Assembly (NCBI GenBank): GCA_007376395.1
Contig: VMGE01000007.1
Coordinates: 8,037 to 72,036 of the forward strand
Reading direction: 5' to 3'
Length of the DNA stretch: 64,000 bases
From: Microgenomates group bacterium Gr01-1014_5
Lineage (GTDB): Bacteria; Patescibacteriota; Microgenomatia; UBA8517; UBA10165
The notes beneath the pieces were generated by a model. That model had not been told where the DNA came from, did not search any database, and saw only the letters and a program-made list of their open reading frames with translations. Positions 1 to 64,000 of the stretch are shown in pieces. Both the position numbers and the translations under genes were made by a program. Each line of letters begins with the position of its first letter. Position 1 is the first letter of the stretch.

Positions 1-445
1 GGTAAACGTGACACGATAATAAAGTTCTTTCCGGGGAAAAAAATTCAAATCGAGGGAAAAAATCCTGTTAATTACGAAGAGTTTCTACAGGCTTATCCTG
101 ATTTCCCCTTGAAAGTTGGGTAACAACCATTTGTACTAATCTTGGATTTTCATTATTTATTCTTTTGAGATATGCTCGCTCTTCCGGAGTAGTTTCACCG
201 TTTTTAAAGTGTCCTAGTGCCCTTTCTATCTGAAAAACAACTCTTTCAAAGACCTCTTGCTCTCCCCCGGATTGCCTCCTTTCTGACCTTAACACTTTTT
301 TACTAACACCAAATATTCGTCTCTCCCCATCGGATATCCTGTGTGTTGTGGCTTGATTTGAGGAATGCTTAGGCCAAAAGCTTCCTTGCATTATCTGACG
401 GTAAGTCTCTGCCTTGCTTGACATAAAATGTTATTAGTACCAGAA

Positions 446-673
446 TTATATCTGGCTGACAGATGAAGCTTGAACTGAAATAATAGGTTTTTCACTTTTT
501 CTTAAAGCACGAAGACAATTAGAACAAAACTTAGCACGAACCTTTTTGCCTTTGACGCTAATCCAGTGGACATGTAAATTTGCCATAAATTTGCGGTGTG
601 TTCTAATTTTGGAATGCGAAACACGATTCCCTCGTTGGGCGCGTTTTTTGCAGTTGTGACAAACTAATGCCAT
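446..673 (-). CDS. rpmB: 50S ribosomal protein L28
   Basis: 75-aa basic protein with the L28 pattern GNRVSHS...RKF.ANLH and a CxxC...CxxC zinc-ribbon variant; typical L28 size. Confidence 0.7.
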   Translation of the reverse strand: MALVCHNCKKRAQRGNRVSHSKIRTHRKFMANLHVHWISVKGKKVRAKFCSNCLRALRKSEKPIISVQASSVSQI

Positions 674-695
674 TTCGGGTATAATTTTAACATAT

Positions 696-1373
696 ATGTT
701 CGATCTTAGCCAGCCGGCGTTTCTTTTCCAAATTATTGCATTTTTACTTGCTCTAACCTTCCACGAGTTTGCACACGCTCTTGCGGCAGACCGCTTAGGC
801 GACCCAACTCCACGGGTTCAGGGAAGATTAACCCTTAATCCAATTGCCCACATTGATCTTTTTGGAACGATTCTTCTACCGCTCTTTTTGCTTTTAACTC
901 GCGCACCGATTCTTTTTGGTTGGGCAAAGCCAGTAATGTTTGACCCTTATAATTTGGCAAATCCCAGACGGGACGCGGCCATAATCTCTTTTGCCGGACC
1001 TCTGGCCAACTTAATATTAGCCGCCGTGTCTGCTATTCTTTTGAACACTACTTTATTCTACGGCCTTGGTCAATTCCAGGAAGTTGGAGGCGGATTGCTT
1101 TCTGAATTCTTATACCAGTTTGTAATTCTTAATGTTGTTTTGGCAATCTTTAATCTTGTTCCGATTCACCCTCTTGACGGCGGAAAAATCCTGGTTGGGC
1201 TTTTGCCTGAAGATGTCGCGGATCAATGGGACAGGATTTTACGTCAATATGGGACTTTTATCCTCCTTTTTCTAATTTTTCCTATTTTTGGCGGACAAGC
1301 CATCGTCTGGAGTATAATTGGGCCGACAATTAGCTTCATTTTAGGCATGCTTCTGCCTGGCGGCTTAATTTAA
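696..1373 (+). CDS. site-2 protease family (peptidase M50) membrane zinc metalloprotease
   Basis: HEFAH (HExxH) motif inside a TM helix near the N-terminus. Multiple hydrophobic helices. NLVPIHPLDGGKIL (LDG) motif typical of S2P/SpoIVFB-like proteases. Confidence 0.75.
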   Translation: MFDLSQPAFLFQIIAFLLALTFHEFAHALAADRLGDPTPRVQGRLTLNPIAHIDLFGTILLPLFLLLTRAPILFGWAKPVMFDPYNLANPRRDAAIISFAGPLANLILAAVSAILLNTTLFYGLGQFQEVGGGLLSEFLYQFVILNVVLAIFNLVPIHPLDGGKILVGLLPEDVADQWDRILRQYGTFILLFLIFPIFGGQAIVWSIIGPTISFILGMLLPGGLI

Positions 1374-1564
1374 CCCCGATCACGTCAAGGTTGACCCTTT
1401 TCACACTTGCTCCTGTGAGGTAGAATATAAATGCCCTACCGATAGGATCAAAATCCGGAAAATTTTTCCTTACTAAGATTTTTCTCGGGAGGATAAGTTC
1501 TTTAAGCCCGTGGGTTTAGAGACAGTCCACCCACTTTAATGTGAGCGGGGAAAATCTTTCCGGA

Positions 1565-1587
1565 ACCCTTTAGGTAGGGTTTTTTTA
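1565..1587 (+). terminator. putative intrinsic terminator after the S2P gene
   Basis: ACCCT(ttaggt)AGGGT hairpin followed by a run of 7 T; the stem is short and GC-poor. Confidence 0.35.
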
Positions 1588-1597
1588 TCTTACCAGC

Positions 1598-1626
1598 TTC
1601 AAATTACCTTCAATTCTTGGTATAAT
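1598..1626 (+). promoter_or_regulatory. candidate sigma70-type promoter for the tRNA operon (TTCAAA-17-TGgTATAAT)
   Basis: Extended -10 TGgTATAAT at 1618-1626, 13 nt upstream of the tRNA-Thr 5' end. Weak -35 TTCAAA with a 17-nt spacer. Confidence 0.45.
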
Positions 1627-1639
1627 ACAAATACGGGAA

Positions 1640-1710
1640 GCCCCCTTAGCTTAACGGCAGAGCAGTGGTTTTGTAAACCTCAGACATCAGTTCAATTCTG
1701 ATAGGGGGCT
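1640..1710 (+). tRNA. tRNA-Thr (anticodon UGU)
   Basis: Manual cloverleaf: acceptor GCCCCCT/AGGGGGC, D-arm GCTT/GAGC, anticodon loop TTTGTAA, T-arm ATCAG-TTCAATT-CTGAT. One T-T mismatch in the anticodon stem. CCA not encoded. Confidence 0.7.
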
Positions 1711-1747
1711 CCGAGCTTAGCTCGGATTCAGTCACGCTTAGCGTGAC
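1711..1747 (+). other. two short perfect hairpins in the tRNA spacer (CCGAGC-TTA-GCTCGG and GTCACGC-TTA-GCGTGAC)
   Basis: Two adjacent stem-loops share the GCTTAGC centre, lying between tRNA-Thr and tRNA-Tyr. Confidence 0.5.
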
Positions 1748-1752
1748 TCCAG

Positions 1753-1835
1753 GCTGGCGTACCCAAGTGGCCAACGGGGCTTGACTGTAAATCAAGTGGC
1801 AATTGCCTACGAAGGTTCGAACCCTTCCGCCAGCA
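1753..1835 (+). tRNA. tRNA-Tyr (anticodon GUA)
   Basis: Acceptor GCTGGCG/CGCCAGC, 3-bp D-stem CCC/GGG, anticodon loop CTGTAAA, long variable arm with hairpin GGCAATTGCC, T-arm GAAGG-TTCGAAC-CCTTC. Architecture matches bacterial tRNA-Tyr. Confidence 0.85.
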
Positions 1836-1844
1836 CTTTTAAAC

Positions 1845-1916
1845 GCCTAGATGGCTCAGTGGTAGAGCACGTTCTTGGTAAGAACGGGGTCGCGGGTTCG
1901 ATTCCCGCTCTAGGCT
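1845..1916 (+). tRNA. tRNA-Thr (anticodon GGU)
   Basis: Acceptor GCCTAGA/TCTAGGC, D-arm GCTC/GAGC, anticodon stem CGTTC/GAACG with loop TTGGTAA, T-arm GCGGG-TTCGATT-CCCGC. Confidence 0.85.
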
Positions 1917-1940
1917 CAAATTTGCTATAATAAAATACTT

Positions 1941-2186
1941 ATGCCTGCCAAAAATAAAACTCGTATTACAAAAATCCGCTTCTTAAAAAGATTAAGAGAC
2001 TCCCATAATTCTCCTATCCACAAGCTCTTTGCGCTAATTGCTCTCATAGTTGTTTGGTGGGGTATTTGGACAATCCTTGATATTTTCTTCCTCGATAACC
2101 AACGTTTATTAAGTGCAATAATAGCAATAGCGATTGCATTGGTTTTTCTCTTGTTGGACGACTTCCACCTCAAAGAATTGGAATAA
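1941..2186 (+). CDS. hypothetical small membrane protein (2 predicted TM helices)
   Basis: ORF co-oriented with the flanking tRNA and rpmG genes, with hydrophobic segments. It overlaps a less protein-like antisense ORF. Confidence 0.35.
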   Translation: MPAKNKTRITKIRFLKRLRDSHNSPIHKLFALIALIVVWWGIWTILDIFFLDNQRLLSAIIAIAIALVFLLLDDFHLKELE

Positions 2187-2224
2187 ACTTCTCTTTGAAG
2201 CTCGTTTTTGTTATACTACTAAAC

Positions 2225-2398
2225 ATGGCTAAAAAAGGTGCAAGACAATTAATCGGTCTTATTTGTGCTGAGTGTAAATCTCAAAATTATGTTTCCGAAA
2301 AAAACAAGACTAATACCGTCGGAAAATTAGCTTTCTCAAAATATTGCAAAAGGTGCCGCAAGCATACGAAACACAACGAAACACTAAAATTAAAATAG
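2225..2398 (+). CDS. rpmG: 50S ribosomal protein L33
   Basis: MAKKGARQLIGLICAECKSQNYVSEKNKTNTVGKLAFSKYCKRCRKHTKHNE: L33 zinc ribbon (CxxC...CxxC) and NY..TKNK/KHT.H signature. Start taken at the internal Met of the tracked ORF. Confidence 0.8.
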   Translation: MAKKGARQLIGLICAECKSQNYVSEKNKTNTVGKLAFSKYCKRCRKHTKHNETLKLK

Positions 2399-2412
2399 TC
2401 ACTTGTTTTCAC

Positions 2413-2438
2413 TGTACAATATATTAATATATCGTACA
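2413..2438. promoter_or_regulatory. 26-bp palindrome copy 1 (TGTACAATATATTAATATATCGTACA; one mismatch to the perfect form), 2 nt upstream of the ATG at 2441
   Basis: Read directly; the same element recurs at 2857 and 14926. Confidence 0.6.
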
Positions 2439-2440
2439 TC

Positions 2441-2848
2441 ATGCCTCATTTATCAAAACGAAAACTAAATCCACAAGTAGAAATTGAACTCATTGACTCA
2501 CTTGAATATATCCTGTCGCACTCTAAGCCCGACGAATTGAAGAAGATCCTCTCCTCGCTCTTATCCAAGACAGAAAGATTAATGATGGCAAAAAGACTCG
2601 GAGTAGTATTGATGATTCAGGAGCAAGTATCTGCAACAGAAATTGATAATATTCTCAAAGTAACAAGGTCAACAATAGAAAAGATTGAAATGAAGTTGGA
2701 GACAAAGTTGGACGGATTTCTGATCGCTCTTAAAAAACTTGGGCAGAGAAAAACTGAAATTAAACTCAAAACCCTTCTTTTGGGTTTGACAAAATATGCT
2801 GTCGAATCTGCTTTGGGAAAAACCCCGACAAAATTACCAGGAACCTGA
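2441..2848 (+). CDS. TrpR/YerC-like helix-turn-helix DNA-binding protein
   Basis: 135 aa. The segment ERLMMAKRLGVVLMIQEQVSATEIDNILKVTRSTIEKI resembles the Trp-repressor/YerC HTH core. The gene is bracketed by two copies of the 26-bp palindrome. Confidence 0.5.
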   Translation: MPHLSKRKLNPQVEIELIDSLEYILSHSKPDELKKILSSLLSKTERLMMAKRLGVVLMIQEQVSATEIDNILKVTRSTIEKIEMKLETKLDGFLIALKKLGQRKTEIKLKTLLLGLTKYAVESALGKTPTKLPGT

Positions 2849-2856
2849 GCCCGTTG

Positions 2857-2882
2857 TGTACGATATATTAATATATCGTACA
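2857..2882. promoter_or_regulatory. 26-bp perfect palindrome copy 2 (TGTACGATATATTAATATATCGTACA)
   Basis: Perfect dyad; lies 40 nt upstream of tRNA-Trp and directly after the TrpR-like gene. Confidence 0.6.
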
Positions 2883-2922
2883 TTAGAAATTGGGTTCATT
2901 TTCAGGTATAATAGAAGCGTTC

Positions 2923-2993
2923 AGGGATGTCGTTCAGTGGTAGGACACCGGTCTCCAAAACCGGTAACGAGTGTTCGATTCACTCCACCCCTG
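2923..2993 (+). tRNA. tRNA-Trp (anticodon CCA)
   Basis: Acceptor AGGGATG/CACCCCT with one A-C mismatch at 5:68, D-arm GTTC/GGAC, anticodon stem CCGGT/ACCGG with loop CTCCAAA, T-arm GAGTG-TTCGATT-CACTC. A TATAAT box lies at 2907-2912. Confidence 0.8.
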
Positions 2994-4454
2994 CAAGTCC
3001 GAACGCACTTCGGGTTGAAGTAGTATATCGAAGGGCTTTCTGAAGCTAAACTCCAAGTTTTTATCCCTCAAAAGTAGGTTCCAACCGACACTTCTTATCA
3101 AATCTCGTTTTTTCTCATTATTCCCCTTCTCCATAATCTCTCGTGCCTGAAAAGCCGTTTCAAAGAAATTTTCAGCACGTTCCAACCAAGAATCTAAAGT
3201 TCCTTCTCTGTCGTTTGTCTTTTCTTCCAACTCCATTTTTTCTTCTATAAGTTTTTTCTTGTTATCAGCGTATTCTTCTTCTGTGATTCTTTCGTCTAGC
3301 CTCATATTTAGTAAAACTCCCAGTCTCTTGTCAACCTTAGTCTTTTGCTCTTCTAAACGCTTCCTTGTACTAATACTTTCTTCAATTTCTTGACCGTGTT
3401 TTGCTTTTAAAAGCTCTACGCCAAGTTCCCAAACTTCCTTATCAATCGTTATTCGAGACAAATTATTAAATAGCATTCCTTCTAACTCTTGTTCAGTTAC
3501 TCCAGGCTCTTTACAAACTCCCCTTCGCCTGGTGCAACGATAATAAGTGTAGCTTGCGTCTCTATTAGTTCGAGCGTAATGTTTTTCCTTTGTCTCTGCG
3601 GTTATGTAGCACCCACAGGGACACTTTATTAAGCCTTTGTAGGCATGAATCCAACTTTGCTTTCTAGGCACGCCTTTGCCCTTTAAAACAAGCTGAACTT
3701 GGTCAAATAATTCCTTACTTATCAATGGCTCATAACTTCCTTGGTGAAACTCGCCTCCGTGTTGAAATAAACCATAATACAAAGGTCTGGTTAACAATTT
3801 ATACATTGCGCTTTTAGGAATATTTATACCTGTTTTAGTTTTCAAACCCCATTCAACCGATTTTCTACATATCTCTAAAACCGAGGAGTTACCTTTTGCG
3901 TATTCTTCAAACAATCTTTTCACCAAAGAAGCAGTTTCAGGGTTAGGGGCAATATTTCTTGAATTTCCAGCTTTTACGTTTATATATCCCAAAGGTGAAG
4001 CTCCAACATATTCGCCTCTTGCACATTTCTGCCTATTCCCTCTTTTAACATTTGCACTAATTTGTCTTGAAAGGTCGTTTGACATTCCAAAATGCAAATA
4101 AAGCATTACCCTGTTGTCTTCCTGTTTAAATAATTCATAAGGGGTTCTTATTTCTTTTAAGAAGCCGTCATCAATTGCTTGTATAACTCTACCACCGTCT
4201 CTTGCGTTCCTTGCAAGCCTATCAACTTTCCAACACAAAATGCCGTCTGCAAGTTTCTGCTCATACATTACCATTAGCTTTTCAAATATAGGCCTGCCTG
4301 GTTTATATGCGCTCTGCGATTCTTCTAAAATGTCTATTACGCTTAAATTGTTTCTTTGAGCATATTCTTGTAACTCCCTCTTTTGTGCCTCAATTGAGAG
4401 TGCCTGACGGTCTTCACTTTCACTACTCTTGCGACAATAAATTATGTATCTCAT
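2934..4454 (-). CDS. large serine recombinase (resolvase catalytic domain + recombinase domain + zinc ribbon + coiled coil)
   Basis: N-terminus YCRKSSESEDRQALSIEAQ...VDRLARNARD (catalytic Ser). C-terminal CPCGC...YYRC..C zinc ribbon and a Glu/Lys-rich coiled coil. The 3' end (2934-2993) overlaps tRNA-Trp antisense. Confidence 0.85.
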   Translation of the reverse strand: MRYIIYCRKSSESEDRQALSIEAQKRELQEYAQRNNLSVIDILEESQSAYKPGRPIFEKLMVMYEQKLADGILCWKVDRLARNARDGGRVIQAIDDGFLKEIRTPYELFKQEDNRVMLYLHFGMSNDLSRQISANVKRGNRQKCARGEYVGASPLGYINVKAGNSRNIAPNPETASLVKRLFEEYAKGNSSVLEICRKSVEWGLKTKTGINIPKSAMYKLLTRPLYYGLFQHGGEFHQGSYEPLISKELFDQVQLVLKGKGVPRKQSWIHAYKGLIKCPCGCYITAETKEKHYARTNRDASYTYYRCTRRRGVCKEPGVTEQELEGMLFNNLSRITIDKEVWELGVELLKAKHGQEIEESISTRKRLEEQKTKVDKRLGVLLNMRLDERITEEEYADNKKKLIEEKMELEEKTNDREGTLDSWLERAENFFETAFQAREIMEKGNNEKKRDLIRSVGWNLLLRDKNLEFSFRKPFDILLQPEVRSDLQGWSESNTRYRFWRPVSYH

Positions 4455-4612
4455 AAACTAATTGTATTCCTTTTTTACAACAGTCTCCATAAATGCTAGC
4501 AAATTTTGCATTATCTCTTCTGCTTCTTGGTTAGATATCTCTCGACCGTATTTTTTACCAAAAACTAGTTTGGTTTTATTTATCAACGCTGTTTGTTTAT
4601 AAGATGAATTTA

Positions 4613-5101
4613 TCATTCCATGTTTTGGTGTTTGTGAATACCATTGGTACTTCTAAAAGATTTTCTCTTCTTTCGAAACCTGAGATCGTAAGTGAAATAT
4701 GCTGAAGGGTTAGTTCGTATTGCTCCACGTAAGTATTCTTTTTCTGTCTGTAGAAATGCCCAATTTAAAGCTCTTGGCGTATAAGTCTGAGCAATCCATA
4801 ACCAATGCCCATCTTTGCTAGCCCAAGGTTTAAAAAGTTCTTCTAAGAATGCGGAGACTTGGATTGGCGGGGTATCTGATGTACATTGTTTTAATAGGGA
4901 AATAACTTTGGATTTATCCCAACTTAACTCTGAATTAACTCCGTTTTTATAGGCACCATTAACACTTCCATTAACACTAACACTTCCCCATTCCTTCTCT
5001 GATTCTTCTTTTATGTTTTCCCATATCCATTGTTGGTCATCTAAAGATAACGCAGACGATTCGCAAAACCATTGAGGTCTGTTATTATTTTTCGGTTCCA
5101 T
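4613..5101 (-). CDS. hypothetical protein (island cargo)
   Basis: 162-aa ORF downstream of the recombinase on the same strand. No recognisable motif. Confidence 0.4.
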   Translation of the reverse strand: MEPKNNNRPQWFCESSALSLDDQQWIWENIKEESEKEWGSVSVNGSVNGAYKNGVNSELSWDKSKVISLLKQCTSDTPPIQVSAFLEELFKPWASKDGHWLWIAQTYTPRALNWAFLQTEKEYLRGAIRTNPSAYFTYDLRFRKKRKSFRSTNGIHKHQNME

Positions 5102-5286
5102 AAGTTCTGTTTAAAGCTTCCTCTACTAGGCTTTTAAGACTTTTTTTGGAGCTTGCACGAAGCAGTTGAAGCACTTTCCACCACCCGGTATCGATTCGAA
5201 CCTGGAATGACATTTTTTTGTCGACATTCTCTTTGTTCTCATGCATCTTTTTGTTAGTCATTATTATTTTTTAGGCACAAAAAAAC

Positions 5287-5309
5287 CGCCTGCATTTCTT
5301 TGCAGCCGG
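5287..5309 (-). terminator. hairpin flanked by an A/T run (terminator-like for minus-strand transcription)
   Basis: CGCCTGCA-tttctt-TGCAGCCGG, followed by a T-run on the minus strand. No obvious upstream minus-strand gene, so the role is uncertain. Confidence 0.2.
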
Positions 5310-5420
5310 TTCTCGCTTACAAGGCTAAACTCTGACTAACTCGTATTGTAACACAAAGTCGATTTGTCTACAATAAAATAATCGCATGTAGTTTTCAATT
5401 CGGGACTCCAAGGAATATAA

Positions 5421-6248
5421 TTGCTCATGTCCAAGAAAAAGTTATCATCAGAATCTCAAGAAAATAAATTTACCCTTGCTTCTGTATTTAATTCAATTAA
5501 ATACCTGTTTATTTTAATTCTTTTAATCCTTATTGGTTTTGTAAGTTCAGATATAATTAACAAAGAAAAGTCGCAACAAAACCAGTCATCATCGGTGACA
5601 ACAACTGCACCAATAGGTATTGTTTCGCCATCTCTAGAACCTACCTCTCAAATAGACTCCCCCTCAAATAAAATTACAAAAAAGGAAGCCGATCCTATTG
5701 TGAATTGCGGACCAGGATCAACATCGAAACAATATGTTAAAGACAGAAGTAGTAATTGTCCTAATTATGTAGATTGCGGTTTAAATAATAATTCTGTTTA
5801 CACCATGATGCTTAAAACTGAGTGTGCAAAAAAGCATGCTGAAGAAAATTCAGCAAAACAACCTTCTCGCACCGCATCTAATCTTGTTACTTGTGTTGGG
5901 AGTGGTGGAAAAGTTTATAAGTTACCACCTGAATACTGTGATAGAGTTGTTCAACTAAGATTATTGGTGGAACAATCTAAGATTTCTACTCAACAGTCAA
6001 TAGATAATTTAAAAAGGATTGTTGAAGACGGTCAAGCAGCCAACCAGCGCATGCTAGACGAAGTAAAATCTTATCCTACCCCAACTCCTCTACCTAATAA
6101 TTTGTTTGGGGATTGGAAACCCACACCGTTTGAGCCCCCAAAACAGAAATGCTATACAACCTGGGAAGAATACTGTATAGCGCATCCAACTGCCTGTAAT
6201 GCCCCAATATATGGAGATGTTACTTTGGGCTCTCCACCTTGTGATTAA
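5421..6248 (+). CDS. hypothetical membrane-anchored secreted protein, Cys-rich C-terminal half
   Basis: N-terminal TM/signal anchor (YLFILILLILIGFV), a Ser/Thr-rich linker, and many Cys in the C-terminal part. Confidence 0.4.
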   Translation: MLMSKKKLSSESQENKFTLASVFNSIKYLFILILLILIGFVSSDIINKEKSQQNQSSSVTTTAPIGIVSPSLEPTSQIDSPSNKITKKEADPIVNCGPGSTSKQYVKDRSSNCPNYVDCGLNNNSVYTMMLKTECAKKHAEENSAKQPSRTASNLVTCVGSGGKVYKLPPEYCDRVVQLRLLVEQSKISTQQSIDNLKRIVEDGQAANQRMLDEVKSYPTPTPLPNNLFGDWKPTPFEPPKQKCYTTWEEYCIAHPTACNAPIYGDVTLGSPPCD

Positions 6249-6257
6249 ATAAGTTTC

Positions 6258-6536
6258 TTATAATCCCTTTCCGTGAAGGCAATAATCATAATGGATTTTC
6301 ATTTTATCCCTAATGGTCTCACCAACATCACCATCGATAAAACCATCATTAATCACATCCCCTGTTCTGTCAGGATCGGCATCAGCCTTTTGAAAAGATT
6401 CTGAATAGAATTGACCTGTGCTTTTGGTGCAATCCTGTTTAGCCCAAGAAGGTCGAAGTTGAAACCAATAAAACAATCCAGCAACCAGAAACAAAATAAT
6501 TATTAAATACCTATGTTTAATTAGGATTTTCTGCAC
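6258..6536 (-). CDS. hypothetical small membrane-anchored protein
   Basis: 92 aa with an N-terminal hydrophobic helix. Confidence 0.35.
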   Translation of the reverse strand: MQKILIKHRYLIIILFLVAGLFYWFQLRPSWAKQDCTKSTGQFYSESFQKADADPDRTGDVINDGFIDGDVGETIRDKMKIHYDYCLHGKGL

Positions 6537-6555
6537 TGACTAAATTATATAATAT

Positions 6556-6924
6556 TTATACATTTGTTTTACTAATCTTTTCTTCTATTTCATCTAACCT
6601 TTTAACAACATTTGATGCGTCATAAGCATCTAACCAGCACCTTGTTAAAAATCCCATGGAGCTTCCCACAGGCACGGGCACACCTTCAGACCAAACGGCA
6701 TTAATCACTTTACCTAAGAACCTTTTAACATCTTCTGGTGTCTCTAGCTTAATAGTTGATCCGTAGAAGCCCTGTAAAGCTCTATTGCGACCACCTTTAA
6801 TGCTAGCTACCATTTTAGCTTCATTGTTTGCAGGATCATGCCTGAAACAATAATCCTTACCTCTTTGTGTATGGGCTTTGCAAGGGTTACTGTTAGATAG
6901 AGTTTGTTTGCAACTTGTTGGCAT
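6556..6924 (-). CDS. hypothetical protein with N-terminal Cys/His cluster (zinc-finger-like)
   Basis: CKQTLSNSNPCKAHTQRGKDYCFRHDP at the N-terminus. Confidence 0.35.
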   Translation of the reverse strand: MPTSCKQTLSNSNPCKAHTQRGKDYCFRHDPANNEAKMVASIKGGRNRALQGFYGSTIKLETPEDVKRFLGKVINAVWSEGVPVPVGSSMGFLTRCWLDAYDASNVVKRLDEIEEKISKTNV

Positions 6925-6927
6925 GAG

Positions 6928-7239
6928 TTATTTAGTTGACCGCATGCCTAGTATTGGAGGCTGCAACCCTGTTTTTCTAGTAATTTCCAGTAATTCTGGT
7001 ATTTCCTGCTCCTCTAAAATTGGTACACTTGTGCAATTCAAACCAGTCATAAATCTAATTACATTAGATGTCTTACATTCTGCACAAATTCCATGTTGGT
7101 ATTTTTTGCATTTACCCAGTTTATGCTCCTCTGTACACATACAAGGATCTTCACCGCAAAAGCAAAACCACATAACCTCATCCTTATTTATAATGCTAAC
7201 TTTCTTTTCAATATTTCTTAACCTAGTTGATGTATTCAT
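6928..7239 (-). CDS. hypothetical Cys-rich small protein (zinc-ribbon-like)
   Basis: CFCGEDPCMCTEEHKLGKCKKYQHGICAECK cluster; 103 aa. Confidence 0.35.
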   Translation of the reverse strand: MNTSTRLRNIEKKVSIINKDEVMWFCFCGEDPCMCTEEHKLGKCKKYQHGICAECKTSNVIRFMTGLNCTSVPILEEQEIPELLEITRKTGLQPPILGMRSTK

Positions 7240-7379
7240 AACTTAGTTGTAGGGGGTACCCAGATTTCCACCATTTTCCAACAATTTTGAAGCTACAAGT
7301 TTTTGTCTGATAGTTGGCAATTCAGATATTATCTCATAAGCATCAATGTTATAATTTGCCTTTGTCAGTATGAGCAGTT

Positions 7380-8129
7380 TTGTATATGAATTTTGACACA
7401 ACATTAGATTATAATTTCCAAAAATACCCGTGGTTTTCCCCACATCTTGTTGTGATAGCAACTAATAGGCTGGCTAAATTATACGGGAGCAACATTGAAA
7501 ACAAGCGAGAGTTCAAACTTGCCAGAGAAATGTTTATCGGAGCAGTTGCACTATTGGGTGCCTATGAATTACATATCGACAACAAATACATTATGCAGCC
7601 AAATTTACAAAGTGCTTCGCCTGATGTAGTTGCAGTTAAACAAACAGAAGCTCCTCCTTCACCTTTGTTATTAGAGGTAACCCAATTGGAAATAGTAGAT
7701 ATGAACGACTATTCGGATGTTTCAGATGTCGTCGAATTTTTAAAAAAGACAAAACTTTCTAAAAAAAAGAGTTATGACAACAAAACACTAATCGTTTGCG
7801 TGATAAATAAGCGAATACAAATAAATAGATTGAAAATTTCCGAAGAATTAGAGAAAGTTAAGCCTAAATCAACCATCTACGTTTTAGGCAAGATTCGAGG
7901 AGATAATGATAAATGGGCAATCTTTTCCCCATATCCTGACCCAACGAAGTTTGCAATTTACAGCGTCTCAGAAACAATGAAGAAATATAATATACCCACC
8001 CCTTTGAGGTTGCATAAAGGTACAGCAAGGAAAATATCTTACGAAAAAACTCATCCAGAGGTAACCACAATCTACGACATATTTAACCTTAAAGAGTCAG
8101 ACCTGGAAAAATATCGGAGAACCAGCTAG
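7380..8129 (+). CDS. hypothetical protein
   Basis: 249-aa ORF. It overlaps a 72-aa antisense ORF (7243-7461), and the true start may lie downstream. Confidence 0.3.
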   Translation: MYMNFDTTLDYNFQKYPWFSPHLVVIATNRLAKLYGSNIENKREFKLAREMFIGAVALLGAYELHIDNKYIMQPNLQSASPDVVAVKQTEAPPSPLLLEVTQLEIVDMNDYSDVSDVVEFLKKTKLSKKKSYDNKTLIVCVINKRIQINRLKISEELEKVKPKSTIYVLGKIRGDNDKWAIFSPYPDPTKFAIYSVSETMKKYNIPTPLRLHKGTARKISYEKTHPEVTTIYDIFNLKESDLEKYRRTS

Positions 8130-8252
8130 TGAATTTATATAATGTTAACTAGCATAAAACACACTGTTTGCCCGATAATAAGTTCCAACACTGTATACTA
8201 AGGCCTGCTAACGTAGTTAATGTACTCTACAAGTCCATGGTAAAATTGTTCT

Positions 8253-8861
8253 ATGCCTGAAGTCCCCGATTCTCTTGATTCTGCAGAAATGGCTAGGTCA
8301 TTTGCAGAAAGAATTTTCTCTAAATATCCCAACACGACTGAGTCTCTCAAATGGTTAAAGGAAAATGGGGCAGAATTTATAACCCGGGTTGTAGACTTTA
8401 ACGCTGTTGTCGCCAAATTAAATGAGGTTATTGAAAATCCCAGTTCGGTAAATGAGCAGTATAGGGGTGAGATTGACCAATTGGTTAGTGTTGCGGGTGG
8501 ACATATCCCCATGCTTCAAGAAGCTGAATTTGAAACCAATGAAAAATTTCGTCATTCTCCTGCTCTTAAAGCCTTCTTCCAAGGCAAAAGGGAGTTTGGA
8601 TGGGCTGATGAAGAATACGACCCTAATAGACCTGCCAGATCAGCAATGGGTATATTTCTAGAGGGATACGGGAGATACGTTGGCCTGCGACTAACAAAGG
8701 AGCCTGAACAGGTTGCAAAAATCCAAAAAGCGTTCGTTTATGCATTTGAAGCTGTTCTTTTAGCAGAACATCCAAATTCTGAACTACTTGGAGATATCAG
8801 AGAATGGATCAAGGGAGATGCCGACAAGTTTTCTGAACCCATCCGCCAGTTATTGAAATAG
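8253..8861 (+). CDS. hypothetical protein
   Basis: 202-aa ORF, acidic, no recognised motif. Confidence 0.4.
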   Translation: MPEVPDSLDSAEMARSFAERIFSKYPNTTESLKWLKENGAEFITRVVDFNAVVAKLNEVIENPSSVNEQYRGEIDQLVSVAGGHIPMLQEAEFETNEKFRHSPALKAFFQGKREFGWADEEYDPNRPARSAMGIFLEGYGRYVGLRLTKEPEQVAKIQKAFVYAFEAVLLAEHPNSELLGDIREWIKGDADKFSEPIRQLLK

Positions 8862-8922
8862 ATTCCAACATAGTTTACCAGGACCTGCTTTTCTGCCCTA
8901 TAGTTGACATACCTTCTTTTTA

Positions 8923-9309
8923 ATGTTAGTATTTTCCAATATGCTACGTGCGGAAAGAAATTTTGTTGTTCCTGAAGAGCTTGCAACTAGTGTGTATAGA
9001 GGTATACATACAGGCAGTGGAGTTGGTAGATCGTGGGAGCGCGAACTTAGAGAAGCTCTTAAAGAACATTTAGGTCTTGGACTTACGGCAACTACTTCTC
9101 CCGAATACACAGTAATAGGTGTTCTGCTTATTAGTTACATAACATCTTCAACACATTTAATTGGAATGTTGGAGGGGAGAAATCCTGAAGTTGTTCAGAC
9201 ACAAGTTCGTGAATATCTTCAGTTCAATCCATTAGAGACTCCCCAAGAAACAGTTGAAAGATTGTTAAATATTGCTATAGATAATAGTCAGAGGATTAAT
9301 TCTCGTTAA
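8923..9309 (+). CDS. hypothetical protein
   Basis: 128-aa ORF. Confidence 0.35.
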   Translation: MLVFSNMLRAERNFVVPEELATSVYRGIHTGSGVGRSWERELREALKEHLGLGLTATTSPEYTVIGVLLISYITSSTHLIGMLEGRNPEVVQTQVREYLQFNPLETPQETVERLLNIAIDNSQRINSR

Positions 9310-9349
9310 AAACTACGGGTGCATGATCCGGTTACTGTAATAAGTCCCG

Positions 9350-9850
9350 GTGCGGTTTACCAAACCCTGCTTAACCTTGAATGGTATACTTTCTTCTGTG
9401 AATAATTTATACAAAAATTCTAAATTTTTAACCCAAGCTGAGTTTGAAAAAATTGAAACAGCACTCGAAAGGGCTTGGGGCAGAGATACAACTTATCCTG
9501 ATACAAAAGACTCCTGGTCTGAAGAAAATAAAGCTTATGGCCAATGCGCCGTCACTTCATTAATTGTCAACGACCTATATGGCGGAAAAATGATTTATGA
9601 CAAAAATAACTTCCATATTTGGAACGAACTTCCTGACGGATCACAACAAGACTTCTCAAGAAAACAATTTTTGGATGAAAGAAATTTTGTGATTTATAAA
9701 TACAAAACAAAAGAAGACGTGCTGTTTGATGAAACCGGGACAAGGACACAAATCAGTGATAGATATAAACTTCTTAAGAAAAAATTTCAGGAAGAATATA
9801 AAACTCGTTTCAAAACTCACGCGCTAGCTTCGCTAACTTGTGTAAGGTGA
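9350..9850 (+). CDS. hypothetical protein (possible YunG-like fold)
   Basis: SW...NKAYGQCAVTSLIVNDLYGGKM resembles small conserved hypothetical proteins of the YunG type; weak. Confidence 0.35.
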   Translation: MRFTKPCLTLNGILSSVNNLYKNSKFLTQAEFEKIETALERAWGRDTTYPDTKDSWSEENKAYGQCAVTSLIVNDLYGGKMIYDKNNFHIWNELPDGSQQDFSRKQFLDERNFVIYKYKTKEDVLFDETGTRTQISDRYKLLKKKFQEEYKTRFKTHALASLTCVR

Positions 9851-9932
9851 GTTGAGAGAACCTGTTTTGAAACAGGTTCATAGTAAGTTGACTTATATCC
9901 TAGAGTAATGTAGACTACCTACTCTAGCTATT

Positions 9933-10619
9933 ATGATAACTGAAATTAGAAACGTTCAAGAGGATTATTTTATCAGAAGTAAAGAGGGCTTTGACCTTGC
10001 TTCTCCTCGAACACAACGCGCCTTGGAAGTTATGTGGAAACTGGCTTCTATTCCAGTGCCTCAAACTCCTCAGTTGAGTGGCGAAATAGACATTAAAGAC
10101 TTATTCACGGATTCGTCACTTATAGTTGACTTAGAAATATTAGAACAAGCTGGTCTTGTCACTCAAGACGCCGCACACCGAAGAAGAAAACGACTGGTCG
10201 AAGGGTTGGGTAAGGTTTTACACCCAGAGGGCACAGAAAATACTATTTTGATAGAACGTCTTCCCAAAGAACAAGGTTTGGGGTTTATTCTAACTGCAAG
10301 ATTTCTCGAAGTTGAAGATACTAACCAACTGAATTCTTCGGGCGTAGAAAGGCTTGATCACATCAAATGCGACAAAATGACTTTAATACTGATAGATAAA
10401 AAATATACCGTGTCTTTACAGCAAATAATTCTCGACCCGCGTTCACATCGCTATATCCACGGGACGGACAGAACATGGGTACCATTAGATTCAGTCGAAC
10501 CTGAATATAAAGATAAAAAAATTACATCAAAAGATATTAATATTATGTTGACTCTTTTAGCTGAAGGTCTTTTTTCGGGTTCTGTAGTTGGCAAAGCGCG
10601 GTCAATTCGGCTAGCATAA
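9933..10619 (+). CDS. hypothetical protein
   Basis: 228-aa ORF. Confidence 0.4.
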   Translation: MITEIRNVQEDYFIRSKEGFDLASPRTQRALEVMWKLASIPVPQTPQLSGEIDIKDLFTDSSLIVDLEILEQAGLVTQDAAHRRRKRLVEGLGKVLHPEGTENTILIERLPKEQGLGFILTARFLEVEDTNQLNSSGVERLDHIKCDKMTLILIDKKYTVSLQQIILDPRSHRYIHGTDRTWVPLDSVEPEYKDKKITSKDINIMLTLLAEGLFSGSVVGKARSIRLA

Positions 10620-10625
10620 CACTCA

Positions 10626-11171
10626 TCAGGCAACTGTCATTAACCTGTCCATACTTCTTTCAAATTTATGCACCTCAGCCTCCCCAACTTTCTTCGATAC
10701 TTTATTCCTCTCAAGAGCATAATGACTATTAAAAAATCCCAGTAAGGCCACCCTTGCGTCATTTGTTTTTTGCGGGAAGTCCCGTAATGCCTTCGTGTTA
10801 TCAACTCCAACAAGCTGAATTGCCGAGATCAAACACAAACGCAACCCTGCCAGTGTTTCAACTTCCGGGGTTACTCTTAAGCCTTGAATCCAATATTTAT
10901 TCAACACTGCCCTGCTTGCCTGAACCACCTCACTTTCTATGATGACATATCTTTTTACTGGAACCGCAACAGGCCAAGTGCTATTAGAGGAATCCATAAT
11001 AAATGAAGGGTTTTGGAGGAGAAGTTCTTGAGCCTTTGTAACAAAAAGTAAACAGGCTCCTTCAATTCGTCCCATTCGTCGTGTGTGGTCTACTCTTAGA
11101 CCTTGTAAATAGTACTCAGCAGAGGGAAAAGCCGGAAAACCTTTGAGGGTTACTCTTTCAGCTACGGCCAT
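10626..11171 (-). CDS. hypothetical protein with internal repeat (YYLQGLRV.../YWIQGLRV...)
   Basis: 181-aa ORF with two similar halves. Confidence 0.4.
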   Translation of the reverse strand: MAVAERVTLKGFPAFPSAEYYLQGLRVDHTRRMGRIEGACLLFVTKAQELLLQNPSFIMDSSNSTWPVAVPVKRYVIIESEVVQASRAVLNKYWIQGLRVTPEVETLAGLRLCLISAIQLVGVDNTKALRDFPQKTNDARVALLGFFNSHYALERNKVSKKVGEAEVHKFERSMDRLMTVA

Positions 11172-11235
11172 TTAAAAGCATTCTACCAGACTCTTGCTCT
11201 AAGTGCTATACTTGAGGAAAGGAGGCGATACATGG

Positions 11236-11433
11236 ATGGTTGTAGTCAAACCAAAACCAGGAGAATCACAAGACAAAATGATTTTACGCTTTCGCAAGAA
11301 AGTTGTTTCTTCGGGCTTATTGCTTGAACTTCGGGATCGCGAGAGGCATAAAACTGCCTCAGAACGTCGAAAACTTAAAAAATACGACATCATACACCAG
11401 CGCGAATTGGAGAAAAAGCGCGAGGCTGTATAG
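11236..11433 (+). CDS. rpsU: 30S ribosomal protein S21
   Basis: MVVVKPKPGESQDKMILRFRKKVVSSGLLLELRDRERHKTASERRKLKK matches the S21 consensus (RFKR...G.L.E.R.R..Y.KP..RK.K). GGAGG lies 10 nt upstream of the ATG. Confidence 0.7.
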   Translation: MVVVKPKPGESQDKMILRFRKKVVSSGLLLELRDRERHKTASERRKLKKYDIIHQRELEKKREAV

Positions 11434-11596
11434 AGATACAGTTAATCGAGCTGTAGATTTTTGAGAAATTCGCGGAAGTTCGCGCCCGCCTCATGCTTTA
11501 GGTAAAAAACGGGTTCCGAAGCCGGCAACAGGAATTACGGCCTTACGCACCTTTGACATTGTCTTTCAGTATATAGGTGTGATATAATACTTGACA

Positions 11597-11620
11597 AGAG
11601 CTGGTAAAAAAGCTCTTTTT
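11597..11620 (+). promoter_or_regulatory. hairpin plus T-tract immediately upstream of secE (attenuator/terminator-like), with TTGACA at 11591-11596
   Basis: AGAGCT-ggtaaaaa-AGCTCT followed by TTTTTCTTT, lying 8 nt before the secE ATG. Confidence 0.3.
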
Positions 11621-11627
11621 CTTTGCA

Positions 11628-11807
11628 ATGAATCCTGTTACTTTCCTGCGTGAAGTCAAGTCAGAAATGGAAAAAGTCGTCTGGCCTACCCGTAACCAGG
11701 CAGTTCAACTTACCGTCATGGTTATTGCCGTCTCGGTTTTAGTTGGAGCCTATATCGGAGGATTAGACTTTATCTTTACAAACGTACTTAATTCAATAGT
11801 AAAATAG
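11628..11807 (+). CDS. secE: preprotein translocase subunit SecE
   Basis: 59 aa. KVVWPTRNQAVQLTVMVIAVSVLVGAYIGGLD matches the SecE C-terminal TM region (WP.R.E). Conserved position before nusG. Confidence 0.8.
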   Translation: MNPVTFLREVKSEMEKVVWPTRNQAVQLTVMVIAVSVLVGAYIGGLDFIFTNVLNSIVK

Positions 11808-11814
11808 CTTAAAT

Positions 11815-12609
11815 ATGGCAGATCAAGATATAAGCAAACTCAACGAAGAAACAACACCCGAAGCACCTCAAACTGAGGAAACTCCGGTTGTGGAAAATCC
11901 TACAGATGTAGTAGCGCCGGTAGATGAACAACAAGAAAGCGCATCTGTAGAAGAAATTAGGCCAGTCGAAGATATAGACGAGCCGGCAGATGCAGGAGAA
12001 ATAGAAGCTCCTCCAGAAGCAATCGAAGAGCGCGGATCCGGAAAAAAGCTTAAAGGGCATATCGTTATCACCAAAAGCAATGATCCTAACGGCCGCTGGT
12101 ATGTCGTGCACACAACTTCAGGTCATGAAGCACGGATTGCTGAAAATTTAAGACAAAGAGTCGAAACAATGGGGCTTGAGGATAAAATCTTAGAAATTCT
12201 TATCCCCACCCAAGACCGCGTTGTTATCCGCTCAGGGAAAAAATATACCATCAAAGAAAAGATTTTTCCGGGGTATTTGATTATTAAAATGATTATTACC
12301 GACGAGGCGTGGCTTGCTGTCCGCACAACTCAAGGAATTACTGGATTCGTTGGAGCAGGTACAAAACCGACTCCTCTTTCTGAAACAGAAGTAGCCAATA
12401 TTGAAAAATTTGTTTCAGCCCCAGCGGCTCGCTATAAAGTCCGGTTTTCTGTTGGCGAGGCTGTTAAAATTACAGATGGACCTTTCTCGCAGTTTTTGGG
12501 AACAATCAACGAGATGGATGAAGCCCGCGGGAAAGTTAAAGTATTGGTTTCTATTTTCGGCCGTGAAACACCGGTTGAATTGGATTTCTTACAGATTGCA
12601 AAAGTTTAA
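11815..12609 (+). CDS. nusG: transcription termination/antitermination factor NusG (with ~90-aa acidic N-terminal extension)
   Basis: NGN domain (RWYVVHTTSGHE) and C-terminal KOW (GEAVKITDGPFSQFLGTINEMD). Conserved synteny. Confidence 0.9.
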   Translation: MADQDISKLNEETTPEAPQTEETPVVENPTDVVAPVDEQQESASVEEIRPVEDIDEPADAGEIEAPPEAIEERGSGKKLKGHIVITKSNDPNGRWYVVHTTSGHEARIAENLRQRVETMGLEDKILEILIPTQDRVVIRSGKKYTIKEKIFPGYLIIKMIITDEAWLAVRTTQGITGFVGAGTKPTPLSETEVANIEKFVSAPAARYKVRFSVGEAVKITDGPFSQFLGTINEMDEARGKVKVLVSIFGRETPVELDFLQIAKV

Positions 12610-12637
12610 ACTTGTTTCGAGGACGAAAGGACGAGAA

Positions 12638-13066
12638 ATGGCAGGTAAAAAAATTAAGGTTCAAATTAAATTAAGCTTAAAAGCGGGTGAAGCAACACCG
12701 GCTCCTCCTTTGGGACCAACTCTTGCCCAACACCAAGTCCCTATTATGGACTTTGTAAAAGAATATAACGAAAGAACCGCAGAGCAGAAAGGCAACATTA
12801 TTCCTGTCGTTTTAACCGTTTACGAAGACAGAACTTTTAGTTTTATTACCAAGCTTCCTCCGGTTTCGGCCATGATTAAAAAAATTTTAGGTCTCGAAAA
12901 AGGATCAGGAGCTACCCCTAAAGAAACAGCTGGAACGCTATCTAAAGCTCAAGTTCAGGAGATTGCCCAAAGTAAATTGCCGGATTTGAATACTACCGAT
13001 TTGGAAGCGGCCGTCAAAACCGTGGAAGGCACAGCTCGAAGCATGGGAGTGAAAATTCAAGAATAA
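12638..13066 (+). CDS. rplK: 50S ribosomal protein L11
   Basis: MAGKKIKVQIKLSLKAGEATPAPPLGPTLAQHQV...; canonical L11. Confidence 0.9.
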   Translation: MAGKKIKVQIKLSLKAGEATPAPPLGPTLAQHQVPIMDFVKEYNERTAEQKGNIIPVVLTVYEDRTFSFITKLPPVSAMIKKILGLEKGSGATPKETAGTLSKAQVQEIAQSKLPDLNTTDLEAAVKTVEGTARSMGVKIQE

Positions 13067-13839
13067 TGGGAAAAACAAAACTAAATATCATCGGACAAGA
13101 AGTTGAAAAGAAAGAAAAATCTTCTAAAAAAGATCAGAAGGTTCATCTAGCTGGACTAAAAGGCGGACAGCGCGTCAAAGTTATTGATGCCGAGCCAGTA
13201 GTAGCGCAAAATATACAAGAAGTAAATGAGGTACAAAGAGAAAACACAGAACACGCGAGAGGAAAGAAATATTTAGCAGCCCGCGCCAAAGTTGATCCTA
13301 AAAAAACTTACAACATAACAGACGCCGTAAAACTACTAAAAGAAACTTCCGTCTCTAAGTTTGACGGTTCGGTGGAATTACATCTAGTTCTAGCTAAAGA
13401 CTCTCTAAACACCAGTATCGAACTTCCCCATCCCACAGGAAAAACCAGAAAAATTGAAATTGCAAATGACGCAACCGTAGAAAAATTAAAAACAGGAAAA
13501 GTAGATTTTGACGTACTTTTGGCTTCTCCAGATATAATGCACAAGCTCGTTCCGTTTGCTAAACTTTTAGGACCAAAAGGTCTAATGCCAAATCCTAAAA
13601 ACGGAACTCTTCTTCCTGACCCTGAAAAAGCCAAAGACCAGTTTGGCGGAAATAACATCAACCTTAAAACTGAAAAATCGGCGCCTCTTATACACACGGT
13701 AGTTGCCAAAACAAGCCAACCGGAGAAAGAGATAGAAGAAAATATTAAAGCAGTATTAATAAATATTGGAGAAAAGAATATCAAAAAAGCAGTTGTTTCC
13801 GCATCGATGGGACCTGGAATTCAGGTTTCTGTTGCGTAA
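13066..13839 (+). CDS. rplA: 50S ribosomal protein L1 (N-terminal extension)
   Basis: Start overlaps the rplK stop (TAATG). L1 motifs DVLLASPDIMHKLVPFAKLLGPKGLMPNPKNGT. Confidence 0.9.
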   Translation: MGKTKLNIIGQEVEKKEKSSKKDQKVHLAGLKGGQRVKVIDAEPVVAQNIQEVNEVQRENTEHARGKKYLAARAKVDPKKTYNITDAVKLLKETSVSKFDGSVELHLVLAKDSLNTSIELPHPTGKTRKIEIANDATVEKLKTGKVDFDVLLASPDIMHKLVPFAKLLGPKGLMPNPKNGTLLPDPEKAKDQFGGNNINLKTEKSAPLIHTVVAKTSQPEKEIEENIKAVLINIGEKNIKKAVVSASMGPGIQVSVA

Positions 13840-13959
13840 ACGGTTGTTTTGAGTTAAAATACACTAATCCAAAGACAGTAGGTCGAGCGAAAGCGAGATA
13901 AATCCTACCGAGGGCAAATTTATATTCGCACCTCGTGTGCGTTTTTTTGTTTTATAAGC
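13840..13959 (+). promoter_or_regulatory. ribosomal protein L10 (rplJ) leader region with attenuator hairpin CGCAC-ctcgt-GTGCG + T7 at 13927-13948
   Basis: 120-nt untranslated spacer between rplA and rplJ, containing a GC hairpin followed by a T-run. The position matches the known L10 autoregulatory leader. Confidence 0.55.
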
Positions 13960-14490
13960 ATGAAAAAGAGCGACAAACCATTAATAGTTGATAGTTTGGC
14001 TAATCAAATTAAGGAAGCCAAGAGTGTTACCGTGCTTAATTACCAAGGCATGCCAAACAAACAACTCAACGAACTTCGCCAAAAGGTGCGTGAGGCAGGT
14101 GGAATTTTCGCTGTTTCTAAAAATACTCTTATTAAACGCGCTCTTGAAAAAGTCCACGACACTCTTAATAGTCTTAATATTCTTGATACCCTGCTTGTTG
14201 GCCCAACAGCAATTATCCTCTCCCAAAAAGATGAAGTCGCTCCTTTGCAAGTATTAGGTAAATCAATCGATGAGTCTGGGTTGCCTAAACTAAAATTTGG
14301 AATTTTCGACGGCGACGTCCTAGGTCTTGAAAAACTTCTCACCTTGTCTCACTTACCGGGAAAAAATGTTTTAGCTGCTCAGCTATTGGGAGCATTAATC
14401 GCGCCAAAATATAATATGGTAGAAGTATTAAATGGTAATTTACGAAAATTGGTGTATATTCTAGACCAAAAAGCAAAGGCGGTGAATTAA
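13960..14490 (+). CDS. rplJ: 50S ribosomal protein L10
   Basis: 176-aa L10 sequence in conserved position. Confidence 0.9.
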   Translation: MKKSDKPLIVDSLANQIKEAKSVTVLNYQGMPNKQLNELRQKVREAGGIFAVSKNTLIKRALEKVHDTLNSLNILDTLLVGPTAIILSQKDEVAPLQVLGKSIDESGLPKLKFGIFDGDVLGLEKLLTLSHLPGKNVLAAQLLGALIAPKYNMVEVLNGNLRKLVYILDQKAKAVN

Positions 14491-14493
14491 GAT

Positions 14494-14922
14494 ATGGCAG
14501 ATGATCAAGTAACACAAACAGAAGAGAAGGATACAAAAACACTTTCGGCAAAACTTGAAAAAATCGTAGAAGAGCTCGAAAAGCTGACGGTTTTAGAGCT
14601 TTCCGAAGTTGTTCAAGCACTCCAAGAACGCTGGGGAGTTAGCGCTACCCCGATAGCTGGGCCAGCAGTAAGCGCAGCGCCAGCCGAGGCAGCGCCACAA
14701 GCCACAGGTGGAGTACAAACAGTTGTTCTTACGAACTCTGGAGGAAATAAAATTGCAGTCATTAAAGCTCTTCGCGAAATCAATCCTAACCTAGGATTGA
14801 AAGAAGCAAAAGACATGTCTGAAAAACTTCCGGCAGAAATATTAAAAGATGTAAAAGCAGAAGAAGCAAAAAACGCACAAGAGAAACTAACTGCGGCCGG
14901 AGCAACTGTTGAAGTTAAGTAA
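14494..14922 (+). CDS. rplL: 50S ribosomal protein L7/L12
   Basis: Ala/Pro hinge and C-terminal domain VIKALREINPNLGLKEAKD. Confidence 0.9.
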   Translation: MADDQVTQTEEKDTKTLSAKLEKIVEELEKLTVLELSEVVQALQERWGVSATPIAGPAVSAAPAEAAPQATGGVQTVVLTNSGGNKIAVIKALREINPNLGLKEAKDMSEKLPAEILKDVKAEEAKNAQEKLTAAGATVEVK

Positions 14923-14925
14923 TTT

Positions 14926-14951
14926 TGTACGATATATTAATATATCGTACA
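14926..14951. promoter_or_regulatory. 26-bp perfect palindrome copy 3 (TGTACGATATATTAATATATCGTACA)
   Basis: Identical to copy 2; lies 3 nt after the rplL stop. Confidence 0.6.
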
Positions 14952-14956
14952 TTAAA

Positions 14957-14988
14957 CAAAAATCCTGGCTATTTAGTCAGGATTTTTG
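14957..14988. terminator. bidirectional intrinsic terminator between convergent rplL and the ATP-grasp cluster
   Basis: AAAAATCCTG-gctatttagt-CAGGATTTTT: a 6-8 bp stem flanked by an A-run on one side and a T-run on the other. Confidence 0.55.
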
Positions 14989-14990
14989 TG

Positions 14991-15317
14991 TTACACACCG
15001 TAAATCTTTGCTTCTAAAAACGTTTCGTCTTCATCCCGAATTTGAAAAAACATTTTTCCTTCACGCCGCTGGGTCACAAGTAACCCAAGTTTTGCCAGCT
15101 GTACCACCGCCCCTTCCAACTGGTCTTCCTCGCAAACATCACTTAACAAGCGGCAAATAACAACATAGCGCAACCCTGCAGGTTCGCCATTCACTCTTGG
15201 CGCTGAAGCATTAAATACCGTCTCCAAGATCTCTCTTTCTAATTCCCTTAAATTCCCGTATAACGCTTCGTCCAACACAGGGAAAGCTCCACCTATGTCT
15301 GCGTTAATTTCTCTCAT
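14991..15317 (-). CDS. hypothetical 108-aa protein, last gene of the ATP-grasp cluster (candidate substrate or partner)
   Basis: Start overlaps the stop of the upstream ATP-grasp gene (ATGA). No recognised domain. Confidence 0.45.
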   Translation of the reverse strand: MREINADIGGAFPVLDEALYGNLRELEREILETVFNASAPRVNGEPAGLRYVVICRLLSDVCEEDQLEGAVVQLAKLGLLVTQRREGKMFFQIRDEDETFLEAKIYGV

Positions 15318-16156
15318 ATCAATTTCTCTTCCCGTAAATCCTCAAGCATTTTTTCGTACAAAAGTAAAAGTTTATCTGTCCCGTTGTCGCGGACATAAAA
15401 ATCAAAAGCTGGTTTTGAGTTGATTTCTAGGAGCCACAATTTACCCGTACTGTCTTCTGCTATATCAAATCCGGCATACCCTATTGGAAGTTCGGAGAAT
15501 ACAGGCTTAAGAAAAACATTAAAACTCTCAAGACTTGTTGTGTCCTCAACTAAAACTGCTTTTGACCCTTCCCAGTGTAAAGGACTTAAGTTTCCTGCAA
15601 AAGTAGCGCCTTCCACGTCTTTAAGGTAAGCAAAAACTATTTCATTCTTAAAAACCACAACTCGATATTCTTTTACAACTGGTATATATTCTTGACCCAA
15701 TACTACATAGTCGTAATCTTTTGAAGTTTTGTCAAAAACATGTTTAACGGCAATCAAGCATTCGTCCTTATTGTTGCACTTAAAGACTCCCAAACCCCCT
15801 GCCCCTTTATTTTTTTTAATAATCACCGGTAAACCAAAGTTTTTTTGAATCTCATCGACAATTTTCTCACAACTAGAGGCGGTTAAGTATTCTTTCCTTT
15901 TCTCTTCAATGTCGGGATCTAGAAAACCTAAAGTACGCGGCATACGAATTTTATCTTTTAATAATTGGTAGGTAAATTCTTTGTCTTGAAAAATATAAGC
16001 TTCCGACTCTTTATTATAAGGAGTGGTCCAATTAGCGAAATAATATAGGTTGTTACCGGTGCTTATCTGAATTACGTTGTGGTTATTATCAATAAAACGA
16101 AAGTCGATATTTAACCTTTTGCAAACCTGAACCAAGCATTGAATATTAACGAGCAT
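15314..16156 (-). CDS. ATP-grasp family ligase (RimK/glutathione-synthetase-like fold)
   Basis: IIKKNKGAGGLGVFK and LLEINSKPAFDF motifs of the ATP-grasp superfamily. Start taken at the ATG of MLVNIQ; the tracked ORF begins at an upstream TTG. Confidence 0.7.
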   Translation of the reverse strand: MLVNIQCLVQVCKRLNIDFRFIDNNHNVIQISTGNNLYYFANWTTPYNKESEAYIFQDKEFTYQLLKDKIRMPRTLGFLDPDIEEKRKEYLTASSCEKIVDEIQKNFGLPVIIKKNKGAGGLGVFKCNNKDECLIAVKHVFDKTSKDYDYVVLGQEYIPVVKEYRVVVFKNEIVFAYLKDVEGATFAGNLSPLHWEGSKAVLVEDTTSLESFNVFLKPVFSELPIGYAGFDIAEDSTGKLWLLEINSKPAFDFYVRDNGTDKLLLLYEKMLEDLREEKLI

Positions 16157-16188
16157 ATTTATCCCCCTTCGCGAAACACTCAAGAGCG

Positions 16189-16293
16189 TTAGCTCGCGCC
16201 TCTGAGCGAAGTGTTTTTCGCTTCGGAGGGATTCTGCCTCCCTACGAAGCGTGGGGAGAAGATATCCTGACCGTTAGGTCGCGGGAGCTTCAT
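16189..16293 (-). CDS. candidate 34-aa micro-ORF (MKLPRPNGQDIFSPRFVGRQNPSEAKNTSLRGAS) between two ATP-grasp genes
   Basis: Its ATG overlaps the stop of the upstream RimK-like gene (ATGA). It coincides with a GC-rich imperfect inverted repeat, so it may equally be a structured RNA. Confidence 0.15.
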   Translation of the reverse strand: MKLPRPNGQDIFSPRFVGRQNPSEAKNTSLRGAS

Positions 16294-17174
16294 TTTGATA
16301 AACGTGTTTGTCTTTCTAAATACTGCACTATTTCCCGAGCAACGTTAATGCCGGTTGATTCCTCGAAGCCTTGAAATTGCGCACCGCGGTTGATTTCCAA
16401 AACATAAGGATTGCCTTCTGTATCGTACATAATATCTATTCCCGCGTAGTCGGCTTTAAAAACCTTTGCAGTGCGTTCTGCTAAATCCTGCATTTGGCTG
16501 TTTAAGGGGACGCCTTGCACAGCCCCACCTCGCGCAAAATTAGTTAAAAATTCTCCTTCTTGTGCGGTCTTTTTCATAACCTTCGGCAAAGCTTTACCGC
16601 CGATTACAATAACACGATAATCTTGTCTGGTTGTCAACATTTTTTGGAAAAGATAATTTGAAATCCCCTTCTCTTTTACTTTCGTCAACAACTCGTCTTT
16701 ATTTTCAATTTTAAATACTCCTTGACCGGAAGATCCGAAACTTGTTTTGGCAATTAAAGGGAATTCTAACTTGTCCCAATCGATAACTTCTTCGGAAGAA
16801 AACGAAACGCTGGGGACAACTGGGATTCCTGACCTAACCATGTCGTAGTGCTGCTCCAGTTTATTTAAACGAATCCAAGAAATGTACGTTTCTCTATTCA
16901 TTACGGGAATAGATTTAGAATAGTAGTTAATAAGAGCTACCCGCTGATATGCAAACAACGGCCCGACAAGTCCAGCGCCAGAGACGCGCAAAACCACAGC
17001 ACTTGGCATTTCTAAAGATTTGCCATGCATTAAAACCCTTACCTTGTTTGTAATTCCAACAACTAAGTCTTTATAGAAAAGGTTTTCAGCGCTATGACCA
17101 AGCAAATGTGCTTCCTCGGTAATCCGCCCAGGAGCATAATGTTCTGTTGATTTTGAAAAAATGTGGATACGCAT
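16290..17174 (-). CDS. RimK-like ATP-grasp alpha-L-glutamate ligase family protein
   Basis: PLIAKTSFGSSGQGVFK...YAGIDIMYDTEGNPYVLEINRGAQFQG: canonical RimK-type motifs. Confidence 0.8.
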   Translation of the reverse strand: MRIHIFSKSTEHYAPGRITEEAHLLGHSAENLFYKDLVVGITNKVRVLMHGKSLEMPSAVVLRVSGAGLVGPLFAYQRVALINYYSKSIPVMNRETYISWIRLNKLEQHYDMVRSGIPVVPSVSFSSEEVIDWDKLEFPLIAKTSFGSSGQGVFKIENKDELLTKVKEKGISNYLFQKMLTTRQDYRVIVIGGKALPKVMKKTAQEGEFLTNFARGGAVQGVPLNSQMQDLAERTAKVFKADYAGIDIMYDTEGNPYVLEINRGAQFQGFEESTGINVAREIVQYLERQTRLSK

Positions 17175-17178
17175 AATT

Positions 17179-18477
17179 TTAGTGTGGTTGGACTAAAAAT
17201 CCGGTAAGATCGCGCCTGCCAATGATTACTTTCTTTTTTAAATGGCCGCGGAAAGAGACGCCTGCGGCAGTACTTATCTTCTTCCCACCGAGCCAAAATG
17301 TCAAGCCAATAATTGGTCGCCTCTCCTCGCCCAAGGGATTTCTAACTTTTCTTGTCCCTAAAATATTAGACTCTTTTAACAATCCTAATTTTTCAGCAAG
17401 TGTCCAGTCGACAGATGTGCGCCAAGCGCCGCTATCCACTTTTGCCTGAACCTCAATTTTTTGTCCTTGATCGCCTAATATTTTTATCATTTCAAAAATA
17501 TTGACTGTTTTTCCTCCTTCTGCTTCAGCGCGGACGCGGGCGGCAAAGGAAGAGGCAAAAAGCGCTTTGGCAATTTGCACACCTTGCTGTGCGCTCTCCA
17601 CCCGCAAACCTTCAACCCGGTCAAGTCTGCGGCGCAGACCCGCAATGTTAGCAAGCTGAATTTCTAACCCGGGTTCGGCATTAACTTCAAGCACCATAGG
17701 TCCTTTTTCCGGGTGTAAAACAACATCTACGCCCAAATAACCTAAACCAATAGGTTCTGAGCACGTAGTGGCTATTTCCAATATCCTATTCCATTGCGGA
17801 ATTTTAATGCCATGTAATTTTCTTTTTGAACCAGGTTTAAAACGGATTAAGTTTCCGTGCCACACCGCGTGGGTTGTGACGCCCGTTGCAATATCTACCC
17901 CGACTCCAATGGCTCCTTGATGGATATTTGCACGCCCTCCTGACTCTCGTGTGGGAAGTCTTAACATCGCCATTATTGGCACTTTGTTATAAACAATGAC
18001 ACGGATATCAGGTGTTCCACGATATGCATACCTACGAAAAGCTTTATTCCGGCCGACAAATTCTTCAATAAAAGCATTGTCCGGTACGTTGCCGGCAGAA
18101 TATGCGCCTTCTAAAATATCCAAGCCGTGCAGTTTTAAATCCTCTATCCCCACCCTCGTTCTTTGCGTCGTAATCCACTCTACTTGTCCTGAAGAGCTAT
18201 GCCGCGCTTTTTTCCTTACTACCACTATTCCTTCTCCTCCTAAACCCTTACTGGGCTTAAAAGCAAAACGCTCGGGAAGTTTAGTCCAGTCAAAATTATA
18301 GATATCTTCCTGGGTTGTAAACTTGGCGTAGATTTCCGGAATGGGAATTTCTGCCTTCCGCAAAATTTTTTTAGTTAGCAGTTTTGAGCCAGCGATCTTT
18401 CTTCCGCGACGCGAATTTGAAGGATAAGAATAAAGCTGAAAACGAGCGTTAAGACCAAGGATTGAAGACAAGCGCAT
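17179..18477 (-). CDS. ATP-grasp (alpha-L-glutamate-ligase-related) domain fused to a C-terminal retropepsin-like (DSGA) aspartic protease-like domain
   Basis: N-terminal ATP-grasp motifs (KPSKGLGGEGIVVV, LEVNAEPGLEIQ). The C-terminal ~120 aa contain KVDSGAW, the D-S-G-A active-site signature of retropepsin-fold 'putative ATP-dependent zinc protease' domains. Confidence 0.7.
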   Translation of the reverse strand: MRLSSILGLNARFQLYSYPSNSRRGRKIAGSKLLTKKILRKAEIPIPEIYAKFTTQEDIYNFDWTKLPERFAFKPSKGLGGEGIVVVRKKARHSSSGQVEWITTQRTRVGIEDLKLHGLDILEGAYSAGNVPDNAFIEEFVGRNKAFRRYAYRGTPDIRVIVYNKVPIMAMLRLPTRESGGRANIHQGAIGVGVDIATGVTTHAVWHGNLIRFKPGSKRKLHGIKIPQWNRILEIATTCSEPIGLGYLGVDVVLHPEKGPMVLEVNAEPGLEIQLANIAGLRRRLDRVEGLRVESAQQGVQIAKALFASSFAARVRAEAEGGKTVNIFEMIKILGDQGQKIEVQAKVDSGAWRTSVDWTLAEKLGLLKESNILGTRKVRNPLGEERRPIIGLTFWLGGKKISTAAGVSFRGHLKKKVIIGRRDLTGFLVQPH

Positions 18478-18486
18478 ATAGTTAAA

Positions 18487-19218
18487 TTAATTTCTAATTA
18501 GTTTTCTAAATCTCCAAATCTCCAAAAGCCTGAGGCCAGAGTATGTTCCCAAGAAAAGATCCAGACCAAGCACTATAAGCAGATATATTTCTGGGTTTAG
18601 GAGGGCAAATTCCTGCAAGGCGCTTAAACTTAAGAAAACAAAAGAAAATAAAGCTAATATTAAAGTTTCTACAGTTAAGGAAGCGGCAATCCGGATGCTT
18701 TTTCCCAATTGCGCGCGGGTAAAATCTTCTGCCAATAAAACCAAAATCAACACCGGAAAAATAGAAACTTCAGCCAACTCCCGTCTGCCAAAAAATTGCG
18801 GGCCGACAAAAAGAATTGCCAAAACCGCTAAAACAACAACGAGTAAAATAAGTGCCATACGGGGTAGATATTGCAGCTTTACACGCAGCCGGCGCAATAA
18901 CATCCGGGAGAAAGTTGAAACGGAAACTATCACTAAAAATAAACCGATTCCGACAACCGGACCGGTCGCAACAAAGACCGCTGACAGCGCCGCGGGTAAA
19001 AAGATTCCAAATCCGCGCAAGCCGATTAAATGGCGCGATGCGGCAATGACAGCCGCAACCAAGGGTAGTAGCAAAAGAAGAACGATATTATCAATCGGTA
19101 CGCCTTGTGTTAGTGCGTTGCGGATAGCGTAACCAATTGGATGCAGCCAGGCAGAACCCAGGTCTTGCTGTCTGACTAAGTCCAACAAAGTACTTGCTTC
19201 GAAATTTGTACTAAACAT
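18487..19218 (-). CDS. polytopic integral membrane protein (7TM-like) heading the ATP-grasp cluster
   Basis: 243 aa with about 6-7 hydrophobic helices. First gene of the co-directional cluster, separated from the next gene by 9 nt. Confidence 0.6.
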   Translation of the reverse strand: MFSTNFEASTLLDLVRQQDLGSAWLHPIGYAIRNALTQGVPIDNIVLLLLLPLVAAVIAASRHLIGLRGFGIFLPAALSAVFVATGPVVGIGLFLVIVSVSTFSRMLLRRLRVKLQYLPRMALILLVVVLAVLAILFVGPQFFGRRELAEVSIFPVLILVLLAEDFTRAQLGKSIRIAASLTVETLILALFSFVFLSLSALQEFALLNPEIYLLIVLGLDLFLGTYSGLRLLEIWRFRKLIRN

Positions 19219-19251
19219 TCCACAAGTATACCAGGCTCAGAGGCTTAAATT

Positions 19252-19300
19252 CCAGATTGCCGGATAATCAGATTTCAGATTGCCAGATCGTCAGATTATC
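19252..19300. repeat. CAGAT-rich repeat, part 1 (similar to 35001-35040)
   Basis: ccagattgccgg...tttcagattgccagatcgtcagat matches ccagattaccgg...tttcagattaccagatttgtcagat in argS. Confidence 0.6.
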
Positions 19301-19474
19301 TCTTCTTAAAAGCGTACTCTTTCCAAGTTGTTCTTAAACGATTTAATTGCTTGGAAAGTTCTTTATACGACACAATCAAGTTTTCGCATTTATCTTTCGG
19401 TATACGAGGGAACCGTTTACAAAGAACTGTAACCTTCTTGAGATGAACGCAAGTCTCATCGCTTTCAACCATAG

Positions 19475-19684
19475 CTATTTCGTAATTCTGGCAGCATCTC
19501 GTGGATTTCTTTGCCTTGAAAAGCCTTCACTAATAAGCGGTGCGATTGCTTCTCCAGATTTTATTAGCTGAGTTCTTAAATTTAAATGTGGAACTAAATA
19601 TGCTATCTCATATAAGGGGTCTAGAAGGTCTATAGAAACTTTATAAACTCTCAGATCAGAAGCTCGTTTAATAGAAGTAGACAC
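19475..19684 (-). pseudogene. fragment of a four-helix-bundle (Avd / 23S-rRNA-IVS-protein family) gene
   Basis: LRTQLIKSGEAIAPLISEGFSRQ resembles the conserved core (SQL.RAA.SI..NIAEG..R) of the four-helix-bundle family; only 69 aa. Confidence 0.3.
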
Positions 19685-19696
19685 CAGTCTATCTTA

Positions 19697-19735
19697 TCAG
19701 ATCTGAGAGTCTGGTCATCTGATATCTGGTAATCC
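19697..19735. repeat. CAGAT-rich repeat, part 2 (39 bp; 2 mismatches to 35033-35071)
   Basis: tcagatctgagagtctggTcatctgatatctggtAatc against tcagatctgagagtctggCcatctgatatctggtCatc. Confidence 0.75.
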
Positions 19736-19748
19736 GACTGTCTGAAAC

Positions 19749-19964
19749 TTATTCTCCATCTGGCTGGATGCCAAGAAGCCAAAGTACTGCGGTTTTTTTG
19801 TAACGCCTGTCTCCACGCGAATTAATTCTAATCGGAGTTAGTTTTCCGCGCTTTCCCCAGCGCTTTATAGTTAAAGGAGAAACCCTCAAAATTTCGGCGA
19901 CTTCACGGACAGTGAGAAGGTCTGGGAGGTCATTTATTTTTAGTGCTTTTTTACCCTGAATCAT
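19749..19964 (-). CDS. excisionase/AlpA-family helix-turn-helix DNA-binding protein
   Basis: LLTVREVAEILRVSPLTIKRWGKRGKLTPIRI..RGDRRYKK: the Xis-family HTH_17 pattern. Confidence 0.6.
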   Translation of the reverse strand: MIQGKKALKINDLPDLLTVREVAEILRVSPLTIKRWGKRGKLTPIRINSRGDRRYKKTAVLWLLGIQPDGE

Positions 19965-20047
19965 GTGAGCAAGCCAGAAGAACTTACTGATACTGACTGT
20001 ATCAGACTACAACTTTTTGTCAAGCACCAATTTTCTCATTCATATGA

Positions 20048-20584
20048 TTAATTTATTTTGTATGTTCTGGCGTTTGGTTGCGGATTTGTTCCGCCTTTTC
20101 CAGAAACATACGCTTTACTCTCCGGATCAAACGAAATCTCGGTCTCTCCCTTCCTCAGCACTTGAAACTCAAGCCGTATTACTGACAACTCGGAATTCTC
20201 AGACTGTTCGACGGTTGGATTGGCGGTCAAAGAAAATCTTCCGGATTCTTGATTCCAGAGGACTCTCACCGGCTGGCTAAAAAACGGACCTTCTGTGGCT
20301 GAAACTAACTTCAGAGCTGTCGGATCATATTTCAAACGTATGTCTGCCGCGTTAACCTGACCCGCGTCGCGCCCGCGGAAATATACGCCAACCGACAAGG
20401 TCTTTCCTGCTTGGGCTTCCCCGTTGTCAGGCGTGAGAGCCAAGGCCACTTCGGGCAATCTATTTTGCCCGACCACTAAAAAGAGGGTAACGCAAAAAAT
20501 TAACACAGAAACAGAAAGAATCGCGATACTCCAGACATGATAAAAGGTATAACGCATAACTTCCCTATTTAAATATATACGCAA
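20048..20584 (-). CDS. membrane-anchored protein with cohesin-like domain
   Basis: N-terminal TM. TLSVGVYFRGRDAGQVNAADIRLKYDPTALKLVSATEG resembles a cohesin beta-sandwich segment. Adjacent to a dockerin-bearing gene. Confidence 0.4.
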   Translation of the reverse strand: MRIYLNREVMRYTFYHVWSIAILSVSVLIFCVTLFLVVGQNRLPEVALALTPDNGEAQAGKTLSVGVYFRGRDAGQVNAADIRLKYDPTALKLVSATEGPFFSQPVRVLWNQESGRFSLTANPTVEQSENSELSVIRLEFQVLRKGETEISFDPESKAYVSGKGGTNPQPNARTYKIN

Positions 20585-20604
20585 ACGCGATTAAATTCCA
20601 ATGC

Positions 20605-22044
20605 TCAACATCCATTGCGGCAAAGGTAATATCCAACGAATAAATTGTAATCAAAAATATCAACATCGTTATCTTTGTCTATATCGGCAGGGGTGACGCC
20701 AGATGGCTTCCGTTTACCAAAATGCGAAACGAGAACATTATAGTCAAAGATATCTAAATCACCATCAGCGTCCAAATCACCAGAGATAGAAACCGGCCAA
20801 GGTGTAGGTTGGGGCGAGGTAACAGGCGTAGGGCTTGGGGACGGGTTTGTTACAGGGGGTGGTTTTTTTGTCGGACTTGGCGAAGCTGTTGGTTGGGAAG
20901 TTAAGAAAAAACTTTTATTAGAACCCATAACCGCGTCAAAATCTCCATGCACGTCCCACCAATTCCTTAACTTTCTACCCTGATAATATTTCGTGTTTTG
21001 CCTACCCGGCATATTTTGCAGAACCCAAATTTGCGCGTTTAAGTGCGCATTATCGGCGTCTCCTGTCCCATCACAACCCCAGTTAGCACAACTAATTTGG
21101 CTCAACTGCCCAAGCCCGTCCGGATCCCAGTCCAAACAGTCAGACGTGTTTGGAGTTTTGTTGTCACGGTCGTATTCACTCCGTGCGTTGGGCGGATTGT
21201 GCACCGACCCGCACCTGCCCGGCACTTCCTGAGTTAAAGGATAATATGGCCCTTGAAATTTACCTCTAAACAAATCCCGGTCAATTTCGTCCATTTCCGC
21301 TTCCAGCTGGTGCCCCCAGGACTCTATCGCCTCAGCAGTTCCCCTACCATAATTAAGGGTATACACACGGTAGGTTTTGCTGCAAACAGGCATATCGTTA
21401 AAACGCCAGCTGTTGCTTATATCCCCGAACGGGCCAGACATCTTTGATTCGTTTATTCCTAAATAAGGCTGGCCGGTCTCCGGTATGTTTGGACCCTGAT
21501 ATGCCCAGAGCCATACCTCACGGACATTTTTATTGTCGACATAATCACAAATATTATTGTCAGACATAATCTTATTATAATCGGGGTAAGTAACTCTTTC
21601 TCCTCTGGTTTTTATGGGAACTTTTTGGGTATATTCTTTAGTGTCTACAATCGTATAGCGCAAAGAGGAGGGAGCAGAGGGATTTTTGTACCCCAGGTAA
21701 CGGGTAGATTTTTCCAAAGAATCTTTTAGATTGCGGGTTATGTCAATGGTTTTTTGACGGATAATGTCATAGGGTTCTCCAACGTCGCCCGTCACTAATA
21801 TATCGATACTCAACCCGTTTGAAGTCAGAGGGAAATATTTAACGACTAAAACTCCCAAGTCATAGGAAGTGTCTGTTGGATCAATATCTGAGGCTTCAGG
21901 AATTACATTTTGCTCACTTTTAAGAAGAGTTAGTGAGGCAAACACCCCGACAATTAATAAGGCAACTGCCGTTAAACCAAAAAGATTGTAGGGAAGTTTA
22001 GGTATTTTCAACATTTCAGGGTGTAGATATATTATAGTATACAT
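20605..22044 (-). CDS. secreted protein with Pro/Thr-rich linker and C-terminal dockerin repeats
   Basis: Signal/anchor at the N-terminus. C-terminus DLDADGDLDIFDYNVL and DIDKDNDVDIFDYNLF each have Asp at positions 1, 3, 5, 9 and 12 (calcium-binding dockerin consensus). Confidence 0.55.
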   Translation of the reverse strand: MYTIIYLHPEMLKIPKLPYNLFGLTAVALLIVGVFASLTLLKSEQNVIPEASDIDPTDTSYDLGVLVVKYFPLTSNGLSIDILVTGDVGEPYDIIRQKTIDITRNLKDSLEKSTRYLGYKNPSAPSSLRYTIVDTKEYTQKVPIKTRGERVTYPDYNKIMSDNNICDYVDNKNVREVWLWAYQGPNIPETGQPYLGINESKMSGPFGDISNSWRFNDMPVCSKTYRVYTLNYGRGTAEAIESWGHQLEAEMDEIDRDLFRGKFQGPYYPLTQEVPGRCGSVHNPPNARSEYDRDNKTPNTSDCLDWDPDGLGQLSQISCANWGCDGTGDADNAHLNAQIWVLQNMPGRQNTKYYQGRKLRNWWDVHGDFDAVMGSNKSFFLTSQPTASPSPTKKPPPVTNPSPSPTPVTSPQPTPWPVSISGDLDADGDLDIFDYNVLVSHFGKRKPSGVTPADIDKDNDVDIFDYNLFVGYYLCRNGC

Positions 22045-23646
22045 ATGCCCTCTTTAAGCGAATTAGCAACGAGGCGCAAGATATTAAAATATATAGGCAT
22101 TACGGCGGCGGTCGCTGCAATTCCCGCGGCCTTTGTACTTGGTCGGTCATCAGCTCCTCCCCCAGCTCCAGAAACTCCCAAACCTCTACCCGAAACACCA
22201 AAACCAGCGGAATCCACGCCGCCAGATGCAGTTTCTCAACCCAAACCAACTGCTAGACCAACAGCCTTCATCCCAGAACTCGCCATACCAACTCGTCCAC
22301 TTCCACCAACCCCGAAACCAACAGAAAAACCGCGCCCCACCGAACTTCCAAGCGGGAAAATTTGGGAAGTACCGCTGAGAGAAAACTTACGTCCTGATGG
22401 CGCTTTTACTATAGTTCAGAACAGATTATTTGCCGTAAATCCTGCAGGTACGCCGGTTGAATTAAATTTAAATACTGGGAAACCTGAATGGGAATGGGAA
22501 CGGAGAGGTATCATCTGCGGTAGAGGAAACGGCCTTGTCTATTTCCTAAACCTCGAATCGTTTAGAGTATATGCCGTAAATGCAGACACCAAGCAAGAAA
22601 AATGGAAGTATGCTCTCCCCAACACGCTTTTTGGCGGCAGTGCGCCAGGAGAAACTTCTGCTGCTATGGTTGGTTTGCACTTTTGGACAGCGGGTGAGTA
22701 TATTGCCTTTGAATCCACCGAAGGAATTGCAGTCGTCAATAATAGCGGAGAAACGAAGGTAATCACAAACAGGGGAGGGAAATTTTTACTTTTAACCGAA
22801 AACAAACTACTCTACAACAAGTGGGCAAACTACCAAAGTAGAATTATACGAGCAGAAAAACCAGTCGGAGACGACCTGGAAACCTGGGAAATTGAAAACG
22901 GTCCACAAGTTTCTGACCGAGAGATTGTTATCCACCAAGAAATAAACAGAAACTCCTTCTACGGAGCGTCCCAAATCTATGCCAGAGAGACAAAAACGGG
23001 TAAAATTGTCTGGAATCAAGAATTCCTTTCAAGTACGGTTCCTGTGTTCCTTTCGTCAGAAATTGTAATCTTAGAAGATCCAGATTGGAAGTCAAACCAG
23101 CAACTCTTCTATTATCTTTACTCTCGCAAAGACTGGAAAAAAATTGACGAGCTTCCCAAACAACCAGCAACACCTCTTAAATTTTTTTCTAAAGACAATT
23201 GGACTTTTGCTTCTCATCCGAGAAACGGGACAATGGCATTTTTAGACGGTAAATATGTTTGGCAGAACGAAGATACTCTTTCAGCGACGCATTGTCTGGG
23301 AGAAATAAACGGTACGCTAATACTCGCCCGAGAGAATATCCGTGGACAATCTTCAAACCCCGAGGGCGCAGTTTGGTGTGTAGATATTAAGACCGGGAAA
23401 AAATTTGCCTGGCCACCTGTTTATTTTGACCCTTTTATGACTGACCCTCTGCGCCTTGGCGACAAACTTATTGTCTCACATGGGGTAGGAGGCAAAAGGT
23501 TCGAGCTAGATGTACTTAACTTAATTACTGGTAAAAAAAGCAACCTTCTGTCTCCCAATCTTTCTGTTCAACGACTCTTAAACTCAGGCGTCGACAACAT
23601 CATTGTAGGGCTATATTCTTCTAAATTAGTTGCTTTGAGAGTTTAA
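22045..23646 (+). CDS. secreted PQQ-like beta-propeller repeat protein with Tat-type signal (RRKIL + hydrophobic) and Pro-rich linker
   Basis: Repeated ...TG/TK..W.. motifs (ADTKQEKWKY, ETKTGKIVWNQ, DIKTGKKFAW). Confidence 0.5.
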   Translation: MPSLSELATRRKILKYIGITAAVAAIPAAFVLGRSSAPPPAPETPKPLPETPKPAESTPPDAVSQPKPTARPTAFIPELAIPTRPLPPTPKPTEKPRPTELPSGKIWEVPLRENLRPDGAFTIVQNRLFAVNPAGTPVELNLNTGKPEWEWERRGIICGRGNGLVYFLNLESFRVYAVNADTKQEKWKYALPNTLFGGSAPGETSAAMVGLHFWTAGEYIAFESTEGIAVVNNSGETKVITNRGGKFLLLTENKLLYNKWANYQSRIIRAEKPVGDDLETWEIENGPQVSDREIVIHQEINRNSFYGASQIYARETKTGKIVWNQEFLSSTVPVFLSSEIVILEDPDWKSNQQLFYYLYSRKDWKKIDELPKQPATPLKFFSKDNWTFASHPRNGTMAFLDGKYVWQNEDTLSATHCLGEINGTLILARENIRGQSSNPEGAVWCVDIKTGKKFAWPPVYFDPFMTDPLRLGDKLIVSHGVGGKRFELDVLNLITGKKSNLLSPNLSVQRLLNSGVDNIIVGLYSSKLVALRV

Positions 23647-23695
23647 ATAATTATGGAAAAAGATAGTAGAAATGAAAAATATTTAAGTAAATAAA

Positions 23696-23983
23696 ATGAC
23701 AGATTCAACTTTTGACAAAATAATGAAAAGTTTATGCCTTGTGTTGCTCAGTTGGATCTTGGGACTTCCAATTTTTTTGATTTTTCTTGAAATTGATAAT
23801 ATGGCGCCAATCGGAATATTGGGAATAGTAATTATTTTTATTTTTGTTGGCCGAGTCGGGTATTACTGGATCAACGATTCTAAAAAGGGAAAAATCTTTT
23901 ATGCAGTTTTACCTGCAATACTTAGCTTCTTATTGCTTCTGGTCTTCTTTATCATCACTCTTGGAGGATGGACTGTCGGGTAG
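23696..23983 (+). CDS. hypothetical small membrane protein (3 TM)
   Basis: 95 aa, strongly hydrophobic. Confidence 0.35.
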   Translation: MTDSTFDKIMKSLCLVLLSWILGLPIFLIFLEIDNMAPIGILGIVIIFIFVGRVGYYWINDSKKGKIFYAVLPAILSFLLLLVFFIITLGGWTVG

Positions 23984-26363
23984 CTCTAAGTTCGTCCAAC
24001 TGCCTACCAATTACTGCTCTCAAAATTGCTCGTCCAATTTCTGATTTAAAGAAGCGGTCATGTCCAAACCCCTCTATTGCTCCCAAAAATCTCCCAATAT
24101 TTATTGCCCCCGGAATTTCCTGACTAAGCATATCTTCTAATCTTGACGGGTTTGTTAAAAAGAGAATTTCGACCAGCTCTTCTGGCATTAAACAAATGTT
24201 TAATGAAATTACACAGTCTTGGTAATTTATCAAAGCATAAACTCCAATCCCCTGTGCTTTCATCCAGGAAACAATCTCGTTAATTTCCTGTTTCCTTGCT
24301 ACTCGATTTTTACCGTAATTAATTAAGTTTTTACCTGCATCAAAATTCAGAAGTGAGGGTTGGGGCATACTGTCCCAGATAATTTTACATGCGTCCGAGC
24401 TCGCATCCCGAAACACGCGATTATAAATATCAATAACACTTTCCCCAACACCTTGAGCCGGCGCGTCAACAAAGATAAACTTTATTCCTTGTAAATTAAT
24501 ATTTAACTTTTTATCTCTTATCTTTTGCATCGCCGTAAGCCAAGGTATTGCACCTTCTGAGTGTGTGACAACTACTATTTCCCTATCTGAGTCTGCCTCG
24601 CGTAGGGCGATGATCGACTCTACAAATCTATCAGCTCTCCATTCAGGGGAAGACAAACTGTCATCACAGCTAGAAGTTCTAGAAAGCCACCTCCCTGTTT
24701 TTTCGTCCCAATAAATTCCCCTAGGACTAAAACGCATAAAGTCGGTTCTCTCAAAACCGTCTTCTTGTATTAGTTCCGTTTGTAGCTCGTCTGTCAGGCC
24801 GCTTGTTTCCAAACTTACGCCCTCCCCAACAATTTCAGTTGTCAGCCCCGGAGAAAAACCAACTAGTTTTCTTTTAGGGACAAAAACTTTTGGCTGGACT
24901 GTAAGTTCATAAATGGCAAAATCTCTTTCAAAAAGGCGGTGGGTTGGTATGTGCTCTTTGGGCTGTTGGGCAATTACTGTAGCAAAACCACCGTCTGAAA
25001 TAGAGGTAATAATCCAATTTCCGTCCGGAGTAATCGAAACTCCTCGCCAGGTATTAATTAACAAACTTTCAACTTTACCTGAGGAAACCTCGGTCCTAAA
25101 TAATAGAGGGTAAGCTTCATCTTCTGCGCCCGAAGTGTAAAGCCATCTTCCGTCAGGCGACCAAAACAAAGGCCCTCCGTGAATTAACCTTGGTAATTTC
25201 TCAGGATTGAAATTTTTCAGTTGGTCACGAGGATAAATTACAGTACCTGAAGGCCCGTGTCGACCAGAAATATATGTTCCAATAGCGATTTGTTTTCCGT
25301 CAGGACTTGGTGTAGGGCAACTTTCGGCACTACTAACCTTGTCTGACGTTATTTGCTCAACTCTTTTGGTTCTTAAGTCGACTGAATAAACATTTTCGAA
25401 AGATTCTACAAAATTCTTACCTGCTTCTATTCGGTGAAATTTTACAGTGTTATCAACATCGGACGAGGGACAAAGATCCAAGCCCTGATCTCCCCCGAGA
25501 CTGGTTAAATATTCTTCTTTCCCTGTATGTATATTTAGCTTGACGATACCTCTTTTGGAATCTTTAACACTCTTCGACTTAGGTCCTAAATCAGCATAAA
25601 CTACTTCTTCGTTATTTATAAACTTTACATCCTGCTTTGACCTATCATCATTCGTTAATCGTTTTTCCTCTGAGCCGTCTAAGTTGGCAACATAGATATC
25701 TCCCTGCTCGCCCTTTGCACCGATATAAACAACTTTTGTCTTTGCAAATGATGTCGGGTATTCAGATTCTGTGAAGTAATTTTTACATGGCTTCAGCCCG
25801 GCGAGAGTTTGCGGCAAATCCTTTTTAGGGATTTCTTCTACTCTTGTAGGCATAAACGCTATAAATCGAGGATTAAAGTGGAAAATTACACCTGAATATC
25901 CACTGAGTTCAGAAAACCCAAGCGCGGATAAATTTTTAAAAACAACTCTTAACTCCATCCCTAATGTATAGCCCACACATTCCGGTGCCGTTTTAGAAAA
26001 CGAAGTCTTTAAAAGTTCAATCATTTGACTTTCGTTTTTGAATGGGCTTGAGGAGACTCCTTGTACTTTCCAATGAAATCTGGCGTCGATCCCTTGTATG
26101 CCTATACGCCTAGCAATTTCTGCTATATCCCTACCTTCGATGATTTTTTGATATTTAGCAGCGGCCCTTGCTGCGGCGGGAGATAAATCGTTTAATACTT
26201 GCTCTCGCGCAAGATATAGCTCCGTAGCGGATGCAGTTTGTAAATTTCGGCCAAAATTTCTGGGGCTCTCAAATGCCCCAGGATGTCCGGCAAGAAGAAC
26301 ACCCGCAGTAACACCTCGGACAACATTAGAAACTCGTCTCCAATGCTCGGCAGTTAAAGACAT
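23955..26363 (-). CDS. 802-aa multidomain protein with TolB-like beta-propeller repeats and a possible alpha/beta-hydrolase segment
   Basis: PSPDGKQIAIG, WSPDGRWLYTS and ITPDGNWIITS repeats. THSEG is a lipase-like nucleophile-elbow candidate. Confidence 0.5.
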   Translation of the reverse strand: MSLTAEHWRRVSNVVRGVTAGVLLAGHPGAFESPRNFGRNLQTASATELYLAREQVLNDLSPAAARAAAKYQKIIEGRDIAEIARRIGIQGIDARFHWKVQGVSSSPFKNESQMIELLKTSFSKTAPECVGYTLGMELRVVFKNLSALGFSELSGYSGVIFHFNPRFIAFMPTRVEEIPKKDLPQTLAGLKPCKNYFTESEYPTSFAKTKVVYIGAKGEQGDIYVANLDGSEEKRLTNDDRSKQDVKFINNEEVVYADLGPKSKSVKDSKRGIVKLNIHTGKEEYLTSLGGDQGLDLCPSSDVDNTVKFHRIEAGKNFVESFENVYSVDLRTKRVEQITSDKVSSAESCPTPSPDGKQIAIGTYISGRHGPSGTVIYPRDQLKNFNPEKLPRLIHGGPLFWSPDGRWLYTSGAEDEAYPLLFRTEVSSGKVESLLINTWRGVSITPDGNWIITSISDGGFATVIAQQPKEHIPTHRLFERDFAIYELTVQPKVFVPKRKLVGFSPGLTTEIVGEGVSLETSGLTDELQTELIQEDGFERTDFMRFSPRGIYWDEKTGRWLSRTSSCDDSLSSPEWRADRFVESIIALREADSDREIVVVTHSEGAIPWLTAMQKIRDKKLNINLQGIKFIFVDAPAQGVGESVIDIYNRVFRDASSDACKIIWDSMPQPSLLNFDAGKNLINYGKNRVARKQEINEIVSWMKAQGIGVYALINYQDCVISLNICLMPEELVEILFLTNPSRLEDMLSQEIPGAINIGRFLGAIEGFGHDRFFKSEIGRAILRAVIGRQLDELRATRQSILQE

Positions 26364-26724
26364 TATTTACCTACTCTACCTTGTCAAATTTTTCTCAAAA
26401 TATCAAGTGCTTATTTTCCAGCTTCGCAAGTGCCTTACAACACGTAAGGAAATAAACTAAAAAACCAGAATTGAATTGGTCATATGTAGTTTTAAGTCCG
26501 GTAAAAATAAGATTATTTAACGCACCAATATCTTCTAAATGAGTTGTCTTTTATAATTCAAATTCATATCTATTAAAATGATTTTATATGCCTGTATAAA
26601 GCATTAAACGCCACCTGTTGCATGAATGGATATAAAATTTACTCGGGGGGAGTAAAATTGAACAAGCGGGTAAAAAATACAAAATAAGAAGTCAAACTGA
26701 TAATTAAGAATTAATGAAATTTGC

Positions 26725-27546
26725 CTATCGGTTGTTAAATTTCCAAAAAAGTACTTGGCACGGAAAAACGACAACTGCGGTCAAAATCCTGCCCAGTCTG
26801 GCTGGTTGAGTAATTAATCTCCAGAGCCACTCAAAACCGAGTTCGCTAAAAGCCCTGGGAGGCAGGGGTAAAATTCCGGCAGTATAGTCAATCATCCCTC
26901 CAACAACCATTGCCGCTGAAACATTGATTTTTCCAAGGTGTCGCGCTAACCATTTTTCTTGTTTTGGAGCGCCGAAGCCAACTAACAGCAAATCTGGCTT
27001 AAAATCATTAATACTTCTAACAACTTCTTTTTCAATTTGCTCCTGAACCTCGTCGACCGGTTTACCGTCCATACTTAGTCGAGGACCTTCTATTCCCATA
27101 ATTCGTAATTCATGATTCATGCTTCTGTTTTTAAGATTTTTAACCGCAAGTTCAGCCGCCCCTGGCGCCCCACCCAAGAGAAATACCTTTTTATTGTGTT
27201 TTGAGCACAATTTAACTAATTCCTCGGCGAATAGACGACCAGGGATGCGAACCATCATGCTATTAGGGTGCAAAACCCAGGCTGCAGCCACGATCCCTAT
27301 TCCGTCAGGCACGGCCAAGTCGGCACTATTAAGGATATATGCCAGCTCATGGTCAGATTGTGCCCTTGACACAATCTCTGGGTTTGGTGTTACAATTAGG
27401 CTCGGCACAGCCTCGCGTTCGGTAGAAATAAGACTCCAGGCACGATTTAGCACTTCCCCTCTCAGACCGCTATCTATGCCTATACCCAAAACCGGAACGA
27501 TATTTCGAGCAGTATTGCTTATAGAGTTTTTGTTTATTTTTGTCAT
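26725..27546 (-). CDS. WecB/TagA/CpsF-family glycosyltransferase
   Basis: VFLLGGAPGAAELA...GFGAPKQEKWLARH matches the TagA/WecG family. Confidence 0.75.
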   Translation of the reverse strand: MTKINKNSISNTARNIVPVLGIGIDSGLRGEVLNRAWSLISTEREAVPSLIVTPNPEIVSRAQSDHELAYILNSADLAVPDGIGIVAAAWVLHPNSMMVRIPGRLFAEELVKLCSKHNKKVFLLGGAPGAAELAVKNLKNRSMNHELRIMGIEGPRLSMDGKPVDEVQEQIEKEVVRSINDFKPDLLLVGFGAPKQEKWLARHLGKINVSAAMVVGGMIDYTAGILPLPPRAFSELGFEWLWRLITQPARLGRILTAVVVFPCQVLFWKFNNR

Positions 27547-27888
27547 ATTTTCTTGCGAACTTAAGTTTCTTGCTATTATTTTCTCACATAACCTATAACC
27601 ATGTAAATACCAACTTATAATATTGCGCTTTAACGGCTCTTTAATAACTTATTTTACCCTTATAAGGTTATTCTTAATTATTAGCTGGCACTCCCCTATT
27701 TGATTTACCTATTTTACTACAAGTTGATTGGTGGTGCCCATTATTTTCACCCTTAACTAGCTTCTGTACACAGATTATCCCCAAAATTTTAAGCCTCAAT
27801 TAAACCTGGAAACTATATCGTGTCCACAATTTATTTGCTAAAAATACACTGTATACTATCGATGGCGAACAAAAGGCGAAAATCTATT

Positions 27889-29097
27889 TTACACAACAAG
27901 TTTTTGTATAATTTTTAATGTGTTATAAGCTGTATTGCGCCATGACATATTCTTTGCGTTTTCAACACCTTTCTTAACTAAAACACCGACAAAGGTTTTA
28001 TCCTCTAAAACCCGGTTAATCGCGCGGGTAATTTCAAAAGTGTTAAGGGGATTAATAAAAATTGCCGCGTCTCCAGCAACTTCTCTTAAGGCACCCTTGT
28101 CCGAGCAAACGACAGGTACGCCTGCGGCTTGTGCCTCGAGCACGGGAAGACCAAAACCCTCAGTTAAAGACGGCAATACAAACGCCTGAGCGCCTTTGTA
28201 GAGCCCAGGAAGGTCTGGTTCGTCAATTCTACCGGTGAAAACAACCTTGTCTTTTATTCCAAAGCGAAATGGCGCCTGCATGATTTCATCGTATAACCAA
28301 CCTGCCTTACCGGCAATTACCAATTTTCCATTATGTTTTACCTTTGAATAAGCCTCTATCAAACGAACAAGGTTTTTTCTAGGCTGTAAAGTCCCGACAA
28401 ACAGTATATAGTTTTCGCCGGTATGGTATTTGTCGCTTAACTGTTTACGGTTTAGGGGCACGTTGTGATATTTTTCGAATTCAACACCCTCGTGTACTAC
28501 TTCAATACTATTGCGATGTATATTGTATGTATTAAGTACTTCTTTGAGTGTGTCGTTTGAGACCGCGATTAGATGGTTAGCAAACCTCACCGACCAACTG
28601 ATAGACCAATTGCGGTGAATATGAGATAAAAAGCTACCAGCTTGCGGTAAATATTTTCCCTCCAGTCCATGGATTGTAACCAATATTGGCATTTGCGGTA
28701 ATAATTTAACCTTAGACCCTATACCAAAAACCGCTCTTGTTATTAATGGCAATGTATGTGCGGGAATAAATAAAATACCAGGTGGGTCTGTTAAAGTCTC
28801 CCACGCTAATCCCAGCTGTGTCCAAAAGCGACCAGGATAGATTGTCTTTGTCTTGAAATTTTGCGGCAATGGGAAGTTTGGCCTTTGTTTTGGTCTTAAA
28901 TAGAGCACATAGCGGTTTTTATGGTCAATTTCGGCTAAATTCTTTATTAAATGCCAACTGTAGTACTCAGGACCAGCAGGGTCTTTTACAAAAGCACGAC
29001 TAGCGTCAACACCGATAGTAAACCGCCTTTTTGGCGAAATTTTCAATTTTAAATTTTCAATTTTCAATGTAGTAGACGCTCTTAAATTATTAGGCAT
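27889..29097 (-). CDS. GT4-family glycosyltransferase
   Basis: C-terminal E.FG..VLEA.A.G.PVV motif (TEGFGLPVLEAQAAGVPVVCS). Confidence 0.8.
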   Translation of the reverse strand: MPNNLRASTTLKIENLKLKISPKRRFTIGVDASRAFVKDPAGPEYYSWHLIKNLAEIDHKNRYVLYLRPKQRPNFPLPQNFKTKTIYPGRFWTQLGLAWETLTDPPGILFIPAHTLPLITRAVFGIGSKVKLLPQMPILVTIHGLEGKYLPQAGSFLSHIHRNWSISWSVRFANHLIAVSNDTLKEVLNTYNIHRNSIEVVHEGVEFEKYHNVPLNRKQLSDKYHTGENYILFVGTLQPRKNLVRLIEAYSKVKHNGKLVIAGKAGWLYDEIMQAPFRFGIKDKVVFTGRIDEPDLPGLYKGAQAFVLPSLTEGFGLPVLEAQAAGVPVVCSDKGALREVAGDAAIFINPLNTFEITRAINRVLEDKTFVGVLVKKGVENAKNMSWRNTAYNTLKIIQKLVV

Positions 29098-29105
29098 TTA
29101 AAAAA

Positions 29106-29951
29106 TTATCTCTTTATAATCGAACGCTTATACAAATCAAGATTTTCCAAAGCTATTCCTGTCCCCCGGACAACACAAAGAAGCGGATCTTCTGCTAAGT
29201 GCGCAGGGACTCCTGTTTCTTCAGTAATTAACCGGTCAAAATTGCGCAAAAGGCTTGTTCCTCCAGACATAGTGATTCCACGCTCAATAATGTCGGACGC
29301 CAGCTCAGGCGGAGTATCTTCCAAAACTCCTTTAACAGCGCCAATAATAGAAAGGAGGGTTTGCTTAATCGCCTCTGTAATCTCAGACGAAGTTAAAACT
29401 ATGGTTCTGGGTAAGCCCAATACCTGGTCACGGCCTGATACCTCCATCGTTTCCTCTTTAGCAAGATGAATTGCTGATCCTATTTTAATCTTTATGGCTT
29501 CTGCTGTTTGATCACCGATAATCAAATTATGCTTCCTGCGCATGTGATTGGCTATTGCCTCATCGATTAAGTAGGCGGCCCGGGCTCCAGCCGACAAAGT
29601 CGCGTCCAATACAGCCCTACGTTCTACTTGGGTACAGCCGGCAGGCACGCAAATCATAACCTCAGGCTTGAAAAAAGCAATCCTGGGAGCAACTTTGGAG
29701 ATAAAATAACGCAGCATTGCTTCTGTCACCTGGTAATCTGCAATCACCCCTTCGCGCATAGGACGCATAGCTACAAGGTTTTCCGGGGTACGGCCAATCA
29801 TGCGTTTAGCCTCGTTGCCCACTGCCACAACCCGGTTTTCTTCAGTGATAGCAACAACTGTCGGCTCGTTAGCGACAATTCCCTCGCCAGCAACCCAGAC
29901 AAGGGTGTTTGCCGTACCTAAATCTATAGCGATACGTTGGGATAGCAGCAT
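29106..29951 (-). CDS. mreB: MreB-like actin homolog with ~55-aa internal deletion removing the phosphate-2 (DxGGGTT) segment
   Basis: N-terminal IDLGTANT and C-terminal halves align to MreB. The sequence jumps from ...GARAAYLIDE directly to AIANHMRRKHN..., which corresponds to DEAIINYVRRNYG in E. coli MreB. 281 aa against ~340. Confidence 0.7.
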   Translation of the reverse strand: MLLSQRIAIDLGTANTLVWVAGEGIVANEPTVVAITEENRVVAVGNEAKRMIGRTPENLVAMRPMREGVIADYQVTEAMLRYFISKVAPRIAFFKPEVMICVPAGCTQVERRAVLDATLSAGARAAYLIDEAIANHMRRKHNLIIGDQTAEAIKIKIGSAIHLAKEETMEVSGRDQVLGLPRTIVLTSSEITEAIKQTLLSIIGAVKGVLEDTPPELASDIIERGITMSGGTSLLRNFDRLITEETGVPAHLAEDPLLCVVRGTGIALENLDLYKRSIIKR

Positions 29952-30184
29952 TTTATATTAATAGAACCAAAAAACGTTAAACGGTTACGAAACGCGTATC
30001 GTTTAGCGGTTACTGCAAAGCAGTAAGTTTCTTACGCCTTTCCTTACCGATACTAGCCTCGTTACCGAATAACGACTTACTATACTATGGTTTGATATCT
30101 TTAGTACTATTACTGAGACAAAAGTTGGGGCAGATTACTTAAAGAGTATAAACTCATTTAACTCGAATTTGCAACTCTCTTTAA

Positions 30185-31324
30185 TTGATTTTGAACCCAA
30201 AATTCTATCCTAAAAATTGCAAGCTTGACACTAAAAATCTTGGTCTTAAACCAACAGGATTATTGGTCGCGACTTCTTCTCCGGACGGCGCCCAAATATT
30301 GATTAATACTATTCTTGAATCAGCCACAAACGCCACGCTCTCCCTACCCCCTGACAGCTATGATGTAGAAATTAAGAAAGAGGGCTTTTTAACCTGGCGC
30401 AAGCGTTTAACTATTAAAAAAGAAGAAGTAACTAAGGTCGATGCCGCCCTTTTCCCTGCAGCCCCTTCGCTTTCTGCGCTTACTTTTGGAGGTGCAATTA
30501 TGCCTGTAACCTCTCCTGACGGAACGCGGATTGTTTTCGGCGTGCCAAAATCAGCCGACAACACCAAACTCGGGCTTTGGGTTATGGATCTTGGTAATTT
30601 ACCAATCGGCTTTTCGTCAGATCCCAGACAAATCACGAACCTCTCCCCTGAAACCTCTTCCTGGAGCTGGTCACCTGATTCGCGGCAGGTCCTAGTTACA
30701 ACGCAAGCCGCAGGCGGCACATATCTTCTTCCGGCAGGATCTTACACTGCAGACCGGGATTTGGTAAATATCCGCGGGGCCCGGCTTGAGAAAGTACTTG
30801 CCCAGTGGCAGGTAGAAAAGACAAACCGCCGGGAAGATGACCTTGATCTCTTACCGAGCGAAATGCGGGATTTTCTAGAAAGAAAGGCCCAAGATTTCGT
30901 TTTTTCTCCCGATGAAAACAAAGTCCTTTATATTGCATCTGCCTCTGCAAGCTTGAAAGAAGAGCTTAGATCTCAAATTCCGGGCTCTTCTACGCAAAAA
31001 CAAGAACGTGGTATCAAACAATCACAAACCTATGTATACGATATAAAAGAAGATCGTAATTTTTACATTACTGACCAGAAAGTAATTTTAAATTCTGCGC
31101 TGAGCACAATAGGCTGGTTCCTGACAGAAAATATCGTACTCGCCGAACAAAATAATGTAACTATCATGGACTACGATGGAACTAACAGACAGGTTGTTTG
31201 GTCAGGCCCTTATATTGCTCCTTACGCAATTCCTGCACCTAACGGCCAGCGATTATTCTTACTTACTCCTCTTGGGGCAGGTAGTCCAAGCTTCGCAAAC
31301 ATTTATGCGTTGGGTTTGAAGTAA
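30185..31324 (+). CDS. PEGA-domain plus beta-propeller (TolB-like) repeat protein
   Basis: PDGAQILINTILESATNATLSLPPDSYDVEIKKEGF is PEGA-like. SPDGTRIVFG and SPDSRQVLV repeats. The true start may be internal. Confidence 0.45.
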   Translation: MILNPKFYPKNCKLDTKNLGLKPTGLLVATSSPDGAQILINTILESATNATLSLPPDSYDVEIKKEGFLTWRKRLTIKKEEVTKVDAALFPAAPSLSALTFGGAIMPVTSPDGTRIVFGVPKSADNTKLGLWVMDLGNLPIGFSSDPRQITNLSPETSSWSWSPDSRQVLVTTQAAGGTYLLPAGSYTADRDLVNIRGARLEKVLAQWQVEKTNRREDDLDLLPSEMRDFLERKAQDFVFSPDENKVLYIASASASLKEELRSQIPGSSTQKQERGIKQSQTYVYDIKEDRNFYITDQKVILNSALSTIGWFLTENIVLAEQNNVTIMDYDGTNRQVVWSGPYIAPYAIPAPNGQRLFLLTPLGAGSPSFANIYALGLK

Positions 31325-31343
31325 TTGCTACAATTAGAATGGT

Positions 31344-31928
31344 ATGGATAGTTGGGATGGTAAGAACAATCCAAAGAAAGCAGGATATGAATATCTTCTA
31401 GCCTACAAGATTACTATCCCTATTTACGATTACACTGTAAGCTTTTGCAAAAAATACCGCGGATTACTTTCCTCGCATCGAACTTATGATCAAATGGTTC
31501 AAGCCGGAAGATCTGGCTCAAACAACATTCCAGAAGGAAATAAACAGGCAAGTCTAGAGGGCTATATTAAATTAACAGGGGTAAATCTTGCTTCTTTAGA
31601 AGAACTCTTAAAAGATTATTTAGCTTTTTCTCGACAAAACAAAACTCCAATTTGGGGAAAAGAAGAAACAGTAAGGAATGTAAGGGAGGTTGGGTTGGTG
31701 TGGGAAGTAATTCGAAAAACTTCAACCCTCCCCGACTCCCCTAACTTCCCCGACCTTCCCGATAATCTTGCCAAAGCTGTTAACTTAATGATTACACTTG
31801 TTAACCAAGCTATTTATTTGCAAAAAAGGCTCAGGGAGTCTTTAGAAAAGAAATTTGTCGAACAAGGTGGATTTCGGGAAAACCTTTTTAAGAGACGGTT
31901 AGACTACAGAAGAAAGAATGGTTGTTAA
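31344..31928 (+). CDS. four-helix-bundle protein (Avd / 23S rRNA intervening-sequence protein family), paralog of 61370-61930
   Basis: Shares NIKLTGV and EGGFRENLF.RRL with 61370-61930. MVQAGRSGSNNIPEG resembles the family core. Confidence 0.5.
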   Translation: MDSWDGKNNPKKAGYEYLLAYKITIPIYDYTVSFCKKYRGLLSSHRTYDQMVQAGRSGSNNIPEGNKQASLEGYIKLTGVNLASLEELLKDYLAFSRQNKTPIWGKEETVRNVREVGLVWEVIRKTSTLPDSPNFPDLPDNLAKAVNLMITLVNQAIYLQKRLRESLEKKFVEQGGFRENLFKRRLDYRRKNGC

Positions 31929-31955
31929 GCTCGGTTGTGGTAAAATAGAACTCAA

Positions 31956-32027
31956 GCTCCCATAGTTCAACGGATAGAACAGTCCCGTCCTAAGGGATAG
32001 ATCCGGGTTCAATTCCTGGTGGGAGCA
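31956..32027 (+). tRNA. tRNA-Arg (anticodon CCU)
   Basis: Acceptor GCTCCCA/TGGGAGC, D-arm GTTC/GAAC, anticodon stem GTCCC/GGGAT with loop GTCCTAA, T-arm CCGGG-TTCAATT-CCTGG. Confidence 0.7.
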
Positions 32028-32097
32028 CCCTTTGACTGGCTCAGGGTAAACACGGGGTGTAGTGAATCGGTATCACGCCGTTCGCCCCGTAAAATTT

Positions 32098-32169
32098 CGG
32101 AGAGTGGTGCAACGGCGGCACGCCGCGTTCGGGACGCGGAGGTAGAGGGTTCGAGTCCCTCCTCTCCGA
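32098..32169 (+). tRNA. tRNA-Pro (anticodon CGG)
   Basis: Acceptor CGGAGAG/CTCTCCG, D-arm GTGC/GCAC, anticodon stem CCGCG/CGCGG with loop TTCGGGA, T-arm GAGGG-TTCGAGT-CCCTC. Confidence 0.8.
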
Positions 32170-32327
32170 CTGAAATTAACGGGGTAAAGGACGAAGGGTT
32201 CAATGGCGCTCTTCGCCATATACAATAATGTTCACTTTAGAGCGAAGTAAGCCATATGAATCTGCGATTCATATTCCCAGCACCCCGACTTTGACTTCAG
32301 AGAGTGCCTGGAATATAATTACCACAA

Positions 32328-32852
32328 ATGGCAATTGCAGAATTTGCAAGATTACATTTACCCTCTCGAATGGTAATTGGTTTTCTGGAAACTGATATCA
32401 GCGATCACCTAAAAAGAGACGAGTCTCGTCATTCTGAAGCCGAAAGTCGGGCAAGGCAAAATCTAGCTGTTTGGGGCGCCAAGCTTGTCAAAGAAGGTGT
32501 TATGTCAGAAGGACCGGTGACCATAGACGCAGTTAGTCTAGGTCGACATAGAGAAGGATATATGGAAATAGCAACTACAGGCAGTGAAAGACCACTCTAT
32601 GGCGCGTTCAAAGCAAGAAGAGTCGTAGTTATGCATACCTCAGGCAGGTTGTTTAAAATAGATAGGGTTTTTAATGGTAACGATCTAAATAAGAGTGCTT
32701 TGTTCTTTCAGTTCGTTGATCGTCCTAAAGAGTTGACAGGAGAAAACTACATCCGTGCAGCTTACTATGCCTACGAAGCAATTAATCGCGCGCTTGAGAA
32801 AAGGCCGTTTACTTCTCCCCAAATATCTCTTCCTCGCGGAACCACAGTTTAA
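32328..32852 (+). CDS. hypothetical protein
   Basis: 174-aa ORF. Its 3' end overlaps the frameshifted ndk tail on the opposite strand. Confidence 0.35.
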   Translation: MAIAEFARLHLPSRMVIGFLETDISDHLKRDESRHSEAESRARQNLAVWGAKLVKEGVMSEGPVTIDAVSLGRHREGYMEIATTGSERPLYGAFKARRVVVMHTSGRLFKIDRVFNGNDLNKSALFFQFVDRPKELTGENYIRAAYYAYEAINRALEKRPFTSPQISLPRGTTV

Positions 32853-33359
32853 TTTCAAACTCCGCCTCTTCGGCAGTGCCTGAGGAGTGAACCATATTGT
32901 AAACTGCGCGTTTGTTAAGAGCGGATAGACCCGGAGAATCATAATGATAATCTCCTCTTATGGTCCCTGGAGGAGCGTCAAGTGGATAGGTCGGCCCGAC
33001 ATGTTTTCTGACGAGTTCTACCGCATGGGGTCCTGATAAAACAACGGCTAAAACGGCCCTTCTTTTAAATAATCAAATAACCAGCCTTGGATTTTCTGTC
33101 CAATCTCTACCGGGTCTGAGGTGCCCAAATCCTCGTTAGGATCCTTGCCATTCTCCTCCCAAAATTTAATTGTGGACTCCCCCACTTTGCGGAACCACGC
33201 CTCGTCTTTGTTATAGTGCTTTTCGAGAAGCACGTCATTAACTCTTAACATTTTGGCTCCAACAATCTGCAAACCAATTCGCTCAAAGCGCGTTAGGATT
33301 GCTCCAACAAGACCGCGTCTTACTCCGTCGGGTTTAACTACAAGAAGTGTTTTTTCCAT
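32809..33359 (-). pseudogene. ndk: nucleoside diphosphate kinase, reading frame broken at a TTTT run (~33051-33057)
   Basis: N-terminal frame [22 protein letters not shown]...HY...LKEGP then a stop. The adjacent frame continues [37 protein letters not shown]...HSS, matching the NDK C-terminal half. Confidence 0.65.
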
Positions 33360-33362
33360 AAA

Positions 33363-34724
33363 TTACAGTTTTAAGAGCTTTTGGAATTTTACAGTATCAA
33401 CAAAAGGTCCGACAACCGCCAAATTAAGCTTTGGAGTGGTAAAAAAGCCATTGGCAAGACTGTGAACGTCGCTCATCGTGACAGCGTCAATTCCAGCCAT
33501 AACCTGCTCGACTGTGCGCACTTCTTCCTCAAAAAGCTCCTGGTCGCCAAAGAATTCTGAGACAGAATGGGTGTCTTCTAATCCCAAAGCCAGTCTGCCT
33601 TTCAAATATTCCTTAGCTTTTGTAAGCTCCCGGTCTTTGACCTTACCGGGCGTGGAAATTTTGTTAAATTGCGCCAGTATTACCTCTATGGCCTCCTCAA
33701 CACTATCTAATTTAACCCCCGCCCTCGCGGCTATATACCCTGTATCTTTGTAATGGTCGATGTCGCAGCGAACATAATATGCAAGCCCTCTTTTCTCACG
33801 GATCTCATTCCAAAGCCAGGAAGACATTCCCCCACCGAGAATTGAAGCTAAAACTGCCTCTTTATAGCGGTCAGGGTGCCCCAAACGGTTGCCGCGCACA
33901 CCAAGCACAATATGTGCCTGCTCGGTTTTTTTATTTACCATTCTAATCTCGGGCTTTTTGGAAGGGTTCAACTTGGAAATGCGAGGTGAGAAGTGTGAAA
34001 CTGGATTCGCTTCGCTCTGACGTGCGAGGTGAGATTTCCCACTTCCCATTTCATTATCCAGCTTCCCATTTCTCACGTCCAACTTCGATCTACCAAGTTT
34101 CCCAAAATACTTTTGAGCCAGCTTAAGTACCTCGCTCTGGTCAAATTTACCCGCAACCGACAAAACCATGTTTTCTGGCTGGTAATAATCAGCGATAAAG
34201 CCTTCAAAATCTTTTTTCTCCATTGTGCGGATGGTTTCAGGGGTTCCGGCAACATCCCAACCGAGAGACGTCTTGTCAAATAAGAGCTCTTCAAAAAGAT
34301 AAGGGGCTTTATACATCGGCAAGTCCTCGTACATAGCAATTTCCTCTATAATTACCCCTTTTTCCTTCTCGATCTCACGTTCTTTTAATATCGGTGCCGA
34401 AATAAATTGCGATAATATATCAAACGCTAAAGAAAGATATCGTTCCCACGCTTTAATATAATATCCCGTGCGCTCTTTCCCGGTTGAAGCATTAATCTCT
34501 CCGCCTATCCCGTCAACTGCGGCTGAAATTACTGCAGAAGTAGGATATTTTTTTGTCCCCTTAAAAACCATGTGCTCCAAAAAGTGAGCCAGGCCTTGTT
34601 TTTTAACATTTTCATCACGGGAGCCTGAACCAATCAAAATTTGCACCGTTGCCGATTCCATGGCAGACATGGGAGCGGTAACTACGCGGAGACCATTATT
34701 AAGAGTGTGTTTTTGAAAATCCAT
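33363..34724 (-). CDS. M16-family (pitrilysin/insulinase-like) zinc peptidase
   Basis: Inverzincin HxxEH motif (GLAHFLEHMVFKGT); 453 aa. Confidence 0.8.
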   Translation of the reverse strand: MDFQKHTLNNGLRVVTAPMSAMESATVQILIGSGSRDENVKKQGLAHFLEHMVFKGTKKYPTSAVISAAVDGIGGEINASTGKERTGYYIKAWERYLSLAFDILSQFISAPILKEREIEKEKGVIIEEIAMYEDLPMYKAPYLFEELLFDKTSLGWDVAGTPETIRTMEKKDFEGFIADYYQPENMVLSVAGKFDQSEVLKLAQKYFGKLGRSKLDVRNGKLDNEMGSGKSHLARQSEANPVSHFSPRISKLNPSKKPEIRMVNKKTEQAHIVLGVRGNRLGHPDRYKEAVLASILGGGMSSWLWNEIREKRGLAYYVRCDIDHYKDTGYIAARAGVKLDSVEEAIEVILAQFNKISTPGKVKDRELTKAKEYLKGRLALGLEDTHSVSEFFGDQELFEEEVRTVEQVMAGIDAVTMSDVHSLANGFFTTPKLNLAVVGPFVDTVKFQKLLKL

Positions 34725-34730
34725 TAAGGT

Positions 34731-36478
34731 TTACATTTTACTCGGAGCTTCGATTCCAAGCAAGTGGAGACCGGTTTTAAGGATAATTCCGGTCGCCTGA
34801 GTAAGGGCAAGACGGAAAGAGCTTGCTGTGTTCTGTGCGCTATCTGCTAATATCCTGTGTTTTGCATAAAAAGTGTTGTAGCGCTGGGCAAGCTCAAAAA
34901 GATAAGTACAAACCGTGTTTGGAGCAAAGTTTAAGGCGGCTTCTTCAACCACCTCGGGAAAACGGTAAATCCATCTCAAAAGAGCAAGTTCTTCAGATGC
35001 CAGATTACCGGGTTTCAGATTACCAGATTTGTCAGATCTGAGAGTCTGGCCATCTGATATCTGGTCATCTGATAATCTGGATTTCGCGATTACGCTTTCT
35101 GTTCTCGCATATGTGTACTGCAAATAAGGAGCAGAATTCCCTTCTAGAACAAACATTTTCTCCCAATCAAAAATAATATTTGATTCAGGGAATACTTTAT
35201 TGCCCCAATCCCCACTGCTTTGGCCTGCCCATCTCCTCCGTGAGCAAGCTTTTGTGCTCTTTCTATTGCCTCTTCTAAAACTTCTTCCAGTCTTACAATA
35301 TCCCCTCTCCTGGTTGAAAATTTTTTACCGGAAGGCGAGAGATATAAACCGTGCTTGATATGGACAAATTTTGTAATGTCTTCCGGGTGCAGAAGACGGT
35401 AAGCGGCAAAAACCTGCCGGAAGTGCAATTCTTGCTCTGCTCCAACTTCGTAGGCGATTAAATCCGGTTTCCACTCGTTTTTCCTGTATTCGATTGTCGC
35501 CAAATCCCGTGTGAGATAGGTTGACGCTCCATCTGATTTTCTTAACATGGCAGGCGTCATCTCCTCATTTGGAAAATGAATTACTAAAGCGCCTTGGTCT
35601 TCGGCTGCAATTTCTTTCTGTTCATATTCTTCGATAATGCCGTCGAGCGCTGTTTCATAAAAACTCTCTCCGTGCGCAAAGTCTATTTCAACACCCAAAA
35701 GTTTATAGATTCGCTCGTATTCCTGAAGCGATATATCTTTGACTTTTTTCCAAATATCACGTGCCTGAACATCTCCGTCTTCCAGCTTCTTAAACCAAAG
35801 CCTTGCCTCTTCTTTTAAGTCTGGATTTTCCTGGGATTTTGTGTTGAATTCGACATATAACTCCTGTAATTTTTCAATATCCAGAGTATCGGGGTCTAAG
35901 TTTTTATCAGTTATTTGGTATAAAAGAGTACCAAACTGCGTACCCCAATCTCCCAAATGGTTGTCGCCTATTGTCTGCCAGCCTAAAAATTTATATAGAT
36001 TGTAAAGCGCTTGTCCTATTATTGTCGATCTTAGGTGTCCAATTCCAAAAGGTTTAGCCACGTTGGGGGCAGAATAATCGATTACCATAGTCTTGCCATT
36101 ACCCAAATCGGACGAACCATATCGCTCACCTTTTTCCGTAATCAAAGACATTTCCTGACAAAGCGCGTCCTTGGAAAGCCAGAAGTTAATAAATCCGGGC
36201 TGAGCAACCTCAACTTTCTCAACATAATCTTTTAATTCTTCGTTCTTCTCTAGCTGTTCTACTATGGCTTTAGCAAATTCTAACGGGCTATTCAATTTCA
36301 AATTTAAAATTTCAAATTTAAAATTCCCAAACATCGTCATCGCGATGTTTGTAGAGTAGTCTCCATGCGCTTCCTCGGCAGGATGCTCGAGCTTAATCTC
36401 TCTGCCAGCAGGTGAATTACCCGTTATCTGAGTTACTGATAACTCGAGTGACTGTTTTATCTTCTCCTTTGCCTGCAT
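34731..36478 (-). pseudogene. argS: arginyl-tRNA synthetase, split by a 1-nt frameshift at an A/T run (~35178-35186)
   Basis: Upstream ORF has the catalytic HIGH-class motif (GIGHLRSTIIGQ) and ends at ...AIKYSLNQ. The downstream ORF begins ...IIFDWEKMFVLEGNSAPYLQYTYAR and carries the DALR anticodon-binding domain. The start is probably at Met38 (36478). Confidence 0.7.
35001..35085. repeat. CAGAT-rich repeat inside argS coding sequence (contiguous copy of the two halves seen at 19252 and 19697)
   Basis: Translated in-frame as ISDDQISDGQTLRSDKSGNLKPGNLA. Confidence 0.7.
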
Positions 36479-36551
36479 ATCTTTGAGTATACAGGCTTGA
36501 TCTTCTAAGTTCCAGTTGACGACCAAGTAATGGGTAATGTTAAAATTCCCT

Positions 36552-36926
36552 ATGGCATTAACGAAACAGGATCTTACGGCTATCGACAAACTTTTAACAG
36601 GAAGATTAAACGAGACGCAAAAATCTTTTAGCCAACTCTTGGATATACGGCTAAAAGATCAAGACAAACGCTTTGATGAAAAGCTCTTAGGGCAAGACAG
36701 TAGATTTGATAAAAAGCTTTCAGATCAAGACAAACGCTTTGATGAAAAGCTCTTAGGGCAAGACAGTAGATTTGATAAAAAGCTTTCAGATCAAGACAAA
36801 CGCTTTGATGAAAAGCTTATATCCTTACGCAAGCAAATCCATGGCGATATAGCCACCACCCTTAGTATCGGCTTAGCTGCAGTCGACAAAAGAATCGACA
36901 AGTTAGAAAAACAAATACAAAACTAG
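36552..36926 (+). CDS. hypothetical small protein with 22-aa tandem repeats (DQDKRFDEKLLGQDSRFDKKLS)
   Basis: The ORF contains 2.5 perfect copies of a 66-bp repeat. Start may be 36537 or 36552. Confidence 0.4.
   Translation: MALTKQDLTAIDKLLTGRLNETQKSFSQLLDIRLKDQDKRFDEKLLGQDSRFDKKLSDQDKRFDEKLLGQDSRFDKKLSDQDKRFDEKLISLRKQIHGDIATTLSIGLAAVDKRIDKLEKQIQN
36655..36820 (+). repeat. 66-bp perfect tandem repeat, ~2.5 copies
   Basis: aagacaaacgctttgatgaaaagctcttagggcaagacagtagatttgataaaaagctttcagatc begins at 36661 and 36727, with a partial copy from 36793. Confidence 0.85.
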
Positions 36927-36991
36927 CGTCATTTAACTTGCCAAGTTTTTCCACCACGCCCGCCAAAGCTACGCTTGGCGTTGCGAGTGGG

Positions 36992-37876
36992 TCAGTCACT
37001 CTTCACAAACCAAGTCTGGCCATCGCTCACAATTTCTATCTCCCCCTCCTGGTCTGTCCGTAAAGTTTTTACCCTCAAATCCCTCAACATTTCTAAAGTC
37101 TCTTTATGCGGATGACCATAGCGGTTATTGCGGCCTGCAGAAATTATTGCTAATCCCGGCGAGGATACCTCTAACATTCCAAGGGTAAGACCATTCTTTG
37201 AACCATGGTGTGGAACCTTCAAAACCTCTACTGTGCCCCTGATCCTCTCTGCCATAGTATCTGTAGCCGGAGGAACTATGTCCCCTGTTAAAAGGGCGTC
37301 AAACTCGCCGTACGAAAGTTTTAAAACTAAAGAAAAAGGATTAACTTTTTCTTCCACTCTAGCCCCCAAAACCTTACTCCCGAGAGCTGGAGTATCAAGA
37401 GCTGAGACTTGATCTTTGTCCGGCCAAAGCGCGGCTAGTTTTAATTTCGCAAACGCGATCGTCTGTCCAGAATTAAGGCCAGCTGTTTTGATTTTGGCTT
37501 TCTCAATCTCTTTTTCCAAAGTCTCGAAGGCTAGGTCATTTTTGCCAACCATATTCGCGGCAAAAGCGCCTATTTTATACCGCCTGACAATATCTATAAA
37601 CCCACCGTAATGATCCAAATCTGCATTGGTAATTACCGCCATTTCTATTCTCCTGTCCCAAAAAGGCATATGGCCGGAAAGACAGCTTAAAATTTTGGCG
37701 TCAGCCCCTGCGTCAACAAGGATTTGAACCTGTTTTTGATAAATTAAAATCCCGTCGCCTTGCCCGACATCGCAAAAAACCAAATGCAGACGGTTGTCAA
37801 AAAGCGGAGCAAGAGCAAAAACGAGGAGTAATAAAGAAGCTAGAAAAAAGATTAAAAGATAGTGCCAATAACGCAT
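36992..37876 (-). CDS. ComEC/Rec2-type metallo-beta-lactamase domain protein (C-terminal module of ComEC as a separate gene)
   Basis: HLVFCDVGQGDGILI...LVDAG and ...KVPHHGSKNG MBL motifs, with an N-terminal TM anchor. Confidence 0.7.
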   Translation of the reverse strand: MRYWHYLLIFFLASLLLLVFALAPLFDNRLHLVFCDVGQGDGILIYQKQVQILVDAGADAKILSCLSGHMPFWDRRIEMAVITNADLDHYGGFIDIVRRYKIGAFAANMVGKNDLAFETLEKEIEKAKIKTAGLNSGQTIAFAKLKLAALWPDKDQVSALDTPALGSKVLGARVEEKVNPFSLVLKLSYGEFDALLTGDIVPPATDTMAERIRGTVEVLKVPHHGSKNGLTLGMLEVSSPGLAIISAGRNNRYGHPHKETLEMLRDLRVKTLRTDQEGEIEIVSDGQTWFVKSD

Positions 37877-37982
37877 AATAATTCAAAAATCAAAAGGCAA
37901 AATTTAAAATTGCAATTAAAAAGTCAAAAGTTTTGCCACTTTTAAGTTTTAATTTGTACTTTTGACCTTTGAATTTTAACTT

Positions 37983-39131
37983 TTAACTTCCAAATAGTCT
38001 TACTATTTGGATAAAGTATTCTAAAGGCAGCCACAAAAACCAAGCAAGAATTTGCCCGAGCATTTCCCCTGAGCTTAGCGCGGGTCCTGGCACGCTAAGC
38101 GTGCCCCATAATCCCCCCAAGACGCCCAATATCCCTAATAAAAATCCGCCAAGCATAATAAAAGGCACGGTCCAGAGCACCAGCGTGTTTACCAAAGGGC
38201 TGACGAGCGACACTTCGCCGAAAGTAATAAACAGCAAGGGGGTTACCGCAACTTGGGCCGCAAGAGTTACCGACAAGGCAGACTTAAAAACAGCCGGCAG
38301 ATATTTAATTTTGTCTACCAAATCTTGAGTTTTCTTCCCCAGCCCTACAATGCCGGCAGTCGCCAAAAAGGATAGTTGAAAACCCAGGTCAAATAACCAA
38401 AGCGGGTAAATAAAGAGCATTATGGCTCCTGCAATTACCAGGGCACGCCAAACATCGAACTCGCGTCCCAAAGATTGAGCGAAGATGAGGATACTGCCCA
38501 TGACAGCCGCTCTTACTATCGGTGGGTCTGCGCCGATTAAGAGGACATAAGACCAAACTAGTATAAAACATAACAAAACAGCTCTCTTTCTCCCCCAAAT
38601 AAAAGCCGTAATATTTATAATCAGTCCCGAAAAAAAGGCGATATTAGAACCCGAGGCAACAACAATATGTAGAGTACCAGTTTTACGCAAAGCTTCTAAA
38701 AAGTTTGAATCGAGGCTGGATTTTGTACCCAAAACAACACCTGATAATAGCCCCGAGTGGGGTTCGGGAAGAAATTTCTTAAAAACACCAAACACTCTCT
38801 CGCGTATTTCACCCAAGACCCCCAACTCCCCTATTTTTCTCACTACAGGACTTTCCAGGTAATACCCGCTCTTCCCTTTGCCAATGACCCCTTCGGCTAT
38901 TATTCGCTCGCTATACGACAGTTCCGGAAACCGGTCAGTATAGAAAGTGAAGTCACTAAGGGTAATCCTTTGCTGTGCACCTGCAACCTGGGGTTGATTA
39001 CTTATCTGTCCCGAGACACGAACTTTGTCTCCTACCTGGTAACTAGGTCTTACTAAAACAAACCTAATCACCCAAACCGTTGTTAGTCCAATACCTAAGA
39101 GTGCTAAGAAAAATAACTTGCGAATTGGCAT
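37983..39131 (-). CDS. comEC: ComEC/Rec2 competence membrane channel (N-terminal and competence domains)
   Basis: Polytopic membrane protein. HIVVASGSNIAFFSGL matches the ComEC competence domain. Confidence 0.75.
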   Translation of the reverse strand: MPIRKLFFLALLGIGLTTVWVIRFVLVRPSYQVGDKVRVSGQISNQPQVAGAQQRITLSDFTFYTDRFPELSYSERIIAEGVIGKGKSGYYLESPVVRKIGELGVLGEIRERVFGVFKKFLPEPHSGLLSGVVLGTKSSLDSNFLEALRKTGTLHIVVASGSNIAFFSGLIINITAFIWGRKRAVLLCFILVWSYVLLIGADPPIVRAAVMGSILIFAQSLGREFDVWRALVIAGAIMLFIYPLWLFDLGFQLSFLATAGIVGLGKKTQDLVDKIKYLPAVFKSALSVTLAAQVAVTPLLFITFGEVSLVSPLVNTLVLWTVPFIMLGGFLLGILGVLGGLWGTLSVPGPALSSGEMLGQILAWFLWLPLEYFIQIVRLFGS

Positions 39132-39275
39132 GATAAATCGAACAACACAAAACTCTAAGCACTAAACTCTAAATTCTAAATAAATTACAAATGGTAAATT
39201 CGAATATTGAAACATTGGGGCATTAGAAATTAAATATTGTTTAGGATTTAGAAATTAGGATTTAGGATTTTTGAA

Positions 39276-39932
39276 CTAAGGCGCTGTTATCTGCTCTTTA
39301 ATCTCGTCCAACAGTTTCTTGCCAATGACTTTTTTGGAAACAAGTTCATCAATCGCAGCATAGGGTCTGTTTTCGATAATTGCCGCCGCTCTTGCCGGTC
39401 CAATCCCTTTTAGTTTTTCCAACTCCGATTGAGTTGCAGAGTTGATGTTTATCAAGCCAGTTTGTACTCCCAACAATTTACCTGCGCTACTTGATCCACC
39501 ACCCACAACCGATAATTCACCCTCAGCCGGTATATATATCTTTTGTCCATCGAGAAGTTTGGCAGCACGGTTAACATACTTCTCTACCCACTCCCGATCC
39601 GCCGTGGCGGACAAACCTCCTGAGGCTATTAGCAAGCGCTCTACCCGATCGCTTGCTAACAACTCATATACCCCAGGCTTGACGACTGCCCCCGAAACCT
39701 CAACCGTAATTTTACTCTCATCACCTTCAACCCCACTAACTCCCTCATTTCCCCCACCACTTTCCAAGATTTCCACCTTAGGCTGTTCAAAAACGCCCGA
39801 CAGAAAAGAGAAACCACCAAAAAGAAGAAATAGTCCGCCCAAACCTGCTATCAAGAGAAGACGATACTTCTCAAACCAAGCTTGAATCTTGGCTTTCCAC
39901 TCACTTTCTTCAGACAGGAAAAACTCTGACAT
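39276..39932 (-). CDS. comEA: ComEA DNA receptor (helix-hairpin-helix)
   Basis: N-terminal TM; C-terminal INSATQSELEKLKGIGPARAAAIIENRPY HhH motif. Confidence 0.8.
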   Translation of the reverse strand: MSEFFLSEESEWKAKIQAWFEKYRLLLIAGLGGLFLLFGGFSFLSGVFEQPKVEILESGGGNEGVSGVEGDESKITVEVSGAVVKPGVYELLASDRVERLLIASGGLSATADREWVEKYVNRAAKLLDGQKIYIPAEGELSVVGGGSSSAGKLLGVQTGLININSATQSELEKLKGIGPARAAAIIENRPYAAIDELVSKKVIGKKLLDEIKEQITAP

Positions 39933-40034
39933 AAATTAACCTAATTTCTAATTACTAATTAACCTAAATAAGCACTAATGCCCAATTATTAGAAATTAGA
40001 TCAATTAGGTCAATTAGAAATTTAAATTTTGGCG

Positions 40035-42713
40035 TTATACGACAAAATTAATCGTCTTACCGGGCACAAAAATTACCTTTTTCGGCTCAGAAGTTAAATA
40101 CTTAGCCACAAACTCAAAGCTTCTGGCGCGCTCCTCTACTACTTTCTGATTATTTGCCTCGTCGGCAGAGACAACAACAACCCCCCTGTATTTACCATTT
40201 ACCTGAACAGATATGGAAACAACCTCATCAATTACCAAAACAGGGTCGTACTCTGGCCACGGGGCAAAATGAATCGACTCTTTGTGCCCCAACTCATTCC
40301 ATAGTTCCTCTGTCATGTGCGGCGCAAACGGAGCAAACAGCTTCAGTAGAGTTTCACCCGCTTCCTTAGATATTCCGTTTTCCACTTTTGAATTTTGAAT
40401 TTTGAATTTTGAATTCAATTCCTCTAAGGAATTGACGTACTCCATAATCCCTGAAATTGCTCTGTTGTAACGCAAGCCTTCTAAATCCTCTGTCACTCTT
40501 TTTATAGCCTTATGAATTAAGCGTTCTTGTTCATTGGAAATTGAAAATTGTGAATTAGAAATTGATTTTTGTACGAGTCGCCAGACTCTGTTCAAAAATT
40601 TAAACATTCCTTCCATGCCTGTGTCCCGAAAGTCGCCACCCTGGTTAAATGGTGATAAAAACATCAAATATAATCTTAAAGTATCAGCTCCGTATTTTTT
40701 GATGTAGGCGTCCGGCACAATCACGTTTCCTTTACTTTTACTCATTTTCGTTCCCTCGCAGATTAAAAGTCCGTGAGCAAAAAATCTAGTGAACGGCTCT
40801 TCAAAATCAAGGTGTCCCCAGTCATGCAAAGCCATAGTGACAAAACGGGAATACATAAGATGCAAAACTGAATGTTCTGCTCCGCCAATATACATATCGA
40901 CGGGTAACCAGTGTTTAGTTATTTCCTCGTCCCAGGGTAGACTCTCGACGTTTTCTTCCTTCGATTTGCTCTTTAATTTTAAATTTGAAATTTTAAATTT
41001 TAAATTCTTCGTTACGGAAGGGTAACGAAGGAAGTACCAAGCAGAATCTAAAAATGTATCTGAAACATCAGTCTCCCGCCGCGCATCAGAGCCGCACCCG
41101 GGGCATTTAACATTTATAAACTTCTCGTCTTGGGCTAATGGGGATTTGCCAGTTCCAGTGGGACGATAATTCTCAATATATGGAAGTTCTACCGGAAGTT
41201 GGTCTTCGGGCGCCGGGTACCAGCCTGCTGCCGATGCAGCGGAATTTGAAATTTCAAATTTTAAATTTTTAATTCCATTCCCCTCAACCATTCTTTCGGC
41301 CTCATCAGTGATAAACCATGAATCCCCTCTATCTGCACAAGCCTGGCAATATATCATAGGGATAGGTGGTCCCCAATATCTTTGGCGCGAAATTAACCAA
41401 TCGCGAAGGTGATAAGTCGTCATTTTCTTACCCCAGCCATTTTCTTCTAATGAACTTAATATTTTTTCCCGATCGCGAGGCCACGATAGTCCATTCCAGT
41501 CTCCCGAATTTATTATCGTCCCCTCGCCAACATACGCCTCTTGCAAGTCTTGATCAGTTTCTTTTTCAGACTTGATTGTAGAAACAATATCGAGATTATA
41601 TTTACTAGCCATCTCGAAATCCCTCTGGTCGTGCGCAGGAACACCCATAACCGCTTCAGAACCATATCCGGAAACCACATAGTTTGATATATACACCGGA
41701 ATATCTTTATTGTTGGCCGGATTAACCACATATGCTCCAGTAAAAACTCCAGACTTGTCTTGATTTTGGCTTCGCAAGGTCTCTCCTTGCGAACCTAAAT
41801 TCGGTGCAGATATGGTTTGTTGTTGTTTAATATAGTCTGATACGACTTCTTTTTGCGCCTCCGTTGTTAGCGTAACAACTAGCGGCGAGTCTGGGGCAAT
41901 CACCATGAATGTCGTACCGTAAAGCGTATCCGGCCTTGTAGTGAAACAGGTTAAGGTGTCGGTAGTTAGTTGTTTGGCCTCCCTACTCGCTACTTTAAAC
42001 TTAACCTCTGCGCCATAAGATCGCCCTATCCAATTTCTCTGGGCAATCTTAATTTTTTCTGTCCAATTAATTTTTTCTAAATTATCTAACAATCTATCAG
42101 CATAATCTGTAATCTTAAAAAACCATTGCTCGAGATCGCGTTGCTCGACAACACTTTTACACCTCTCGCACTCTCCGGCTATAACCTGCTCGTCTGCCAA
42201 AACCGTCAAACAAGACGGGCACCAGTTAACTTTGGCTTTTTGCCTGTAAGCTAGGCCATGCTTAAACATTTGGATAAATATCCACTGTGTCCATCTGTAA
42301 TAATCCGGATCATACGTCTCCAAAGTTCTTGTCCAATCAAATGCATTACCTGTTGCTTGAAGTTGTGAGTAAAACCGCTCTTCTGTGCGTTTCGAGACTT
42401 CAGTCGGATGTTCATTGATCTTAATTGCATAATTTTCAGAATGGATTCCAAATCCATCAAGCCCCATAGGTTCAAATACGTCATTACCTTTCATTCTTTG
42501 GTATCTCCCCCAAATATCTGCACCCGTAAAAGCATACATATTCCCGGCATGCAGACCTTCAGCCGAGGGATACGGGAACATCATCAGGTTGTAGTAGGGT
42601 TTCTTCGACTTGCCCAAGTCAGGAGAAAAGAGTTTTTGCTTCTGCCACACAGATTGCCACTTGGGTTCAATTACGGCTGGATTATAACTCACGGTTACCT
42701 TTTTTGCGGCCAT
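40035..42713 (-). CDS. leuS: leucyl-tRNA synthetase
   Basis: PYPS..GLHAGN (HMGH-type) and KMSKSKGN motifs; 892 aa. Carries three in-frame AT-rich low-complexity inserts. Confidence 0.9.
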   Translation of the reverse strand: MAAKKVTVSYNPAVIEPKWQSVWQKQKLFSPDLGKSKKPYYNLMMFPYPSAEGLHAGNMYAFTGADIWGRYQRMKGNDVFEPMGLDGFGIHSENYAIKINEHPTEVSKRTEERFYSQLQATGNAFDWTRTLETYDPDYYRWTQWIFIQMFKHGLAYRQKAKVNWCPSCLTVLADEQVIAGECERCKSVVEQRDLEQWFFKITDYADRLLDNLEKINWTEKIKIAQRNWIGRSYGAEVKFKVASREAKQLTTDTLTCFTTRPDTLYGTTFMVIAPDSPLVVTLTTEAQKEVVSDYIKQQQTISAPNLGSQGETLRSQNQDKSGVFTGAYVVNPANNKDIPVYISNYVVSGYGSEAVMGVPAHDQRDFEMASKYNLDIVSTIKSEKETDQDLQEAYVGEGTIINSGDWNGLSWPRDREKILSSLEENGWGKKMTTYHLRDWLISRQRYWGPPIPMIYCQACADRGDSWFITDEAERMVEGNGIKNLKFEISNSAASAAGWYPAPEDQLPVELPYIENYRPTGTGKSPLAQDEKFINVKCPGCGSDARRETDVSDTFLDSAWYFLRYPSVTKNLKFKISNLKLKSKSKEENVESLPWDEEITKHWLPVDMYIGGAEHSVLHLMYSRFVTMALHDWGHLDFEEPFTRFFAHGLLICEGTKMSKSKGNVIVPDAYIKKYGADTLRLYLMFLSPFNQGGDFRDTGMEGMFKFLNRVWRLVQKSISNSQFSISNEQERLIHKAIKRVTEDLEGLRYNRAISGIMEYVNSLEELNSKFKIQNSKVENGISKEAGETLLKLFAPFAPHMTEELWNELGHKESIHFAPWPEYDPVLVIDEVVSISVQVNGKYRGVVVVSADEANNQKVVEERARSFEFVAKYLTSEPKKVIFVPGKTINFVV
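40386..40420. repeat. (TTTTGAA)x4 microsatellite inside leuS coding sequence
   Basis: ttttgaattttgaattttgaattttgaattcaattcc, translated on the minus strand as ...LNSKFKIQNSKVEN. Confidence 0.8.
40975..41010. repeat. AATTT/AAATT-type AT-rich microrepeat inside leuS (encodes KNLKFKISNLKLKSK)
   Basis: taattttaaatttgaaattttaaattttaaattc. Similar elements lie at 41241-41277, 40538-40575, 36286-36325 (argS) and 29041-29069 (GT4 gene). Confidence 0.75.
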
Positions 42714-43089
42714 ACCGATATTGTAGTTGAATTAAGAAGAAAGAATCAAGAAATACGGGTAAAAGTCCACAAAATCGCTCCAATCTCGCGTCATTAATTC
42801 TTGTCAACCCGAAAGTACGACCGCTAGCAGACGAACTTTTACCAAACAATAGTAAATTTCTAAAAAATAACCTAACCAACCGGGATTTTGCTCACTTATG
42901 CGCCTAGTTTCGAATTTCTAGCACAAACTATATCATGTACCAATATTGCCACCAATGTCCGGTTTGATATATTTAGGTAAGCTAAAATTTAGCGACTTGT
43001 TCCGTGTGTAGTTCTGTGAAAACTGATTTTAGTTAAGTTTCTGTTCTTTTCAGACTATATCATACCCCTTAATAGGTAAAAATTGGGGG

Positions 43090-43119
43090 TTGACAAGGGT
43101 TTGGCGCTATTAATATAGT
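43090..43119 (+). promoter_or_regulatory. candidate promoter (TTGACA ... TAATAT/TATAGT) upstream of the 43237 gene and the giant gene
   Basis: Perfect -35 hexamer TTGACA at 43090-43095. -10-like TAATAT at 43111-43116 (15-nt spacer) and TATAGT at 43114-43119 (18-nt spacer). Confidence 0.35.
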
Positions 43120-43236
43120 GAATATGTTCAGTATAACCGCGTATAATTTTGTATAATCGAACCTGCGGTTCTCATATGTTCACTTGTGTTTCACGCAAGT
43201 TATAAAAGGACATAATCCGAAGCTAAATTAAAAATT

Positions 43237-43752
43237 ATGAATACCCTGCCTAAACAATTTGAGATTTATCTTGCCGAAACACTTGGTGTTTCTGGAAAAA
43301 CTCTGAGAAACTACAGAGCTGATCTTGGGCATTTTATCCGTTGGTCAAAGGTTCATTTGGAAAGCAAAGAAATTGCCATTAACGACTTGGAGTCTTTACT
43401 TCCTCACTTCTCCGGATATCTAGTTGCCACTTACAGAACTCATCAAGTGCATTTCGGGGTTCCGCAGTCAACAACGAATCGCAGGTTATCGACACTTCGC
43501 AATTTTGGAAAATTTTTGAGTGCTTCAGGCATCACAGAAAACAATCCCACCCAACTTATCACCAATCTCAAGGAAGAATTAACCTTGGAGCAGGAACTGG
43601 AAGGAATCGTGCGTGAATACGCTAAAACTTTGGAAAAGGAAGGCATTTCTGCGGTGACTTGCAAAAACTACTTGTCAGACATAAAACATTTCGTCAACTG
43701 GTTAAAGCTAAATCAAGAAGTCTGGATAGACAAAGCAATTCAGACAAGCTAA
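43237..43752 (+). CDS. protein made of tyrosine-recombinase N-terminal core-binding (SAM-like) domain repeats, with no catalytic domain
   Basis: FEIYLAETLGVSGKTLRNYRADLGHFIRWS and VREYAKTLEKEGISAVTCKNYLSDIKHFVNWL both fit the XerD/integrase N-terminal pattern (Y..L...G.S..T...Y..DL..F..W). A middle segment STTNRRLSTLRNFGKFLSASGITENNP fits the second half of the domain. Confidence 0.5.
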   Translation: MNTLPKQFEIYLAETLGVSGKTLRNYRADLGHFIRWSKVHLESKEIAINDLESLLPHFSGYLVATYRTHQVHFGVPQSTTNRRLSTLRNFGKFLSASGITENNPTQLITNLKEELTLEQELEGIVREYAKTLEKEGISAVTCKNYLSDIKHFVNWLKLNQEVWIDKAIQTS

Positions 43753-43757
43753 AAAGG

Positions 43758-43840
43758 CACGGGTAGCCAAAAATTACATCTGGGGGGATAATAATTTTTA
43801 GTTAATTCCGATTTAATCGGTATTAAGGCTACCCGCTCCT
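43758..43840 (+). other. structured intergenic element (nested inverted repeats) in the 155-nt gap before the giant gene
   Basis: GGGTAGCC (43758-) pairs with GGCTACCC (43828-), enclosing an inner hairpin CCGATT-TA-AATCGG. Confidence 0.3.
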
Positions 43841-43907
43841 TCGAGTATACCACCACAAACAAGAGGTTTGTAAAGAGTCACTTTGCTTCCCCCGGCTGTG
43901 CCCGAAA

Positions 43908-46900
43908 ATGAGTAACCTGCCCAACATTAGCCCTGAGCTCCTTGCTAAATATCAAAGCGAGATAGAGAACCTGCATTCTTCTGCTACAATCCGCCGCAAA
44001 ATGTCCTCCCTTGGCCGCTTTCTGCGCTGGGGAAGCGCTAACGGCCACTTCCCCTCGGCAGCTGCCGGCGTGGTTGTGGTTTCTCCTTCCACTGGCGAAA
44101 CAACCTTTACTCCCCCGATTAAAGACGTGGAAAGTTTTGTCAAAGAGGCTGGAAACCAGGCAACCCGGAAACCAGGCAACCCGACAACCGGAAAAGCTGA
44201 GTTTTGGTGGGAAAAGAATCAGGGGGTCGGAAAACTTAGCACTTCAGAGAATCAGCAGAATGGGTCTGGAAATCAGGGTGTCGGCTTTTCTGCCAAAGCC
44301 TATTTCAAGGTTGGCTTATTCACACTCACCGGCCTTACGGCGGTCGCGCTCGCTTTTTTCCTTCTCAAAGAACTTCCCAAGGGCAATAAGTCGGTATTTG
44401 TGGCGCTCTCCGGGTTTGCGCAAGGACTGCTCGGGGTGTCGGAAGGTCAGAATACCAGTGATTCCGGCGGTCAGGAAACCAGTACTTCAGGAAATCAGGA
44501 CACCGGCACTTCTGATACACCGGCTGACGGATCCACCGATACACCGACTACTGACACCCAGACCTCCGATACCCTCACCGCACGCATCCTTAATTTAATC
44601 GGTAGCGATCCCCTCATTCGAGCGCTAGGTGGTCCCCTTCTGCTAAACAGTCTTGGTATCACTCTCAAAACCGATACAGGCTCGGACGGAAACATCACCT
44701 TAGCTCCAGATGGCGAAGGTCAAGTACTCCTTCGTTCCTCTACAACAAGCAAAGATTCGTTTTCAGTGACCAACTCTAACCTGACATCTGGTAACCTGAT
44801 CTCTGGTTTAGTAGGTCATGATGGATCAAACTATAACCTTTTTTCCCTTTCTTCCGGTTCTGAACCTGTAGAACGATTTACGGTTGATTCACACGGAAAC
44901 ACAGTTATTGGAGGGACAGTACAAACCGGAGGACAACTTACCTCCCCTTCGGTCGTTACCCAGCAACTGTCGGTTGAGCGCGATATCAGTCTCACCGGCA
45001 ATCTGCTAGTCGGAGGCGTAACCCGTTTGAATTCTGCCGGCCGACTTGCTTCTATCACGGGCTTCTACCAAGATTCAGGATTATTTGAAATTGACCAAGG
45101 CTCGGCCGACTCTGCCCGGATTACCAAATATCCAACTGCCGCCCAAGGCCCGTCAACTGCCGACTCTGTCACTTACAAAGTCGATGAATCCCGCACCACC
45201 AATTCTGCCTACGACACGCTTGTCCTCTACCGCACAGGCGGAACTTCATCGGCCTACGCTTTGGATATCAGAGACGGCAACTTGCATGTTGCCGACAACT
45301 CTACTTTTGACGGAGACGTAACCGTCAGCGGTACGCTCACGGCCAACATCAACAGCAGTACCCTTACTGCCGGAGCGCTTACTGTTACCGGCAACACTAC
45401 CATGGGCGGAGATTTGGCTATCAATGGCGGGGATTTAACTTCAACAGCCTCAACCTTTAACTTTTTAACTTCAAACGCAACAACTGTCAACCTCGCAACA
45501 GCCGCAACTTCGTTATCAGTCGGGGCCTCAACCGGAACTACTACTGTCAACAACGCACTCACCGTTACCGGAGCTTTTACCGCCAACGGACCGGTTTCCT
45601 TGGGCGATGGCGACGACACAGTCACCATCAACGGCACGACTTTTACCTCAACCGAAACCTCCCCGATTACTTTTAACATCGCCGACGGTATCGTTGACGC
45701 CTGGGATTTGCAGGAAGGCACGCGGAACTATATCAATGTCAATACTACTAATACGTCTGAGGCTGTGCAATTTGGCAACGCTACCACTAATCCCAGCTTC
45801 GGATTTTTAGGAACAGGCGCGGTAACCATAGCAGGATCTGCTGAAGGAACGAACGCACTTGTGATAACCGCCGGTGACATCACGGCAACTGCCGGAGATA
45901 TTAACTTAAACTCCTCAACTCCTGACATTAAAACGAGCGCCACCGGCACTGGCTCACTCTTCAACGCAAACTTAACTACCCTCAACATTGGCGGGGCCCT
46001 AACCACTCTCAATATCGCTGATTCAACCACTACCAAAACTATTGACATCGGCGGAGTGACAGCCTCTGGAACTGACACCATAAATGTCGCGACAGAAGGA
46101 ACACTAGCCGACGTCATCACCATAGGCAACACCAACGCCTCAACGACTCTAGCCCTCACCGGCGGGGATGACTGGAATCTAGCGGCAACTGGTGTACTTA
46201 CGCTCTCTGCATCGGCAGCTCAGACAACAGCCATAGTTATCACCGATACTGACTACACCAATGCCTTATCAATTGCCGACAATAACATCACTGGCACTAC
46301 CTACTCGCTTATCGGCACTGCAGCCTCTATTGATTTCTCAGAGTTTGATGTGTCTGCCTCAACCGGAAGCGTAACAATTAATGACACAGCAGATGCCGGA
46401 GCGTTCTTGGTCGAAGGCACAAATTTAGACATCAATTCTCTTGACTTTGTTGCCGCTGGAACAATCACAGCAGCCTCCGGACAGGGTCTAACCCTGTCAA
46501 CGACAAGTGCAGATATAGCTTTGACAACCGCTACTTCTGGCAATATCAACCTAACAACTGGTGCTGCCACGGGTTTAGCCAACATTCTTACAGGAAATTT
46601 AAAGGTGGGTAATGGGACGCCAACTGTTTCTTTGGACGGAGAAGATGCCTATGTTGAAGGGACGCTTGAAGTTGATGGAGCAACGACTTTAGATGGCGCC
46701 CTCACTGTTGCAGGAACTTTAACCGCTAATGGAACAGTTGCAATTGGCGACGGCGGAGACGCGATTACATTAAGCGGAACAACAATTACTTTAACTGCCA
46801 ATACTTCAGGCAATGATATTACCTTAAACCTGACAGATAACAATGCCGATGCGTTAGATATCCAGGAAGGGGCCAACAACTACCTCAATGTTGGAACTTT

Positions 46901-49900
46901 AGACGCGGGAGCCACCATGGTGTTTGGAAACGCAACTACCAACCCAACCTTTGGCTTTCTTGGCACCGGTCTCATCACCATAGCCGGAGCAGGAGCTGAA
47001 ACCAACTCTCTCACCCTTACAACAGGAAACATTACCTTAACTGATGGAGACCTTACTCTCTCAGGTGGTGAAATCTCCGCCACGGCGGATGATACGACAG
47101 GAACTTCCTTTTCGTTTACAGGAGTCAACACCACAGGCGACACCCTTGGGGTGACCGCTAATTCTCTAAGTTCTGGAAATGCTTTAAACATTGGGGTTAA
47201 CTCAACAGGAGCAGCTTCCAATACCCAAAAAGGATTAAACATTGCGCTGTCAGGAACTAACAGCACAACAACTCAAACAACGTACGGCGCACATATCTCC
47301 AACACCCATGCTGGTACTCTATCAACCAATGTAGGCCTGTATGCCACTGCCACAGGCGGAACCACTGCAAACTATGCTGCTATATTTGAAGCTGGTAATG
47401 TTGGGATTGGCGACACCACTCCAGATGCCTTTCTGGAAGTCTTAGGAATCACGGAACAGTTAAGACTGACTTACACTGACGGGACTGTTGACTCCAGATT
47501 TACTGTTGATTCTTCAGGTAATTTAACAATTAATCAAACAGGTACGGCTGGATATGTCCGTATCGGAGACTCTGGTACTCCTGGAGTTGCAACAGGAGAT
47601 GATGATTTGTATGTTGAGGGAGATTTAGAAGCAGATGGGACATTGACTGTAGCAGGAGCAGCAACATTTGCATCTTCTGGTTCGTTTGACTCCCTCACTG
47701 TTGGTGGAGGGTATGGGGCAACTGGGGTAACAATTAGCAATGCTGGAGCAATCTCTGCTAATGGGGCTTTAATTGTTGACTCTACTTCCCTGCTTACCGG
47801 AGCAGTCACCATCACCGGTGTTGCGGAAGGAACCGCTTCTCTCACTCAAACTCTGGGAGACCATGTTATTACTGATGGAGACCTTACTCTCTCAGGTGGT
47901 GAAATCTCCGCCACGGCGGATGACGCAACAGGGACAAGCTTCTCCTTTACAGGAGTAAGTACAACTGGCGATACTCTTGGTATAACGGCTAATTCTTTAA
48001 CGTCAGGAACAGCGTTAACTATTGCTTCTACGGGAACTGCTTTCAACGGCGAACTCTTAACCTTGAGCAAGACAGGCGCTTCAGGTTCAACCGCTTTCAC
48101 TTCAGATATAGCCAATGTTACCTATTCTCAAACCTTTAATGGCGGGGTTGGCCTTGCCTCAACAGGAAATGTCCTGGATGTTTCTCGCGCGATCATCCTG
48201 GACAACGCAGGTAACACCCACACCATCTCGGGAGCTTTAGTTGCTCTGTCTTCAAATGGAACCCAAACCGCGGGAACGTTAACTGATACGGCAAATGTCC
48301 TCTCACTAACTCAGTCTTACGCTTCCGCAACAGGAGCAGTACTTTCCTTTGCTAATTCCGGAGCTGGAGTTGATATCTTGGGAACTTCTTCTACCTGGCA
48401 GGTAACCAAAGCAGGAGCTGGAACCTTTGCTTCCCTCTCAACCGGTGCTGGAGCAATCTCTGGAGGAGCAGGAAGCTTTACCACCTTAACTTCATCTGGA
48501 GCATCAACTATTGGGACTGGATCTTCTTTGACCAACACCTTTGGATCTGGGGCTTCTTCAATAAACACCATTGGAGCAGTTACTACCCCGGGAGCGCTCA
48601 CTTTGCACGGGGCAACTACCTTGGACAATACCTTTACTGTTTCAGGCAGTAACTTAACCTCACTGGGCGGAAACCTAACCGTAACAGGAACTGCCTGGAC
48701 AGCTACCCCTACTATCTCAGGACTGATTACTGCTACTTCAGGATTGACTGCAAATGGAACACTCACTGCCAATACTGATGTAGACTTTGTTTTCGCTTCT
48801 ACTGAGAACTTTACCATTGCCAATACTACAGCAGGAGCAGGAGATGTGTTGGGATTATCATTTACTTCTGCCAACTCAACAGATGGAATTGACATAGCTT
48901 TTACCGACACAGCCGACGCGGCAGCAGACACGATTTCCGGATTAAATATCTCTTTAACTTCGGCAGCTGACGCCAACGATACACTTTCTGCAATAAACAT
49001 TGCCGCATTGACCGGAAACACTGCTTTGGAATATGCGATAAACATCGGTTCTGGTTGGGATACGGATATTAACGCTACTACAAGTCTTGAAATAGGTATT
49101 GGCGGGACAAATGAATTAACTCTCACTACTACAGCTTTCTCTCCTTCAACCAGTGATGGCAGTGCTTTAGGAACCGGCTCTCTCATGTGGTCTGATTTGT
49201 TCTTGGCTAACCTCTCTGTCATCAACTTTAACAATGGAGATGTAACTATTACCCATGCGACAGACGCTCTGACTATAGCTGGCGGAGCAGTAACCATCAC
49301 AGGTGTTGCCGAAGGAACAGCTTCTCTTACCCAAACTCTTGGGGATCATGTGATTACCGATGGAGATTTGACTCTTTCTGGCGGTGAAATCTCCGCCACG
49401 GCGGACGACGCGACTGGCACCAACTTCTCTTTCACCACAGGCGGACTCACCACCGGAACAGGACTTGGAGTTAGTACGACCGCGTCTGCTTCTACTGCCT
49501 TTACTGGCGACACTCTATCTGTATCTCTATCTCAGAACTGGACAGCTGCCTCCTCCCCTACCAATACTGGAAATATTCTTGACCTTTCCCGCGCACTTAC
49601 TGTTGGTGTAGCAGGCCAAACTGTCACCCAGTCCGGAGCTTTAGCCAAGCTCTCCTCTTCCGGAACTGAAACAACAGGAGACATTGCCGATTCTTCCAAT
49701 ATCTTGCTTTTAGAACAAAATTGCGGAACCGGTGTTACTTGCTCGGGAGCAGTTTTAAAAATTACCAATTCCGGCACAGGAGCCGATATTGCTCTTAAAA
49801 ACGATGAAACAATTTCAAATTCAACTAACGGCACAATTGCCTTTGGCGCAGATAAATTAACTCTTGCAACTGCCGCAGTTGGTGGAAACCTAGTAACTGC

Positions 49901-52900
49901 AAATTATGCGGGTGCGGCAACCCAAACTTCAGCCCTTTTTGGCTTAAATTTTGACATCTCAACTAACGTTACGGTCCCTAACACTGCTTCAGGCAACCAA
50001 ACCGGGCTTTCCTTAACTGTAAAAGACGGCGGATCCTCGGCAACTGCAATAGGCGTAAATCTTGCAGGAACTTTTGACCGGGGATTAGACTTTTCAAGTT
50101 CTACTATTTCTTCCGGAGGCTCAATAATCTTTAACGACACCTCCTCAACTATTGATTTAGCTGCGGTTGCCGATAATGTTTTGGAAATTACCAATTCTTT
50201 GGGCACAACGGCCAATGACAATCTGATCACTCTGGAGATTGACGCAAACACCGATGCTTCAGACAAGATCTTATTGCGTGTTGTCTCTGAGGTTGGAGGC
50301 GTAGAACAAACTAAATTCTCGGTCGACTCAGACGGAGACGTGATAGCTGGTGGTACATTCTCTGCTGTAGAAATTAACTGTACAGACTGTTTGGATTTTA
50401 CAGACCTTGAAGACACGCTCGACCTTGACGCGGCACTGGTCCTTAACCAAACCACTAACACTTGGTCCCAAACCTTTACCGGGGACACAACTGTTGGTCT
50501 TACTTACACCGCAAACTCCCTGACAACCGGCACTGCAGTTCGCCTGACTTCCTCCGGGACTATCACTACAGGAGGAGAAATTCTGGATTTGGTTGGAAAT
50601 GGGATAACGACCGGAAATTTAGTAACCGGCAGTACAACTGCCCTTACTTCCGGCTCAGCTTTATCCCTAACTGGACCATCAGCAGCAACTGTCGGCATAA
50701 CCGGCTCTTTTGTCAATCTCACATCTGATGTGGGAGCCTCGGGCAAGGTTTTAAGTTCAACTGCAACTATTGACTCTACGGGTGTCGGGGCAGAAGCCTA
50801 CAACCTTTATGCGGCAACTACCAACTCAAATTCCACAAATACAAATACCGTCAACGGCATTTACTCTACTCTAACTGACGCGGTTGCTCTAGGAAATACT
50901 AATTACGGTATCCGCTCTGTGTTAAGTAATACCGGAGCAAATACAGCAGGAACTAAAAAAGCATATGGTCTCTATTCAAACGTAACTAACACCTCAGCAG
51001 GTATTGGAGGGTCTGCAGAGACCTATGGCGGATATTTTAGTGTTACCCCTGATACCGCAGGTTCAGCAACAGCTTATGGTTTGTACGTAACTACTACCGC
51101 GGCGGCAGATACGTCTTATGGTATTGATATAGAAGGAGCCGGTAATTTTACTTATGATATAGATCTCCAGTATGACGAGACTATTTCCAACGCCACAGAC
51201 GGCACAATTGCCTTTGGTGTTGGCGGATCGGCAGAAGTTAATTTAACAGCAACTGATCTTTCTCCCGCCGTCAGTGACGGTAATGCTCTTGGTACCACAG
51301 CCCTGATGTGGTCTGACCTCTTCTTGGCAAACCTCTCTGTCGTCAACTTTAACAATGGCGATGTGACACTAACCCATTCAACTGACCTTCTGACAATTGC
51401 AGGGGGTGGGGTAACTTTTGATGGCGCAGTCACTGCCAATACAGATGTTGATTTTGTGTTTGCCGGAAATGAGAATGCGACTATTACGAATACTACTAAT
51501 ACTCTGGGAGCTTCCGGAATGCTAGACCTTGCTTCAACTGGTTCTACCACAGATACCAGAACCCTTGATCTTTCGACAACCTTTAGCTCAACAGGAGCTA
51601 CTACGTCGTATGGGCTATACAATGCCTGGACATCAAGCGCAGTAGTAACAGGAGCGTCTGTTTCCCAAACCGCGTATGGGAGTTACAACACTGCTGCCAA
51701 AACAGGAGCAGACGATGCGACGGGAACATATACTCTCTACGGCACTTACAATACTGCTTCAAATACAGGCAGAACAGCAGTGGGAACAGTGAATACGTAT
51801 GGGGGGTACTTCTCGGCAACAGGAGATACCGCAGGAACCTCAAGTACCTACGGTCTCTACTCCATTGCCTTATCAGGAGACACGGGTTATGGATTATATA
51901 TTGGTGATGGGACTGCCACAACAGACTATGGTATCTACCAATCAGCCACAACAGATGACAACTACTTTGCAGGCAATGTCGGCATCGGCGATACCACTCC
52001 CGACGCGTTATTGGAAATAAACCAAGGCGATATGTTTTTCTATGGAAATACTCACGGAGCGGCTGCAGGAACAGACTATAACGCATTTAATAATGGTATT
52101 GCATTTATTGATGGTAATAGTGGAACGGGAGCAGGAAATTACTCCTCGCTCATAACAGGCGTCGCAAATGGAACATGGGGTGCAGATCTGCAATTTATTA
52201 CAAGAGCGGCGGCCGGCGGAGCTGCAACTGAAAAGATGAGAATAAGAGCAGATGGCAATGTTGGCATCGGTGACACAACGCCTGCGGCTCTTTTTACCGT
52301 CGGCAATACCGATCTCTTCCAAGTATCCTCAACCGGAGGCGCGGTAACTATCGCTGGCGTTGCAGAGGGCACTGCCTCTCTTACCCAAACTCTGGGAGAT
52401 CATGTAATTACCGATGGAGATTTGACTCTTTCAGGTGGAGAAATTGCCGCTACTTCAGATGATGCCACCGGAACCAATTTCAGCTTTACCACAGGCGCGC
52501 TTTCCACAGGTCTTGGAATAGGAATTGTTTCAACTTCTCAAGCCATAACTTCCGGAGGACTCTTGTCTGGCACTCTCACCTCTTCTTCTGCTACTGGTTC
52601 GTTTAGTGGTGACATTGGCCTGCTTTCAACTTCCCGAACTAACGCTACAGCTTTGCAAACACTAACTGACTCTGGGAATATATTAGACTTGGGAAGAACC
52701 ACTATTACCAACCATGCAAGCGCCACTACTAATGTCACAGGTTCAATCCTTAACATTTCCAATATCGCAACCCAAACTCTGGGAACACTTACCGACTCTG
52801 CTAACTTGGTTGTTGTTACCCAGGACGCAGATGCAACAGGAGCTCTACTCCACCTTGTTTCAAATAGAAGCTCTACCAACTACTCGCTGTTAATCGAGCA

Positions 52901-55900
52901 AACAAGCGGCGGGACAGATACGCTTTCTTTAACTGACGCAGGCAATTTGGCAATTCTTGGAGATTTAACCATTACAGGAGGCAATATCACTTCAGCCCTA
53001 ACTCTTGATTCAACTTTAACAGTTACAGGAACAACAACACTCAACGGCATAGCTAATATAGGCGACGGGGGCGACGCGATAACGCTTTCCGGAACGACAA
53101 TTACTTTAACTGCTAATGGGGTTGGAAATGATATAACCTTTAACTTGGTTGACAATAATGCCGATGCGCTGGATATTCAGGAAAGTACAAACAATTACAT
53201 TAATATTGGAACCTTAGACGCAGGCGCGGCTATGGTATTTGGAAACGCAGGCACCAATCCTACTTATTCTTTCTCGGGCAGTGGCGCGGTAACAATTACA
53301 GGTTCTGCGGAAGGCACTGCCTCTCTTACCCAAACAACTGGCGATCACGTAATCACTGACGGAGATTTAACTTTATCCAGTGGTGAAATTACAGCTACCA
53401 GCGACGATACAACAGGAACCTCTTTCTCGTTTTCCGGCACTAACCAATCAGGAGATCTCATGGGGATCACCGCAAATTCCCTCACAACAGGGACAGCCTT
53501 GTCCCTGTCCTCTACCTCTACCGCAGGAGGAGCTTCCGGTGTATCAAAAATGATCGATATAAATCGAACCGGTACAAATGCTCAACTTGCCCATACCGCT
53601 TACGGCATTTACTCTGCGGTATCCACCGGCAACGTCACCAGTGGAACTAACATCGCGGGTTATTTCTCGGCAAGTAACGCAACCACAGCCAACTATGGAT
53701 TGATTGTTGAAAATGGCAGTGTGGGTATTGGGATAACCGCACCAGCAACCACCTTAGACATAGACTCAAACAGCAATACTCAAAACTTAAGGCTAAGGGG
53801 TACTGCGGGAACAACCGAAATTGCAGATATGTTTATCAGAGCATCTGGAGCCTTGGTCTTGGGAACAGAAAACACAGGAGCGGCGCTAGCATACGTTGAA
53901 ATAGATCCTGAAGACAATGAGTACGGACTTATTTTAAGAGATTCTAATACAGGGGCAGGTACTAGCGCAACTTACGCCAACCTTTATACCACCGACGCAA
54001 CTGTTGATTACTTAAATATTGTGGTTGGCGCAACAACTGCTACAGCAGGGCTGGTAATTGATGATGATAATCAAGTCGGTATAAATACCGTAACTCCTGA
54101 ATTTCCACTTGATGTCTACACTGCTACCGATGTCTATGCAGTTGCATTCGGAGACAACACAAGTAGTAATTCCAACCTTCGAATCGCTGGTACGGCTGGT
54201 GGAGCTACTGGATATGGGTTAATTCAAATGTTCCAAGGCAACACAACGGGGGGAAACTTGGTACTCCAAAGTGCTGCTGGAAGTGTCGGTATCGGCACAA
54301 CTGCTCCGGATGCGGCACTGGAAATAAACCATGCAACTGGGGATTCTTTAAGATTGACATACAATGATTCAAACGGAACGGCTGCCAATTACACTGACTT
54401 CTCTCTCTCCTCCACCGGAGCATTGACTTTGACAGGTAGCGCGGCGACTCTTGGAGCCAGCGCAACAGCAGAAAAAACTTTCTTCACCTTAACTCCTGGG
54501 ACTATTACACTCACTGCTCCAACTGCCGTAACCTCCCTCATGGAAACGGCAGTTATTACCGGATCAACTATTGCCGCTTCTGCGGCAACCACCGTTAATA
54601 ACGCGGCAGGTCTTTCCATCTCTGCTCCCATAGATAGTACCAATGCTACCCTCACCACTTCCTCTGCTCTAAGAATTTTAGATATCACTTCAGGAGCAGG
54701 AACATTAACAACTCAATATGGAATTTATATAGATGCCCCAACCGGCGGAGCCACCTCAAATATTGGCCTCTACAACGCAGGGACGACCACACTGGTGGGA
54801 GCGGTTACCAATGCTGGTGGAATCTCCGGAGGAGCAGGTAGCTTTACAACTCTTGCTGCTTCTTCAACTTTAGCCGTAACCGGAGATACCACTCTAACAG
54901 GAGATTTAGCAGTCAATGGCGGAGATTTAACAACAACGGCCACAACATTTAATTTATTAAACGCAATGACCGGCACGCTCAATTTCGGGGGTGGAGTTGA
55001 CACTGTAAATATTGGCGCGGCGGGCGGAGCGGCGACAACTATAAACGTTGTAGGTGCGGTGGCGTTTAGTGGGTCAACAGGTGTTGGTCTTTCTATCGCA
55101 ACTGGTGGCCTCACCGTCACTGCTGGCGGGGCAACAATTACGGCTGGAAATTTGGGAATTGGAGTAGCAGTAAACACAGCTATTAGCGCCCGAGCGAATT
55201 CAACAGCCCTTCTCACTGCCGACCAGATTGGTTTTTACTCCGACCCGATTTTCACAACTGCGGCAACAACAAAAGGAGCTGGTTTTCTCTCATCCTTTAG
55301 AACAGCAGGTTCTACAACCATGACTGATGGGTATGGATATCTCGTAGAAAGCCCCGCTATTGGAGCTCTTTCTGCTATCACCAACTTCTATGGCGTTTAT
55401 GTAAAGAATCAAAACAGTGCCCTGATAACCAATGCTTATGGTGTCTACATTGCAGCACAAACAACGGCCGTCACCACCAACATCGGCCTCTACAATGCAG
55501 GGACAACGACTTTGGTGGGGGCGACCTACATCAACGACACATCAAATGCCAACTCCACCACAGGCCTCACCATCAACCAAGGAGCAAGTGATGATCAAAT
55601 TTTTGCACTGAAATCATCTGATGTTCTTCATGGAATGACAGCCGTTGTGGAAACGGATACGTTCGCAGCATTCTATAAGACAAGCGCTGGTGGCGGTGGA
55701 CTAGAAATAGATTCAACAACTGACGCAGATACCGAGGCCAATCGACCGGCATTTCTTGTACAAGCAACGTCGGGTGTGGCCGCAGATACTACCAAAACAA
55801 CCTCTGGACGTGGAGTCTTTGAAATCCGATCTGGTCTAGTTTCCGGAACTGGTCGCGCTGATGTCGGAACGAATGGCAGCCTTATGGCTGTACTCAATAA

Positions 55901-58900
55901 CGCCACAGCTCGATTCATCATCGATGCAGAAGGAGATACCTGGCAAGATGGAGATGTTTCTTTAAATGGCGGAGATGTTACCACTGCCGCCACAACCGCC
56001 ACTCTCTTTAACACCACTGCAACTACCCTTTCTCTGGGAGGCGGGGCAACAACTGCTTTGAACTTGGGTAATGGTACCTCTTCTTACACTGCTATCAATC
56101 TCGGCGCAGGAGCAGCAGCAGTCAATGGAATTAACATTGGCGGAACAGGAGCAAATGTTATTGCTATTGGCAATACCCAAACCGCTGGATCTGTGGCTAT
56201 TGGCGCAGCCATGACAGGAGGAACTATCACTATTGGCGGAACAGGATTACAAACAGGAACGATAGCTTTGGGAACAGGCACAGGAGCGCAAGCAATTAAT
56301 TTAGGAACAGGGGGTACAGGAACAAAAACAGTTATCTTGGGGGGATTAGATGGTAACTCTGTCACCACCATAAATTCCGGCGCGGGAGCGATAAATATAG
56401 GCACAGCTATTGGCAAAACTATAAATATTGGTAATATAGGAGTCACTCTTAACGTAACTTCCGGCACGGGCAGTCAAACCTATGCTTCATCAGTTGCCAC
56501 CACCGCTACTACATCTTCTGCCTTTGTCTTTACCGGTAATTCTCTGACCACTGGAACAGGATCATACTTTAATTCATCCTCTCTGACTACAGGAAAATTA
56601 GTTGATATCAATACAGGTTCTGCCAACACCTTCACCACAGGCACATTATTAAATATAGCTTCCACCTCCACTGCTCTGACTTCTGGCAAGTTCTTGAACA
56701 TCTCCAACGGCTCAGACATCTTTACGGTAACCAACACCGACTTTACCACTTCCCTCCCTGCCAACTTCACCTCAGCAGGAGATGTGGGGATAGCATATGA
56801 CATCAATTTCACTAATCCGACGGCTTCATACATCAAATCGCTTGCACCATTATATATACAGGCAGGAGAGAGTTTTGCTTCCCAGGACTTGACTTTGAAA
56901 ACATATAACCAGGGGTCAGTCGTAATTGATAGTTCGGTAACAACAGGAACTGGGGTAAATATGACAAACATCGGCTTAACTACTGGCACTGGTATGCTTC
57001 TTGCACATACCACTTCAGTAATTGCTGCCGGTGGATCACTTGCAAGAATATCATCAACTGGAATTGATACTTCTACCACAACTGGAGTTCTTCTTGATCT
57101 CTCCTCTACTGCCTCTACTGCAGGCACACAATTCCTGCAAACATACTCTGGACTAACTACAGGAATTGGTCAATCAATAGTGGCGAATGCACTGACTACA
57201 GGTGAGGCTTTCATCATTCCTCATACCACCTCGGTTATCGCTGATGGCGGATCATTGGCTAGAATTACCTCTTCCTCGGTGGATACAGGGGGTGCAACAA
57301 ATGGAGTACTGCTTGACTTAGCTTCTACCGGGTCAACGGCGGGTACTCAATTCCTGCAGACCTATTCAGCTTTAACTACGGGAATTGGACAGTCTATAGT
57401 AACTAACGCTCTGGCTGGCGGATCAGCGCTTAGTCTTGCCTCCTCCTCTACAGCCTTTACCGGAGATATGATAGCTGTAACGCTCTCGGGATCAAACGCT
57501 GCAAATACAGGAAATCTTCTCGACCTCACCAACTCCGGCACGTCAAACACCAACACAACTGCATATATCAAACACTATGCGACCGGCACAAACAACCTCG
57601 CGTTTAGAATTGATGATGTATCAGGAGACACCACCCCATTTGCCGTTGACGGAACAGGAAGTGTGGGTATTGGAACCACTGCTCCCCAAGGTAACCTAGA
57701 AATATATAACAACACAAATGCCGCCACCACTCCGCTATTTTCTATCCGTTCGGATTTTAACATAATCGGTAACTACGGTATGATCCGTTTTGGAGACTAT
57801 ACCCAAACTACCGCATATCAAAAAGGTGCGATTATCTATGAAAGTGTTTCTGGTGCTGCCAGAGGCAAGTTCCATATTGCCCTAGAAAATACTGATGGCG
57901 CGGGAACCGTGGCTCTCACTGATGCCAGACTTACTGTTTTATCAAGCGGGGCTATAGGTATTAACGACGTAACTCCCGATGCCTTCCTGGAAGTCTTGGG
58001 AACTACTGAACAATTAAGACTGACCTACACCGATGGTACTGTTGATACCAGATTCACGGTGGGATCAGGAGGAGACTTAACCATTGATGCATCAACAGAT
58101 GGATCAGGAAGTGAGACGCTGACCTTGACTGGATTTACTACCCTGACTGCCACTGGCGTTGCAGGTTCCTTTGACTCCCTCACTGTTGGCGGGGGGTATG
58201 GGAGTACGGGAGTAACAATTAGCAATGCGGGGGCGATATCTGCTGATGGTGATGCGATAATCGCCGGAGGTCAGACAACTGTTGGCGCAGGTGGAGCTGG
58301 AGCTATTGGTGTATCTCTTGGAACAACCAGCCTAACTGCCGCGCAATCCTCTGTCCTTAATCTTCAAGGATATGGTCAAGAGAATGAATGGGTTGGTATG
58401 GGTATGTATTACAGCGGGTCTGCTTGGACTGCAGCTGCTATCAGCGCTTTCCAACTCCAACACTCAGGATCTAACTTTCAAATATATGGCGATGCAAGTT
58501 TGACCGTTGGCGGTACTTACACTCCCACACTCAGATTTACAATAGCCGCGGCAACAGGAAATATAACCTCCACAGGAGACCTAGCGCTAAACGGCGGAGA
58601 CTTAACCACCACCGCCACCACTGCCACTTTGTTTGATACTACCGCCACTACCCTTTCTCTGGGAGGAGCTGCGACCACACTATTAAACTTGGGTAATGGT
58701 ACCGGTAACTATACGGCAATCAATTTGGGTTCTAGTACGGGAACCCACACTATCAACATCGCAGGAACAGGAGCAACTGGAATTGATACTATTAATATCG
58801 GTACTGGCGGCACAGCAGCCGATACTATTAACATAGGAAACGGGGCAACCGCCAATACCATCGCTATTGGATCAAGCTCCTCTACCACAGTCTCAATTAC

Positions 58901-60830
58901 AGATAACAACTGGAGTGTTACCGCGGCAGGAGTTGCAACTTTTGCTTCGTGTTCGGGATGCGGCAGTAGCGGACCTTGGAATAACATAACAGATCCAACC
59001 GGCACACAAACACTCGCTTTCGGTGATGCAGAGCTTACTGCGTGGACAACCGCTTCTGACACCGAAACATTCTTGACCATGACTGCCAGCGCATTAACCA
59101 CTGGCAAGATTTTGGATATTGCGACAAGCAACAATACCTTTACCACCGGAACACTTGTTAACATAGCTTCCACCTCCACCGCTCTGACCAGCGGTAAGTT
59201 CCTGAACATCAACAATGGCTCGGACATCTTCTCTGTTTCCAACACCGACTTTACTACCGCGCTTCCTGCCAACTTCACCGCTTCAGGCGACGTATCTATC
59301 GCTTACGACATCAACTTCACCAACCCAACAGCGTCTTATATCAAAAGTTCTGCTCCCCTCTCTATAGAAGCGGGAGAAACCTTTAATTCATCCAATTTGA
59401 CATTGAAAACGTACAATTCCGGACTTTTGAATGTGGACGCGGCAGGCGGATCACTCTTTACCAAAAGCGCGGGAACAGTTGCCTCGATTAACCGCACCAC
59501 CAGCGACGGTACTATTATAGATTGGCAACGGGACGGCGCATCAGTGGGTGTAATCTCTGTTGCTAGTGGTGTTCTTACTTATGGAACATTTACCGGTTCC
59601 CACTACGCGTGGACTGACGAAACAATTGAAAAAGGAATGCTGGTGAGCTTAACTGGAAACAATAGAAGCCTGAATAACAACAGTAATTCCGAAATACTCT
59701 ATGGCATTACGAAAACCCCTACTGCAAACGATTCAAAAATACTAGGTTCTTACCTAAGTATTCTTGAATCAGACCAACCCGCTTCAAATACCAATCCGCA
59801 CCTGGTTATGGCTGCCGGAAACGGCGATATGTGGGTAGCTGATTATGGGTCAAATCTGGAAAATGGCGACTACCTCATTTCTTCGGGCACGGCTGGACAC
59901 GCTATGAAGGACGACGGAACCTACAAACCGGCCTACATCATCGCCAGAGTCGCCCAGCCGGTTGACTGGAATGAGATTTCAGAAACAATTGACGACAATG
60001 GCACGCCAAGAAAACACGCCAGAATTTCCATTACTTTTGAAATGTACAAAGAAAATAACCTCACCGAGCTTTTTGCTTCTCTTGGTAGTTCGGTCGAGCA
60101 ATTACTCGCGCTCACCAGCACGATAACCAAAGACCTCGCGGGCAGAATACACATCCCGTCATTGATAGCTAACCTCATCCAAACCGACACGCTTATTTCA
60201 CCGGTTGTTGAAACAACCGAAATCAAGACCGGCGGCGCCGACTTAACTGTAAATTTGGCCAATCCAGCTTCTAACCTCCAACCTCCAACCTCTGCCTTTG
60301 GCAAGCTTCTTGTCAAAGGCAACCTCGAAGTTACCGGCGACGCCACTATTTCCGGAACCCTCTATGCAGATAAGATCAAAGCAAATCAAATCGAAGGGCT
60401 AACGGGTACGTTTAGCGAGCTCATCGCCTCACAGTCTGCAGTCCAAAATCTGGCGTTCGAGAGGGCTACCCAAACCACCCAATCGGTAGTTGAGCGTATA
60501 AGGGGACGCCTTGAACAACTGGAAGGCTCGGTTGCCGCCTCAGCCGCCAGCAGTCAGGCCAGACAACAAATTAAGGATATGCTAACAGAAACTGCTCAAA
60601 CTTCCCCGCTCTTGTCCTTTAGCCCCGGCACTTGGGACACTGCCGCGGCTACTGATTCGGCAAATTTGGCTTCCCTTGATACCCTTGGTACTCTTGATAC
60701 ACTTGCCACTCTCAACCTTGCCGGTGACTTTAACGTCTACGGCTCAACCCGCCTCTCAAACACTTTTGTCTATGACGGCGCAGTTACTATCGCGAACACG
60801 GCAACTAACGAATCTCTTTACATCCCTTGA
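43908..60830 (+). CDS. giant (5640-aa) membrane-anchored surface repeat protein: N-terminal SAM-like segment, one TM helix, then a Thr/Gly/Ser/Ala/Asn-rich beta-helix/fibre-like region with long internal repeats and a C-terminal coiled coil
   Basis: Single uninterrupted ORF. TM helix YFKVGLFTLTGLTAVALAFFLL at ~aa 150-172. Recurring modules (IGDGGDAITLSGTTITLTAN...DIQEG.NNY.N.GTLDAGA.MVFGNATTNPTFGF, ITGVAEGTASLTQTLGDHVITDGDLTLSGGEISATADDATGT.FSFT, GNVGIGDTTPDAFLEVLG...LRLTYTDGTVD). GC content is visibly higher than the flanking DNA. Confidence 0.8.
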   Translation: MSNLPNISPELLAKYQSEIENLHSSATIRRKMSSLGRFLRWGSANGHFPSAAAGVVVVSPSTGETTFTPPIKDVESFVKEAGNQATRKPGNPTTGKAEFWWEKNQGVGKLSTSENQQNGSGNQGVGFSAKAYFKVGLFTLTGLTAVALAFFLLKELPKGNKSVFVALSGFAQGLLGVSEGQNTSDSGGQETSTSGNQDTGTSDTPADGSTDTPTTDTQTSDTLTARILNLIGSDPLIRALGGPLLLNSLGITLKTDTGSDGNITLAPDGEGQVLLRSSTTSKDSFSVTNSNLTSGNLISGLVGHDGSNYNLFSLSSGSEPVERFTVDSHGNTVIGGTVQTGGQLTSPSVVTQQLSVERDISLTGNLLVGGVTRLNSAGRLASITGFYQDSGLFEIDQGSADSARITKYPTAAQGPSTADSVTYKVDESRTTNSAYDTLVLYRTGGTSSAYALDIRDGNLHVADNSTFDGDVTVSGTLTANINSSTLTAGALTVTGNTTMGGDLAINGGDLTSTASTFNFLTSNATTVNLATAATSLSVGASTGTTTVNNALTVTGAFTANGPVSLGDGDDTVTINGTTFTSTETSPITFNIADGIVDAWDLQEGTRNYINVNTTNTSEAVQFGNATTNPSFGFLGTGAVTIAGSAEGTNALVITAGDITATAGDINLNSSTPDIKTSATGTGSLFNANLTTLNIGGALTTLNIADSTTTKTIDIGGVTASGTDTINVATEGTLADVITIGNTNASTTLALTGGDDWNLAATGVLTLSASAAQTTAIVITDTDYTNALSIADNNITGTTYSLIGTAASIDFSEFDVSASTGSVTINDTADAGAFLVEGTNLDINSLDFVAAGTITAASGQGLTLSTTSADIALTTATSGNINLTTGAATGLANILTGNLKVGNGTPTVSLDGEDAYVEGTLEVDGATTLDGALTVAGTLTANGTVAIGDGGDAITLSGTTITLTANTSGNDITLNLTDNNADALDIQEGANNYLNVGTLDAGATMVFGNATTNPTFGFLGTGLITIAGAGAETNSLTLTTGNITLTDGDLTLSGGEISATADDTTGTSFSFTGVNTTGDTLGVTANSLSSGNALNIGVNSTGAASNTQKGLNIALSGTNSTTTQTTYGAHISNTHAGTLSTNVGLYATATGGTTANYAAIFEAGNVGIGDTTPDAFLEVLGITEQLRLTYTDGTVDSRFTVDSSGNLTINQTGTAGYVRIGDSGTPGVATGDDDLYVEGDLEADGTLTVAGAATFASSGSFDSLTVGGGYGATGVTISNAGAISANGALIVDSTSLLTGAVTITGVAEGTASLTQTLGDHVITDGDLTLSGGEISATADDATGTSFSFTGVSTTGDTLGITANSLTSGTALTIASTGTAFNGELLTLSKTGASGSTAFTSDIANVTYSQTFNGGVGLASTGNVLDVSRAIILDNAGNTHTISGALVALSSNGTQTAGTLTDTANVLSLTQSYASATGAVLSFANSGAGVDILGTSSTWQVTKAGAGTFASLSTGAGAISGGAGSFTTLTSSGASTIGTGSSLTNTFGSGASSINTIGAVTTPGALTLHGATTLDNTFTVSGSNLTSLGGNLTVTGTAWTATPTISGLITATSGLTANGTLTANTDVDFVFASTENFTIANTTAGAGDVLGLSFTSANSTDGIDIAFTDTADAAADTISGLNISLTSAADANDTLSAINIAALTGNTALEYAINIGSGWDTDINATTSLEIGIGGTNELTLTTTAFSPSTSDGSALGTGSLMWSDLFLANLSVINFNNGDVTITHATDALTIAGGAVTITGVAEGTASLTQTLGDHVITDGDLTLSGGEISATADDATGTNFSFTTGGLTTGTGLGVSTTASASTAFTGDTLSVSLSQNWTAASSPTNTGNILDLSRALTVGVAGQTVTQSGALAKLSSSGTETTGDIADSSNILLLEQNCGTGVTCSGAVLKITNSGTGADIALKNDETISNSTNGTIAFGADKLTLATAAVGGNLVTANYAGAATQTSALFGLNFDISTNVTVPNTASGNQTGLSLTVKDGGSSATAIGVNLAGTFDRGLDFSSSTISSGGSIIFNDTSSTIDLAAVADNVLEITNSLGTTANDNLITLEIDANTDASDKILLRVVSEVGGVEQTKFSVDSDGDVIAGGTFSAVEINCTDCLDFTDLEDTLDLDAALVLNQTTNTWSQTFTGDTTVGLTYTANSLTTGTAVRLTSSGTITTGGEILDLVGNGITTGNLVTGSTTALTSGSALSLTGPSAATVGITGSFVNLTSDVGASGKVLSSTATIDSTGVGAEAYNLYAATTNSNSTNTNTVNGIYSTLTDAVALGNTNYGIRSVLSNTGANTAGTKKAYGLYSNVTNTSAGIGGSAETYGGYFSVTPDTAGSATAYGLYVTTTAAADTSYGIDIEGAGNFTYDIDLQYDETISNATDGTIAFGVGGSAEVNLTATDLSPAVSDGNALGTTALMWSDLFLANLSVVNFNNGDVTLTHSTDLLTIAGGGVTFDGAVTANTDVDFVFAGNENATITNTTNTLGASGMLDLASTGSTTDTRTLDLSTTFSSTGATTSYGLYNAWTSSAVVTGASVSQTAYGSYNTAAKTGADDATGTYTLYGTYNTASNTGRTAVGTVNTYGGYFSATGDTAGTSSTYGLYSIALSGDTGYGLYIGDGTATTDYGIYQSATTDDNYFAGNVGIGDTTPDALLEINQGDMFFYGNTHGAAAGTDYNAFNNGIAFIDGNSGTGAGNYSSLITGVANGTWGADLQFITRAAAGGAATEKMRIRADGNVGIGDTTPAALFTVGNTDLFQVSSTGGAVTIAGVAEGTASLTQTLGDHVITDGDLTLSGGEIAATSDDATGTNFSFTTGALSTGLGIGIVSTSQAITSGGLLSGTLTSSSATGSFSGDIGLLSTSRTNATALQTLTDSGNILDLGRTTITNHASATTNVTGSILNISNIATQTLGTLTDSANLVVVTQDADATGALLHLVSNRSSTNYSLLIEQTSGGTDTLSLTDAGNLAILGDLTITGGNITSALTLDSTLTVTGTTTLNGIANIGDGGDAITLSGTTITLTANGVGNDITFNLVDNNADALDIQESTNNYINIGTLDAGAAMVFGNAGTNPTYSFSGSGAVTITGSAEGTASLTQTTGDHVITDGDLTLSSGEITATSDDTTGTSFSFSGTNQSGDLMGITANSLTTGTALSLSSTSTAGGASGVSKMIDINRTGTNAQLAHTAYGIYSAVSTGNVTSGTNIAGYFSASNATTANYGLIVENGSVGIGITAPATTLDIDSNSNTQNLRLRGTAGTTEIADMFIRASGALVLGTENTGAALAYVEIDPEDNEYGLILRDSNTGAGTSATYANLYTTDATVDYLNIVVGATTATAGLVIDDDNQVGINTVTPEFPLDVYTATDVYAVAFGDNTSSNSNLRIAGTAGGATGYGLIQMFQGNTTGGNLVLQSAAGSVGIGTTAPDAALEINHATGDSLRLTYNDSNGTAANYTDFSLSSTGALTLTGSAATLGASATAEKTFFTLTPGTITLTAPTAVTSLMETAVITGSTIAASAATTVNNAAGLSISAPIDSTNATLTTSSALRILDITSGAGTLTTQYGIYIDAPTGGATSNIGLYNAGTTTLVGAVTNAGGISGGAGSFTTLAASSTLAVTGDTTLTGDLAVNGGDLTTTATTFNLLNAMTGTLNFGGGVDTVNIGAAGGAATTINVVGAVAFSGSTGVGLSIATGGLTVTAGGATITAGNLGIGVAVNTAISARANSTALLTADQIGFYSDPIFTTAATTKGAGFLSSFRTAGSTTMTDGYGYLVESPAIGALSAITNFYGVYVKNQNSALITNAYGVYIAAQTTAVTTNIGLYNAGTTTLVGATYINDTSNANSTTGLTINQGASDDQIFALKSSDVLHGMTAVVETDTFAAFYKTSAGGGGLEIDSTTDADTEANRPAFLVQATSGVAADTTKTTSGRGVFEIRSGLVSGTGRADVGTNGSLMAVLNNATARFIIDAEGDTWQDGDVSLNGGDVTTAATTATLFNTTATTLSLGGGATTALNLGNGTSSYTAINLGAGAAAVNGINIGGTGANVIAIGNTQTAGSVAIGAAMTGGTITIGGTGLQTGTIALGTGTGAQAINLGTGGTGTKTVILGGLDGNSVTTINSGAGAINIGTAIGKTINIGNIGVTLNVTSGTGSQTYASSVATTATTSSAFVFTGNSLTTGTGSYFNSSSLTTGKLVDINTGSANTFTTGTLLNIASTSTALTSGKFLNISNGSDIFTVTNTDFTTSLPANFTSAGDVGIAYDINFTNPTASYIKSLAPLYIQAGESFASQDLTLKTYNQGSVVIDSSVTTGTGVNMTNIGLTTGTGMLLAHTTSVIAAGGSLARISSTGIDTSTTTGVLLDLSSTASTAGTQFLQTYSGLTTGIGQSIVANALTTGEAFIIPHTTSVIADGGSLARITSSSVDTGGATNGVLLDLASTGSTAGTQFLQTYSALTTGIGQSIVTNALAGGSALSLASSSTAFTGDMIAVTLSGSNAANTGNLLDLTNSGTSNTNTTAYIKHYATGTNNLAFRIDDVSGDTTPFAVDGTGSVGIGTTAPQGNLEIYNNTNAATTPLFSIRSDFNIIGNYGMIRFGDYTQTTAYQKGAIIYESVSGAARGKFHIALENTDGAGTVALTDARLTVLSSGAIGINDVTPDAFLEVLGTTEQLRLTYTDGTVDTRFTVGSGGDLTIDASTDGSGSETLTLTGFTTLTATGVAGSFDSLTVGGGYGSTGVTISNAGAISADGDAIIAGGQTTVGAGGAGAIGVSLGTTSLTAAQSSVLNLQGYGQENEWVGMGMYYSGSAWTAAAISAFQLQHSGSNFQIYGDASLTVGGTYTPTLRFTIAAATGNITSTGDLALNGGDLTTTATTATLFDTTATTLSLGGAATTLLNLGNGTGNYTAINLGSSTGTHTINIAGTGATGIDTINIGTGGTAADTINIGNGATANTIAIGSSSSTTVSITDNNWSVTAAGVATFASCSGCGSSGPWNNITDPTGTQTLAFGDAELTAWTTASDTETFLTMTASALTTGKILDIATSNNTFTTGTLVNIASTSTALTSGKFLNINNGSDIFSVSNTDFTTALPANFTASGDVSIAYDINFTNPTASYIKSSAPLSIEAGETFNSSNLTLKTYNSGLLNVDAAGGSLFTKSAGTVASINRTTSDGTIIDWQRDGASVGVISVASGVLTYGTFTGSHYAWTDETIEKGMLVSLTGNNRSLNNNSNSEILYGITKTPTANDSKILGSYLSILESDQPASNTNPHLVMAAGNGDMWVADYGSNLENGDYLISSGTAGHAMKDDGTYKPAYIIARVAQPVDWNEISETIDDNGTPRKHARISITFEMYKENNLTELFASLGSSVEQLLALTSTITKDLAGRIHIPSLIANLIQTDTLISPVVETTEIKTGGADLTVNLANPASNLQPPTSAFGKLLVKGNLEVTGDATISGTLYADKIKANQIEGLTGTFSELIASQSAVQNLAFERATQTTQSVVERIRGRLEQLEGSVAASAASSQARQQIKDMLTETAQTSPLLSFSPGTWDTAAATDSANLASLDTLGTLDTLATLNLAGDFNVYGSTRLSNTFVYDGAVTIANTATNESLYIP
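47041..47092 (+). repeat. 52-bp segment identical to 47871-47922 inside the giant gene (one of many internal repeats; related copies near 49330, 52390 and 53340)
   Basis: ctgatggagaccttactctctcaggtggtgaaatctccgccacggcggatga occurs twice verbatim. Confidence 0.8.
56630..56900 (+). repeat. ~270-bp internal repeat of the giant gene (paralogous copy at ~59140-59410, roughly 90% nucleotide identity)
   Basis: Encodes FTTGTLLNIASTSTALTSGKFLNISNGSDIFTVTNTDFTTSLPANFTSAGDVGIAYDINFTNPTASYIKS; the paralog encodes FTTGTLVNIASTSTALTSGKFLNINNGSDIFSVSNTDFTTALPANFTASGDVSIAYDINFTNPTASYIKS. Confidence 0.75.
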
Positions 60831-61363
60831 TTATCAATGGTGATGGTTTAGTACTAATTAACAATTTGACAGTTAACGGAACGCTCGCCGTCTCAACAAT
60901 TACGCCAAACGGCGGTGATTTGACCTTAGATCTTTCCCCCCAAAACCCTCAACTCCCTCAATCCGCCTTCGGCAGCCTTTTGGTAAAAGGCGCCGACGGC
61001 TCGACCGTCGCCTCAATTGACGCCTCGGGCTCGGCGACTCTGCGGAAGCTAATCATCGCCGCTCCCTCATTACCCTCAACTCCCTCAGCTCAAATCGCAG
61101 GCGAAGTCGCGAGCAACGCCACCGCCGGCCATGCAATTATCCCGGCTGGATACGCAGATTTGAAGATTTACAATAAGAATGTCACCAGCGATACTTTAGT
61201 GTATGTTACCGCCACTTCCCAAACCGGAAACCAGGTTATCTATGTCAAGAACAAAACAGCTCATACCGGAATAGTTGACGGTTATTTTACAGTTTCAATT
61301 GACCTTCCCTACGGCTCAGATATCGAATTTAACTGGTGGATAATAGATTTGAAGGAAAATTAG
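60827..61363 (+). CDS. 178-aa ORF with no ATG, in the -1 frame abutting the giant gene stop; homologous to the giant C-terminal region (possible continuation or TTG-initiated paralog)
   Basis: No Met codon anywhere in the ORF (TTG at 60827). NGGDLTLDLSPQNPQLPQSAFGSLLVKG parallels GADLTVNLANPASNLQPPTSAFGKLLVKG near the giant C-terminus. Confidence 0.4.
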   Translation: MIINGDGLVLINNLTVNGTLAVSTITPNGGDLTLDLSPQNPQLPQSAFGSLLVKGADGSTVASIDASGSATLRKLIIAAPSLPSTPSAQIAGEVASNATAGHAIIPAGYADLKIYNKNVTSDTLVYVTATSQTGNQVIYVKNKTAHTGIVDGYFTVSIDLPYGSDIEFNWWIIDLKEN

Positions 61364-61369
61364 TCAAAT

Positions 61370-61930
61370 ATGTCAAATTTGTCCAATAAGTCTAATTCTA
61401 ATGGAGGTTACCGCAACCTAGTTGCCTATCAACTAGCGGTGGTTATTTTCGACCTGAATGATCTTTTTGTTAAAAGCTATATCGATCCCCGCTCAAGAAC
61501 CAAAGACCAAATGGAACAAGCCGCGCGCTCCGGAAAGCAAAACATTGTCGAAGCTTCGCTTCTTCGCAGTCTGGAAGGGAATATCAAACTAACCGGCGTT
61601 GCGCGGGGAAGTTTTGGAGAGTTACTCGAAGATTACGAAGATTTCTTGAGAACTCGTGGCTTAAAACTTTGGGGAAAGGACGATCCTCGAGTTCTGGAAA
61701 TCCGAAGAATTCGGGTTTCCTCGAATAAGTCTAATTTGTCTAATTGGACTAATTCACCGGAGAGTTTTTGTAATTTGATGATCACTCTACTTCACCTTGA
61801 AAATTACCTTTTAGACCAGCTTTTAAGAAAGCTTGAGGAAAAGTTCGTTAACGAAGGCGGCTTCCGGGAAAACCTTTTCCGCCGCCGTTTAGAAAGGAAA
61901 TTTGGCAATGGTCTTACCGCCAGAAAGTAA
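61370..61930 (+). CDS. four-helix-bundle protein (Avd-like family), paralog of 31344-31928
   Basis: YRNLVAYQLAVVIFDL..., NIKLTGVARGSFGELLEDY, EGGFRENLFRRRLE. Confidence 0.5.
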   Translation: MSNLSNKSNSNGGYRNLVAYQLAVVIFDLNDLFVKSYIDPRSRTKDQMEQAARSGKQNIVEASLLRSLEGNIKLTGVARGSFGELLEDYEDFLRTRGLKLWGKDDPRVLEIRRIRVSSNKSNLSNWTNSPESFCNLMITLLHLENYLLDQLLRKLEEKFVNEGGFRENLFRRRLERKFGNGLTARK

Positions 61931-61937
61931 AACTATT

Positions 61938-62501
61938 ATGAAAAAGGCTAAAAATCCGAAAAATACCAACTATCAAATCGATATGTCTGGGAAAATTGAA
62001 CAAACTAATAAAGATACTGTATTGGCTTACTCAAACGCAGAGCAATATTCCGTTGCCATTCCTAAAAAAGTTAAAAGGCAAGTCCAGGAATTTTTCAGAC
62101 GCCAGGGGCTTACAAGGCTGTATGTTTATACCCTATTCTCTTTAGGAATTTTCTACCTATTAAAAAATATTAAAGGCAGGCACGACATAATCATAGATCT
62201 TGAGTATCCTGGAAGAGACAAGCTTATCAAAAGTCTCATAAAAGCATTCATGGAATCTCGCAATAGGGATATCTCTTACATAAAATTCTCACGAATCGGC
62301 AATCGGCCAAAGGCCCACTACGCTGCTAAAAATGTATTTGATAAAAAAGTGAAGCCGAACTATACAATTAAACTTGAAGATGTAAATAATGCACTAAAAA
62401 AGGCTGGTGGGCGTTTAAGAGAGTGTTTTTCAACTCTGGTCGACGCTCAGTCCCAGCCTATGACAAAAAGTATACCAAAAAAGAGGAATAAAGTCAAATG
62501 A
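61938..62501 (+). CDS. hypothetical protein X (one TM), first unit of a diverged tandem duplication
   Basis: Start taken at the ATG of MKKAKNPKN. Paralogous to 62788-63270 (both have YQID.SGK.EQT...TVLA). Confidence 0.4.
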   Translation: MKKAKNPKNTNYQIDMSGKIEQTNKDTVLAYSNAEQYSVAIPKKVKRQVQEFFRRQGLTRLYVYTLFSLGIFYLLKNIKGRHDIIIDLEYPGRDKLIKSLIKAFMESRNRDISYIKFSRIGNRPKAHYAAKNVFDKKVKPNYTIKLEDVNNALKKAGGRLRECFSTLVDAQSQPMTKSIPKKRNKVK

Positions 62502-62791
62502 AAAAGCTAATAAGTCAAGTCAACCCATTCAAGCCATTACTGGTTCTCTACCCTCTCCTTTGGAGGTTCGTTCCTGGCTTTAAAAAACTACCCATTATCC
62601 TCCAAAAAACTCTGTCGGCTGTTTTGTCTTTAACTATCACTATCACTAGCTTCTATTCACTGTCGTTTTTGTTTGCAAAAACGACGTCCGCTGCCTGGTT
62701 TGACGACTCCTGGTCTTACCGCCAGCGGGTGGACATCACCAACTCTGGTACCGCCCAAACCGACTATACTAATAAGAAAAGGCTCTTATGA
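62498..62791 (+). pseudogene. truncated DUF2341-type gene fragment (N-terminal 90 aa only), paralog of 63329->64000
   Basis: The N-terminus matches 63329 onward (PLLWRFVPGFKKLPIILQKTL...AAWFDDSWSYRQRVDITNSGTAQTDY) and then ends after TNKKRLL. Confidence 0.4.
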
Positions 62792-63270
62792 TCAATAGAA
62801 AAAGCAAAAAATACCAAATTGACCAGTCAGGGAAAGTCGAGCAAACAGAAAGACACACTGTTTTAGCTTGCACTAACGGCAATAGCATGACTATTCTTCT
62901 GAAGAAAACTGAAAAAAGAAAACTGCAGAGGCTTTTCAAAACCGTAGGTATTTCAAAGCTGTTCCCTTATCTTACTTTCACTGCACTATTAGCTATACAG
63001 ATTAAGGTTTTCAAGCCTAAGTATAAACTTATTATAGACAGGGAGTATCTGGGACACGAGAGTTTAATTGAGGATAAATTGAAGGCATATTTAGAGGACT
63101 TGGGAGTAAAACAAACTGTGCATATTGAATTTAGCCATGTTGGTAAGTTATCAGCTGCTCATAATTTAGCCTATCTTGTAGCAATAGGTAGGAAGAAACC
63201 GGACATTACAGTTGGGGCTCAAGAGGTAATGAAGGTAATTTTAGGCACAAAAAAGATCGGAACCGTTTAA
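62788..63270 (+). CDS. hypothetical protein X' (paralog of 61938-62501)
   Basis: 160-aa ORF. Confidence 0.4.
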   Translation: MINRKSKKYQIDQSGKVEQTERHTVLACTNGNSMTILLKKTEKRKLQRLFKTVGISKLFPYLTFTALLAIQIKVFKPKYKLIIDREYLGHESLIEDKLKAYLEDLGVKQTVHIEFSHVGKLSAAHNLAYLVAIGRKKPDITVGAQEVMKVILGTKKIGTV

Positions 63271-63328
63271 CTCAGGAATGGATACCTGGCGATCGACGAT
63301 CTACCGACCTATGAAAGAAATATAGCAT

Positions 63329-64000
63329 ATGAATAAACTTTTGTCAACCCCGTTAGAAAAAATAAACAGCGTTTTTTCAATGCTTTTGAAAGCTAAATTT
63401 CTAACGGGGTCAAGAATATTTAAACCATTATTGCTACTCTACCCACTCCTGTGGCGCTTTGTGCCTGGGTTTAAGAGGTTGCCTATTATCCTTCAAAAAA
63501 CCCTGGCAATAGTTTTGTCTTTAACCATAATTCTTAATTCATCATTCTTAATTCTCACCTTTGGCCCCTGGGCCAAGAAGGTGGAGGCCGCCTGGTTTGA
63601 CGATTCCTGGGGCTACCGCCAAAGGGTGGACATCACCAACAGCGGCACCGCCCAAACTGACTATCAGGTCTCCATAACTCTGGACACCGCCACCCTAGTC
63701 ACTGCAGGAAAAGTCCAAAGCGACTGCGATGATATTCGAATTACCGATACCAACGGTAAACTACTGCCCCATTGGGTAGAAGAAAGCAATCCGGGATGCA
63801 ATAGCGCGACGACTAAAATCTGGACCAAAGCGCCTTCCATCACCACAAGTGGCGCGACTGTCTATCTCTACTATGGCAACCCTTCCGCGTCAAATGTCGA
63901 AAATCCCACTCAAGTTTTCGTCTTTTACGATAATTTCTCGGGCGACCTCTCCCGCTGGACTAACCCCTCAGGTTGCGCGGGCGCCATCTCCTCAGGGGTT
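63329..64000 (+). CDS. DUF2341-domain protein, 5' partial (runs off the window end)
   Basis: ATG at 63329; the frame stays open to position 64000. AWFDDSWGYRQRVDITNSGTAQTDYQVSITLD...DCDDIRITDTNGKLLPHWVEE...ATVYLYYGNP fits DUF2341. N-terminal signal/TM. Confidence 0.55.
   Translation, partial: MNKLLSTPLEKINSVFSMLLKAKFLTGSRIFKPLLLLYPLLWRFVPGFKRLPIILQKTLAIVLSLTIILNSSFLILTFGPWAKKVEAAWFDDSWGYRQRVDITNSGTAQTDYQVSITLDTATLVTAGKVQSDCDDIRITDTNGKLLPHWVEESNPGCNSATTKIWTKAPSITTSGATVYLYYGNPSASNVENPTQVFVFYDNFSGDLSRWTNPSGCAGAISSGV

Follow-up and report, generated by a model that had tools for sequence, protein, structure and literature searches.

The CAGAT-rich repeat of the window (the whole 64-kb stretch of DNA analyzed here) probably corresponds to the terminal inverted iteron arms of a compact selfish element resembling rRNA intervening sequences (IVSs), and its copy within argS to a MITE-like derivative. 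The full-length element spans positions 19246-19762 (~520 bp) and consists of an arm with six YCAGAT iterons placed every 7-8 bp, a four-helix-bundle gene and an inverted arm. The same design, with a gene between inverted short arrays, recurs in several bacterial phyla, and this architecture is conserved across contexts and phyla.

CAGAT was counted 137 times in the window, compared to 106.9 ± 10.6 expected, and a window scan for three or more CAGAT/ATCTG motifs inside 60 bp returned solely 19253-19296, 19698-19762 and 34994-35079. This clustering agrees with the initial annotation, which described a CAGAT repeat with 7-8-bp spacing, contiguous inside argS, with halves recurring near 19.25 and 19.70 kb (arms at 19246-19296 and 19697-19762); the CAGAT iterons were confirmed, but the repeat proved to be a palindrome. 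Once rejoined, the two halves aligned with the argS copy at 82% identity. A 33-nt block, CAGATCTGAGAGTCTGG[C/T]CATCTGATATCTGGT, is common to the argS copy and the 19697-19762 arm, with [C/T] as the sole difference. This block holds 1 mismatch inside its core, and the second half shows 3 mismatches in 39 bp rather than the 2 first announced. The block occurred twice in the window, at loci 15 kb apart, and never in 100 shuffles with 2 mismatches allowed. Only two copies of the repeat are present in the 64 kb. The search for further copies that had been proposed returned none elsewhere in ~190 kb of related contigs, and exact-pattern scans of genome and metagenome collections gave no match to the CAGAT element.

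In the full-length element, the arm on the 3' side of the gene faces a 7TM gene (19246-19296, plus strand) and contains 6 iterons in the order CAGAT, CGGAT, then four times CAGAT; one 20-mer of this arm, CAGATTTCAGATTGCCAGAT, has an exact match in the element of the L005 group. The arm upstream of the gene, on the HTH side (19697-19762, plus strand), is made of ATCTG-type iterons and carries the 33-nt block, and its outermost iteron overlaps the stop codon of the HTH gene (19749-19751). Iteron cores are 82% complementary between the arms and spacers 62%, and the full-length element folds as RNA with its arms paired (z = -5.2). Since inter-arm mismatches showed no bias to wobble pairs on either strand, a role at the RNA level is unsupported. 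As read directly from the sequence, the gene cassette is bracketed by a 6-bp direct repeat, TCAGAT (19291-19296, plus strand; second copy at 19697-19702), a microhomology consistent with the cassette having been deleted or inserted here. Because TCAGAT is itself an iteron, the pair does not prove that a target site was duplicated. No clear target-site duplication was identified for the element, nor any transposase or integrase.

The segment between the arms had been described as a ~390-bp filler with a fragment of a four-helix-bundle gene. The 400 bp (19297-19696) hold the whole gene with a disabling 1-nt deletion: the filler is a PF05635/TIGR02436 four-helix-bundle gene (23S rRNA intervening-sequence protein, IVP/S23p; Avd-like) and not foreign DNA. 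In the window, this deletion frameshifts the gene into a 23S_rRNA_IVP/TIGR02436 pseudogene (19296-19684, minus strand; ORFs 19475-19684 and 19296-19472), the N-terminal ORF of which matched Pfam PF05635 (E = 9.4e-5). In L005 the gene is intact (128 aa), and tblastn gave 90% and 68% identity to it for the two ORFs. The gene is also intact in the relatives L010-L012, a 99% identical gene was found in L004 and similar loci, and the relative P0121 scored 40.9 bits against TIGR02436 (cutoff 24). The AlphaFold model of the IVP protein (pLDDT 95) matched 2GSC, 2RLD and 4DWL, and resembles pentameric S23p structures and bAvd; the S23p/IVP fold is that of the DGR protein Avd. A -10-like hexamer, TAAGAT (19691-19696, minus strand), lies 6 nt upstream of the GTG start, and each of 10 subfamily members has a TAnnnT hexamer 5-6 nt ahead of its start codon, a placement suggesting that the transcript may be leaderless. 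A generic sigma-70 scan found no full promoter at the gene, so the -10-like box is given here as a prediction.

All 12 contexts recovered for the IVP subfamily of the window (the window, the L005 group, L017-L024, L105 and L124) possess inverted YC[AG]GNT arrays of 5-7 iterons with 7-8-bp spacing, reaching z-scores of 12.6, for 0-1 arrays in shuffled windows. These contexts, which share one iteron family, are unrelated loci and include another phylum. Other IVP subfamilies are associated with other units: CAATTTA in L022b (z = 7.5), AT-rich arrays in L004 (z = 8.8) and ATTGTT in L036 (z = 8.2). On plasmids of Cyanobacteria, Bacteroidota and Chloroflexota (Nostoc, Planktothrix, Gloeocapsa, Pseudanabaena, Anabaena, Bernardetia and Chlorohelix), 8 of the 8 IVP genes sampled are flanked by inverted arrays of further short units, mostly of 7 nt (z up to 18.7); in Anabaena L111, the arrays are visible but the score is not significant (z = 2.5). 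Ordinary genes are not flanked by such inverted arrays. Within 50 kb of a Nostoc plasmid, the IVP gene scored 62 compared to a median of 17 and a next-best value of 28, and for 189 ORFs of CPR (candidate phyla radiation) and other loci the median was 18 and the 95th percentile 25.6, compared to 27-43 for IVP genes. Flanking inverted arrays were not found for the suffix-domain (C-terminal) IVP genes at 31377 and 61403 of the window and in L014.

The insertion contexts of the element differ, including nqrD/nqrE (in a Bacteroidota MAG), RNase HII/S21, after M16, cas2/cas1 and drmD/MmeI. The site following the HTH gene is empty in L120-L123, from another Blackburnbacteria lineage, where arms and gene are both missing; arms without gene were seen at this locus in no relative. 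The HTH-adjacent element occupies L017 and L124 in opposite orientations and is likewise inverted between the window and L005, where the elements are 75% identical and the flanks 89-92% identical. Comparison with relatives, which the initial annotation had proposed for the filler, thus did reveal presence and absence, but of arms and gene jointly. Overall, the whole arms-plus-gene unit is polymorphic in presence/absence and in orientation, and the element is apparently mobile.

The gene-less ("solo") palindrome in argS (34994-35085) is translated as the ArgRS linker on the minus strand. This imperfect palindrome of 85-92 bp contains six CAGAT-type iterons (left arm, 34994-35037) and then six ATCTG-type iterons (right arm, 35036-35079), around the center AGATCT at 35036/35037, and it folds both as single-stranded DNA (-20.6 kcal/mol, z = -4.6) and as RNA (-35.6 kcal/mol, z = -4.2). 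A single TCAGAT is found in this contiguous copy, at the junction matching the position of the gene cassette. The in-frame translation reads ...KSRLSDDQISDGQTLRSDKSGNLKPGNLAS..., only 2 of the 6 reading frames are open through the element, and the copy is identical in the sibling assemblies L001 and L002. In comparison with E. coli ArgRS, the linker has 27 aa in place of 14 aa; the element replaces the normal linker instead of adding 85 bp, with a net gain of ~13 aa. It lies in the variable linker joining the catalytic and anticodon-binding domains, and the copy may have survived because of this position and because it is read in one of two open frames. An essential gene does tolerate the repeat in frame, as first proposed, and the 26-aa peptide is not common to ArgS orthologues. 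In the window, a 16-bp deletion at 35190/35191 breaks the host gene (34731-36589, minus strand) into ORFs 35144-36589 and 34731-35156; this deletion is not found in L001 and L002 and has no relation to the repeat.

The argS copy is closest to the arms of its own window (62, compared to at most 57 for other genomes). Another solo palindrome was found in L124 at the intergenic 7TM/ATP-grasp junction, where it is missing in the window, L005 and L017, and it is closest to the L124 arms (66 compared to at most 53). Gene-less copies thus best match the resident full-length element, this own-genome preference being missing in 2 of the 4 solo copies tested. The absence of the peptide from ArgS orthologues and the proximity of the argS copy to the element of its own genome support the small, MITE-like mobile repeat that the initial annotation had offered as one reading. 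In a sister lineage, an extra iteron insert occupies a second argS site, where none is present in the window and in most orthologues, and unrelated repeat families swap at one site, the 7TM/ATP-grasp junction, between L120 and L124.

A possible but unlikely alternative is simple-sequence evolution in situ, in which replication slippage would generate 7-8-nt tandem arrays at permissive sites (linkers, spacers), occasional gene conversion would account for the palindrome and the similarity between loci, nothing would transpose, and the arrays beside the IVP gene would be an operator and a terminator. Many CPR ArgRS linkers hold direct 7-8-nt arrays of unrelated units (AAATTGC x4, AATTACC x4, CATCTAC x3), and one leuS site carries AATTTAA-type units in the window and AAATCAA x4 in the sister lineage, as in classic concerted evolution; part of the pattern is therefore accounted for by such evolution and by slippage in situ. 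That the element takes the place of the linker is consistent with this origin, as are the heptamer simple-sequence repeats of Xanthomonas and Nostoc, convergent inverted pairs included (PMC4692102). However, slippage can neither produce a second arm in inverted orientation nor place a 33-nt block, the same but for [C/T], at two loci so distant. The absence of the whole unit at an orthologous site with both orientations elsewhere, the association of one protein subfamily with one iteron family in 12 unrelated contexts and the replacement of one family by an unrelated one at the same site (L120 vs L124) are also left unexplained.

The gene next to the element encodes a 71-aa MerR/HTH_17, BldC-like DNA-binding protein (19749-19964, minus strand), a neighbor and not a component of the element. 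Its best family match was to BldC (NF033787, E = 8.6e-12), at 44.7 bits for a curated cutoff of 77, and it also matched excisionase-type HTH models. With 6489 homologues at ~80-90% identity, it is a core protein of Patescibacteria, present in thousands of CPR genomes with or without the element. Its first description as an Xis/AlpA-type, excisionase-like protein did not hold, since it is a conserved BldC-like core protein and no island recombination directionality factor. In the window, in L005, L017 and L124, and in three or more additional contigs, the element lies at the 3' end of the HTH gene; at most elements, namely L018-L024, L105 and every plasmid case, this neighbor is missing.

It is improbable that the arrays bind this HTH protein, head-to-tail copies of which would cover the direct repeats in a regulatory or nucleoid-organizing role, the repeat flanking the IVP gene and occurring in argS by chance. 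BldC forms head-to-tail multimers on variable numbers of 9-bp direct repeats, AATTxxxx(C) (PMC5859096), to which the iterons, read as (C)AGATTnnC at 7-8 bp, can be compared. Like BldC/Xis-type winged-HTH proteins, the HTH protein lacks dimerization and effector domains and adjoins a short direct-repeat array, and its family matches and recurrent position beside the element point in the same direction. Unlike these proteins, it scores below the family cutoff, its adjacent repeat has a period of 7-8 bp instead of 9 bp, and it is a core CPR gene independent of the element and missing at most element loci. Moreover, the repeat unit follows the IVP subfamily, not the HTH.

The initial annotation also envisaged two states of an attachment or target site, empty in argS and occupied at 19.3-19.7 kb, with the HTH protein as excisionase; this was largely refuted and is very unlikely. 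The cassette does lie exactly at the palindrome center between the TCAGAT repeats, beside an excisionase-type HTH fold, and rRNA IVSs are reported to replace hairpin tetraloops (PMC4990558). However, the two copies are at different loci and are not alleles of one, no integrase is nearby, the sole empty site at the HTH locus lacks the arms as well, and the arms-plus-gene design is kept in every subfamily context, the "insert" being a conserved cargo. The reading is further unsupported because the HTH is a conserved BldC-like core CPR protein. Highly doubtful as well is an inverton, whose inverted arms would be recombination sites flipping the IVP cassette to switch expression: opposite cassette orientations between collinear flanks (window vs L005 group, and L017 vs L124 likewise) would fit, but entire arms are flipped and not the interior alone, the alleles differ by 25%, a single orientation was observed in 10 of 10 contigs retrieved from the L005 population, no invertase is nearby and the promoter-like box of the gene lies inside the flipped segment.

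In the IVS-like element that we favor, the full-length form would resemble ORF-containing 23S rRNA IVSs while sitting outside rRNA. Whether as single-stranded DNA or as part of a read-through transcript, it may fold so that its arms form a long, interrupted stem and the gene occupies the loop. The argS copy would be an arms-only derivative, most likely through cassette loss between the TCAGAT repeats or, alternatively, through copying of arms into an existing array. We infer that the iterons are putative binding sites for a multimeric protein; of the protein-binding pentamers first proposed, the iteration was confirmed and the binding is only probable. The first-choice binder would be the element's own four-helix-bundle protein, given that the repeat unit varies from one protein subfamily to another; a BldC-like protein is the alternative candidate. 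No catalytic enzyme was identified for the movement of the element, which may spread by inserting into, or recombining with, intergenic sites and arrays already present; gene conversion or slippage may homogenize the arrays.

Rickettsia palindromic elements (RPEs) are repeats inserted in frame in protein-coding genes. Like RPEs, the argS repeat is palindromic and translated in frame, in an essential gene and at a structurally permissive position. Unlike RPEs, it occupies or replaces an existing variable linker and adds no new module; its sequence family and host phylum are unrelated, and it has an iteron substructure and a gene-bearing counterpart.

Ribosomal RNA IVSs with S23p ORFs are bordered by stem-forming inverted repeats (PMC4990558). 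The 23S rRNA IVSs of Leptospira, Coxiella, Brucella and Xanthomonas (S23p/PF05635) share with the element the cargo protein family, a size of ~0.4-0.5 kb and the existence of ORF-less and ORF-containing forms (PMC4990558). The distribution of both is sporadic, suggesting horizontal spread. Unlike these IVSs, the element is located in intergenic spacers and operons, and its arms-only form in frame in protein genes. The stem of the element consists of 5-7 short iterons placed every 7-8 nt, between which the spacers match poorly.

Tandem units of ~7 nt, intergenic and sometimes inside genes or structural RNAs, are also found in the cyanobacterial STRR heptamers, the Xanthomonas/Nostoc GGGAATC/GGGGATT arrays and the Beggiatoaceae TAACTGA arrays. 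Convergent inverted pairs of heptamer arrays are frequent in Xanthomonas (PMC4692102). Units overlap as well, TAACTGA being the complement of TCAGTTA and AATCCCC flanking the Planktothrix IVP gene. Neither PMC4692102 nor PMC4679880 connects its arrays with four-helix-bundle genes. Unlike these short-period arrays, those of CAGAT are imperfect and repeat every 7-8 nt, and the TAACTGA arrays, unlike them, are direct repeats immediately upstream of start codons (PMC4679880).

As for MITEs and REPIN/RAYT, short palindromic derivatives of the element exist beside a longer gene-bearing version, and solo copies are most similar to the full-length element resident in their genome. MITEs and REPIN/RAYT are non-autonomous hairpin-forming repeats, with the RAYT gene between inverted REPs; similarly, the gene of the element lies between inverted repeat copies. 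In contrast, its cargo is a small four-helix-bundle protein that is not known to have nuclease or transposase activity, a clear target-site duplication is lacking, the copy number is very low, and the arms are iteron arrays instead of a single TIR or REP. As a separate observation, L022 contains a RAYT-like gene flanked by a different, classical REP hairpin.

Within the window, CAGAT/ATCTG clusters were found at three sites only (19253-19296, 19698-19762 and 34994-35079). The third site, inside argS, is an imperfect palindrome centred on AGATCT (35036/7), in which six CAGAT-type iterons are followed by six ATCTG-type iterons at a spacing of 7-8 bp. Measured as a palindrome, this copy spans 85-92 bp and has the form of a short element with terminal inverted repeats, predicted to fold both as ssDNA (-20.6 kcal/mol, z = -4.6) and as RNA (z = -4.2). 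When the distant halves at 19.25 and 19.70 kb were rejoined and aligned to the argS copy, we obtained 82% identity, and a 33-nt block with a single C/T difference was present at two places in the window but in no shuffled sequence. Taken together, the clustering, the alignment and the shared block confirm the repeat reported in the initial annotation, together with its split and contiguous copies; the mismatch count given there was slightly off, and the palindromic nature of the repeat had been missed. The 64-kb window holds two copies, and the related contigs gave no further ones. Exact-pattern scans of genome and metagenome contig collections with a 23-nt core (22 specified bases and one N) returned no match; the source population is absent from those collections and the core is lineage-specific.

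The 400 bp between the two halves (19297-19696, minus strand), previously described as filler containing a gene fragment, hold a whole gene, namely an IVP (S23p) gene of the PF05635/TIGR02436 four-helix-bundle type, split into two ORFs by a 1-nt deletion. The source organism belongs to Candidatus Blackburnbacteria (Microgenomates, candidate phyla radiation, CPR), and contigs of close relatives, retrieved via the identical neighbouring HTH protein, showed a repeat likewise split around an intact 128-aa gene. The intact orthologue P0121 scored 40.9 bits against TIGR02436 (cutoff 24), and PF05635 is present in IVP homologues as a precomputed annotation. The frameshifted N-terminal ORF of the window reached 23 bits against Pfam (cutoff 33.8), in keeping with its being part of a pseudogene. 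An AlphaFold model of the IVP protein (pLDDT 95) displayed four helices, and its best Foldseek matches were 2GSC (TM 0.74-0.83), 2RLD and 4DWL, with a probability of 0.99-1.0; the first two belong to the S23p family and the third is the DGR accessory protein bAvd. On this model, the protein is predicted to have an S23p/Avd-like four-helix-bundle fold. No IVP-subfamily member was found in viral contigs, and PADLOC gave no match for the IVP proteins. A possible link between PF05635 and the HEPN superfamily was set aside in our reading.

Searches of species-representative genomes and metagenome assemblies yielded homologues of the IVP protein (58-82% identity). In 12 of 12 distinct contexts (the window, the L005 group of close relatives, and loci L017-L024, L105 and L124), the gene was flanked by inverted arrays of 5-7 YC[AG]G[ATG]T iterons spaced by 7-8 bp, and shuffled windows yielded 0-1 arrays of this type. 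The contexts are mutually unrelated, including a position after an HTH gene, nqrD/nqrE in a Bacteroidota MAG, RNase HII/S21, and a position after an M16 peptidase gene beside argS. The element normally takes this full-length form, with its two arms split by the gene. A TAnnnT hexamer lies 5-6 nt ahead of the start codon in all ten IVP-subfamily members, a sequence pattern that suggests a leaderless transcript with its start at the gene-facing end of the upstream arm. Complementarity between the arms reached 82% in the iteron cores and 62% in the spacers, and in the full-length RNA of the L005 element both the MFE and centroid folds paired the arms around the ORF (z = -5.2). The arm mismatches, sorted by wobble compatibility, comprised 27 sense, 37 antisense and 62 transversions, with no strand bias; RNA-level selection on the arms was therefore rejected as lacking sequence support.

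Two further IVP subfamilies from the CPR possess inverted flanking arrays of other units, of CAATTTA/TCAAAT type and ATTGTT type. We also considered eight four-helix-bundle genes borne on plasmids of Cyanobacteria, Bacteroidota and Chloroflexota, picked for taxonomic spread before inspection of the DNA. Each of the eight lay between inverted arrays whose short tandem units were mostly ~7 nt long, with z-scores from 2.5 (Anabaena, L111, where the arrays are visible and the score is not significant) to 18.7. At the cyanobacterial IVP genes the arrays are near-perfect heptamers; the Nostoc flagelliforme gene has AATTCAA x4 on one flank and TTGAATT x4 on the other. The flank units were AATCCCC/AATCGTA in Planktothrix, TTTTAGA in Gloeocapsa and GGATGAA in Chlorohelix. 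On these plasmids (L111-L119, from Anabaena, Nostoc, Planktothrix, Gloeocapsa and Chlorohelix), the genes lie within defence operons, at cas2/cas1, drmD/MmeI, helicase/methylase, DUF1156/Swt1-HEPN and similar positions. When the flanks of all genes in a 50-kb Nostoc plasmid stretch were scored as a control, the IVP gene obtained 62, the next-best gene 28 and the median was 17. Among 189 control ORFs from CPR and other loci, the 95th percentile was 25.6, and IVP genes scored 27-43. The top flank score in this control set came from a sortase-like gene of Curtissbacteria, bracketed by palindromic heptamer arrays of an AGAAAAT family (L020:154-293 and 1006-1135; 130-140 nt, ~74% alike). IVP-like genes with a C-terminal TIGR04258 suffix domain (31377-31919 and 61403-61930 in the window, and in the sister lineage L014) had no inverted arrays in their flanks. 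A GTCnAATn iteron palindrome precedes the 61403-61930 gene and recurs inside it (61358-61397, 61724-61754). In Nostoc flagelliforme CCNUN1, WP_100902372.1 is annotated on two plasmids, pNFSY05 and pNFSY06, and a third plasmid gave a tblastn match of identical score.

To the L005 group, the flanks of the element in the window are 89-92% identical and the element itself ~75%, and the whole unit, including its arms, is in reverse orientation. L017 (a Woesebacteria contig) and L124 have the element in the gap of a few nucleotides that separates the HTH stop codon from a convergent gene, and its orientation in one is opposite to that in the other. L120-L123, which represent a different lineage of Blackburnbacteria, have no arm and no gene there, and the stop codons of the two genes lie 11 nt apart. 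These differences between lineages are evidence that arms and gene move as a unit; the empty site, which has no arms either, spoke against insertion of the filler alone. Between the empty (L120) and occupied (L124, L017) sites, no clear target-site duplication was observed; the TCAGAT repeat around the cassette is itself an iteron. The segment comprising the HTH gene and the element is inverted relative to a 7TM/ATP-grasp operon in the window and L005 lineages compared to L017, L120 and L124, which places the element at an inversion breakpoint.

The minus-strand reading of the argS copy is ...KSRLSDDQISDGQTLRSDKSGNLKPGNLAS..., and two of the six reading frames are open through it. In E. coli ArgRS, 14 aa link the catalytic domain to the anticodon-binding domain; in the window, the element replaces this linker with 27 aa. 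The peptide is not shared by ArgS orthologues. An identical insert is present in the sibling assemblies L001 and L002, where argS is intact. A 16-bp deletion (TTGATTTATCTCACCA, minus strand) at 35190/35191, 130 nt upstream of the element, sets the window apart from the otherwise identical L001 and L002 and splits argS into ORFs of 481 aa and 141 aa. It may be genuine, as a variant or pseudogene of this assembly, or may stem from misassembly, and is unrelated to the repeat. In the sister lineage (ArgS 83% identical), a shorter CCAGG/CCTGG-iteron palindrome occupies the same argS position, and a second iteron insert lies towards the C-terminus, at a site that is empty in the window and most orthologues. 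L019, a more distant Microgenomates contig, has an iteron palindrome in the same ArgRS linker and an IVP element 1.7 kb away. Across 70 linkers from 80 metagenome loci, typical bacterial argS linkers measured ~57-60 nt without periodicity, and many CPR linkers carried 7-8-nt arrays of diverse units. Of all arms compared, those of the IVP element in the window itself are the most similar to the argS copy. Similarly, a solo palindrome of L124 at the 7TM/ATP-grasp junction, absent in the window, L005 and L017, has its best match in L124's own element. That junction (L120:1830-1880 versus L124:1931-2045) carries an AT-rich palindrome in one lineage, a CAGAT-type one in another and neither in three, which gives it the look of a hot spot for distinct repeat families. 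A third iteron palindrome of the sister lineage, of CAGGT type (L014:1640-1760), lies within a giant surface-protein gene and has a peptide flavour (IRKP...ETW.P) similar to that of its argS inserts.

For intervening sequences (IVSs) of rRNA, S23p ORFs edged by stem-forming inverted repeats and long suspected to be mobile have been described (PMC4990558). The element resembles them in that complementary borders form a stem enclosing the ORF; it differs by its location outside rRNA and by a stem made of an iteron array. Its copies lie between protein genes or in argS rather than in helix 9, 25 or 45 of 23S rRNA, and an Rfam search of the window returned tRNAs only. Excision from the transcript by RNase III is a further trait of rRNA IVSs; the arm mismatches of the element gave no sequence support for selection at the RNA level. 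Like a MITE, the argS copy is short with terminal inverted repeats; unlike a MITE, it has a gene-bearing form without a transposase, which codes only for the four-helix-bundle protein, and neither a transposase, as the autonomous source of a MITE would encode, nor an integrase was found in the element and its flanks. Cyanobacterial STRRs are comparable heptamer arrays. An STRR is a tandem, near-perfect repeat of one 7-nt unit; the CAGAT arrays have a mixed period of 7-8 nt and variable spacers, and the arrays at cyanobacterial IVP genes are near-perfect heptamers. The arrays flanking IVP genes are also resembled by G-rich heptamer repeats with convergent pairs in Xanthomonas and Nostoc (PMC4692102) and by TAACTGA repeats (PMC4679880); neither of these papers links heptamer arrays to this gene family, and our literature search found no such link. 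The best-supported interpretation is an rRNA-IVS-like selfish element with an iteron stem, accompanied by a gene-less, MITE-like derivative in a permissive protein linker. The iterons would bind a protein, most likely the putative ring-forming protein encoded by the element itself, and recombination between arrays could drive their spread and homogenisation. The location outside rRNA, the iteron substructure, a repeat unit that co-varies with the protein subfamily and the translated solo copies are new. Annotators should treat the "interrupted repeat" as one feature and should not take the argS insert for an error.

The main rival explanation of the argS copy, considered by itself, is slippage-driven concerted evolution. 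Slippage clearly contributes, and it earns this rank from one leuS site at which two lineages have different heptamers, an AATTT[CT]AA-type array in the window versus AAATCAA x4 in the sister lineage; however, it leaves three features unexplained: that the second arm is inverted, that a 33-nt block is shared, and that whole units are gained and lost. An attachment site in two states, as proposed in the initial annotation, is not supported: no integrase is present, and the empty orthologous site (L120-L123) also lacks the arms. The adjacent 71-aa HTH gene (19749-19964, minus strand), taken there for an Xis/AlpA-type excisionase, encodes a core CPR protein and not an island excisionase. It has 6489 homologues of ~80-90% identity across Patescibacteria, where it is among the most conserved small proteins, and its recent transfer together with the element was rejected on account of this conservation. 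Its best-scoring family was BldC (NF033787; E = 8.6e-12, 44.7 bits, below the cutoff of 77). Since BldC proteins bind head-to-tail to arrays of 9-bp direct repeats (PMC5859096), the HTH protein is a candidate iteron binder; it is missing from most element loci. Mobilisation of the arrays by a Y1/RAYT transposase was also rejected. A RAYT-like Y1 (HUH) gene does lie ~1 kb from the IVP element in the Woesebacteria contig L022 (L022:848-1600), between two perfect 22-nt REP hairpins of its own (TTGACAGGGTGCGACCCTGTCA), which are unrelated to the arrays, and the gene flanked by CAGAT arms is the IVP gene and not a Y1 transposase, as a REPIN/RAYT system would have. A longer gene related to this RAYT-like gene was observed at L023:2165-3463. 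An assembly artefact behind the inverted cassette is unlikely, as the arms are flipped whole and share no long exact reverse-complement k-mers, the alleles diverge by 25%, and L017 has the same orientation as the window.

Beyond the selfish element of the window, we regard a broader proposal as possible but rather unlikely. IVP genes in inverted ~7-nt iteron arrays would form a widespread class of selfish elements (CPR, Cyanobacteria, Bacteroidota, Chloroflexota) whose small, ring-forming protein recognises its own arrays, and rRNA IVSs, cyanobacterial STRRs, the convergent heptamer pairs of Xanthomonas and the in-frame arrays of CPR aminoacyl-tRNA synthetases would be products of the same system. 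No description of such a class was retrieved in our literature search. One explanation may then cover the function of the very common TIGR02436/S23p four-helix-bundle proteins, the origin of rRNA IVSs and the abundance of heptamer arrays, such as STRRs, in some bacteria. If these are one kind of element, many odd inserts in CPR proteins, essential aminoacyl-tRNA synthetases included, would be explained, and the small genes in defence operons (cas2/cas1, DISARM, restriction-modification) would be passengers rather than components.

Additional arrays were observed in the window. A second repeat family, of AT-rich AATTT[CT]AA heptamers, is arrayed in frame in leuS (40384-40416, 40532-40564, 40975-41007 and 41243-41275) and, again in frame, in the N-terminal domain of argS (36294-36325, 'NFKFEILNLKLN'), with a further array at 29038-29070. 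LeuRS measures 892 aa in the window and 855 aa in the sister lineage. Intergenic AT-rich iteron palindromes lie in the gap between the parts of comEC and flank comEA on either side (37877-37990, 39181-39264 and 39932-40024); they are solo palindromes of an AT-rich family whose matching IVP gene (129 aa, L004:3121-3510) is found in relatives and absent from the window. A 129-aa ORF (36537-36926, plus strand) that consists of 33-bp tandem repeats (DQDKRFDEKLLGQDSRFDKKLS...) lies across from where the extended argS ORF has its 5' end; in the sister lineage, this position is taken by a four-helix-bundle gene of 179 aa (L014:9047-9586). Finally, a 26-nt palindrome, TGTACGATATATTAATATATCGTACA, occurs at 2857-2882 and 14926-14951 (exact) and at 2413-2438 (~85% identical), with a weaker copy at 31032. 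Two of these copies bracket a 135-aa ORF (2441-2848) beside a tRNA cluster, and the palindromes may be operator sites.

What the first reader, a model, noticed from the sequence alone, without database searches (positions are those of the whole stretch)
43237..44420. Tyrosine-recombinase core-binding (SAM-like) domains without a catalytic domain: two and a half copies in a 171-aa protein, and a further copy as the cytoplasmic N-terminus of the 5640-aa surface protein
43237-43752 consists of segments fitting the XerD/integrase N-terminal domain pattern (Y..L...G.S..T...Y..DL..F..W.., then ...STTNRRLS.LR.F..FL...G...NP). The first ~45 aa of the giant protein (YQSEIENLHSSATIRRKMSSLGRFLRWGSANGHFP) fit the same pattern. 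They are followed by ~100 aa of low complexity and a single TM helix (YFKVGLFTLTGLTAVALAFFLL) before the ~5400-aa extracellular repeat region. A DNA-binding-type domain on the cytoplasmic side of a giant surface fibre is unexpected. It may tether the protein to nucleoid or plasmid DNA, act as a dimerisation module, or mark a decayed recombinase gene. The 155-nt gap between the two genes contains nested inverted repeats (43758-43840), a possible leader RNA structure.
Basis: partly seen in the sequence, partly recalled or inferred. Interest (0 to 1): 0.7.

Follow-up and report, generated by a model that had tools for sequence, protein, structure and literature searches.

The report
Split recombinase-type domain on giant fibre
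A small gene and the start of the neighbouring 5640-residue surface-fibre gene each encode part of a pair of DNA-recombinase-type "core-binding" domains that related bacteria encode as one piece, so the two proteins most likely snap together inside the cell, and the gap between the genes holds a conserved folded RNA.

Summary
The 171-aa protein has one complete Phage_int_SAM_1 (core-binding) domain plus the first half of a second: 1.5 copies, not 2.5. The giant protein's first ~50 aa are the missing second half, not a further copy. In related Patescibacteria the same parts form one continuous ORF: domain 1, domain 2, TM helix, giant fibre. Fused and split forms interleave in at least three clades. 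So the window shows a gene fission inside domain 2, and the two polypeptides are expected to reassemble by fragment complementation on the cytoplasmic side. There is no catalytic recombinase domain, and both pieces are under purifying selection, so this is not a decayed integrase. An exhaustive search found 133 representative relatives of the giant protein's N-terminus. About 85 start with the bare half-domain. The 155-nt spacer carries a conserved stem with compensatory changes. That stem encloses a hairpin with a G-rich loop, which is complementary to a C-rich box at the Shine-Dalgarno position of the giant gene. No Rfam family matches. What the module binds (DNA or a partner) is untested, and AlphaFold modelling of the reassembled domain alone was inconclusive.

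The parts
43090..43119 (+). Promoter-like site TTGACA-18 nt-TATAGT, the likely promoter of a bicistronic small-gene/giant-gene transcript
   Evidence: It matches 11 of 12 consensus positions, and no terminator-like site was found in 42650-44000. The same -35/-10 layout lies upstream in nearly all related loci.
43131..43157 (+). Three -10-like boxes GTATAA(Y) phased exactly 10 nt apart (GTATAACCGCGTATAATTTTGTATAAT); role unknown (tandem -10 elements, pause sites or an operator)
   Evidence: The boxes are conserved upstream of the split or fused gene in most loci, including clades at ~30% protein identity. The array occurs only here in the 64-kb window.
43237..43752 (+). Small gene (171 aa): core-binding domain 1 plus the first half (helices A-B) of domain 2
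   Evidence: Pfam and NCBIfam matches. 63 homologues of 146-212 aa, mostly 150-180 aa. Window versus L020: 22 synonymous against 4 nonsynonymous codon changes.
43252..43524 (+). Domain 1, a complete Phage_int_SAM_1 domain (aa 6-96), basic (aa 1-110: net charge +4, pI 9.7)
   Evidence: Pfam profile positions 2-81 of 83 are covered. Charge and pI. AF2 pLDDT is 96-98 over this stretch.
43597..43707 (+). Half A of domain 2 (aa 121-157, ...GISAVTCKNYLSDIKHFVNWL)
   Evidence: Phage_int_SAM_4 stretch at aa 129-157 on profile positions 6-34. It aligns to the first half of domain 1 in hhalign.
43753..43907 (+). 155-nt intercistronic spacer with conserved RNA elements
   Evidence: 6 of 155 positions differ from L020, against 23 of 172 third codon positions in the small gene. 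No Rfam match.
43760..43835 (+). Stem P1 (CGGGTAGCC 43760-43768 pairs with GGCTACCCG 43827-43835), enclosing P2 and P3
   Evidence: An enclosing stem was found in 17 of 18 loci, with arms that differ between loci. On the MAFFT alignment A9, 80% of cells pair, against 71% in shuffles (0 of 500) and 29-47% in slid controls; 7 of 13 pairs show compensatory changes.
43769..43799 (+). Hairpin P2 (AAAAATTA/TAATTTTT) displaying the G box CTGGGGGGA (43780-43788) in its loop
   Evidence: The G box is invariant in alignment A6 and occurs once in the window. An A-rich/U-rich stem flanks it in every locus, but in varying register.
43808..43820 (+). Small variable hairpin P3 (CCGAT/ATCGG)
   Evidence: Present in the RNAfold MFE structure. 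Not conserved; other loci carry other inserts at this position.
43845..43853 (+). Conserved box GTATACCAC (family consensus TA-G/T-TATA-C/G-CAC) after the 3' arm of P1; role unknown
   Evidence: Present at the same relative position in all 18 spacers. It is not scored as a sigma-70 -10 element.
43887..43895 (+). C box TTCCCCCGG, complementary to the G box, ending about 11-14 nt before the giant gene's ATG
   Evidence: RNAduplex gives -16.2 kcal/mol (shuffle p 0.026). A comparable site exists in 16 of 18 loci. In 11 loci without an insert it ends 5-12 nt before the ATG. Combined Fisher p is 3e-11, but the loci are not independent.
43908..60830 (+). Giant gene (5640 aa): half B of domain 2, linker, TM anchor, T/G/A/S-rich fibre
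   Evidence: ORF. Composition and single hydrophobic peak. The N-terminal 470 aa are 38-44% identical to the giants in L002 and L005. Relatives carry Peptidase_S74.
43914..44057 (+). Half B of domain 2 (aa 3-50, NLPNISPELLAKYQSEIENLHSSATIRRKMSSLGRFLRWGSANGHFPS)
   Evidence: Conserved in all adjacent giants. 7 synonymous against 1 nonsynonymous codon changes versus L020. It aligns to the second half of domain 1. It is contiguous with half A in the fused orthologues L015, L032, L035, L037, L039 and L040.
44058..44303 (+). Variable low-complexity linker (aa 51-132)
   Evidence: Divergent, with indels, even against the 98%-identical relative L020. Much shorter in most relatives, where the TM helix sits at aa 70-100.
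44304..44366 (+). Single TM helix / signal anchor (aa 133-153, FKVGLFTLTGLTAVALAFFLL)
   Evidence: This is the Kyte-Doolittle maximum, 1.95 over 21 aa. Across the family, flanking K+R favours an N-in topology.

Best explanation
The two genes together encode a tandem pair of tyrosine-recombinase-type core-binding (Phage_int_SAM_1) domains. This pair forms the cytoplasmic foot of a membrane-anchored giant surface fibre.

In related Patescibacteria the whole arrangement is one ORF: domain 1, domain 2, linker, TM helix, fibre. In the window's lineage the gene is cut in the loop between helices B and C of domain 2.
- The 171-aa protein supplies domain 1 and helices A-B of domain 2.
- The giant protein supplies helices C-D of domain 2, then a linker, one TM anchor and about 5400 aa of fibre.

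Shown: the homology, the colinearity, the existence of fused orthologues, purifying selection on both halves, and the absence of any catalytic domain.

Inferred: the two polypeptides reassemble domain 2 by fragment complementation, which docks the small protein onto the fibre's cytoplasmic tail. The module does no recombination. It acts as a binding module. DNA is the most likely ligand, by analogy with core-binding domains and because domain 1 is basic, but this is untested.

The two genes are probably co-transcribed. The spacer RNA folds into stem P1, whose 5' arm sits at the small gene's stop codon, around a hairpin whose GGGGG loop can pair with a CCCCC box over the giant gene's ribosome-binding region. 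The most likely role of this fold is to gate translation of the giant gene, for example by coupling it to translation of the small gene. That last step is inferred, with low confidence.
For: - Domain assignment.
- Half-domain logic: Pfam places the small protein's C-terminal stretch on profile positions 6-34 and the giant N-terminus on 39-78 (window) or 40-83 (L009, 33.5 bits).
- Fused orthologues: L015 aa 134-208 covers profile positions 4-82 in a single stretch. L032, L035, L037, L039, L040, P0082 and P0085 are also fused.
- Tightly coupled split forms: an 11-nt ATG/TAG overlap with AAGGAG 8 nt upstream of the ATG.
- The nearest relatives of fused forms are split forms (L015~L017 64%, L032~L031 69%, L039~L041 77%, L040~L043 72%), so fission or fusion recurred at the same loop.
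- hhalign of the domain 1 profile against the paired domain 2 profile: 99.6%, E 1.9e-23.
- Census: of 133 clusters, about 85 begin with the bare half B followed by a TM helix, about 14 are fused, and about 6 have a single domain.
- Selection.
- Topology.
- AF2 model of small protein + giant aa 1-58: pLDDT 90.9, with the giant's helices at about 90. The top Foldseek hits are lambda Int, XerD, XerA and Cre core-binding domains.
- RNA.
- No terminator between the genes, and a promoter-like site upstream.
Against: - No multimer prediction was possible.
- The window's own half B is not significant by itself (E 0.22).
- Ligand binding is untested.
- In the window, reassembled domain 2 is not basic (net charge 0).
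- RNAalifold on a MAFFT alignment did not recover P1 or P2 by itself.
- The G-box/C-box pairing rests mostly on conserved runs, with only a few compensatory flank changes.
- Two loci (L001, L014) lack a C box.
Confidence: 0.7

Rival explanations
1. The small protein is an independent soluble DNA-binding regulator, for example of this operon. It does not dock on the giant protein. The giant's half B is a leftover or has its own role, such as a targeting or oligomerisation helix pair.
For: - Domain 1 is complete and basic.
- A conserved array of three phased boxes lies just upstream of the operon in all clades and could be an operator.
- The domain-2-only model did not fold as a core-binding domain.
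Against: - Half A and half B are each incomplete domains, yet both are conserved under purifying selection.
- They are contiguous in fused orthologues scattered among split clades.
- Split forms keep tight translational coupling.
- Docking and DNA binding are not mutually exclusive.
Confidence: 0.15
2. The spacer is not a regulatory RNA. It is a transcription terminator or attenuator (P1 followed by a U-rich tract) plus a separate promoter (the TATA-type box) for the giant gene.
For: - In several loci a T-run follows the 3' arm of P1 (L008, L011, L014, L049, L051).
- The conserved TATA(C/G)CAC box resembles the -10-like boxes that sit close to many start codons in this genome.
Against: - The scan found no terminator-like site and no sigma-70-like promoter at the box in the window.
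- The window has no T-run after P1.
- The box lacks the conserved final T of a -10 element.
- This model does not explain the G-box/C-box complementarity, or the C box sitting 5-12 nt from the ATG.
Confidence: 0.25
3. One fused polypeptide is made by recoding across the gap, through frameshift, translational bypass or RNA splicing.
For: - The halves belong to one domain.
- In one clade the overlap reads CUU-UAG-G, which resembles the prfB +1 frameshift site (the resemblance is from memory).
Against: - Spacers are 113-688 nt, in varying frames, with stop codons.
- The giant's Met and the residues before half B (M-x-x-LP-x-IS) are conserved as protein.
- In the overlap clade the AAGGAG is 8 nt from the ATG, which is initiation spacing, and 14 nt from the CUU. 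The last small-gene codon also varies between members.
- The spacers are too short and too variable for group I or group II introns, and no Rfam intron matches.
Confidence: 0.03
4. These are remnants of a decayed XerC/D-type recombinase gene beside an unrelated giant gene.
For: The best NCBIfam hits are the XerC/XerD N-termini.
Against: - No catalytic-domain remnant is present.
- 63 + 133 homologous clusters share the same architecture.
- There is a strong excess of synonymous changes.
- Synteny is conserved.
Confidence: 0.02

Closest known systems
N-terminal core-binding (SAM-like) domain of XerC/XerD-type tyrosine recombinases (Pfam PF02899)
   Same: The sequence family is the same: 60 bits for the small protein, and full profile coverage in fused orthologues. 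The four-helix fold is predicted, and the Foldseek top hits are lambda Int, XerD, XerA and Cre.
   Different: No catalytic domain follows. The domain is duplicated in tandem, sits before a TM helix of a giant fibre, and in this lineage is split between two polypeptides.
Rosetta-stone gene fission; naturally split proteins that reassemble, e.g. the split genes of Nanoarchaeum equitans (own knowledge, not checked here)
   Same: Adjacent genes encode colinear pieces that are fused in relatives, which predicts a physical complex.
   Different: The break lies inside a ~85-aa helical domain rather than between domains. One partner is a 5640-aa membrane protein. Fission or fusion recurred at the same loop in several clades.
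ToxR/CadC-type membrane-anchored one-component regulators (own knowledge)
   Same: The architecture is the same: an N-terminal cytoplasmic nucleic-acid-binding-type domain, one TM helix, and a large extracytoplasmic part.
   Different: The fold differs (core-binding four-helix bundle, not winged helix). The outside part is a giant fibre. DNA binding and regulation are untested.
Phage tail-fibre/tailspike-like proteins with a C-terminal Peptidase_S74 intramolecular chaperone
   Same: Relatives' giant proteins carry Peptidase_S74. The window's protein has the same T/G/S/N-rich fibre-like composition.
   Different: Pfam detected no S74 domain in the window's protein. The protein is anchored by a TM helix in a cell membrane, not attached to a virion.
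Long-range RNA structures that couple or gate translation of a downstream cistron, e.g. the MS2 coat-replicase interaction and the IF3-L35-L20 operon pseudoknot (own knowledge)
   Same: An upstream element near the stop codon of cistron 1 can pair with the ribosome-binding region of cistron 2.
   Different: The sequences and fold are unrelated, there is no Rfam family, and the function is untested.

Membership tests
Phage_int_SAM_1 / core-binding domain | Sequence match above Pfam's gathering score (small protein) | tested here: met
   60.2 bits against a cut-off of 22.3, aa 6-96, profile positions 2-81 of 83.
Phage_int_SAM_1 / core-binding domain | Sequence match for the giant protein's N-terminus | tested here: met
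   The window alone scores 12.3 bits (E 0.22, below the cut-off). Orthologue L009 scores 33.5 bits. Fused L015 covers profile positions 4-82. hhalign against domain 1 gives 99.6%. The feature is met at family level only, and only as a half-domain.
Phage_int_SAM_1 / core-binding domain | Four-helix core-binding fold | tested here: inconclusive
Phage_int_SAM_1 / core-binding domain | Binds duplex DNA | not testable with these tools
   The only evidence is indirect: domain 1 has mean net charge +6.4 and pI 9.9 across the family.
Tyrosine recombinase (XerC/XerD/integrase) | C-terminal catalytic domain (Phage_integrase, with the R-H-R-Y active site) | tested here: not met
   No PF00589 hit in the small protein or anywhere in the giant protein. 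The XerC model scores 60.9 against a cut-off of 335 and matches only its positions 2-107. None of the 63 small homologues carries a catalytic-domain annotation.
ToxR-like membrane-bound regulator | Cytoplasmic N-terminal binding domain, single TM helix, external domain | tested here: met
   A single hydrophobic segment at aa 133-153. Family-wide positive-inside bias, p 4e-6. This concerns architecture only.
ToxR-like membrane-bound regulator | Winged-helix OmpR-type DNA-binding domain and transcriptional control | tested here: not met
   The domain is Phage_int_SAM_1, not Trans_reg_C. Regulation was not testable.
Intrinsic terminator (for the spacer) | GC-rich hairpin followed by a T-run | tested here: not met
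   No terminator-like site in 42650-44000.
Any Rfam family (for the spacer) | Covariance-model match | tested here: not met
   No relevant match at E<=5 in the window, and none at E<=1 in seven related loci.
Programmed frameshift / bypass / intron | Consistent frame relation or splice/landing sites; no independent start | tested here: not met
   Frames and lengths vary between loci, and the start codon and N-terminal residues are conserved.

The most novel reading that the evidence does not exclude
The tandem core-binding module is a DNA-binding foot that links the chromosome, or specific sites such as the conserved triple-box array upstream of the operon, to a host-contacting giant fibre. The split makes this a switch. 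The small subunit is held at the membrane by completing the fibre's half-domain, and it is released or captured according to the state of the fibre. That would be a contact-sensing, membrane-sequestered regulator built from a split recombinase domain. A dedicated intercistronic RNA would match synthesis of the two halves.
Probability: 0.1. Interest if true: 0.85.

Novelty: new variant of a known kind. Interest (0 to 1): 0.6.

Why it matters
It shows a recombinase DNA-binding domain reused with no recombinase function, as the cytoplasmic end of the giant surface fibres of Microgenomates (Patescibacteria). These organisms are thought to live attached to hosts, and their giant proteins are unexplained.

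The split inside a domain, with fused orthologues nearby, gives a concrete and testable prediction: an obligate complex between a 171-aa protein and a 5640-aa membrane protein. It is also a natural example of fragment complementation that evolved repeatedly at one loop.

The spacer adds a candidate new cis-acting RNA motif. The conserved promoter with three phased -10-like boxes adds a candidate control region. Together they make expression of a giant gene experimentally approachable.

Annotation pipelines label the small protein 'site-specific integrase/XerD', which is misleading.

Tried and rejected
- The search for homologous proteins with the giant's first 180 aa found nothing. The exhaustive phmmer search was needed.
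- Pfam on the whole giant protein found nothing at E<=0.01. No Peptidase_S74 was found in its last 600 aa, although relatives have it.
The permitted domain-2-only job gave an unconvincing model with no core-binding matches.
- The afdb50 fold library was unavailable.
- RNAalifold on a MAFFT alignment predicted only 3 pairs, between the G box and the CCC of the 3' arm of P1. Hairpin P2 could not be tested by column covariation, because its A-rich/U-rich stem pairs in different registers in different loci.
- Rfam found nothing.
- A functional link to the neighbouring comEA/comEC genes was rejected. That synteny is confined to Blackburnbacteria; distant clades instead have a Big_1 protein as neighbour.
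- Frameshift, bypass and intron readings were rejected.
- Four literature searches and one paper check found no description of this architecture.
- P0089 could not be located on a contig.
Full report
**What is at the coordinates.** The window has two consecutive + strand ORFs, 43237-43752 (171 aa) and 43908-60830 (5640 aa), separated by 155 nt.

The small protein matches Pfam Phage_int_SAM_1 at E 2.5e-16 (60.2 bits, cut-off 22.3) over aa 6-96. A second, partial stretch at aa 129-157 matches only profile positions 6-34. NCBIfam places the protein on the first ~110 positions of the XerC/XerD models, far below their full-length cut-offs. There is no catalytic domain here or anywhere in the giant protein.

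By eye and by profile, the small protein consists of three half-units:
- A: aa 8-37, F..YL....VSGKTLRNYRADLGHF..W
- B: aa ~60-104, ...STTNRRLSTLRNFGKFL...G...NP
- A again: aa 121-157

**The giant protein's N-terminus is the missing half.** On its own, the window's giant N-terminus gives only E 0.22 against Phage_int_SAM_1, on profile positions 39-78, which is the second half of the domain. Relatives make this solid:
- The first ~50 aa (M-x-x-LP-x-IS-PE-L-x-KYQ-x-EI...S..T..RK.SSL..FF.WA...GH...NP) are conserved in every giant gene that follows a small-gene homologue.
- The orthologous N-terminus in L009 scores 33.5 bits, above the cut-off, on profile positions 40-83.
- An HMM built from giant N-termini hits the B half of domain 1 in the window's small protein at E 8e-5.
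- hhalign of a domain 1 profile against a profile of 'half A (small C-terminus) + half B (giant N-terminus)' gives 99.6% probability, E 1.9e-23, colinear over 99 columns across the gene boundary.

**Fused orthologues show it is one domain cut in two.** In L015, a Patescibacteria MAG on a 778-kb contig, the small protein and the giant are one ORF. Its aa 134-208 cover Phage_int_SAM_1 positions 4-82 in a single stretch. L032, L035, L037, L039, L040, P0082 and P0085 are also fused.

Other relatives are split at the same loop but tightly coupled. They have an 11-nt overlap (ATGGAyTTTAG) with AAGGAG 8 nt upstream of the ATG, or a TAATG overlap, or a 4-nt gap. Blackburnbacteria-type loci, including the window, are split with spacers of 113-688 nt.

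Fused forms have split forms as nearest relatives: L015~L017 64%, L032~L031 69%, L039~L041 77%, L040~L043 72%. Fission or fusion therefore happened several times at the same inter-helix loop. This is what one expects if the fused and two-piece versions are functionally equivalent, that is, if the pieces reassemble.

**How widespread it is.** The small protein has 63 homologues. Nearly all are 146-180 aa stand-alone proteins, annotated if at all as 'site-specific integrase/XerD' in Candidatus Blackburnbacteria.

An exhaustive phmmer search with giant aa 1-470 against 1.84 billion representatives found 133 clusters. A local HMM census of these gave:
- about 85 that begin with the bare half B at aa 1-53, followed by a TM helix at aa 70-140
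- about 14 with the fused 1.5-2 domains and a TM helix at aa 200-280
- about 6 with one complete domain plus a TM helix

Synteny (LeuRS, a ~0.5-0.7-kb gap, small gene, giant gene) holds across Blackburnbacteria.

**Selection and topology.** Against L020, whose small protein is 98% identical:
- the small gene shows 22 synonymous against 4 nonsynonymous codon changes
- giant codons 1-55 show 7 against 1
- the linker after half B is full of substitutions and indels

The giant protein has a single strong hydrophobic segment (aa 133-153) and is 52% T/G/A/S. Across 74 family members, K+R is higher before the TM helix than after it (2.89 against 1.97, p 4e-6). This supports an N-in topology, although the window's own flanks are ambiguous. 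Relatives' giants carry Peptidase_S74, the tail-fibre intramolecular chaperone. Pfam did not detect it in the window's protein.

**Structure prediction.** An AF2 model of the small protein joined to giant aa 1-58 was confident: pLDDT 90.9, pTM 0.71, with the giant's two helices at about 90. Its best PDB matches were the core-binding domains of lambda Int, XerD, XerA and Cre, and stand-alone integrase N-terminal domains (3nrw TM 0.74), though with weak E-values.

**The spacer.** The nested inverted repeats are real, and they have counterparts in relatives.
- In 17 of 18 spacers a stem (P1, ancestral form GCGGGTGGTCGC/GCGACCACCCGC) encloses a hairpin whose loop carries an invariant G box (CUGGGGGAG).
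- The P1 arms differ between loci but stay complementary. The 5' arm lies within -21 to +44 nt of the small gene's stop codon, and inside the coding sequence in four loci.
- On a structure-blind MAFFT alignment of 13 loci, P1 has 80% of cells paired, against 71% in shuffles (0 of 500) and 29-47% when the partner is slid. Seven of 13 pairs show changes on both sides.
- A curated 18-locus composite gives similar numbers but leans towards the structure.

After P1 comes a conserved TATA(C/G)CAC box. Then, in 16 of 18 loci, comes a C-rich box complementary to the G box, with duplex energies of -10.6 to -20 kcal/mol. Nine loci have shuffle p<=0.05. The combined p is 3e-11, but this is overstated because the loci are related.

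The extensions of this pairing differ coherently between loci:
- GGGGGGAAA:UUUCCCCCC in L023
- UUUGGGGGGA:UCCCCCCAAA in L052
- UUGGGGAG:CUCCCCAA in L010
- GGGGGAGA:UCUCCCCC in L026

In the 11 loci without an insert, the C-box site ends 5-12 nt before the giant gene's ATG, which is the Shine-Dalgarno position.

The spacer differs from L020 at 6 of 155 positions, less than third codon positions in the small gene (23 of 172). No terminator-like site separates the genes, and a strong promoter-like site lies upstream of the small gene. Rfam has no match in the window or in seven relatives. RNAalifold alone did not recover the fold. The single-sequence fold is only mildly better than shuffles (z -1.84).

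I read this as a candidate intercistronic regulatory RNA that gates the giant gene's ribosome-binding region, possibly coupling its translation to termination at the small gene. The fold is moderately supported. The function is inferred.

**How it most likely works.**
- Shown: two tandem core-binding domains with no catalytic partner, the second divided between two co-oriented and probably co-transcribed genes. Both halves are conserved, and relatives are fused.
- Inferred: the 171-aa protein completes the giant protein's N-terminal half-domain on the cytoplasmic face of the membrane. Each fibre then carries a two-domain foot.
- Further inferred, weakly: the foot binds DNA. Domain 1 is basic across the family (net +6.4, pI 9.9), as core-binding domains are. 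This would give a nucleoid or site-specific tether, or a ToxR-like membrane-bound regulator.

A decayed recombinase, a recoded single polypeptide, and an unrelated soluble regulator are each less consistent with the data (see rivals).

**Comparison with what is known.** The domains belong to the Phage_int_SAM_1 family. The proteins are not tyrosine recombinases, because the defining catalytic domain was tested for and is absent. The overall layout resembles ToxR-type anchored regulators in architecture only. The split resembles Rosetta-stone fissions, but it lies within a small domain. I found no description of this architecture, or of the spacer RNA, in the searchable literature. I rate it a new variant of a known kind.

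Noticed in passing
window 43090-43157; upstream regions of L001-L052: One promoter-like layout lies upstream of the split or fused gene in nearly all loci, including clades at ~30% protein identity. It reads TTGACA, 17-18 nt, TATAGT/TATAAT, then three -10-like boxes GT(A/C)TAA(Y) spaced exactly 10 nt apart, then (A/G)A(A/G)(G/C)CT. The array is unique within the 64-kb window. It could be tandem -10 elements, sigma-dependent pause sites, or an operator for the operon's own core-binding domains.
   Followed up: partly
L023 4621-5055; L050 2135-2521; shorter inverted-repeat inserts in L001, L021, L026 and L052 just before the giant ATG: In several relatives an intervening-sequence-like element sits between the C box and the giant gene's ATG. 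In L023 and L050 it carries a 23S_rRNA_IVP (four-helix-bundle) ORF, with Pfam E 4e-12 for L023. In the other loci only the flanking inverted repeats remain.
   Followed up: partly
window 61370-61930 (+); L002 19651-20019: An ORF with a weak 23S_rRNA_IVP match (E 4e-4, below the cut-off) lies just downstream of the giant gene in the window. A clear IVP gene occupies the same position in L002/L003.
   Followed up: no
window, start regions of 40 long ORFs: Only 11 of 40 genes have even a lenient Shine-Dalgarno-like motif. Many have a -10-like box (TATAAT, TAGAAT, TACAAT, TATACT) 8-15 nt before the start codon, which suggests mostly leaderless or very short-leader mRNAs.
   Followed up: no
L015 4786-5463 (-), L042 2950-3444 (-), L039 3024-3461 (-): In distant clades the divergently transcribed upstream neighbour of the SAM-like/giant gene is a small protein with a Big_1 (invasin-type Ig-like) domain. 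In the window's clade the neighbours are instead LeuRS, ComEA and ComEC.
   Followed up: partly
L001 1-2656 (+): A second giant gene (3221 aa, running off the locus) on the same contig has faint precomputed hits to MerR/HTH_17 (excisionase-type) DNA-binding domains. This hints that cytoplasmic DNA-binding-type modules on giant proteins may recur in these genomes.
   Followed up: no
L005/L006/L007 10579-18651: The orthologous giant protein (2690 aa) carries a precomputed Intein_splicing hit in addition to Peptidase_S74.
   Followed up: no
window 36992-37876 (-) and 37983-39131 (-): ComEC appears as two separate ORFs, a Competence domain and a metallo-beta-lactamase domain. The arrangement is conserved in the relatives' loci.
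   Followed up: no
window 43157-43217: Compared with L048, the window's 5' leader of the small gene has a ~55-nt insertion that duplicates the ATAATCCGAAGCTAAATT segment following the third box.
   Followed up: no

Follow-up and report, generated by a model that had tools for sequence, protein, structure and literature searches.

A giant N-terminally membrane-anchored protein of a Microgenomates bacterium and its family of putative surface fibres

How CPR/Patescibacteria recognise and attach to other cells is little understood outside Saccharibacteria. The 64,000-nucleotide stretch of contig VMGE01000007.1 that we analysed (the window) comes from Microgenomates group bacterium Gr01-1014_5, an ultrasmall groundwater bacterium, and contains an open reading frame (ORF) of 5640 aa. 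We asked what kind of protein such a gene encodes and what it may do for the cell. The first-pass annotation of the DNA had described the product as membrane-anchored, modular and fibre-like. Our analysis supports this description and points to a giant Microgenomates surface fibre that is fixed in the membrane at its N-terminal end and comprises a SAM-like foot, a modular shaft, a knob and a lectin-type tip; it is proposed to form a trimer and to contact a cell or surface. We consider this reading likely. The organism is a member of the Microgenomates among the CPR bacteria, hence a cell-contact role is plausible.

The giant ORF was found where it had been annotated and at the length given, but the stop codon that ends it is probably spurious. 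In two other assemblies (ENA and Logan contigs), otherwise identical to the window at this locus, 76 extra bases are present at 60824/60825, and the window reads a TGA because this stretch is missing. With the 76 nt restored, the frame continues through an ORF of 178 aa up to position 61363 and encodes 5843 aa, as does the gene call on the ENA contig; no separate product of 178 aa is on record. The C-terminal motif of the family lies within the 178-aa ORF; in the ENA and Logan assemblies it is contiguous with the fibre. Compared with the ENA contigs, the window shows 0-3 substitutions over 21 kb, yet three further stretches are missing from it: 16 nt of argS, so that ArgRS (587 aa) is read as two parts of 481 and 141 aa, some 159 nt of mreB, and some 121 nt close to position 30220. 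Judging from this sequence comparison, the absence of the 76 nt is most likely an assembly error that cuts off the last 203 residues of the fibre. The "C-terminal ~150 aa" of the first-pass annotation, with a heptad-like stretch at aa 5500-5540 (nt 60405-60527), are thus not the end of the protein in the other assemblies. When "giant proteins" of this assembly are annotated or counted, it should be borne in mind that small deletions occur at several places in the deposited MAG sequence and that one of them appears to split the fibre gene falsely. The features of the locus are listed in Table 1.

Table 1. Features of the fibre gene and its upstream partner, in window coordinates.
Feature	Position (nt)	Residues	Strand	Basis or remark
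Upstream partner gene	43237..43752	171 aa	+	SAM-like (core-binding) domain of tyrosine-recombinase type, present one and a half times; no catalytic domain
Intact fibre gene (proposed)	43908 to 61363	5843 aa	+	ORF in ENA contig
Giant ORF as in the window	43908..60830	5640 aa	+	Most likely codons 1-5639 of the 5843-codon gene
Second half of SAM-like domain, predicted cytoplasmic	43908..44045	1-46	+	PF02899 profile positions 39-78
Sole transmembrane segment (signal anchor)	44304..44375	133-156	+	Kyte-Doolittle, score 2.2
Conserved membrane-proximal base domain	44625..45347	~240-480	+	Alignment A1, profile search, 35-58% identity in 11 loci; motifs DGNIT..PDG, GRLASITGFYQDSGLFEIDQ
Variable body: shuffled Thr/Gly/Ala/Ser-rich modules, 7 G-x-VGIG/TTP units	45348..59477	~481-5190	+	Self-comparison, family module matches
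Longest exact internal DNA repeat, 53 nt	47040..47092		+	Identical to second copy at 47871-47923
"FTGSHY" beta domain, then long helix	59478..60059	5191-5384	+	Homologues, AF2 model, fold matches
Helical, coiled-coil-like and beta segments	60060..60824	5385-5639	+	Model helices, homologous region of P0088 predicted helical, family conservation
Junction without the 76 nt	60824..60825		.	Creates TGA at 60828-60830; ENA and Logan comparison
178-aa ORF, the probable C-terminal tail of the fibre	60827..61363	178 aa	+	Ends in family motif EFNWWIID
Putative tip beta-sandwich	about 61109-61360	last ~80 aa	+	P0088 model, Foldseek

The gene upstream of the fibre gene, whose exact product is deposited as GenBank TSC88692.1, matched SAM-like domains only (Pfam PF02899, E 2.5e-16). 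Residues 1-46 of the fibre gave a weak match to the second half of the same profile when searched alone (E 0.053), and the homologue P0088 matched it with E 2.9e-5. Many of the columns that are invariant in the family (alignment A1) fall within this stretch, and the window protein carries the half SAM-like signature that they form, M-x-x-L-x-x-ISP...RK.SSL..F..W. A homologous small SAM-like ORF is located directly upstream of the fibre gene at all 12 loci (the window and 11 related ones). In the relatives P0141 and P0201 it is fused to the fibre, with one Pfam SAM-like match spanning the junction, and the concatenated upstream ORF and fibre N-terminus are colinear with the single chain of P0141 (E 2e-25). 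Both the upstream ORF and the fibre N-terminus had SAM-like matches only and lack a catalytic domain (PF00589, RHRY residues), which speaks against a tyrosine recombinase (XerC/XerD/integrase). A Kyte-Doolittle scan over the full 5843 aa identified one hydrophobic segment, in agreement with the membrane anchor claimed earlier. The base domain that follows this lone transmembrane helix contains the motif ITG[YF][YE]Q[DT][SG]G in the window protein.

Profile A1 defines a CPR family of "SAM-like-anchored fibres". The window protein is among the seeds of this profile, and the independent evidence for its membership is therefore its 35-58% identity to the 11 related loci. The profile retrieved 1411 cluster representatives with a threshold of E <= 1e-3, of which 175 remain at E <= 1e-30; the best 150 listed members have a median length of 2160 aa and a maximum of 5818 aa. 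Family loci were found in Blackburnbacteria and Woesebacteria. The N-terminal ~480 aa and the C-terminal ~400 aa are conserved across the family and the middle is shuffled, and the window contains no paralogues of the conserved ends elsewhere. In our literature search, large surface proteins of CPR bacteria and giant genes were discussed in general terms, with nothing on this fibre family, which is large, uncharacterised and at home in Microgenomates/CPR.

The body of the protein is built from recurring modules and a repeated motif, as the first reading of the sequence had noted. In a self-comparison the modules share 30-84% identity and measure ~100-317 aa (aa 903-1219 and aa 3002-3332 form the largest pair), the G-x-VGIG/TTP motif occurs in seven strict copies, and modules match those of other family members in scattered, differing order. 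Domain searches had been suggested at the outset as a check: Pfam, PHROGs and NCBIfam, searched with the whole protein and with pieces, and a PDB sequence search with 4900 aa of the body and the C-terminal 640 aa returned no significant match, and one G-x-VGIG module gave two weak matches to PHROG tail-fibre families (E 4.6e-4 and 4.2e-3). A word-indexed search with this module found seven short hypothetical proteins only, mostly from Microgenomates, and tblastn with 1000 aa of modules plus the distal domain had no match within 50,697 phage genomes. Ig-like, cadherin, FN3, RTX or YadA repeats were not found by Pfam/NCBIfam over the whole protein.

The gene had been called GC-richer than its surroundings and set apart from them. 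Its GC content is indeed higher than that of the rest of the window (0.48 versus 0.41), and at codon position 2 it reaches 0.55, compared with 0.36-0.44 in five neighbouring genes. The excess at position 2 therefore reflects amino-acid composition (T 17%, G 13%, A 12%, S 10%) and does not support the view that the gene is set apart. At position 3 the GC content (0.405) is typical of the five neighbours (0.34-0.44), which rules out an argument for foreign origin from GC. Similarly, there are nine antisense ORFs of at least 150 aa (longest 342 aa), confirming that they are many and long, but codon shuffles gave similar ORFs (longest 235 +/- 51 aa; 4.2 +/- 1.7 of at least 150 aa). They are largely an effect of codon composition, and we dismissed the possibility of antisense genes.

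Near the far end of the fibre lies the FTGSHY domain. It has 86 homologues at about 50% identity and occurs in fibre proteins from several phyla of bacteria; some of the proteins with this domain in other phyla also contain YadA-head or UspA1 repeats. The AF2 model of the domain has a mean pLDDT of 80 with a core above 90. Its matches in BFVD, the best with E 1.4e-11, include tail and tail-fibre proteins of viruses; an IMG/VR scan for the distal domain found no relative. Within the PDB, the best matches were trimeric capsid decoration proteins of the Lambda gpD/TW1 gp57 type, although these were marginal (E ~1e-3, target TM ~0.5, identity ~10%) and the biological setting is entirely different. 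Other family members contain a Peptidase_S74 domain at a comparable place: within the family, S74 occurs in 20 representatives and FTGSHY in 7, never the two together, and both are ~300-500 aa from the C-terminus. In the relatives, S74 is a true domain, with Pfam E-values of 6e-14 to 1e-16, and helices come after it. The first-pass annotation had compared the tail of the window protein with the intramolecular chaperones of tail fibres. No such match was found, as the C-terminal 540 aa had no Pfam match to PF13884 (S74, Ser-Lys site) at E <= 10, and a family-derived S74 HMM with a cut-off of E <= 1e-5 matched the 20 relatives and not the window protein.

The very end of the protein belongs to the conserved part of the family. 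The tail motif (F/Y)(N/D)WW(I/V)(I/V) terminates 100 of 151 family representatives. In an AF2 monomer model of the small homologue P0088 the tip has a pLDDT of 94-97; the model is poor outside the helices and tip (mean 63.6). Foldseek aligned 71 residues of it, with an rmsd of 2.3 Å, to the receptor-binding domain of the Pam1 tailspike (7eea), with further matches to an R2 pyocin fibre, the Sf6 tailspike and an H-type lectin. Going by this model of a homologue, and with the aligned region taken to be the tip, the fibre may end in a tailspike/lectin-like beta-sandwich. The resemblance to phage fibres that had been noted at first reading thus receives support from the BFVD matches of the distal domain, the fold matches of the P0088 tip and the presence of S74 in relatives.

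We propose that residues ~1-46 of the fibre stay in the cytoplasm, where they would join the C-terminal portion of the 171-aa product of the upstream gene to complete a SAM-like domain of the recombinase core-binding type; with the domain completed by two chains, the small protein would dock on the cytoplasmic foot of the fibre. The helix at aa 133-156 would cross the membrane and lead into the conserved base domain, and ~4700 residues of shuffled beta-rich modules would form the shaft. The FTGSHY domain and its helix are predicted to make a knob near the far end, in the slot occupied in relatives by Peptidase_S74, a self-cleaving trimerisation chaperone; beyond it would come segments resembling coiled coils and, as the tip, a small beta-sandwich of tailspike/lectin type. 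By analogy with phage fibres, the protein may be a trimer that contacts another cell or surface with its far end; diversity between lineages would then arise from the variability of the shaft and the exchange of distal cassettes. The analysis itself documents the structure of the gene, its membership in the family, the conserved and sometimes fused gene pair, the order of the domains and the resemblances in fold; trimerisation, topology, binding and any self-cleavage are proposals, with a trimeric contact fibre as the most likely role. More tentatively, the FTGSHY domain with its helix could represent a new class of trimerising, possibly self-cleaving chaperone cassette, because it takes the slot of S74, does not co-occur with it, is found in fibre proteins of several phyla, has invariant or near-invariant Ser, His, Asp and Glu residues and shows a G-S turn as at SEA-type cleavage sites. 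In alignment A2, residues S61, H62, E92, D151, S155, S156 and H161 are invariant or nearly so, and in the model the conserved G-S is part of a low-confidence turn between two strands. Separately, the split SAM-like module could link the surface fibre to a DNA or regulatory partner, a coupling of which there is no earlier description. We regard this extended proposal as rather doubtful.

Phage tail fibres and tailspikes with Peptidase_S74, such as the K1F endosialidase and T5 pb1, are, like this protein, long fibres composed of repetitive, beta-rich modules; in addition, family relatives carry true S74, the tip resembles C-terminal domains of tailspikes and the fold of the knob is viral-tail/fibre-like. 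In contrast to these proteins, the window protein lacks S74, is 4-5 times longer and is anchored by its N-terminus in a cell membrane instead of being attached to a virion. Moreover, the S74/FTGSHY cassette of the family is internal, with ~300-500 residues after it, and the genes lack a phage context. Giant adhesins (RTX/LapA/SiiE type, Apilactobacillus Giant1-5, Absconditicoccaceae surface proteins) likewise are repetitive and extracellular, extend over thousands of residues and have a proposed role in cell contact, and large surface proteins were proposed earlier as host-recognition candidates in CPR bacteria (PMC13059738). Unlike the giant adhesins, the fibre lacks Ig-like, cadherin, FN3 and RTX repeats, a signal peptide, a T1SS signal and an LPXTG motif; instead it combines a signal anchor at the N-terminus with a recombinase-type domain in the cytoplasm and, at the far end, cassettes of phage type. 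A classical giant adhesin (RTX, Bap, LPXTG or TAA) was rejected, given the lack of repeat-family matches and the N-terminal transmembrane anchor. Trimeric autotransporter adhesins (YadA/UspA1) follow the same logic of fibre plus coiled coil, but the fibre is anchored at the other end of the chain and has neither YadA repeats nor a C-terminal beta-barrel anchor. According to the literature, CPR cell envelopes lack an outer membrane.

The fibre could instead be a structural element of the envelope without a role in host binding, serving as a long spacer, a sheath or a fibre associated with the S-layer and giving the cell surface its shape or protection. In favour of this, most of the protein consists of Thr/Gly/Ala/Ser-rich repeats of low charge, and the membrane-proximal base domain is its best conserved extracellular part. 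However, the cassettes at the far end (S74 or FTGSHY knob, tailspike/lectin-like tip) are typical of receptor-binding fibres, and the high variability of the middle between lineages fits a diversifying interaction surface better than a fixed scaffold. A purely structural role thus appears unlikely.

The SAM-like fold of recombinases binds DNA. The conserved SAM-like (core-binding) domain at the cytoplasmic end and its dedicated partner protein could therefore suggest a membrane-tethered DNA-binding or signalling device, in which outside contact is relayed to DNA. A precedent for joining parts of phage fibres to DNA-binding domains is the eukaryotic membrane-bound transcription factor MYRF (PMC3742443, PMC3742440), which likewise unites in a single chain a domain of DNA-binding type, a membrane span and parts derived from phage fibres (S74/ICA). 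Domain order and topology differ: in MYRF, S74 and the DNA-binding domain are neighbours on one side of the membrane and S74 releases the latter, whereas the S74/FTGSHY cassette of the fibre is more than 5000 residues away and on the opposite side. A release mechanism is not apparent, and DNA binding by a half-domain is putative. Overall, we find a relay of this kind distinctly improbable.

The preferred reading of a contact fibre was also weighed against that of a contingency locus, at which recombination between internal repeats would frequently alter the length or phase of the gene, the frameshifting loss of 76 nt being one such switch. The first-pass annotation had put forward near-identical repeats (85-100% identity) as substrates for recombination, and the gene does contain many dispersed repeats, the 53-nt exact repeat and a frameshifting indel between the window and other assemblies. 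However, the four repeat pairs quoted there have only 19-28% identity at the coordinates given; they align after offsets of +1, +5, -2 and -6 nt, upon which three of the four reach 73-77% nucleotide identity and the fourth is the 53-nt exact repeat, so that the range of 85-100% is not upheld. The repeats of the gene have a nucleotide identity of 71-85%, with all blastn self-hits at 68-87%, and are therefore poor recombination substrates, the 53-nt repeat being the single exact match. Large tandem arrays are absent from the gene, for which TRF reported two tiny repeats only. The 76-nt segment has no proper flanking direct repeat, the total length of the fibre gene is equal in the independent ENA assembly, and the similar small deletions in argS and mreB of the same assembly cannot be phase switches. 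Hence, we judge phase variation at this locus to be very improbable.

That the gene encodes a tail fibre of a phage, prophage or tailocin in the chromosome is scarcely credible, despite the NCBI name "tail fiber domain-containing protein" of one relative, the S74 of others and the fold matches to viral fibre proteins, since the setting is chromosomal, with housekeeping and CPR-typical neighbours and no gene of phage type nearby (LeuRS, ComEA, ComEC and ArgRS are encoded upstream, and four-helix-bundle proteins are among the neighbours), the fibre is predicted to have a cytoplasmic domain next to its membrane anchor at the N-terminus, the phage-genome and IMG/VR searches found no relative, and the same gene pair is kept across Microgenomates genomes.

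With this analysis, more than 1,400 sequence clusters are defined as one family, many of whose members are among the largest genes of tiny genomes. Their architecture, consisting of a foot with its partner, an anchor, a variable shaft, phage-like cassettes and a lectin-like tip, offers targets for imaging, for binding studies and for the comparison of host ranges.

By sequence comparison, the fibre gene belongs to a large undescribed CPR family that unites a recombinase-derived cytoplasmic module with a phage-fibre-like ectodomain. Searching with the first 440 residues of the fibre protein yielded four homologues, including P0088, which at 761 aa shows the whole architecture in miniature: in order, a SAM-like N-terminus, a transmembrane helix, a base domain, Peptidase_S74 (S74, the intramolecular chaperone of phage fibres), helices, and a tail ending NWWIID. 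An exhaustive search with A1, a profile built from these sequences, gave 1411 cluster representatives at E ≤ 1e-3, of which 175 reach E ≤ 1e-30. The best 150 of the 1411 have a median length of 2160 aa, with 80 of at least 2000 aa and 4 of at least 5000 aa. BLAST against the family showed conservation of the N-terminal ~480 aa and the C-terminal ~400 aa; between these ends, module matches are scattered and differ in order. Genome loci of the family occur in Blackburnbacteria and Woesebacteria. Two members carry the automatic NCBI names 'tail fiber domain-containing protein' and 'phage integrase SAM-like domain-containing protein', and a literature search for the family found no paper.

The small upstream protein (171 aa) matches solely the N-terminal SAM-like (core-binding) domain of tyrosine recombinases, and a catalytic domain is absent from its domain matches. 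A homologous SAM-like ORF lies directly 5' of the fibre gene in 11 of 11 related loci examined, and two family proteins, P0141 and P0201, combine this partner and the fibre in one chain. One Pfam SAM-like match in P0141 (residues 130-201, profile positions 3-81) crosses the fusion point. When we concatenated the upstream protein with the fibre N-terminus, the product was colinear with P0141 residues 21-202 (E 2e-25) and a SAM-like match ran over the junction. Therefore, the second SAM-like domain is divided between the two gene products, and the cytoplasmic end of the fibre is most likely where the small protein binds. At L016 2512-3138 (Woesebacteria RBG_13_46_13), a SAM-like ORF and a fibre N-terminus share one frame with 18 nt between them, which may be a further natural fusion. 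The spacer between the two genes in the window is predicted to form a long hairpin (GGGTAGCC...GGCTACCC; MFE -44.5 kcal/mol, z -2.3); spacers in other loci are far shorter, or the genes overlap. A strong promoter-like site (11/12 matches) precedes the small gene.

The fibre ORF is open throughout its 5640 codons, as the first-pass annotation had described, but its C-terminus is most likely not where that annotation placed it. By looking up proteins of neighbours on both sides we reached an 80.7-kb ENA contig (ERZ27284378) and Logan contigs of SRR8863434, which are identical to the window base for base over the compared parts except for 76 extra bases between positions 60824 and 60825. With these added, the frame passes through the window's 178-aa ORF (17,456 + 76 = 17,532 nt, an exact length check), and the product called on the ENA contig has 5843 aa and ends at the equivalent of 61363. 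The 178-aa ORF has no recorded product of its own. The resulting tail ends EFNWWIID, a terminal motif shared by 100 of 151 family representatives, and alignments of family members reach residue 5842 of the reconstructed protein. Over 21 kb, the window differs from two ENA assemblies by 0-3 substitutions plus several indels (see table), one of which leaves ArgRS as ORFs of 481 and 141 aa where the ENA assemblies have a single product (587 or 624 aa). Because essential genes carry deletions without point differences, the comparison indicates that the source of the window (GenBank MAG 'Microgenomates group bacterium Gr01-1014_5') was mis-assembled locally, and therefore the two ORFs are most likely a single 5843-aa gene.

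Table. Features of the fibre locus and indels of the source assembly, in window coordinates.
Feature	Position	Strand	Difference from comparison contigs	Product
mreB	~29560-29564		~159 nt missing vs ENA contigs	MreB 334 -> 281 aa
PEGA-domain protein	~30217-30223		~121 nt missing vs ENA contigs	405 -> 379 aa
argS	~35190; ORFs 35144-36589 + 34731-35156	minus	16 nt missing vs two ENA assemblies (TGGTGAGATAAATCAA, + strand of alignment)	
Small ORF 36537-36926, repeats of DKRFDEKLLGQDSRFDKKLSDQ	36722-36751		one extra 66-nt tandem copy vs ENA contig	
Promoter-like site	43090-43119			
Small SAM-like gene	43237-43752	+		171 aa
Spacer (155 nt)	43753-43907			
Fibre ORF	43908-60830	+		5640 aa
C-terminal duplication	60222-60368 / 60899-61060			
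178-aa ORF	60827-61363			178 aa
Region downstream of fibre	61370-63270			
Paralogous small ORFs	61902-62501; 62788-63270			

Downstream of the fibre lies a gene for a four-helix-bundle protein with a TIGR04258 suffix domain, followed by two paralogous small ORFs and a 97-aa ORF whose N-terminus (WFDDSWSYRQRVDITNSG) resembles, by eye, a DUF2341-type start. Past the window end, the ENA contig (L003 10001-20556) encodes a 1925-aa DUF2341/LamG protein, GIY-YIG genes, and another 23S_rRNA_IVP protein. This stretch may be another locus for surface proteins, with small genes that resemble mobile elements.

The C-terminal 540 aa have 86 homologues, with ~50% identity across roughly 215 aa. These are fibre-like proteins of 300-950 aa from Zixibacteria, Bacteroidota, Patescibacteria, and others, some with collagen, YadA-head or UspA1 repeats. 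The domain they have in common (aa 5191-5384, motif FTGSHY) contains many invariant or near-invariant polar residues and gave no match to Pfam, PHROG or PDB sequences. In its AlphaFold model (mean pLDDT 80, core >90), a long helix comes after a beta domain. Among PDB structures, Foldseek found marginal matches of this model to capsid decoration proteins of phages, which form trimers (E 1e-3, target TM ~0.5); matches in BFVD were stronger (38 at E ≤ 1e-3, best 1.4e-11) and are to large viral proteins, among them some annotated as tail, tail-fibre or pre-neck appendage proteins. An S74-like domain is present in 20 and an FTGSHY-like domain in 7 of 151 family sequences, never together, each ~300-500 residues before the C-terminus. 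The chaperone tail proposed in the first-pass annotation is thus partly borne out: the family's slot holds S74 in relatives, but domain searches did not find S74 in the window's protein. The modelled tail tip of P0088 (pLDDT 94-97) is probably the part that aligns locally with the receptor-binding domain of the Pam1 tailspike (71 residues, 2.3 Å; the output gives no query range for the alignment); the P0088 model also matches a Klebsiella phage depolymerase, the R2 pyocin fibre, the Sf6 tailspike, and an H-type lectin. Within the C-terminal region, we also observed a duplication (…GGADLTVNLANPASNLQPPTSAFGKLLVKG… vs …GGDLTLDLSPQNPQLPQSAFGSLLVKG…, 39% identity); the small homologues P0088 and P0089 contain this element too.

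We propose that an N-in signal anchor would hold the SAM-like foot and its partner on the cytoplasmic side. Outward from a base domain at the membrane would come the long variable shaft, then the distal knob, the helical segments and, last, a tip of lectin-like type. Phage fibres that bear S74, as well as trimeric decoration proteins, suggest by analogy that the fibre would be a homotrimer, in which folding would start from the distal cassette. The T4 long tail fibre spans about 0.06 nm per residue; at this value, ~5,600 extracellular residues would reach, as a rough estimate, 300 nm, near cell size. Alternatively, such a fibre may be a purely structural envelope element. A signalling role of the SAM-like foot is less likely.

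Self-comparison of the protein recovered many recurring segments (~100-317 aa, 30-84% identity), with aa 903-1219 and aa 3002-3332 as the largest pair, and seven strict G-x-VGIG/TTP units, in keeping with the modular build described earlier. The four near-identical DNA repeat pairs reported with it were misplaced by 1-6 nt and too high in identity: they scored at random level as given and aligned only after shifts of +1, +5, -2 and -6 nt, one as a 53-nt exact repeat (47040-47092 = 47871-47923) and three at 73-77% identity. All DNA self-matches of the gene have 68-87% identity, and no sizeable tandem arrays were found in it. A recombinational phase switch is a less likely reading of the locus.

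The GC content of the gene (0.48 vs 0.41 in the remaining window) had been taken to set it apart. The excess is located at codon position 2 (0.55 vs 0.36-0.44 in five neighbouring genes), and GC3 (0.405) is inside the range of the neighbours; therefore the difference is caused by a protein rich in Thr (17%), Gly (13%), Ala (12%) and Ser (10%), and foreign DNA is not indicated. The sole hydrophobic segment of the protein in a Kyte-Doolittle scan is aa 133-156. Codon composition mostly explains the long antisense ORFs (longest 342 aa vs 235 ± 51 aa in codon-shuffled versions; 9 vs 4.2 ± 1.7 of at least 150 aa). A prophage origin, which the viral fold matches might suggest, is less likely. The contexts of distal-domain homologues were chromosomal and non-phage in both cases checked.

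Giant surface fibres and adhesins of the same general kind are already known, and a possible role of very large CPR surface proteins in host recognition has been published (PMC13059738). The most economical prediction for the function of this fibre is contact with another cell or surface.
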